Shown: piece after piece, positions 1-64,000 of the stretch | Layout of the letters: each line of letters opens with the position of its first letter | How positions within the stretch are numbered: position 1 is the stretch's first letter | Assembly: GCA_964199315.1 (NCBI GenBank) | Contig: OZ116710.1 | Span: 2,232,001-2,296,000 of the forward strand | Source: Orbicella franksi | Taxonomy: Eukaryota | Direction: 5' to 3' | Length of the DNA stretch: 64,000 nucleotides | Notes under the pieces: model-generated | What the model was told of the DNA's origin: nothing | The model's input: the letters and a program-made list of their open reading frames with translations, nothing else | Database searches by the model: none | Position numbers and translations under genes: made by a program

Positions 1-11
1 CCATTAAAGGT

Positions 12-80
12 CTGTTGTAAGTAAACTACGTGACGGTGAATGTATCGTCGAAAAAAACCTCATCAGGCCTGTCTCAACAG
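12..80 (-). ncRNA. Degenerate type I hammerhead ribozyme motif
   Basis: Minus strand reads CTGTTG-AGAC-AGGC CTGATGA GG(T)7CGAC GATA C..G TA GTTT-ACTTA-CAACAG. The GAAA core is mutated to GATA and stems II/III are imperfect. Confidence 0.35.
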
Positions 81-769
81 TTGATTCCTGATCCGGTCCG
101 CGCAACCGAAGAAACAGATGCGGCCAAAGTTCAAGTTAGCCGAAGTTTACTGGCGTTGAATTTTGGCAGCTGGACAATACAAGTAACAGGCGAATCAGTC
201 TGAAATTATGCTGAAATGAACACTGAAATTTTGTTAAACTTAAATTCTACATTCTACATTCTTAAATTCTACATTCATCGGAGGGTAAACGTGAAGGCAT
301 AAGAAGTATTCTTTGACCTCTGCTCCTTGGAAAACAAATCAACTTGCTCCATACTGTAGCTGGGAGAAATAAACGGGTTTCCCCTAACTAAAATAACAAA
401 AGTGTAGGCAACGTTTAACAACATAAAAAGCGATCTCTGGTGCTATTTTACGTAAACATGACTACGCTCTGGATGAAAAAAATCTTTGCTTTTTTGAAGG
501 GTCACCTGCAGAGCCCCTCACTGAAATGGCATAACAGGTTGGGGCTGGTACTAATCTAATGCCTTTTGAAGTTATAACTAATAACGCGACAGAAAGATAG
601 CTGGACAATATTACGAACGTTACAATGATCACGCTCATGCTAGTGAGCCCGGAAAGGCTGAAATATGTTTGTTGTTCTCAGGTACACTTTTCACCTACTA
701 CGAAGCAAAGATATTTATGCATAATATTAACAACCAAGTTATATTAACAATCAGTTCGTAAAGGAAAGG

Positions 770-1098
770 CCCGGGGACGGAGGAATGCCATATAAAAGGG
801 ACGGGGGTACTTGTCGGAAATTTGGAAAACAAAACCCTACGAGGTACCAAGATCCTGTTTCGTGGGCGTGGCTTGAGATGTTTTTCACCCCTAACAAGTA
901 CCAGATCTAAAATAACACTTTATCTCCTGTCATATATTATTCGGCTCAATACCTTAAAAGATAGCACAAAAGCTCCTGCAGTGGTCCTTTTGGGCTGAGC
1001 ACCTTAACAGGCACCAAAACCGCGCTTTTAACCCCTAAAAGGTATGACGAGCAACCCAGTCCTTTTTATATGGGAGTCCCCCCCCCCCCCCCGGGGGG
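770..1098. mobile_element. Non-autonomous DNA transposon (MITE) with CCCGGGG termini
   Basis: Imperfect TIRs (CCCGGGG..ATATAAAAGGGACGGG / CCCAGTCCTTTTTATATGGGAGTCCC..GGG). It interrupts a block whose paralog at 2735-3060 lacks it. A related fragment lies at ~48830-48950. Confidence 0.75.
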
Positions 1099-1849
1099 AA
1101 GAAAGGTCGCAAAACAAGTCTTTGTGCCGACAAACGGCACCTGGTCACTTATGATATCACAAAATGTCTCCACAAGAGACAGTGTTTATTAATTACATTT
1201 CAATGTTTAAATGGCATTTAGACAAGCTCACTGAGAAATAATCAAGCTGTTCAACAGTGACTGTCATTGTATAGTATGGCAGGAGTTCATTACATATGGA
1301 AGCTCCGGGTGATGGTTAATCTTTTCTACATGGTGTTTGTGCGATCTCCGTTCAAGCTTTTGGGTCTATAAAAGAAAGTCATACCATTCTTTTATACTTC
1401 TACATGATTTTCATGCTCAAAATTTCTTCTTGAATTTCATTCCTCTAAATTTCAAGCTCTCTTGCGCATCCTCTTTGATACACTTCTACTTGACACACGA
1501 GAAAATCAAACAAAGAGGTTAAGCTTGTAACTGACTTTCTATAGCGATTGGAAAAACCTTCAGCACCATTTCGTCAACCTTAAAAATTTCATTAGCTGAA
1601 TATTTATTGAACATTTCCTACCCTCCTTTTTCCCGTCAGTTTTAATGTCACTTCACACGATTTCCTAAGAATAGTAAACATCATTAATTTAGAGGGATTC
1701 CCAAATCGCGATGAAATTAAATCACTACTAAAATAATATACATCATACATATTATACTATGACAGCAAAGATATTCTCAGTTTCAGGCAGCAAAAAGACC
1801 ACCCGGTTGCAAATTGAGCTTAGTCGAGCGTGGTGTAGTATATGTAGTC

Positions 1850-2065
1850 AGTGGTGCATGAAGTGGAATTAGTGATTGTTGTAGTTGTAGGGGAAATGGT
1901 GCAGTTCGTCAGGTATTAGAATTAGTGATAGCTGAAGCTCTATAGTATAAATAGTGTTAGTTAAAGTTTTAGCAGTGTAGTTAGCGGCTTTATTGGTGAA
2001 CTTCGCAGTTGCATTGGAAATGAATCGAGGATAGTCGAAGTTGCAGGGGAAGTGGTCCACGGCAC
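1850..2065 (-). repeat. CA-rich (ACT/ACA) satellite-like repeat, arm next to copy 1
   Basis: Reverse complement resembles the caactgcaccacttcc..caactacaac units at 5440-7090. Confidence 0.6.
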
Positions 2066-2084
2066 CTCCGAAGTTATTGTTGAC

Positions 2085-2672
2085 TTAACTGGATTCAATG
2101 CACTGTATTTTATAATTGCTATTCAAGTTATTGTCCCAAAACTCTTGACCGCCAATGCAATAACGAATCGCAAATTTAATTTCTAGATCGACGGCAGAAT
2201 CCATTGGAACTGTAACACGAAACCAGAACTTATCCGTTTTTCCATCCATGCTTGAGGAGAGATAATCCGCCCAAATATCTCGATAGGACTTCCAGTTATC
2301 TGGCGTGAATCTCACTATCACTTCTTTAGCGAAACCTATGTTAGTTACTCGAATACTTCCAGTAACAACAGAGTAATGGCATACAATGCTTTCGAGGCAA
2401 ACATTCTGACTGTAAACACGTTCGAAGAAAGAGCTTGTTTTATAAGGCTCGGTAAAACTTGGAGACAAGTACTTCCCTAATGGTTGTGGACTTGGCAAAC
2501 TTCGGCTGTAGTTGTTGTTGACGTTCCACAAGTTACTGGTGTAAATGTTAACATAATCTTCTCCACTGTGTGGTGGAATTATTTTTACAAATTCGAGCGT
2601 GAAGCCAGCCGCATCTGCAAAGGAAACTCTCTTCTTGATCTTAGACATACAGATGCTGCTTATTTCATTCAT
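2085..2672 (-). CDS. PPP1R3: Glycogen-targeting PP1 regulatory subunit, copy 1 (195 aa, intronless CDS)
   Basis: KKRVSFADAAGFTL is an RVxF PP1-docking motif. CBM21 motifs: GSIRVTNIGFAKEVIVRFTPDNW, DKFWF, KFAIRY, EFWDNN..NY. First real ATG (MNEISS) is at 2672; the ORF-track start at 2699 is TTG. Symbol is family-level only. Confidence 0.93.
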   Translation of the reverse strand: MNEISSICMSKIKKRVSFADAAGFTLEFVKIIPPHSGEDYVNIYTSNLWNVNNNYSRSLPSPQPLGKYLSPSFTEPYKTSSFFERVYSQNVCLESIVCHYSVVTGSIRVTNIGFAKEVIVRFTPDNWKSYRDIWADYLSSSMDGKTDKFWFRVTVPMDSAVDLEIKFAIRYCIGGQEFWDNNLNSNYKIQCIESS

Positions 2673-3769
2673 CCGCTTTCGCTTGATACGATCCGTCAAG
2701 TGACTTTTGGATAAAGTGAAGCTTTGCGTTTACAATACATCTTTTTGAAGGGTTCACCCACAGAGCCACCGACTCAGCGCCGTGGCGTAACACGTTGGGG
2801 CTGGTACTGAGATACAATGCCTTTTGAACTCATAACTCCCATATAGCTAACACACAACGAGAGTTGTACAAAAATTACGAACGTCGCGACTAACTCATGT
2901 TAGTAAGCCCGAAAGGAGCTAAAATATGTCTGTTACTCTCAGGTGCACGACTCGCTTGCCACGCAGCAAAGATATTTTAAAATGCTGAAAACTAACAACC
3001 AAGAGGTTATCAGTTCATGAAGCAAAGGTCGCAAAACAATTCTTTGTGTTGACAAATCACACTCATCACTTATCACTAATCGCAACAGATCACTTTGAAA
3101 TAGATCTAGTGTATCCTGCAATATAGGAAAGAAGCACACTATTACGAACGATGTTGAAGTCGCATTTAAACAGGCGCAGAAATAATCAGTTTAGTTGTTA
3201 TTATCATATATATTAGGTTAATGTTCTGAAAGGATGTTTGTGATTTCGTTTTAAAAGTCAGAAATATGTTCAATTTCGTGGTGTGCGAACATGCGCATTT
3301 GATACGTTTTAAGTGCATAACAGGAAGTACTCATATCACACTTTTAAGTACTGCCACATGACTCACGATATCGCATTTTCATTGGCAACTGTTCAATTGA
3401 ATGGTTCCAACGTTCAAGCCTTCTCATTTCCATTTCACGGCATCTACTACAGACAACGGAAATTGGCTTTGGTTACCATGTCATCGGCCTTGCCTGTTTT
3501 TACCAGCTTACTTCAGCACCTGAATATGTAATACCCTCCTTCTCCTCCACACCCCACCCCCTCCACTCCGTTTAATGCTTTTTCAGTGAGAGGAAGTAAA
3601 CAAAAATAACAAAAACACAAGATATGGCCTATGTGTAGGCTCTCGTACGTTGCGGTACAAGCAAACAGGTAAGCCGAAGCGGGCCAGGCCCCGACTCGCT
3701 CCCCACGCCGACTCGTCTCTCGCGTCCTCTCCTTCTACGCGTACGGGTCTCCGCAGCCGTTGTTAAACC

Positions 3770-4790
3770 TTGGTAGAGTGGAGTTACATACTGGTAACTT
3801 AGTACACAGAAATAGTGCTAGCAGTTGTAAATGCTAGAGAAGTTTATATATGATGTTAATGAAAGTGGCATTGGAGGAATTTTTTGCATGGGAAAGTAGT
3901 AAAATGAGCTGATACAGTTTCAGCTGTGGAAAAGGGGTGGAACTAGAAAGTCATTGTGTTATTTGTAGAAGTAATAGGAGTTGCTCAAGTTTTGAATTTG
4001 ATCATAGTTGCAAAGACGTTTTAAACTGAGGTAGTGGTAGTGGAATAGTTATAGGGAACGGAGACTTAAAGTTGCCGCAATCTAAAATCAATCAAATCTT
4101 CGAATATCCGTTGGCTACATTCGGGCTATATATAAGTCAGCACGATCCGAAATATCTGACTCTTAACTTGCATGATTCCATTTCAGCCCTTCTTTCTATA
4201 TTGTTGGGACTCAAAATCCTGAATTAATTTTCATAATTACTAAATCTAGGGCTGTCACTTGTTTCACTACCAAAAACCATTTGTTCCATTTCTGCCACTA
4301 ATTCCACTACGGAGCCACCACAGCCAATACAACTAACTATATAACTTACTCCAACTCCACCAAACCAAACATTGTCACTACAACTATCACTTCCTCTCCT
4401 ACAATCAACCTCAACTCTATACCACATTTACTCCATAACTGCCAGAACAAGTCGATGTACCACTATCACCATTATGGCAATTCAATTGTCATCTGACTGC
4501 CATTATGTTCAATTAGCATAGGCACTAATTCCACGGGAACTAGCGCCCTAAATGCCTTTACAACTCAGTAGCGCTATCACTAAATCCACTACCTCTTACT
4601 ACAAGTAGTATAGTAGCAAATCATGAATTAAAGTTGAAGTGACCATTGCGCAGCTACTTCTACTGGAAAACGCACAGGTAGTTGTGTAGTTAATAACAGT
4701 AATGAAACAGTGGCAGCTGTTTGGTCATTGGTAGTTGAATGGCAATTGGGGAAGTTGCAGCAGCAGCAACAGTAGTAGTAGTATCGCAAC
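3770..4790. repeat. CA-rich satellite-like block with internal inversions
   Basis: GT-rich at 3770-4070, CA-rich at 4205-4610, GT-rich at 4610-4790. The 4270-4790 segment is homologous to 6700-7255. Confidence 0.7.
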
Positions 4791-5039
4791 GTTCGAAGAA
4801 AACAATAGTGAAGAGGCTGGTTAGTAGCTAGCGATATGACGTTCTGTCATGCACTATTTCATTGACAACGTAAATCACAAAGAAAATATTCACAGAGCGT
4901 CGTGCTTCAAAAAGAAATTACTTGACGGTATTTGTCTGACAATCATCGTGTCCATAAAAAAGACACTCAGTGACACTCATTTCGTCTGAAGCCGGGAAAG
5001 CCTTCTTAGGGTGTCTTAAGTCACTATTGACATGTTATA

Positions 5040-5410
5040 ACTGTATCGATTTTTTAATTTCAATTCAACTGAAGTTATTCAGTATCCCCAATGCAAGAAC
5101 GAATCGCAAGTTTAATTTTTAAATCGACCGCAAAATCCAATATAAAACCAGAACTTATCGGTTTTTCCATTCATGTATGCTTCACGAGAAACATTCCGCC
5201 CAAATATCTCAATAGGACTCCCAGTTATCTAGCATGAATCTCATCACATCTTAAGCGAGACCCCAGGCTATGTTTGTCACTCGAATGCTTCCAAAAACAA
5301 CAAAGTCATCTCATACAATGCTTTCGAGACAAACATTTTGACTTTAAACACGCTCGAAGAAAGAACTTGCACGATTCGGTAAATCACGGAGACAAGTTCT
5401 TTTTTCTCAG
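5040..5410 (-). pseudogene. PPP1R3: PPP1R3 pseudogene (copy 2), CBM21 part only, 5'-truncated
   Basis: Aligns by eye to copy 3 (8130-8530). Reads NLSP*FTESCK..FFERV*SQNVCLESIV*DDFVVFGSIRVTN..DNWESY*DIWA..GKTDKFWF, with several stops and frameshifts. The N-terminus and RVxF are replaced by CA-rich repeat. Confidence 0.88.
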
Positions 5411-5429
5411 TCTAGAACCAAACCGGAAA

Positions 5430-7255
5430 CGACCACTAACTGTGACACTTCTACAGCAACTACAACCACCAGCATTTCCATTACTACTAACTTAAACTAA
5501 ATCACGTCCACAACAACTACAACTATCACAATTCCATTACAACTAATAACTGCACGATTTTCTCTACAACTACAGCTATCACCAGTTAATTCCACCACCA
5601 CTAACTGCACCACTTCCACAACAACTGCAACTATCAGCAGTTCCACTAACACTAACTTCACCACTTCTACAACAACTACAACTATCACAATTCCACCACC
5701 ACTAACTGCACCACTTCCACAACAACTACAACTATCACAATTCCATTACAACTAATATGACTGCACCATGATCTCCACAACTACAGCTACCACCAGTTAA
5801 TTCCACCACCACTAACTGCACCACTTCCACGACTGCAACTATCAGCAGTTCCACTACCACTAACTTCCCCACTTCTACAACAACTACAACTATCACAATT
5901 CCACCACCACTAACTGCACCACTTCCACAACAACTACAAATAAAATAAATAAAAGACTTTATTTAACCTGAAAGGCCAATCAGTAATCACTGGATCACTG
6001 GTATTAACTGGCGATCAGCATTTACATATAAAATACAGCTATTCATAAAATTGTACTTTAAAAAAAAAAAAAAATCATGAAGATATATATAGTACACGTT
6101 TACATTAAAAATTACAACCATTGTGGAGATTATGTAAAAACAAGCATTTAAAAAGAAGAGCAGCAACAACAAACAGACAAGCAAAAAATTGAACCTAATT
6201 TACGGTACATACATGATTGATACGGTCTTGATCCATAAAATGCTTTAAAATATGTGTTTTAAACTTGGAAAGAGTAATTCCACTACCAGCAATTCCACTA
6301 CCACTAACTACCACTAACTCCACCACTTCTACAACAACTACAACTATCAACCGCATCATCTCCCCTAAAACAAAAACTGTATCACCAATTCCATTACCAC
6401 TAACTACACAATTTCACGACAACTACAGCTATGGGCAAGTCCACTAACTGTACTACTTCCCTTACAACTACAACTAAACTTCACAACAACCACTCTCTGC
6501 ACCACTTCCCGAGCAACTACAAGTATCACTAGTTCTACTGCATCTCCGCAACTAAAACTATCACTGGCTCCTTTACCAGCTGCATCATGGCCACTAAATC
6601 TGCAACCACTTATTCTACTGCCATGCACCAACTCCATCACTGTCAACGGCTACAAATGGAAATAACACCAATTCCACTATCACCAGCTGAGCTTCACCGC
6701 TGGTGATACTGAGTGGATTAGTGGTAGTTCCATTCGTAATGGCAGTGATGGAGTTGGTGCCAATACAACTAACTACATAACTTACTCCACCTCCACCAAC
6801 CCAGTCAGTGTCACTACAGCTATATCTCCTCTTTCCCTACTATCAACTTCTTAACCGACATTGCCCTTACAGCTACCTCAGCCGACAATAATTCCAATAC
6901 CACATTGTTACATAACTGCCAAAATCAAATACATGTACGACGGGCAGCAATAATTCCACTGTCACCTTAACACTGTCATTATATTCAGCTACCACATGCA
7001 GTGGCACAAAGTCCACTGCAACTAACGCCCTGACGTGACCTTTACAACGCAGTAGCGCTGACCACTATGCCACTTACTACAAGTAGTAGAGTTGTGGTAC
7101 AATGGTAATAGTACAGTTAAAGTTGAAGTGACCACTGTGTAGTTACTTCTCAGTACTGGAAAGTGTACAGGTAGTTGCGTGGTTAATAGTAATGAGGCAG
7201 TGTATTTGGTCAGAGGCAGTTGAATGGCAATTGGGGAAGTTGCAGTAGCGGTCGT
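5430..7255. repeat. CA-rich satellite-like block including a 50-bp tandem array at 5512-5940
   Basis: Monomer aacaactacaactatcacaattccaccaccactaactgcaccacttccac; the period is exactly 50 between 5671 and 5721. Interrupted by AT-rich DNA at ~5940-6270; strand switch near 7080. Confidence 0.85.
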
Positions 7256-7451
7256 AATATCTCTTTTAAACATGACCATATTGAATTATTACAGCATTGC
7301 ATAACTCTCGAAGTTGGTTGAATTACTTTATTTTATGTTGTTCATACGATGTTACTGAAAGATAAACTTCCCAGGAAAACGTTCATAATGGACACGAAAA
7401 ACTGGCCGACGGAAGCCGAGCTTCTTGGTAGTTTGTAAAGGAAGATATCTG

Positions 7452-7697
7452 AGGCCCCATTAGGGGTTTTAGGGATACGGGATATTTGCGAAAAAAAATT
7501 ATAGGGATACGGGATATTTCGGGGAAAAATTATAGGGATACGGCATATTTAGAAAAGAAAGGGTGGGATATCGAACGTCAAAGTTTTCTTTTTTGACAGA
7601 ATACAAACTACAGGAATTAATGGGATACGGGATATTTGGGACAAAAATTATTGGGATACGGGATATTCAGATCCCCCCCCCCCCCTTAATGGGGCCT
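7452..7697. mobile_element. MITE with internal GGGATACGGGATATT repeats
   Basis: TIRs AGGCCCCATTA(G)GGGG / CCCCTTAATGGGGCCT and five near-copies of gggatacgggatatt. It lies within an ~650-bp insertion absent from the paralogous flank at 4790. Confidence 0.8.
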
Positions 7698-8128
7698 TGT
7701 ATCTGGTAAACATAATGGCGAAAATCGTATCGATGTCATACTTGTCATTAATATTGCGTGAAATTGTTTTCTTAATCTGTCAAATACGTATTTCGGACAC
7801 TAGAAACAGGAAAGGAAATAAATTTCGTTCTCAATTTGATTTGACTATGAATACCGTGACTAATCTCCCGACAACGTGTCGGTGAAAATCGCAATTCTAT
7901 AGTTACATCGTACGAGAAAAACAATAATGAAGAGGCTGGTTACTAGCTAGCGATGTGACGTGCTGTCATGCACGATTTCATTGACAACGTAAATCACAAA
8001 GAAAATATTCACAGAACACCTTGCTTCAAAAAGAAACTATAGACGGTATTTGTCTCACTATCATCGTGTCCGTAAAAAGGTCACTTAGCCGCATCGGTAT
8101 GACTATATATTTTATATTTCGCTTGAAA

Positions 8129-8719
8129 TTATTGACATGTTTCAATGAATTGTATTTTATAATTTCTATCCAAGTTATTGTCCCAAAACTCTCGGCCGCC
8201 AATGCAATAACGAATCGCAAATTGAATTTCTAGATCAACCGGCGAATCCACTGGAACTGCAATACGAAACCAGAACTTATCCGTTTTTCCATCCATGCTT
8301 GACGAGAAATAATCCGCCCAAATATCTCGATAGGACTTCCAGTTGTCCAGTGTGAATCTCACTGTCAGTTCTTTAGCAAAGCCTATGTTTGTCACTCGAA
8401 TAGTTCCAGCAACAACAAAGTCATCGCATACAATGCTTTCGAGACAAACATTCTGACTGTGAACACGCTCGAAGAAAGAGCTTGTTTTGCACGGCTCGGT
8501 AAAACACGGAGACAAATTCTTTCCTCTCGGTCGTGGACTGGGCAAACTTCTGCTGTTGTTGTTGTTGACGTTCCACACGTTACTAGCACAAATGGTAGCA
8601 TTATCTTCGCCACTGCGTGTGGGAATAGTTTTCACGGATTCGAGCGTGAAGCCAGCCGCATCTGCAAAGGAAACTCTCTTCTTGATCTTGGACATAGAGG
8701 TGCTGCTTATTTCATTCAT
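8129..8719 (-). CDS. PPP1R3: Glycogen-targeting PP1 regulatory subunit, copy 3 (196 aa)
   Basis: KKRVSFADAAGFTL plus an intact CBM21; close paralog of copy 1. Homology with copy 1 starts only ~22 nt upstream of the MNEISS ATG (8719), so the longer 285-aa track ORF is probably not the true start. Confidence 0.93.
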   Translation of the reverse strand: MNEISSTSMSKIKKRVSFADAAGFTLESVKTIPTRSGEDNATICASNVWNVNNNNSRSLPSPRPRGKNLSPCFTEPCKTSSFFERVHSQNVCLESIVCDDFVVAGTIRVTNIGFAKELTVRFTLDNWKSYRDIWADYFSSSMDGKTDKFWFRIAVPVDSPVDLEIQFAIRYCIGGREFWDNNLDRNYKIQFIETCQ

Positions 8720-8880
8720 CCGCTTTCGCTTGATACGATCCTTCCACTGACATTGTGAGTCGGTCTGTCCGTCAGTCAAGATCTTAGCTAGAAATTCGAC
8801 GCCTACGCTTGTTCGCCTCGTTCTTTGTCTGGTGGTGTAAAAGCCGGTATCGCGTTGTTGTCGCTTCGGATTGAAATTGG

Positions 8881-8888
8881 TGACGTCA
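8881..8888. promoter_or_regulatory. CRE palindrome TGACGTCA upstream of PPP1R3 copy 3
   Basis: Perfect 8-mer ~160 nt upstream of the ATG. Confidence 0.55.
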
Positions 8889-11800
8889 TTGCCGGAACGA
8901 CGAACTTGAGCGAAGGCTACACACATATACACATAAAAAAAGTGTGCTACAGAACAGCTATCTTTGCAACCGAGAGAGGCAAACATTTCAGGGATTACGA
9001 ATGCAACACCACATAAACGGCTACAACTCAGCTATTGACCTGATTAATATATCTGGACCCTTCGTCGATTAATATGAGCGCGTTCCGAGTTACCTTTGAG
9101 TTACTATGTCTTCAGCTTCCTCGTACAATTGAACAGATTCAGTGACTTACAGACAGTAATTGTCAATTTAATACAGGCCGCTCTATTCAGTTCTAAGGTT
9201 CTCCGTATGCACCTAGGGCTGTGGAGCAGGTGAACAAGTAAAGAAAAATTTAAACCCTGTTCGACAGACAATGCCAGCAATCGGTTTCAACGGTTTCCAA
9301 AAACGTTAAACAAGGGATTTGAAACCTTGCTGGAAGGTCTCTGAGTTCATATCGCCTCATCAAAAGTATAAATGTTTATATGCACGGAAACATCCTTGTA
9401 TAAAATTAACTGACAGGAGTTGCAACTGATTGATCGATTTTGTGCGAATTTATTGGGAAACAGACTATAAAAATCAGAGGATTACGGTAACACTGTAGGA
9501 AATTTTTGGACTGAAAAAAAAAAAGATAATCTTTTTGGGTTGTTTTGTTGGTGTAATCGACTCTCATCTTTGATAACATGTGAGTGTCAATATAAAAACT
9601 GGCTGAAGATTTCTTACTTAAACTTGTTCCAGATACTTTGATAAGAGCTGAGAGTTCAGAGATGTTCGTTTTGATTTAGCCTCGCTCAATATAAATTCAA
9701 GATGTCAGTTCCTTTTTGCGATTGCTGCAATTTCTTTCAATGCTTCTTAATATAAGTTGTGTGAATATGATGGTTCATAGCAACAATGTATTCCTATTCT
9801 CCTATATCAGTCTTCTCGGGTCTGCTAATAATCCAGAGACAACATGTAAGATCGCTATTTGAAGAGACTGAGTCAGATCAGTGTAGATACTGAAAATCTC
9901 TTCAGTAGAGCACAGAAGTAAAGATATAGCAGTACGTTCATTCTCAGCTGACTTTAATACAGCTTTCGAATTTCTTTGTTAAATTGACCCTACCATAGTT
10001 TCGCATGTGGTATCAGCCTACAGCCAGTAATAAAATGTTCTTTAGAGTGTACGATGAGACGTCATCGTTTTCTTGACAGTACTTTGTTTTCTGATGTAGT
10101 TCTGCATGCGATCACTTGTCTCTCCATTGCTGCCGTTATTCTGGGAAGTTGCTAGTTTTCCCTCGTCACATTTGAAGGTTCATGTTTGTTTTTCTTGTAC
10201 CTTTACTGACAAGTCGTCAGTTGACATTGCTAGTACTGTATTTATTGTGTATTCATTTTGTTTCAATTGCCGCACGTATTCCGACACCGTTTTCATGAGT
10301 CTAAGGACAATTTTTTCATATTTCGAATTGATTGCTTTCTTGCGAAAAAATTGGACGTCGATTGCACTTCGGAAGGGATACTATCTCACACGGTTTTGAC
10401 TCGGCTATCAAAGGCTTGGTCGCTTCATGGTCGTTCGTGACGAAACCACGTGGAACGATCGATATAATAGAGAAAGCAAACCACAACGGTAACGGCACCA
10501 AACAATAGGCTTAATGAGTACGGCAATGGCTGTGCACGTGCGTTAGCAACCTTTGTACCTTTCCTCTGGAAAACAATAACGTGAAATGACTAAGTTCTGC
10601 GTATTTTGGAGAACGCAAAGGATGGTGGCGAACTTTTTGTCGTCTTATTTGGAATTGAATGCTGGCGTTACATATTTAGCTTGAGCTTGTTCTGAGACCA
10701 CTAGGCACGCTGAACAGATCTAGACAATTGCGAAATTCGAAGGTAAAATTAAATTCATTTTTTTTACCAGGCGTTGTCCCTGGGGTCTCCGTCATCAATG
10801 CTTAAGCTCTCTACTAATTCCACTTGTACCGCGAGAAATTTTTACGTTGCATTAATTATATTGGCTGCCGGATCTTTGCTGTTCTACGCTTAATTTCACG
10901 GTATAACAAATATTCCTGTTTTCTACATTTATGACTCATGGAGCATAATAAAGTGTAATCAAAAGTGGCTAATGAGTTGGAATTTTATTTTAACTCTAAA
11001 AAGATATTAACTGGCTATTTATCCAAGCCTATGCAGTTTTTCCTGTTCGGTCTGCAAGGCCAAGTATCACAGTATTTGGCTCCAACTAATTAAATTTAAG
11101 AAAACCAAATGACATAATTCATCGATTACAATTTACATGCATTTCCATAAGTTGTTTTCTGAGTCGGATCTGTGATTATAATCCTTGAGTACATTGTCTT
11201 GCCTGACCAACGTTTTTAGTCTCTATTTCTTGTCATCGACATACTGTAGGACCTATGGTTTGGTTTTAATACTCGTTTAAAAAACTGAGAAGATCAAACC
11301 CCCGGGATAATTTTTTTCCAGCCAGCAGTTTTTTTCTGCTAAACAAAAACATTAAGAAAATGTTTTAGCGAGGCAACAGATGTTACATAATAGCTAAGTT
11401 GTTCGTTTACAATTCCACACGGAAGGTCGGTGTTGAGGATAGTTGCACCAAATTTTTCTCCTAGATGTTGTTTTCAATTGCCTTGTGTTCAACGAAGCAT
11501 GTTCTACTAATTATAGTGGAACCCGGTCCAAGATGACGAACCTCAGGGGAAAAAATGTAAAAAAGCCACCAAATTGTCCGCGCTCTCTTCAGTTATTTTA
11601 AAACGCATAGACTGACTTGTCACGTAACTCCGCAAAGCGAAAACATCAACCCACAGACGTTTGGCATCATGACAAATTCGTTATATCTGGGCTGCTCCAT
11701 TTTCTCTTGATATTGGCATTCCTTTTTACGGTTTCGTGTAAATGCAAGGCAAAGAAAACAGTTAATAGTGAAATTTTAAATTTCACAATCATTTCAATAT

Positions 11801-11891
11801 ATTTGTACTCATCGAGGTTTGGTCAAATTCGCTCGCACGAAGATTACCATCTTTCCTCAGTTCAGTTTGTTCTGTTTCTGTAACGATGTTT

Positions 11892-12497
11892 CTATAATTG
11901 TTCAGGAAAGACTTCTAAACACTGAATATGATAATTTTTTCTGTCATTATTGTCCCAAAATTCTTGGTCGGAGGCGCGATAACAAATTGCAAACTCCATG
12001 TGTCGATTTACTTCAAAGTCATGAGGTACAGTGACACGAAAGCTAAACTTGTCTGTTTTTCCATCCGTACAAGAGGACATATAATCAGCCCAAATGTCCC
12101 GATACGTTGCCCAGCCGTTGAATGTGAATCTCACCGTAACCTCTTTAATGAAAGATAAATTTGTCACTCGAATAAGCCCAGTGACAACAAAGTTTTCGCA
12201 CGCAATGTTCTCCAAGCAGACATTCTGGCTGTAAACTCGCTTCATAAAATTGTCTGTTTGTTCTGCAGGTCGAACGAAGCACGGGAACAGACATTTTATC
12301 CGTCTCCTTGGCAAATTTTCGTTGATATCACAATGACTTTTCCTCGCACCGATCGCGGAGCATAGGTTGTCATCGCTGCTACATGGAGTAATGATTTTAA
12401 CGAATTCAAGCTTGAGTCCAACCAGGTCCGCAAAGCAAACTTTTTTCGTCGCGGAGGTTGGACTGGGTAGCCCAGAGCCTTGTCCGTCCGCCTTCAT
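11892..12497 (-). CDS. PPP1R3: Glycogen-targeting PP1 regulatory subunit, copy 4 (201 aa)
   Basis: KKVCFADLVGLKL (RVxF variant). CBM21: GLIRVTNLSFIKEVTVRFTFNGW, DKFSF, EFAICY, FWDNNDRKNY. Confidence 0.93.
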   Translation of the reverse strand: MKADGQGSGLPSPTSATKKVCFADLVGLKLEFVKIITPCSSDDNLCSAIGARKSHCDINENLPRRRIKCLFPCFVRPAEQTDNFMKRVYSQNVCLENIACENFVVTGLIRVTNLSFIKEVTVRFTFNGWATYRDIWADYMSSCTDGKTDKFSFRVTVPHDFEVNRHMEFAICYRASDQEFWDNNDRKNYHIQCLEVFPEQL

Positions 12498-12565
12498 TGC
12501 TGTGCAACTCTCGGACGATTAGTTCTCTAATAGGTGATGCTGTTGTTCGGGCGAATTCCGACAGA

Positions 12566-13251
12566 TGACGTCAGCTTCGGAACCTAAGATTGAAGGTGGA
12601 ACGAAATTTTCCACCATAAACGACTTATATTCTTGCTAGCACACTCCATAAAAAGAAATTGATGTTTTTTTTTAAAGTGGGAACCAGTTGTTTTTCATTG
12701 CTTCTATATAATTTTAACCAGCCAGAGCGAAACAAGAATTGACAACCAGAGCAATGTTTATCCAGGGAGCTCGCCGAAGTAGTTTTGAGCAGAGCTCAGT
12801 AAAGTCACAATAATACGAGATTTTTAAAAGAAAATTGAAAAATTGTTACTTACGGTTATCCCAAAGCTTTCCTTTCACTTTTAAAACAATTGAGACAACA
12901 TTCCCCAGATCATGGAAAGCAAATGTTCTCCGGACAGGCATTGGCACACTTTGCGGCACGTGCGAGAAATGAATCGGGTTTTATAACCATGGTTTGGAGG
13001 TCAACAGTGACGTCAGTAAAAAAAAACGTGTCATAAGTCATGGAGATGGAAACAACTGCGGGAAAGGAATGTAATGGAACTTCGATGCTTCCACCTAATT
13101 TCCTTTCATGTGAACACCCGCTATAGTCGAAGCAGTCGCATCTAACAATTCGTTAACTTTCGTGGAGAAAAAGTTAAATTATATGAAAAAAAGCAATGTC
13201 CATATATGCAAATTTTAATTCAGTTTCAAACAGCGACAATATGTGACGTCA
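12566..13251. promoter_or_regulatory. Three CRE palindromes upstream of PPP1R3 copy 4
   Basis: TGACGTCA at 12566-12573, 13008-13015 and 13244-13251. Confidence 0.6.
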
Positions 13252-14830
13252 CACCTTGAATCGTGCGTGAGCAAGCGTCGCGCGCTGACCGTGAAATATC
13301 TCGAACAAAATATTTTTAGAAGCCTTTTCTAGCTTAAAGTTCAAGTTCACCACTCTTTGAAATATACTCAGGCGTGACACTGTTGGACATCTAGCGGAAT
13401 TGAATCAATGATCTGAATGTTGTAGGGTTTGATTTGGGACGCAACACCATCGTGAGCATTAGCTGTTATTTTCGTCGTTGACCGGAAGAAGATGTCTCTC
13501 TTAATGGAAACATCAAAGGTAATATCAAAAGAGTGCCGATGAGAAAACTGACAGCCTTCAGGCCTTGTTTTTCAAGTTTATTTTTTATTGACATTTTTTT
13601 CTCGCGCGAAACTTTCCGCCTTAAAACTGTATTGGACCACCACTGTCTACACTGAAACACTAATCAAGTTGCCTGGTTGGTGAACAATGCGTGCTGTTCG
13701 GTATTATTCTTTTCTCAGAAGTCATCAGTTACCAAACTGAAGTTCCATATATATTCTAAAAACCCTTGCTCGTAAAATTTTGGTGGTTTGCACCACTAAA
13801 ACGTCGAACGTGAAGAAGGTATCTGTAGCAAAGTAAAGCTTAGTTGTGTTGACCCATCACTTTCAGTCTTGACATAAGAACATCAATACCAACTAATGAA
13901 TTTACATACATGTAATTTCACTGTCATTTCAAATGTAAATCTACTTGAATATTATACGTATATCTTACCTGCGCCGGAAATCGTGCCTGTTCGCAGACTA
14001 AATACATTATATTACATGAAGGGAGACTTCTCACGTGAGGGGCGCGGTACGGGCGATCGCGAGGATGGTGAATCCCGCCTCTGACTGGTGACTTCCCCCT
14101 TAAATAATTGGTTGAAATGACGTTGTTTTAACCACAAAACAGAATGTTTCGCGACAATCTGATGTCCTGAAATTCAATAAAATATGATTCCGACTGAAGC
14201 CGTAAAATTGGAAGGTAAACAGTACAACATCACTTATGCAGTAAATCATGCACGAAACGGTCGTTACTAGTTGATACAATCGACATCTTAACTCTAGTCC
14301 TAGGCAACAAAAACATGTTTTATTTCAGGGTTTCCCTGGAAAATTTCTCTAGCAACTTGCGTGGCAGCAGAATTATAAGTTGCACAGGTATGAAACTAAG
14401 TATAAGATATATACTTCCAGAACTCTCAAAATTCAAGCATTTACTCGATGTTTCCATGGCGACTGTCTGTCCATCCAAATTTGGAGGCTTCTTACTTAAT
14501 TTTCTTAGTTAAATTAACAAAATTTTTAAAACTTTCATGGAGTTGCTTCTAAACTGTTAAGACTTTTTACCACTGTTTTTGGTTTTAATTCGTTTTTAAT
14601 GGTTTTATGGAATCATGAAATTCAGGATAACGCATCCAAGTGGTTGGCTGTTTGGACACCATTAGGTGACTAATCATACTATATGCAACTTACTAGCACT
14701 GCGAAGCAGTTTTATACATTGAGTTTCTTTATCATGTTATTATAATTGAAATTACAAGCGAGGACAGTCCCCCCTCCCCTTAGTAGAAAGAGATGTCTTC
14801 TCGCCTGAAGGAAGCATCAGTTATTATCCA

Positions 14831-14972
14831 AGGAAGCGGTAGAGCACTCAAGAAGTAGGGAAAAACACTCGACTACGTCTCGTGTTTTCCCCTACACTTC
14901 TTTCGTGCTCTACCGCTTCCTGCGTGCTTTACAACAGAACAGAGCACAGTCGAGGCTTCTTTATTTGTTAAA
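14831..14972. repeat. Short hairpin-forming interspersed repeat
   Basis: AGGAAGCGGTAGAGCAC (14831-14847) pairs with GTGCTCTACCGCTTCCT (14905-14921), with further internal pairing. Confidence 0.65.
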
Positions 14973-15659
14973 CTGTTTTTGAGTGCCACGATTTGAACAC
15001 GTGTATTCTTCAAGATTTGACAGTTTTTGACACTGATTGTGATGTCCATATTTATTTAATTTTCAATTCTAAATTTCTAATCTGTACAACAAAGGCGATT
15101 TCCGAGTTCGTTGAATTGTACTGTTAGAATATGTCTTATCTTCTTTGTTTCAACTAAATGTTTAATACCACGAATTTCGAAAAATATTCTCTAACATATA
15201 AATTTACATTTCATATAAATAACTGATTGATATCTTTAAGGGAATATGATTTTGTGTTCGCTTTTAGCATAAATTAAACACTAACTCAAAAGTTCGTGAA
15301 TACCGTAAAATAATGTAGTTATTTTAAGGAAATATCGTCCTTTATATACTTTGCGGAGAGAAACAGCCAATTTCCCTCTCTCTTCAGAAACGTCTTGAGA
15401 CAACGAATACGGAAATACAACAAGTGTATTCTTGGTAACAGACTAATTTCAGAGGTGAATTATGTTGACCTGAAATTATGGTAGATATGTACCTGACAAC
15501 TCTTTGCACAAATAATATTTGGAGTTGTAGACTCTAGCTACTTTGCTTGCAAACACAAAATCCTTCCTATAGCTCTGAACGGTTTGTTGCTCAAAATGAC
15601 AACAAGGAGAACTCGACGTGGACTACTCAGTTAATATATGCACAGCAAGGTCAGGCAAA

Positions 15660-16265
15660 TTATTTATCGACGATGGTGTGAAGAAAACATTCCGCACAAT
15701 AATTTCGCTTAAAATTGTTGTCCCAGTATTCTTTTCCTGCCGTACAATATCGAATGGCGAACTCAAGCTTTCCCCCAACATCCAAGTCTTGAGGAATCGA
15801 AATTCTGAACTGAAATCTGTCGGTTTGACCATCCGATGATTTCGGCACATAGTCTGCCCACACATCACGATAGCTGTGCCATCCGTCCACCGTATATCTC
15901 GCTGTTACTTCTTTAGCGAAGGCAATGTTTTTTACTTTTACAGTCCCAACCATCGCAAAGCCACAGAAAACAACGTTCTCCAGACACACATTTCGCTCAA
16001 TCACGCGATCAATAAACTTTTCTTCGGACGCAGGTTGGGTGAAGCAACAACTCATTCGTTTTAGGTGAATCGGCGTTGAAATATGGCTTAAAATATCCAA
16101 CTTTTTATCAAGCGATAGGTCCTCCTCGCTGTTTGCCGGCGTGATCATTTTCACTGACACCAAATCCTGGCCGTCAAAGTCTGCAAAGTGAACTCGCCGT
16201 TTCGAATCCAAACTCGTTGGCGAGTGTAGCGGCGAGTTCGCCGTATTCTCCTGTTGTTCTTTCAT
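15660..16265 (-). CDS. PPP1R3: Glycogen-targeting PP1 regulatory subunit, copy 5 (201 aa from first in-frame ATG)
   Basis: RRVHFADFDGQDL. CBM21: GTVKVKNIAFAKEVTARYTVDGW, DRFQF, EFAIRY, YWDNNFKRNY. The track start at 16346 is TTG; the first in-frame ATG is 16265 (MKEQQE). Confidence 0.92.
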   Translation of the reverse strand: MKEQQENTANSPLHSPTSLDSKRRVHFADFDGQDLVSVKMITPANSEEDLSLDKKLDILSHISTPIHLKRMSCCFTQPASEEKFIDRVIERNVCLENVVFCGFAMVGTVKVKNIAFAKEVTARYTVDGWHSYRDVWADYVPKSSDGQTDRFQFRISIPQDLDVGGKLEFAIRYCTAGKEYWDNNFKRNYCAECFLHTIVDK

Positions 16266-16478
16266 TACCTTCACTGATACATTTCCCCCCAAACAAGGAA
16301 AGCAAACGTTATTATTGGAATCCAGGACTAGTTTAAGCGTGAACAACCCGTTGATCGTTACATTATGTCATGGCGGCTTTTGACTGCCGCTCCTGTACGC
16401 TAGCATATTTACATTCTTCCTCCGCAGTGTCCGTGACTTAGTGCATGTATGACTGAATCGAATCTCTTTCAGAAAGCG

Positions 16479-16486
16479 TGACGTCA
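16479..16486. promoter_or_regulatory. CRE palindrome upstream of PPP1R3 copy 5
   Basis: TGACGTCA ~215 nt upstream of the ATG, plus a TACGTCA half-site near 16529. Confidence 0.55.
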
Positions 16487-19400
16487 TTTGCATGTTTATG
16501 AGGGATCCCGTCAAGACTGTCCATCACTTACGTCAACAACCCAAGAAACCACAAAACCACAAAGCGATACTGTCCAGAATTCACATTCACTGTGCAGAGA
16601 AGATAAGTTGTACTCTCATTTGACCGAGCAAAGAAAAACTGGAAGTTCTAAATATATCTTTTGAGTGTAGAAGTCAACGGAATATTGATTTAACTTTTTG
16701 TTATCGAGTTATCAAATCTGTTTCTCTCAGACGTCTATGAAATGTCGGACCATTTCCTTTTACGGGATCGAGAACAATTATCTGAGAAGAAAATGTCAAT
16801 TTTTGTTGATGGAAGATTCACCTTAGCAGAAGTGTCCGCATGAGTTCCACTTCCGGTCCTTTCCTTCCCTCTAGATGACTACTAGATGGCGTGTTTACTG
16901 TGGCATCCAAATCAGGAGGAAAAAATAGACTCATTGGTTAATAAAGGTGATAATAGTTTATTTACAGCACAAAAGTGAAAGCTACTTACATAACCTTCAG
17001 CATTTGTCTGTAGAGAACCTCTCTCCCTTGAGGATCGTACACTGTATGTTAATTTTCAGATTATTATAATAAATATGCTTAAAATATACTTCAAGGACTT
17101 CATACAGAGTGGACTGAGCATACCGGCAGATTTGTCTGCTTTCAAATTATGTGTGTGTTCACAGGATATGTATTTAAGTGCAACAATGTGCCTGTAATAA
17201 TTAAGAGTGGGTTTTACTAAATTATGCTTGCTTGATGTGATGCTACACTGTTTCAGTTCAGCAGGGCTCATAATTTCTATTTCACACAGAAGGAAAGGTG
17301 AAGCCCTTACTATCCCTATTAAGAAAATATTTGAAGGCAGGAATCACAAAAGAAAAAGAAACCAATCAACTTTCAGGAGAAGCAATGCATTGCAACCTGC
17401 ACCACCAGCAAATAATAATTATCAAGTGCTTGGATTAACAGAGCTAATCAGAAAGCTAGGGGTAAATATGAAGGACAAGTCAAAAACAAAAAGCGGAGAA
17501 ACATTGTCGCATGTGAATCAGGGGATCAAGTAATTAAAACCAAATGATTTGCAAGTTATACTCAGTGTTTTCAAGCCAGTCATCCAGGATTATACACTCA
17601 AGAAACTGGAACAAATAACAATGTTATTTTCTTTTAATTTTTTAATTTTAATTTTTGTGTTTTTGTCACTGAAAAACACCAAATAAAATCACTGTGATAC
17701 CATGTTACTGTATATCTTTTCATATTTTGCATGTCCAGTTGCCATTATAAAATAATGCAAAATTTTGACTATTGTTGATTTCCATTGCATTATACTCATA
17801 ACTGTACAACCATATATTTCCTCAATTAAATACACATCTCCCATAAGTGCCCCTCCATAACCAGCTGGGCTCAGTTAAACTTCTAGCTAAAGTCCATGTC
17901 TCTCAGCCCTAAAAACCACTAAGAAGGTGGATAATCCACATGTGATAAAATGTTATTGTCCAACATCAAACATGATTTACGGTCAAAACCAGCCAAGAGT
18001 AACTCCAAAATTATAACCACATAAAAAATAATTTAATAAACATATTTTGATTTTCGTTCTTTATTTAACACTATTCTAATTCCATTCCAAGGTGAAGTTT
18101 TCATTGTGCAATTAAACTTAAAATTTAAATGTTGATTAGGATAATGTCTGTTTTCAACAGCCATGTGAGAATGTTTAGGGATTTTAAAAGGTCAAGAACA
18201 GTTTTTTGCCAAGTTTCTGTTCTCTATTTATCATTTTGACCCCCTTGAACTCAGTTGAAAAACATGCCTCACATCTATTTTTGTAATAAAAATAGTGTGA
18301 AAGTCAAAACAACAATACTGCATATACTTTTTAGAAGAGCTTAGCAGTGCAAATTTGGAGTAAGTTCTTAGGTATCATTTAAATCAATATTGAATGACTC
18401 CATTCATACAGTGTAATCAACAATATTGCAATGCAGATTGAAGCCAAATTTGTTAACATATTCATTACATTATATGTTATTGAGAGGAATTATACTTGAC
18501 TGGTTTTGACTTTAACCATGAAACATGGAAAGTGACAATTAGTAGAAAGAGCTGAAGTGCTTCAATTGAATAATACCAATAAGGTGTTTAATCCAAATAG
18601 GTTCAGATTGTTCGCTTTAAATTTTAGAAGTTCAAAGTATCAATGCTTCTCATTCAACCATCAAAACAATGATGGTCTAAGACAAGTTTCTCCGTTTCTA
18701 AACCATCATTGACAGTGTAGAACAGTCTGTTCAATGATAAAGAAAAATTCATGCAAGAGCAATGTAAATCTGGTGCATGATGATTAAAATAGAGACATGG
18801 TTTGAAGTCTAGTCAAACGACTATGCTCTTGTCTAGCCAACAGTTCTTTTTCAATGTACCATAAATGCCGGCAGATAAGCTGCACCTAATTACTCAATAT
18901 TTTCTCAACAAATTTAGGATGTGGCCAATGTCTGGGAGAACATCTGGACAGCGTGACATAAATTTGCATAAATTAATGCTTTCCATTGAAACTAAGTCTG
19001 TATGGCAAACTAAAAAGAACTTCATCACACTATACCAGAGTACGCATTGATCATTGTGTAAATTGTAAGTTTGGTGGCTTACATGGGTTTACATTCCATG
19101 AATCAACGAAATATGTAAGCTTATACATGTAACACATCTTTCTTAAGACTCCACTTCTGATTTATTTTGATATCTTTTAAAAATCCTTTTTTCCAAAATT
19201 TGCGTTCCCAAACTCAGGGTGCAGCTTGTCTACAAGTACGGCTTATCCACCAGGGTTTATGGTAATTACGTTGTGGTTGAGTGAGTTCATCAGCCATACA
19301 TTTTTTAAGCAATGTTTTGAAATGTCAAGCAAAGAATCCAAACCAAGCTGAAGCTAAAACTTACTCTTAATTTGACTGTAATACCTACTATGCAGCGCTG

Positions 19401-20624
19401 TATTTACAGTAAGCACAATGCTAAACCCTAAAACAACTTTCCTCATCCAAGGCAAATCTGATCTAAGGAGCCCTTAAACAATAATCAGTAAGTAGGTACT
19501 ACTAATACTTGTTAACTACAAATTACTGTTCGGAAAAGCTCATGTTATACACTTGCCAGCACTAGGAGAGAGGAGGAGATGCATTTTGGTTGAACCTGTC
19601 ACTCATAACATCATTATGGTGTGTCAAAATGTGGTATGTACGTGTTAAAACGGTGCAATAGGTGCAGTAACAAAGTAAATAAGGGCTGTTGACCATGTGT
19701 CACCCTGCTGTAATGCCCTCATACTGACACGCAGACCACTCAGTATCTGTGGCATTACTTGGTTTATGCTTCACATGTACAGTACATGTGTATTTGTCAT
19801 CAAACTTGCCATAACATCTCTGTAAACTTTCAATGACTCATCAGCAATTTTTTGTTGCTTTATCAGCAAAGTTGAGAAATTTAGCCATGTGGGTAGACAA
19901 GTTTGCTGATTAAAACTTTGCTCAAGGATCATCATACATAATATAGATTAAGACACATTTTCTTTCTATCTACATCTGTAACACTCAATGATGCATAGAA
20001 GTGCTGAAAAATGCAGAATAAAAACATATTTTTTGAATAAACCCTAAATGTTACAGTCCTGTGGTGGCTAATCCCCAAAATGCATGTTGCTATTAACCTT
20101 TTTAGAACTCTTAATCCTTATTATTTGTATGTTTCTTATAGCCAGTTATAAAACATGGCAAGTCGAACAAGTGGTAATGTTCCTTGGAATGCTGATCCCA
20201 CAGCCATTTGATAGATGAAATTTAAAAGCTTAAAAGGTTAAAAAATATGCGATCACTTGCAGATGTCATGTTTTAAAACAGATATTATGATCTTACAATA
20301 AACCCACAACACAGAGCACAGGGACGAGCTCTAACTCACGCAATATGAGACTTGTGACATGTTTATCTCGCTTGATGGGTTTGCATAAGAACACATTATC
20401 ATAATATCTTTCAGTTTCAAGATTGGACCCCAAAAATTTACACTGTTCTTTCTAGTGTTATGGCTTTGGTTTTTTCTATATCTTTTTCCTGTTGATGGCG
20501 AAGTGGAGAAATAAAACCTACTACAAAAGGCCATGCATGTGTTACTTTCAGGCCCACAATGGATGTGCCATTGTCCTTTCCACTTTTGTCCTGGAACAGA
20601 ATACCGATGTTCGCTTCGACCTGT

Positions 20625-21464
20625 TTACCGTGTACAGTTAAAAAGGTTTGCCATTCGATTGAAACCACCGTTCGAAGCAGGAGCCTCTCGACACTCGATG
20701 CGATAGTTCTGACTGCTGTTATTGTCCCAAAACTCCATACCTTCACCCCGAAAGCGAACTGCAAACTCCAATACTCCTCCGGAAGCGAGAAAATATTCTG
20801 GAAGTGTTAGCGCAAACGAAAATCTGTCCGTTGCACCATCGTTTGATTCAGGCACATAAACCGCTTGCAAATCACAAGATGAAATCCAGGCATCTAATGT
20901 GTACCTCACACAGACGCTTTTATGAAAGCAAATGTTTTTAACCTTTATCGTTCCCCAGATAGAGTTTTGCGAAGCCACAGCGTTTTCCAGACACACAGTC
21001 TGAATCTCTAGTTTGTCTCTGAAGTCTTCCGAAGCAACCGGTTGTGCGAAACATACATGTAATGTCTTCTTCGCTCGCTGGAGCTCCCTTTTGGTCATTT
21101 GTAATGCCACGTGTATGTTATATTCATCATCACTGTAAACAGAAACAAGCGGCTTCCCGCAGCCATCCGCAAACTGCACGGATTTTTTCCTCGGTGCAGG
21201 AAGCGAGTGATGCTTGCGAAGAATAGAATGGCAGCCGTTTTCACCATCATTGCCATCCAATTCATCGTCTTCTGAAAACGGAGGGAACACCGAATTCACT
21301 CTTCTCAGATGGGGCCAATCGACCATGTTGACACAGCGACTTTCGCTGCTATCACAATCAATTCCGTTGCTCATTTCCACCGCTCCCGTCGCTAGATGAT
21401 TTTGTTCAACTCCGCATCGCGCCGGCGGTGGAAATAAAACGAGCGCTGAACGCAGGGCACGCAT
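20625..21464 (-). CDS. PPP1R3: Glycogen-targeting PP1 regulatory subunit, copy 6 (279 aa, most canonical)
   Basis: SILRK (SILK-like) followed by RKKSVQFADGCGKPL. CBM21: GTIKVKNICFHKSVCVRYTLDAW, DRFSF, EFAVRF, FWDNNSSQNY. Longest N-terminus of the array. Confidence 0.94.
   Translation of the reverse strand: MRALRSALVLFPPPARCGVEQNHLATGAVEMSNGIDCDSSESRCVNMVDWPHLRRVNSVFPPFSEDDELDGNDGENGCHSILRKHHSLPAPRKKSVQFADGCGKPLVSVYSDDEYNIHVALQMTKRELQRAKKTLHVCFAQPVASEDFRDKLEIQTVCLENAVASQNSIWGTIKVKNICFHKSVCVRYTLDAWISSCDLQAVYVPESNDGATDRFSFALTLPEYFLASGGVLEFAVRFRGEGMEFWDNNSSQNYRIECREAPASNGGFNRMANLFNCTR

Positions 21465-64000: not shown

What the first reader, a model, noticed from the sequence alone, without database searches (positions are those of the whole stretch)
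2085..21464. Six-member tandem array of glycogen-targeting PP1 subunits
Seen: five intact intronless RVxF+CBM21 ORFs and one pseudogene, all on the minus strand within 19.4 kb. Four are minimal ~200-aa proteins with little more than the PP1 dock and the glycogen-binding domain. Known: PPP1R3 proteins recruit PP1 to glycogen to activate glycogen synthase and inactivate phosphorylase, and vertebrate paralogs are dispersed rather than clustered. Inference: a lineage-specific expansion of glycogen control. If the host is a symbiotic coral, it could tune storage of algal photosynthate by tissue or time of day. I do not know of a description of such a cluster.
Basis: partly seen in the sequence, partly recalled or inferred. 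Interest (0 to 1): 0.8.

Follow-up and report, generated by a model that had tools for sequence, protein, structure and literature searches.

The report
Conserved coral array of PP1 glycogen-targeting genes
A stony coral (Orbicella) carries a real tandem row of small genes that should tether protein phosphatase 1 to glycogen, but non-symbiotic relatives have the same row, so it is an old hexacoral feature and not an adaptation to algal symbiosis.

Summary
Five intact single-exon RVxF+CBM21 ORFs and one 5'-truncated, frameshifted pseudogene lie on the minus strand at 2085-21464. A seventh member (c0, 177 aa) sits about 1 kb before the window start. The genome has 10 intact CBM21 genes in all.

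The genome is Orbicella: c0 is identical to the RefSeq protein XP_020631339.1, so these genes are already auto-annotated.

The array lies downstream of TBC1D32/BROMI, and this arrangement is conserved.
- The azooxanthellate deep-sea coral Desmophyllum pertusum has BROMI-c5-c4-c3-c1/2-like-c0 in the same order.
- The non-symbiotic anemone Actinia tenebrosa has BROMI-c5-c4.
- Only the c1/c2 split and the pseudogene are young.

All copies are under purifying selection (pN/pS 0.13-0.49). Assemblies of RNA runs hold the c1-c2 stretch. Each type keeps its own conserved RVxF/WDNN signature. Copy c1 is predicted to dock PP1 through RVSF plus the adjoining VK motif (score 0.88, best control 0.61).

All five perfect CRE palindromes of the window lie upstream of c2, c3 and c4, at positions conserved in Desmophyllum.

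The symbiosis reading is not supported. This is a new member of a known kind, of moderate interest. The scan had already noted the CREs and the RVxF variation on this same stretch.

The parts
2085..2672 (-). c1: intact 195-aa PPP1R3-like gene (KKRVSFAD + CBM21), counted from the conserved ATG; the mechanical ORF reaches 2699
   Evidence: conserved MNEISS start. pN/pS is 0.22 against its orthologue in L023 (p=6e-8). Its 1.8-kb surroundings are held at 26-70% by 14 RNA runs. Predicted to dock PP1 through residues 13-19 and 24-35.
4787..5412 (-). Pseudogene: 5'-truncated, frameshifted copy of c2 with c2's 3' flank; no RVxF part; a further flank piece lies at 4521-4764
   Evidence: tblastn pieces fall in three frames. 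blastn gives 76% identity to window 8532-7906. There is no orthologous copy in the related species' contig L023.
8129..8719 (-). c2: intact 196-aa gene (KKRVSFAD + CBM21); an open frame continues to 8986 (285 aa) but that extension is not conserved
   Evidence: pN/pS is 0.49 against its orthologue (p=0.016). Public JGI and Logan contigs are 99% identical and colinear.
11892..12497 (-). c3: intact 201-aa gene (KKVCFAD, WDNND + CBM21)
   Evidence: It is 99.5% identical to XP_020631336.1 of Orbicella faveolata. It aligns with PTG residues 70-264 of PDB 7QM2 at E=4.7e-27. pN/pS is 0.29.
15660..16265 (-). c4: intact 201-aa gene (RRVHFAD + CBM21); the mechanical ORF reaches 16346
   Evidence: Positional orthologues exist in L023 (93.5%), Desmophyllum (85%) and Actinia tenebrosa (49%), and they form one clade with 99/96 support. 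pN/pS is 0.13-0.14.
20625..21464 (-). c5: intact 279-aa ORF (KKSVQFAD + CBM21), the member next to TBC1D32; orthologues start at the position of M31 (21374), which gives 249 aa
   Evidence: Its clade has 100/100 support and includes Actinia, Actinostola, Acropora and Desmophyllum. pN/pS is 0.24.
8881..8888 (.). Perfect CRE palindrome TGACGTCA, 162 nt upstream of the c2 ATG
   Evidence: 5 in the window, 0.68 expected, 0 of 100 shuffles reach 5.
12566..12573 (.). CRE 69 nt upstream of the c3 ATG, inside a roughly 40-nt block conserved in the relative, in Desmophyllum and in the paralogue on contig C4
13008..13251 (.). Two further CREs (13008-13015 and 13244-13251), 511 and 747 nt upstream of c3
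   Evidence: The relative has CREs at 509 and 727 nt, Desmophyllum at 728 nt.
16479..16486 (.). CRE 214 nt upstream of the c4 ATG; AATGACGTCAC is invariant in three species
   Evidence: The relative has it at 205 nt, Desmophyllum at 175 nt.
25710..31935 (-). 3' exons of TBC1D32/BROMI, the conserved upstream neighbour of the array
   Evidence: Exon-sized tblastn matches to the BROMI gene of Desmophyllum and to the 1320-aa upstream gene of Actinia. Pfam BROMI and BROMI_C are recorded on the Desmophyllum gene calls.

Best explanation
The stretch is an old, conserved tandem family of functional PPP1R3-type regulatory subunits of protein phosphatase 1 in a stony coral (Orbicella). In gene orientation the order is TBC1D32, c5, c4, c3, c2, pseudogene, c1, c0.

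Inferred mechanism, by homology. Each protein is close to the minimal working core of mammalian PTG. An N-terminal RVxF strand and the adjoining hydrophobic (VK-type) motif dock on PP1c. The C-terminal CBM21 holds the holoenzyme on glycogen. There PP1 activates glycogen synthase and inactivates phosphorylase.

Shown here:
- The five types (c5, c4, c3, c1/2, c0) are not redundant recent copies. Each has positional orthologues in other stony corals. c5 and c4 also have them in a sea anemone.
- Each type is under purifying selection.
- Each type keeps its own signature. The c1/2 type has RVSF, the serine that PKA phosphorylates in mammalian GM and GL to release PP1. c0 has RVTF. c3, c4 and c5 have residues that cannot be phosphorylated. 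The full WDNND substrate motif is common only in the c3 type and the related dispersed copies on contigs C4 and C15.
- c2, c3 and c4 have conserved cAMP-response elements in their proximal promoters.

Inferred meaning. The family divides control of glycogen between different inputs: transcriptional cAMP/CREB-type control, phosphorylation of the dock, and possibly different substrates or cell types. This is a general hexacoral trait that predates reef symbiosis and is independent of it.
For: Domains and motifs:
- CBM_21 at E 1e-28 to 1e-30 in all five ORFs.
- In all 10 paralogues the V and F of RVxF, the Leu equivalent to PTG Leu95, the Val at +11 and WDNN are invariant. These match the PP1-contacting residues named in PMC9582199 and PMC6235537.
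- c3 aligns end to end with the crystallised PTG 70-264 core (7QM2_B, E=4.7e-27).

Docking model: c1 with a PP1-beta catalytic core scored ipSAE 0.88 against a best control of 0.61.
- That mark was reached by 51 of 78 solved complexes and 2 of 108 mismatched pairs.
- The three runs agree in at least 50% of contacts, and the partner's pLDDT is 71.
- The interface is c1 residues 13-19 (KKRVSFA) and 24-35 (including VK).

Synteny:
- Desmophyllum: BROMI, c5, c4, c3, c1/2-like, c0.
- Actinia tenebrosa: upstream gene, c5, c4.
- A related coral contig: c4, c3, c2, c1.
- A distant scleractinian contig: c3-like, then c1/2-like.

Tree, ultrafast bootstrap / SH-aLRT: c5 100/100, c0 100/100, c4 99/96, c1/2 100/99.

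Selection: pN/pS is 0.13-0.49, with Fisher p from 0.016 to 1e-30.

Clade-specific motifs over 182 public homologues: RVSF or KVSF in 21 of 22 c1/2-type, RVTF in 23 of 25 c0-type, WDNND in 32 of 54 c3-type.

Transcription:
- RNA runs hold 30-61% of window 2000-9100 and 26-70% of 1500-3300, polyA libraries included.
- The exact c0, c3, c4 and c5 proteins occur in JGI, Logan and ENA assemblies.

CREs: 5 observed against 0.68 expected, all upstream of c2, c3 and c4, with conserved positions and footprints.
Against: - No biochemical test exists for any coral copy.
- The docking pass may reflect the model's memory of the solved GM, GL and PTG complexes. One control, with PP1 replaced, still scored 0.61.
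- The terminal acidic residue of the WDNN(D/E) substrate motif is missing in c0, c1, c2, c4 and c5, so recruitment of glycogen synthase or phosphorylase may differ or be weak.
- The RNA evidence comes from assembled contigs only.
- One public contig (L025, 5.3 kb) spans c3, the spacer and c2. If it comes from an RNA library, it points to DNA carry-over or read-through transcription.
- Only two non-symbiotic genomes were examined.
- Octocorals and medusozoans were not surveyed.
Confidence: 0.85

Rival explanations
1. One reading: the array is a lineage-specific expansion driven by algal symbiosis, which tunes storage of photosynthate.
For: - The host is a zooxanthellate coral (Orbicella).
- The youngest events add to the ancestral set: the c1/c2 duplication, the pseudogene, and possibly the dispersed c3-like copies on contigs C4 and C15.
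- The c1/2-type copy of azooxanthellate Desmophyllum is broken by at least 5 frameshifts or stops in the assembly.
- A CBM21 host gene is strongly rhythmic in symbiotic Acropora tenuis (PMC11271600).
Against: - All five types, in the same order next to BROMI, are present in azooxanthellate Desmophyllum pertusum. The c5-c4 core is present in non-symbiotic Actinia tenebrosa.
- The A. tenuis gene also oscillates in constant darkness, which makes it clock-controlled and not driven by photosynthate.
- The Desmophyllum assembly has indel errors. Its c3 frameshift is absent from an independent contig, so loss of c1/2 there is uncertain. It is also a single case.
Confidence: 0.1
2. The copies are functionally redundant duplicates kept only for dosage, or are drifting towards loss, with no division of labour.
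For: - One copy has already decayed.
- c2 is the most relaxed (pN/pS 0.49).
- The young C15 pair is not distinguishable from neutral (0.64, p=0.18).
- All copies share the same two-part architecture.
Against: - The types have stayed distinct since before the Orbicella-Desmophyllum split, and c5 and c4 since before the coral-anemone split.
- Each type has a conserved RVxF x-residue and WDNNx residue of its own.
- Promoter content differs: c2, c3 and c4 have CREs, while c0, c1 and c5 have none.
- Long retention under pN/pS 0.13-0.31 is not expected for redundant copies.
Confidence: 0.12
3. These are carbohydrate-active or starch-binding proteins unrelated to PP1. The Acropora tenuis paper labels its CBM21 gene a glycoside hydrolase.
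For: CBM21 also occurs in fungal glucoamylases, and PMC11271600 uses that label.
Against: - The proteins are 177-279 aa and have no catalytic domain. Pfam finds only CBM_21 and CBM53.
- All carry RVxF plus the adjoining motif at the spacing seen in GM and PTG.
- The best solved relatives are PPP1R3C, PPP1R3B and PPP1R3A.
- The docking model uses exactly these motifs.
Confidence: 0.03

Closest known systems
Mammalian PPP1R3C (PTG) and its crystallised PP1-binding plus CBM21 core (PDB 7QM2, 7QF7; PMC9582199)
   Same: - RVxF, then the hydrophobic motif, a linker and CBM21, in the same order and spacing.
- c3 aligns over residues 12-194 with PTG 70-264 (E=4.7e-27).
- c3 keeps WDNND.
- Like PTG, c3, c4 and c5 have a residue that cannot be phosphorylated at the x position of RVxF.
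   Different: - The coral proteins lack PTG's N-terminal 70 residues and its C-terminal tail. At 177-201 aa they are essentially the minimal core.
- No SALK/SILK motif was examined or claimed.
- The genes sit in a tandem array.
Mammalian PPP1R3A (GM) and PPP1R3B (GL)
   Same: - c1 and c2 (and C15a) have K/R-R-V-S-F. This is the serine that PKA-type signalling phosphorylates in GM and GL to release PP1 (PMC9582199).
- The Lys at the second position of the hydrophobic motif (VK) is as in GM and GL (PMC6235537).
   Different: - There is no membrane anchor or long C-terminus as in GM.
- The GL-type C-terminal phosphorylase a site was not tested.
- Phosphorylation of the coral serine is untested.
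The seven dispersed human PPP1R3A-G paralogues
   Same: A multi-member family whose members differ in regulation (PMC9582199).
   Different: - From my own knowledge, the human genes lie on different chromosomes.
- Here 6 of 10 intact genes and one pseudogene lie within 23 kb, and two more form a 9-kb tandem pair on contig C15.
- The coral types arose by independent duplication within Hexacorallia. In the tree they group together against the mollusc PPP1R3B-like outgroup, with the gene on contig C2 branching first.
RefSeq models of Orbicella faveolata (XP_020631336.1 'PPP1R3C-like', XP_020631339.1 'PPP1R3D-like')
   Same: They are identical (c0) or 99.5% identical (c3) to the genes here, and both lie on one 928-kb scaffold.
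   Different: These are automatic names only. I found no published account of the cluster, its synteny or its types.

Membership tests
PPP1R3 (glycogen-targeting regulatory subunits of PP1) | CBM21 carbohydrate-binding module | tested here: met
   PF03370 scores 97-106 bits against a cut-off of 28.9 in all five window ORFs. The genome holds ten such domains.
PPP1R3 (glycogen-targeting regulatory subunits of PP1) | RVxF PP1-docking motif N-terminal to the CBM21 | tested here: met
   The motifs are KKRVSF (c1, c2), KKVCF (c3), RRVHF (c4), KKSVQF (c5) and KKRVTF (c0). V and F are invariant in 10 of 10 paralogues and conserved in each clade.
PPP1R3 (glycogen-targeting regulatory subunits of PP1) | Second hydrophobic (PhiPhi) motif 11-12 residues after the RVxF Phe (GM 79-VK-80; PTG Leu95, His99, Phe101) | tested here: met
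   The Val at +11 and the Leu at +8 are invariant. Position +12 is Lys in c1-c4, as in GM and GL, Tyr in c5 and Val in c0. Reference residues are from PMC6235537 and PMC9582199.
PPP1R3 (glycogen-targeting regulatory subunits of PP1) | WDNN(D/E) motif for binding the substrates glycogen synthase and phosphorylase (PMC4482762) | tested here: inconclusive
   WDNN is invariant in 10 of 10. The final acidic residue is present only in c3 and the copy on contig C4. It is Leu in c1 and c2, Phe in c4 and c0, and Ser in c5. The paper reports that the acidic residues matter in PTG.
PPP1R3 (glycogen-targeting regulatory subunits of PP1) | Sequence homology to solved PPP1R3 structures across both the dock and the CBM21 | tested here: met
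   c3 against 7QM2_B (PPP1R3C) gives E=4.7e-27 over 183 residues. 2EEF (PPP1R3B) and 2M83 (PPP1R3A) are also hit.
PPP1R3 (glycogen-targeting regulatory subunits of PP1) | Physical binding to the PP1 catalytic subunit | tested here: met
   This is in silico only. c1 with a PP1-beta core scored ipSAE 0.88 against a best control of 0.61. That mark was reached by 51 of 78 solved complexes and 2 of 108 mismatches. The runs agree in at least 50% of contacts and the partner's pLDDT is 71. The interface is the RVSF and VK segments. The pass may come from the model's memory of solved homologous complexes, so it shows likeness, not binding.
PPP1R3 (glycogen-targeting regulatory subunits of PP1) | Binding to glycogen and stimulation of glycogen synthesis | not testable with these tools
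   This needs glycogen co-sedimentation and glycogen synthase and phosphorylase assays.
PPP1R3 (glycogen-targeting regulatory subunits of PP1) | Conservation of the site II carbohydrate-contact residues of PTG CBM21 | not tested
   I did not extract the residue list from PMC9582199. Only domain-level homology was shown.

The most novel reading that the evidence does not exclude
The five conserved types form a division-of-labour module for glycogen control in animals that lack liver- and muscle-type organs.
- c2, c3 and c4 would be switched on transcriptionally through conserved CREs (cAMP or clock input).
- The c1/2 type, and perhaps c0, would be switched off after translation by phosphorylation of the RVSF or RVTF dock.
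- Only the c3 type and its dispersed relatives (contigs C4, C15) would recruit substrates through a full WDNND motif.

A sharper version: the RVSF-bearing c1/2 type is dispensable without symbionts, since it looks degenerate in azooxanthellate Desmophyllum but is duplicated in Orbicella. That would link this one type, not the whole array, to handling of daily photosynthate pulses.
Probability: 0.2. Interest if true: 0.6.

Novelty: new member of a known kind. Interest (0 to 1): 0.35.

Why it matters
Glycogen is a main short-term carbon store in cnidarians. Its daily build-up and use are central to coral energy budgets and to recovery from bleaching.

This work shows that hexacorals keep a syntenic set of five distinct minimal PP1 glycogen-targeting subunits. 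Each has its own conserved dock residue and promoter content. That gives coral physiologists named, orthology-resolved genes to follow in diel, bleaching and single-cell data. At present the same genes carry inconsistent automatic names such as '3B-like', '3C-like', '3D-like', 'glycogen-binding subunit 76A-like', or 'CBM21 glycoside hydrolase' in PMC11271600.

It also removes a tempting but wrong inference, that the cluster is an adaptation to symbiosis.

The proteins are natural minimal versions of PTG, which may be convenient for structural work.

Tried and rejected
- **Read laying.** Nothing was laid, so there are no depth, strand or transcript-end data. In later local BLAST scripts that covered them they were masked with N.
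- **Shared 3' end of four c2 contigs at about 7673-7703.** I first took this for a polyA site. It coincides with a G13 homopolymer, and no AATAAA or ATTAAA lies nearby. It is an assembly break and no evidence of a transcript end.
- **The 285-aa form of c2.** Rejected as the real protein. The N-terminal extension differs in length and sequence between orthologues, the Met of MNEISS is invariant, and a CRE lies inside the extension.
- **Retroposition as the origin of the dispersed c3-like copy on contig C4.** Not favoured. The promoter block with the CRE was copied too, which points to duplication at the DNA level.
- **The frameshift in the Desmophyllum c3 orthologue.** Rejected as a real lesion. 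An independent contig that is 97% identical has an intact 204-aa ORF.
- **An orthologue of the pseudogene in the related species.** None was found.
- **The look-up of encoding contigs for the Acropora muricata c5 orthologue.** Not on record.
- **Exact-sequence look-up of c1 and c2.** Not in the collection.
- **Literature searches for a described cluster.** Only incidental mentions turned up.

Full report
**1. Observation**

The ORF listing finds five minus-strand ORFs at 2085-2699, 8129-8986, 11892-12497, 15660-16346 and 20625-21464. I call them c1 to c5 by rising coordinate.
- All five hit Pfam CBM_21 at 97-106 bits against a cut-off of 28.9.
- All carry an RVxF-type motif N-terminal to the domain.
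- tblastn with the five proteins finds a sixth, broken copy at about 5027-5413, split over three frames.
- blastn shows this copy is a 5'-truncated duplicate of c2 together with c2's 3' flank. It is 76% identical and has no RVxF part.
- It has no orthologous counterpart in a related species' contig.

**2. The array is larger than reported, and the genome is Orbicella**

A six-frame search of the whole 497-Mb assembly with PF03370 gives ten domains.
- Five are in the window.
- One lies about 1 kb before window base 1. This is c0, a 177-aa ORF with KKRVTFAD at G000:C13:2230518-2231051.
- Two form a tandem pair 9 kb apart on contig C15.
- Contigs C4 and C2 hold one each.

c0 is identical to XP_020631339.1 ('PPP1R3D-like', Orbicella faveolata). 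c3 is 99.5% identical to XP_020631336.1 ('PPP1R3C-like'), on the same 928-kb scaffold. The C4 copy is 99.5% identical to another O. faveolata protein. The genes are therefore already modelled automatically in RefSeq.

**3. Gene models**

Alignment with orthologues shows an invariant Met at MNEISS for the c1/c2 type. The 89-residue extension of the c2 ORF is not conserved in length or sequence. It also contains a CRE and is most likely 5'UTR.

With eukaryotic ATG starts the products are:

| copy | length |
|---|---|
| c0 | 177 aa |
| c1 | 195 aa |
| c2 | 196 aa |
| c3 | 201 aa |
| c4 | 201 aa |
| c5 | 249-279 aa |

Public JGI, ENA and Logan contigs carrying c2 or c3 are 98-100% identical to the genome and colinear with it, with no splice. 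The coding regions are therefore single exons. Introns in the 5'UTR cannot be excluded.

**4. Synteny and age**

The 3' exons of TBC1D32/BROMI lie at 25710-31935 on the minus strand, directly upstream of c5 in gene orientation.
- **Desmophyllum pertusum.** This is a cold-water coral without algal symbionts (my own knowledge). In assembly GCA_029204205.1 the order is BROMI, c5 orthologue, c4 orthologue (85% identical), c3 orthologue (75%), a c1/2-like element, a low-complexity ORF, and the c0 orthologue (72%).
- **Actinia tenebrosa.** This is a non-symbiotic anemone (my own knowledge). A 1320-aa gene whose last exons match the same window exons is followed by a c5 orthologue (60%) and, 5.4 kb on, a c4-type gene (49%). 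The next 10 kb hold nothing more.
- **A related coral contig (L023).** It has c4 (93.5%), c3 (88%), c2 (85%) and c1 (88%) in order, with colinear non-coding similarity of 75-85%.
- **A much more distant scleractinian contig (L024).** Its c3-type gene groups with Montipora foliosa. It has a c3-like gene followed 5.6 kb on by a c1/2-like gene.

A careful maximum-likelihood tree of 47 proteins recovers positional orthology. Support is given as ultrafast bootstrap / SH-aLRT.
- c5 clade, including both anemones: 100/100.
- c0 clade: 100/100.
- c4 clade, including the second Actinia gene: 99/96.
- c3 plus c1/2 superclade: 100/98.
- c1/2 clade, including the L024 gene: 100/99.
- c2 pairs with its L023 orthologue at 99/92, so the c1/c2 split predates that species split.

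The five types are thus old. c5 and c4 predate the coral-anemone split. c3, c1/2 and c0 go back at least to the common ancestor of Orbicella and Desmophyllum. Only the c1/c2 duplication and the pseudogene are younger.

**5. Constraint**

Nei-Gojobori and YN00 estimates and site counts give the following.

| comparison | pN/pS | Fisher p |
|---|---|---|
| c1 vs L023 orthologue | 0.22 | 6e-8 |
| c2 vs L023 orthologue | 0.49 | 0.016 |
| c3 vs L023 orthologue | 0.29 | 9e-5 |
| c4 vs L023 orthologue | 0.13 | 4e-11 |
| c4 vs Desmophyllum | 0.14 | 2e-30 |
| c5 vs Desmophyllum | 0.24 | 1e-25 |
| c3 vs Desmophyllum | 0.29 | 2e-14 |
| c0 vs Desmophyllum | 0.31 | 2e-12 |

None of the array copies evolves neutrally. 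c2 is the most relaxed. The young C15 pair is not distinguishable from neutral (0.64, p=0.18).

**6. Transcription**

- Fourteen RNA runs hold 30-61% of the sampled words of window 2000-9100. The RNA and DNA holders of that stretch together come from 13 studies.
- Fourteen RNA runs hold 26-70% of window 1500-3300 around c1.
- Both sets include polyA-selected libraries.
- The exact c0, c3, c4 and c5 proteins occur in JGI, Logan and ENA assemblies.

This is evidence from contigs only. Strand, level and transcript ends therefore remain unknown. I worked beside those places from then on.

One 5.3-kb public contig spans c3, the spacer and c2. If it is from an RNA library, it warns of DNA carry-over or read-through transcription.

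The common end of four c2 contigs near 7690 is a G13 homopolymer, not a polyA site.

**7. Mechanism**

- c3 aligns over 183 residues with the crystallised PP1-binding plus CBM21 core of human PTG (7QM2 chain B, E=4.7e-27). It also aligns with the CBM21 domains of PPP1R3B and PPP1R3A.
- The residues that PMC9582199 and PMC6235537 name as filling the PP1 grooves are invariant in all ten paralogues at the right spacing. These are the V and F of RVxF, PTG Leu95, and the Val of the VK motif 11 residues after the Phe. Position +12 is Lys in c1-c4, as in GM and GL.
- A docking model of c1 with a PP1-beta catalytic core (identity of the core checked) scored ipSAE 0.88 against a best control of 0.61.
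  - That mark was reached by 51 of 78 solved complexes and 2 of 108 mismatched pairs.
  - The runs agree in at least 50% of contacts, and the partner's pLDDT is 71.
  - The confident interface is c1 residues 13-19 (KKRVSFA) and 24-35 (through VK) against the C-terminal beta-strand region of PP1.
  - Homologous complexes are solved, so this shows likeness and not proof of binding.
- The WDNN of the substrate-binding motif (PMC4482762) is invariant. The final acidic residue is kept only in c3 and the C4 copy.

**8. Signs of division of labour**

Among 182 public homologues assigned to their nearest type, each type keeps its own residues.
- The c1/2 type has RVSF or KVSF in 21 of 22.
- c0 has RVTF in 23 of 25.
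- c4 has RVHF or RVQF.
- c5 has VQF or VHF.
- c3 has mostly KVCF.
- WDNND is common only in the c3-related types.

In GM and GL the serine at this position is phosphorylated downstream of adrenaline or glucagon and releases PP1 (PMC9582199).

All five perfect TGACGTCA palindromes of the 64-kb window fall inside the array, against 0.68 expected and with 0 of 100 shuffles reaching five. They lie 162 nt upstream of c2, 69, 511 and 747 nt upstream of c3, and 214 nt upstream of c4.

The same positions recur in other species.

| gene | Orbicella | L023 | Desmophyllum |
|---|---|---|---|
| c4 | 214 | 205 | 175 |
| c3 | 69, 511, 747 | 77, 509, 727 | 112, 728 |

The proximal c3 and c4 motifs sit in conserved footprints, although synonymous sites between Orbicella and Desmophyllum are heavily diverged (dS about 0.65-2.0). 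The C4 paralogue and the L024 c1/2-like gene have one too. c0, c1, c5 and the Actinia genes have none.

**9. Literature**

I found no account of the cluster. Two papers bear on it.
- PMC11271600 reports a host 'CBM21' gene of Acropora tenuis. It is among the most abundant rhythmic, clock-controlled transcripts in constant dark and in light-dark cycles, and is damped by heat. The paper calls it a glycoside hydrolase. In an animal a CBM21-only protein is far more likely a PPP1R3.
- PMC12010470 reports a PPP1R3B-like gene induced by hypoxia in Nematostella.

**10. Verdict**

The identification as PP1 glycogen-targeting subunits is well supported in silico. The proposed tie to symbiosis is not supported.

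The finding is a conserved hexacoral gene array of a known family. It is already auto-annotated but not described. Its interest lies in clean orthology, minimal architecture, type-specific dock residues and conserved CREs.

Noticed in passing
window 8881-8888, 12566-12573, 13008-13015, 13244-13251, 16479-16486: All five perfect CRE palindromes (TGACGTCA) of the 64-kb window lie upstream of c2, c3 and c4, against 0.68 expected. Their positions and footprints are conserved in a related coral and in Desmophyllum. The scan had noted them before on this same stretch (s1-214225).
   Followed up: yes
window about 4200-7300 (tandem unit of 208 nt at 5503-5939); L020:15916-18674: A strand-asymmetric, low-complexity minisatellite (GC skew -0.32 over 4-6 kb) fills the spacer between the pseudogene and c2 and gives long spurious Val/Glu-rich ORFs. 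Desmophyllum has a similar repeat, called there as an 889-aa 'gene', between its c1/2-like element and c0.
   Followed up: partly
L020:14929-15530 (Desmophyllum pertusum): The c1/2-type copy of this azooxanthellate coral runs from a Met through KKRVYFAD to the C-terminal NY motif, but it is broken by at least five frame changes and stops. The same assembly has an indel error in c3 that an independent contig lacks, so the pseudogene status is likely but unproven.
   Followed up: partly
window 60776-63030 (-): The G+C-rich end of the window (52-54% against about 39%) holds a non-LTR retrotransposon. One ORF has an Exo_endo_phos endonuclease domain and the next a reverse transcriptase (RVT_1, E=2e-32).
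   Followed up: partly
G000:C15:18545540-18554840 (L010, L006); G000:C4:25307115-25307420 (L004); G000:C2:14909960-14910268 (L005): Four further intact single-exon CBM21 genes lie outside the array. Two form a young tandem pair of c3-like genes (89% identical, RVSF against RVLF). One is a c3-like copy that kept the CRE promoter block. One is a divergent gene that branches at the base of the coral family in the tree; its place next to the mollusc outgroup was flagged as a possible long-branch join.
   Followed up: partly
window 2094-2707 and 8141-8754: c1 and c2 are 88% identical over the coding part only. Their flanks are no longer alignable by blastn, although the older-looking pseudogene still aligns with c2's 3' flank at 76%. 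Gene conversion limited to the coding region, or turnover of the flanks, would explain this.
   Followed up: no

Follow-up and report, generated by a model that had tools for sequence, protein, structure and literature searches.

The 64 kb window, the whole stretch of scleractinian coral DNA (probably Orbicella) analysed here, contains a tandem array of minus-strand PPP1R3 paralogs, each with a single coding exon that carries a CBM21 domain and an RVxF PP1-docking motif (Table 1). The CBM21 domain (PF03370) is matched at 97–106 bits in each of the five intact copies, and the N-terminal docking motif reads KRVSF in copies 1 and 3, KKVCF in copy 4, RRVHF in copy 5, and KKSVQFAD in copy 6. The homology between copy 1 and copy 3 stops ~30–45 nt 5′ of the ATG. 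Five palindromes that match the full CRE consensus, TGACGTCA, exactly are found at 8881, 12566, 13008, 13244, and 16479, in the portion of the array that holds copies 3, 4, and 5. A longer open frame of 285 aa for copy 3, which extends to 8986 and would render site 8881 coding, was rejected because indels in Oculina patagonica break the frame; the annotated Oculina protein begins at the proximal ATG.

Table 1. Coordinates of the PPP1R3 genes, candidate CRE sites, and promoter features within the window
Feature	Position	Strand	Description
PPP1R3 copy 1 CDS	2085..2672	-	recent copy-3 duplicate, without CRE
Copy 2	5027..5413	-	frame-shifted CBM21 pseudogene fragment, without CRE
PPP1R3 copy 3 CDS	8129..8719	-	196 aa; KRVSF; CBM21
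PPP1R3 copy 4 CDS	11892..12497	-	201 aa; KKVCF; CBM21; RNA depth
PPP1R3 copy 5 CDS	15660..16265	-	201 aa; RRVHF; CBM21
PPP1R3 copy 6 CDS	20625..21464	-	divergent clade, without upstream CRE here or in Oculina
CRE palindrome, copy 3	8881..8888	.	162 nt 5′ of ATG
CRE palindrome, copy 4	12566..12573	.	69 nt 5′ of ATG; transcribed, begins 10 nt into 5′UTR exon 2
CRE palindrome, copy 4	13008..13015	.	~55 nt 5′ of inferred start, 22 nt upstream of TATAAAA
CRE palindrome, copy 4	13244..13251	.	~290 nt 5′ of inferred start
CRE palindrome, copy 5	16479..16486	.	~95 nt 5′ of inferred start, 214 nt from ATG
Copy-4 5′UTR intron	12584..12853	-	GT..AG, 270 nt; spliced RNA reads
Copy-4 non-coding exon 1	12854..12955	-	5′ end approximate, inferred
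Copy-4 TATA box TATAAAA	12979..12985	-	sequence
Copy-5 conserved TATA-like TAAATAT	16405..16411	-	sequence conservation

A sequence-only reading of this DNA had placed one site within ~70–215 nt of each ATG, and the distances agree: 162 nt for copy 3 (ATG at 8719), 69 nt for copy 4 (ATG at 12497), and 214 nt for copy 5 (ATG at 16265), with the two remaining copy-4 sites at 511 and 747 nt. That reading had also described the sites as lying upstream of copies 3–5. All five are indeed 5′ of an ATG, but site 12566 is inside the copy-4 transcript. The splice joint of the copy-4 5′UTR intron, 12581/12852 (cut +2), is supported by spliced reads in two runs, X24 (46 reads) and X23 (3 reads), and the intron donor, GTAAGT, is conserved. 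The start sites of copies 4 and 5 were inferred from 200-nt RNA depth bins and the TATA positions. Copy-4 RNA depth is present in bin 12801–13000 and zero in 13001–13200, which puts the inferred transcription start near 12955. For copy 5, RNA depth falls between bins 16201–16400 and 16401–16600, and an Inr-like CAGTC is located near 16385. Sites 13008, 13244, and 16479 are less than 300 nt upstream of the inferred starts, accompanied by TATA or TATA-like boxes. Two octamers are also found beside the sites: ATTTGCAT at 13206–13213, ~30 nt after site 13244, and ATGCAAAT, which adjoins site 16479. Inspection of the sequence upstream of copy 3 revealed no evident TATA box, and metatranscriptome contigs run unspliced through site 8881. 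JGI and Logan contigs (L004–L007 and L016) show no splicing and align collinearly with the genome, and L004–L007 have a common 3′ end near 7690. Between two samples of one study, copy-4 RNA depth differs 28-fold, a variation that fits an inducible gene, and copy-5 RNA depth is equal.

An exact search of the whole 64 kb window recovered the five palindromes that the sequence-only reading had listed and none outside 8881–16486, where that reading had likewise noticed none by eye. Dinucleotide shuffles contain a mean of 0.68 copies of TGACGTCA per 64 kb; in 100 shuffles, a count of five was never reached. For the 7.6 kb region, 0.14 copies are expected from a local order-1 Markov model and 0.08 by scaling from the shuffles, so that the earlier estimate of ~0.1 stands for composition models; it is ~4-fold below the 0.45 copies expected from the density of the motif in the genome (29,629 copies in 497 Mb, an average of one every 16.8 kb). 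By this density, 3.8 copies are expected per 64 kb, and the probability of at least five in the region is 1.1e-4. Across the genome, TGACGTCA outnumbers a composition-matched CpG palindrome (5,657 copies) by a factor of 5.2, and the cluster by itself is therefore less unusual than was first claimed. Since the sites are also over-clustered across the genome, such clusters should number in the dozens or more, with ~36 or more five-site clusters expected; some of the clusters elsewhere are within duplicated segments (L017). A motif that is so widely used provides, by its presence alone, no proof of inducibility. When the three 800-nt upstream regions are pooled, TGACGTCA is the 8-mer of highest frequency. 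The local CpG observed/expected ratio around the sites is ~1.0–1.1, and for this reason the CpG-containing sites are probably unmethylated. A repeat or transposon origin of the five sites is excluded: their flanks are unique, and local alignments around them score no better than shuffles, in keeping with the earlier remark that the upstream DNA of the paralogs is not alignable.

Comparisons with related corals show that the number and position of the sites are conserved and that the flanks have diverged, as had been proposed for sites retained through divergence of the paralogs. Locus L001 has all five sites in the same arrangement, and L008 and Oculina patagonica have four of five each. The fraction of upstream 8-mers that are identical is 20% in L001 (P = 3.2e-4 for 5/5 CREs) and 6% in Oculina (P = 6.5e-5 for 4/5). 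In these otherwise diverged alignments, the CRE is the invariant core. Site 8881 is the sole long invariant block, ATGAC(G/A)TCAC, of a six-locus alignment, being exact in L001, Oculina, L009, L010, and L013 and TGACATCA in L008. Exact copies of site 12566 are present in L001, L008, and Oculina, as well as in a same-genome paralog on contig C4 (L025/L011), where the site falls within a ~50-nt block common to both genes. For site 13008, L001 and L008 have exact copies, and the Oculina sequence is degenerate, TGACCTCG; site 13244 is unchanged in L001, L008, Oculina, and L010; and site 16479 is preserved exactly throughout the five-member copy-5 clade (the window, L001, L008, Oculina, and L020). 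A CpG transition to TGACATCA accounts for the loss of the site in some orthologs (L008 copy 3 and the copy-4-like gene of L010). Locus L011 (Orbicella faveolata) was rejected as an independent species; its sequence is 99.0% identical across 3.3 kb to that of contig C4 from the window's genome, which makes it the same species or a sibling one, and the locus was counted solely as a paralog. Within the window, there is no statistical support for a paralogous context (GTTCCG-N4-CRE, with TTCCGAAG nearby) that would unite the site of copy 3 with the exon-2 site of copy 4.

An exact CRE is observed within 300 nt of the ATG in 17 of 27 PPP1R3 genes across the coral loci, including five of five in the copy-5 clade, six of eight in the copy-3 clade, and four of four for copy 4 proper. 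In the window's genome, 4/10 CBM21 genes have such a CRE compared with 2/52 control genes, all with a single coding exon and from the same genome (Fisher P = 0.005). Among Ras-type control genes, the count is 2 of 23.

Because they are conserved where the surrounding DNA has diverged, the five palindromes are very likely real transcription-factor sites. That the cluster arose by chance, or merely reflects repeats or a local composition rich in CpG, is hardly credible: the genome-wide density, the number of five-site clusters expected, and the occurrence of some of them in duplicated segments would permit it, but the local Markov expectation is 0.14, the site flanks are unique, and four or all of the five sites persist where 6–20% of 8-mers do. 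Conservation contradicts a chance origin. A role in RNA for the ATG-proximal sites (12566 and perhaps 8881), as an element of the 5′UTR or one next to a splice acceptor instead of a DNA-binding site, is very improbable. Site 12566 is transcribed and starts 10 nt past the exon-2 acceptor, and the conserved block takes in both this acceptor and the adjoining TTCCGAAG; the invariant core, however, is exactly the 8-bp DNA palindrome with flanks that vary on both sides, the identical 8-mer is present at three untranscribed positions nearby, and we know of no RNA role for it. It is also rather unlikely, if less so, that the palindromes are generic promoter elements that are constitutively occupied and set basal transcription without a signal response. 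The abundance of TGACGTCA relative to the matched palindrome, its clustering throughout the genome, and its presence near the ATG of two Ras-type genes would suit such a common promoter word. The much lower frequency in the pooled controls than in CBM21 genes does not, nor do the site-less paralogs of the same array or the combination in copy 4 of three sites, a TATA box, and strongly variable expression.

The reading that we favor, with a probability of about 0.6, is that the five palindromes are CRE-type bZIP (CREB/ATF) sites under selection, situated in regulatory DNA at the 5′ ends of three tandem PPP1R3 genes, where they would confer signal-dependent transcription. That they are functional bZIP sites is highly probable; that cAMP/CREB is the main input to the candidate sites is a tentative proposal, at slightly less than even odds. 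Both of the factors of the proposed mechanism are encoded in the genome: a CREB KID exon (pKID match, 36 bits) with the sequence ILSRRPSYR, which includes the RRPSY PKA site, and CRTC (TORC_N match, 62 bits). CREB and CRTC would bind the five candidate sites, and copies 3–5 would then be transcribed in a signal-dependent manner, most likely in response to cAMP/PKA. Synthesis of the glycogen-targeting subunits, and hence glycogen storage, would track cellular cAMP, and copies 1 and 6, which have no sites, would escape cAMP control.

A possible, though unlikely, alternative is that the sites are functional bZIP sites with stress or injury as the input, either through MAPK to ATF2/Jun/Fos or through ATF4-type factors, and that the paralogs are stress-induced glycogen regulators. 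The full palindrome is bound alike by Jun, Fos, CREB, and ATF. In another cnidarian, Hydra, promoters that respond to signals and bind Jun, Fos, CREB, or ATF are marked by the CRE motif, and of all motifs it is the one that gains most in accessibility upon injury (PMC8049744); there, the targets belong to the Wnt pathway, the stimulus is injury, and the basis is ATAC-seq, whereas the coral sites are known from sequence and RNA. Increases in CREB, ATF-2, and ATF-4 are attributed to coral stress studies cited in PMC3587883. The 28-fold difference in copy-4 expression between samples would also be consistent with stress induction. Against such an input, each of the five sites is an 8-bp CRE and none a 7-bp TRE, copy 4 has a CRE-plus-TATA layout, classic for cAMP induction, and the genome encodes both CRTC and a CREB with a PKA site. 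The present evidence separates neither input decisively from the other.

The CRE-plus-TATA promoter is the classic cAMP-inducible arrangement of CREB/CRTC targets. Similar to these promoters, coral copies 4 and 5 have a conserved full TGACGTCA at less than ~300 bp from the inferred start on its upstream side, a TATA box (copy 4) or TATA-like box (copy 5) 3′ of the CRE, and an apparently unmethylated CpG context. In contrast to them, one coral site is in a 5′UTR exon. Mammalian Ppp1r3c (PTG), a glycogen-targeting PP1 subunit with RVxF and CBM21, is a member of the same family as the coral genes. In astrocytes, its transcription is raised by VIP, noradrenaline, or cAMP and dampened by dominant-negative A-CREB (PMC11297295). 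In mouse adipocytes, Ppp1r3c is a primary PKA target for which CREB is not needed for PKA induction (PMC12824187), and PMC9775135, citing Cheng et al. 2006, describes activation of the PTG promoter by cAMP. The cAMP effect in hepatoma cells is via FoxA2. For mammalian Ppp1r3c, cAMP/PKA induction has been measured, whereas the coral copies are known here from sequence and RNA depth, and the coral genes differ in forming a tandem array with full palindromic CREs in some paralogs only. The likeness is one of gene family and does not imply orthology of the cis elements.

Corals store photosynthate as glycogen, a main sink for symbiont photosynthate (PMC4337570), and coral cAMP is higher by day, cycling with light (PMC3587883). 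It is a speculative and, in our estimation, unlikely extension of the cAMP/CREB reading that the link from cAMP/CREB to PPP1R3 transcription is ancient, present in both cnidarians and mammals, and couples daytime cAMP in symbiotic corals to the storage of symbiont glucose as glycogen. Daytime cAMP could be produced by soluble adenylyl cyclase that senses photosynthesis-driven pH/bicarbonate. The CRE-bearing paralogs (copies 3, 4, and 5 and the C4 paralog) would constitute a light-/feeding-responsive arm, and the CRE-less paralogs (copies 1 and 6 and the C15 pair) a constitutive arm. No relevant work on PPP1R3 expression in corals emerged from a search of the literature. Candidate CRE sites at coral PPP1R3 genes are a familiar kind of transcription-factor site, and they offer a concrete, testable cis-regulatory hypothesis that connects light-cycled coral cAMP with glycogen at the gene level; otherwise the result is ordinary promoter annotation. 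CREs abound, and mammalian PPP1R3C is an established example of a gene induced by cAMP. Within the single array, CRE-bearing and CRE-less paralogs also form a natural control set, among the latter a recent duplicate from which the CRE-bearing promoter has been lost.

The window holds exactly five copies of the CREB/ATF (bZIP) type palindrome TGACGTCA, the cAMP-response element (CRE): at 8881 (copy 3), 12566, 13008 and 13244 (copy 4), and 16479 (copy 5). This exact count over 64 kb bears out the sequence-only reading of five sites without others. The genes concerned belong to a tandem array of PPP1R3 (glycogen-targeting PP1 subunit) paralogs with six CBM21 copies on the minus strand of the window, every intact one containing an RVxF-type motif and a Pfam CBM_21 match of 97-106 bits. 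Ten CBM21 matches are found in the genome: the window copies, a seventh array copy just outside (L029, G000:C13:2230539-2230844, ~1.2 kb before the window begins), and four on other contigs. The paralog on contig C4 has a CRE at -110; none was found at the paralogs on C2 or C15 (a pair on C15) or in the 1.2 kb upstream of L029. Homologs of the window copies are scleractinian, copy 4 being 82% identical to its counterpart in Oculina patagonica, and a 3.3-kb paralogous locus of the window's genome matches Orbicella faveolata (GCA_002042975.1) at 99.0% identity, which suggests O. faveolata or a sibling species as the source of the window.

The same sites are visible in related corals. In the syntenic array L001 (proteins 86-93% identical), all five CREs are exact and arranged 1 + 3 + 1 as in the window. 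A further related locus, L008, has them as 1 + 3, the copy-3 position reading TGACATCA, and O. patagonica has four, its middle copy-4 site being degenerate. Conservation thus amounts to 5/5 CREs in L001 and 4/5 in Oculina (binomial P = 3.2e-4 and 6.5e-5), as against 20% and 6.1% identical 8-mers in the aligned upstream regions, which supports retention of the sites through divergence and their conservation in orthologous promoters. The aligned upstream regions contain short conserved blocks with the CRE as invariant core; across six copy-3 loci, it is the only long conserved block. ATG-proximal CREs persist in three more distant coral loci (L009, L010, and L020) at 59-73% protein identity. Between paralogs, the flanks cannot be aligned, as had been described, save for copy 4 and the C4 paralog, which have ~50 nt in common around the site.

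A maximum-likelihood tree was built from 27 coral PPP1R3 proteins, and their genes were checked for an exact CRE no more than 300 nt from the ATG. The element is present in 17 of the 27 genes: all five of the copy 5 clade, all four of copy 4 proper, six of eight in the copy 3 clade, and 0/2 in the copy 6 clade. The copy-3 clade exceptions are L008, whose TGACATCA is a CpG-transition variant, and copy 1, whose upstream DNA has been replaced. Copy 1 is a recent duplicate (81% protein identity to copy 3) with no counterpart found in L001 or Oculina. Upstream homology between the two (2673-3355 vs 8720-9400) stops ~30-45 nt before the ATG, and therefore copy 1 has lost the CRE-bearing 5' region. 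By the same 300-nt measure, single-coding-exon control genes of the window's genome bear the CRE in 2/23 Ras-type GTPases and 0/29 rhodopsin-type GPCRs, a promoter base rate estimated from only 52 genes, compared with 4/10 of its CBM21 genes (Fisher one-sided P = 0.005).

The case for the window CREs depends on position and conservation, not on the cluster alone. Dinucleotide-preserving shuffles of the window average 0.68 copies of TGACGTCA, with 0/100 reaching five, and a local order-1 Markov model expects 0.14 in the 7.6-kb interval, so that the earlier expectation of ~0.1 is sound as a composition estimate; measured against the genomic background, it is too low. With 29,629 copies in the assembly (497 Mb, 805 contigs), the density is 1 per 16.8 kb, giving 0.45 expected per 7.6 kb (Poisson P(≥5) = 1.1e-4), 3.8 per 64 kb, and, under a uniform model, ~36 such five-site clusters genome-wide. 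The word outnumbers the composition-matched, CpG-containing palindrome TGTCGACA (5,657 copies) 5.2-fold and its own CpG-free reversal 2.3-fold, and it is over-clustered in a 1.09-Mb sample (two runs of four within 7.6 kb vs 0.32 expected). Owing to this density and over-clustering, the cluster by itself is less remarkable than first held. When the 800-nt upstream regions of copies 3, 4, and 5 are pooled, TGACGTCA is the top 8-mer. Some clusters elsewhere in the genome lie in duplicated segments, as at G000:C1:2765263-2772670, where two identical pairs are 7.2 kb apart.

Poly(A) raw reads (runs X23 and X24) and contigs gave the transcript anatomy. A GT..AG intron of 270 nt lies in the 5'UTR of copy 4 (12584-12853; 46 spliced reads in X24). 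Exon 2 of this copy begins at 12583, so that the CRE at 12566-12573 starts 10 nt into the exon and is transcribed rather than upstream of the start. Reads of copy 4 are found in 12801-13000 but not past 13000; this edge, together with the TATAAAA, points to a start near 12955. Site 13008 would then be at about -55 and site 13244 at about -290, the former 22 nt upstream of the TATA box. For copy 5, a ~30-fold drop in depth from bin 16201-16400 to bin 16401-16600, along with the conserved TAAATAT and Inr-like CAGTC, puts site 16479 at about -95 of the probable start. Sites 13008, 13244, and 16479 would thus be upstream of their presumed transcription starts, unlike 12566. For copy 3, no start emerged from metatranscriptome contigs L004-L007, which follow the genome collinearly, extend across site 8881, and share a 3' end near 7690. 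A long open frame across this site was rejected as coding, its frame not being conserved.

Copies of the PPP1R3 array and promoter features near the CREs, in window positions
Feature	Position	Strand	Basis	Remark
Copy 1	2085-2672	minus		intact
Copy 2	5027-5413	minus		frame-shifted fragment
Copy 3	8129-8719	minus		intact
Copy 4	11892-12497	minus		intact
Copy 5	15660-16265	minus		intact
Copy 6	20625-21464	minus		intact
CACGTG E-box	12957-12962			at presumed copy-4 start; kept in three species
TATAAAA of copy 4	12979-12985	minus	sequence	
ATTTGCAT octamer	13206-13213			beside distal copy-4 CRE; conserved
Inr-like CAGTC of copy 5	near 16385		sequence	
TAAATAT of copy 5	16405-16411	minus	alignment	conserved
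ATTTGCAT octamer	16486-16493			abuts copy-5 CRE; conserved
TGACGTAA variant	16528-16535			conserved
CCGGAAGT ETS motif with inverted partner	16849-16856			~370 nt upstream of copy-5 CRE; conserved

TTCCGAAG (12575-12582) is immediately upstream of the exon-2 CRE in copy 4 and its orthologs; in Oculina, L009, and L010, it lies on the downstream side of the copy-3-type CRE. It may be a CRE partner motif, one without statistical support within the window. Copy-4 depth (11801-12600) is ~2 in X23 vs ~57 in X24, a 28-fold difference between two samples of one study, with copy 5 (15601-16400) at ~31 and 32; the difference, set beside equal copy 5, suggests that copy 4 is strongly regulated. In a further run, X21, copy 5 is present and copy 4 absent. 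Separately, four X24 reads join the copy-4 exon-1 donor (12853) to a minus-strand acceptor at ~1663 (ttcttag|gaaatcgtg), which lies past the copy-1 stop, with an AATAAA ~60 nt farther downstream. They represent a rare read-through chimera that bridges 11 kb of the array. A short repeated element between copies 4 and 5 (14831-14972) shows very high, polymorphic RNA coverage, along with inverted-strand joints and numerous loose ends; it is probably a MITE- or TE-like fragment that is expressed widely.

We consider the window CREs to be functional CRE-type bZIP sites, with a probability of about 0.85. Their most likely use, put at slightly under even odds, is signal-dependent PPP1R3 transcription, in which cAMP/PKA would act through CREB/CRTC at the CREs. 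This use is favored by the CRE-plus-TATA layout, the variable copy-4 expression, the factors encoded in the genome (a CREB KID exon reading ILSRRPSYR and a CRTC N-terminal domain), and mammalian precedent. In astrocytes, VIP or cAMP induces Ppp1r3c, an effect that A-CREB attenuates (PMC11297295); in adipocytes, the gene is a primary PKA target (PMC12824187); and the PTG promoter is cAMP-responsive (PMC9775135). Induction in mouse adipocytes does not need CREB (PMC12824187), which calls for caution in naming the factor. Stress or injury bZIPs may read the CREs instead, the CRE being the motif that responds most to injury in the chromatin of Hydra (PMC8049744), or the sites may be constitutive promoter elements, as would suit so common a word in this genome. 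The exon-2 CRE at 12566 may, for its part, act at the RNA level.

The conserved CREs sit in promoters of a gene family whose cAMP responsiveness is established in mammals (Ppp1r3c/PTG). Coral cAMP is higher by day (PMC3587883) and photosynthate is stored as coral glycogen (PMC4337570); the conserved CREs provide a testable link from coral cAMP to this storage, and the array brings built-in controls in its paralogs with and without CREs.

CpG observed/expected is ~1.0-1.1 over 8-16 kb vs 0.22-0.47 at 40001-48000 (0.2-0.5 in parts of the window). The 8-16 kb level would fit an unmethylated, regulated domain where CpG-containing sites can be bound. The contrast is like that of mosaic gene-body methylation, the PPP1R3 array then occupying a putatively unmethylated domain. 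At the right end of the window, a GC-rich (52-54%) segment contains LINE-type endonuclease- and reverse transcriptase-like open frames of 331 and 421 aa (60776-63030, minus strand).
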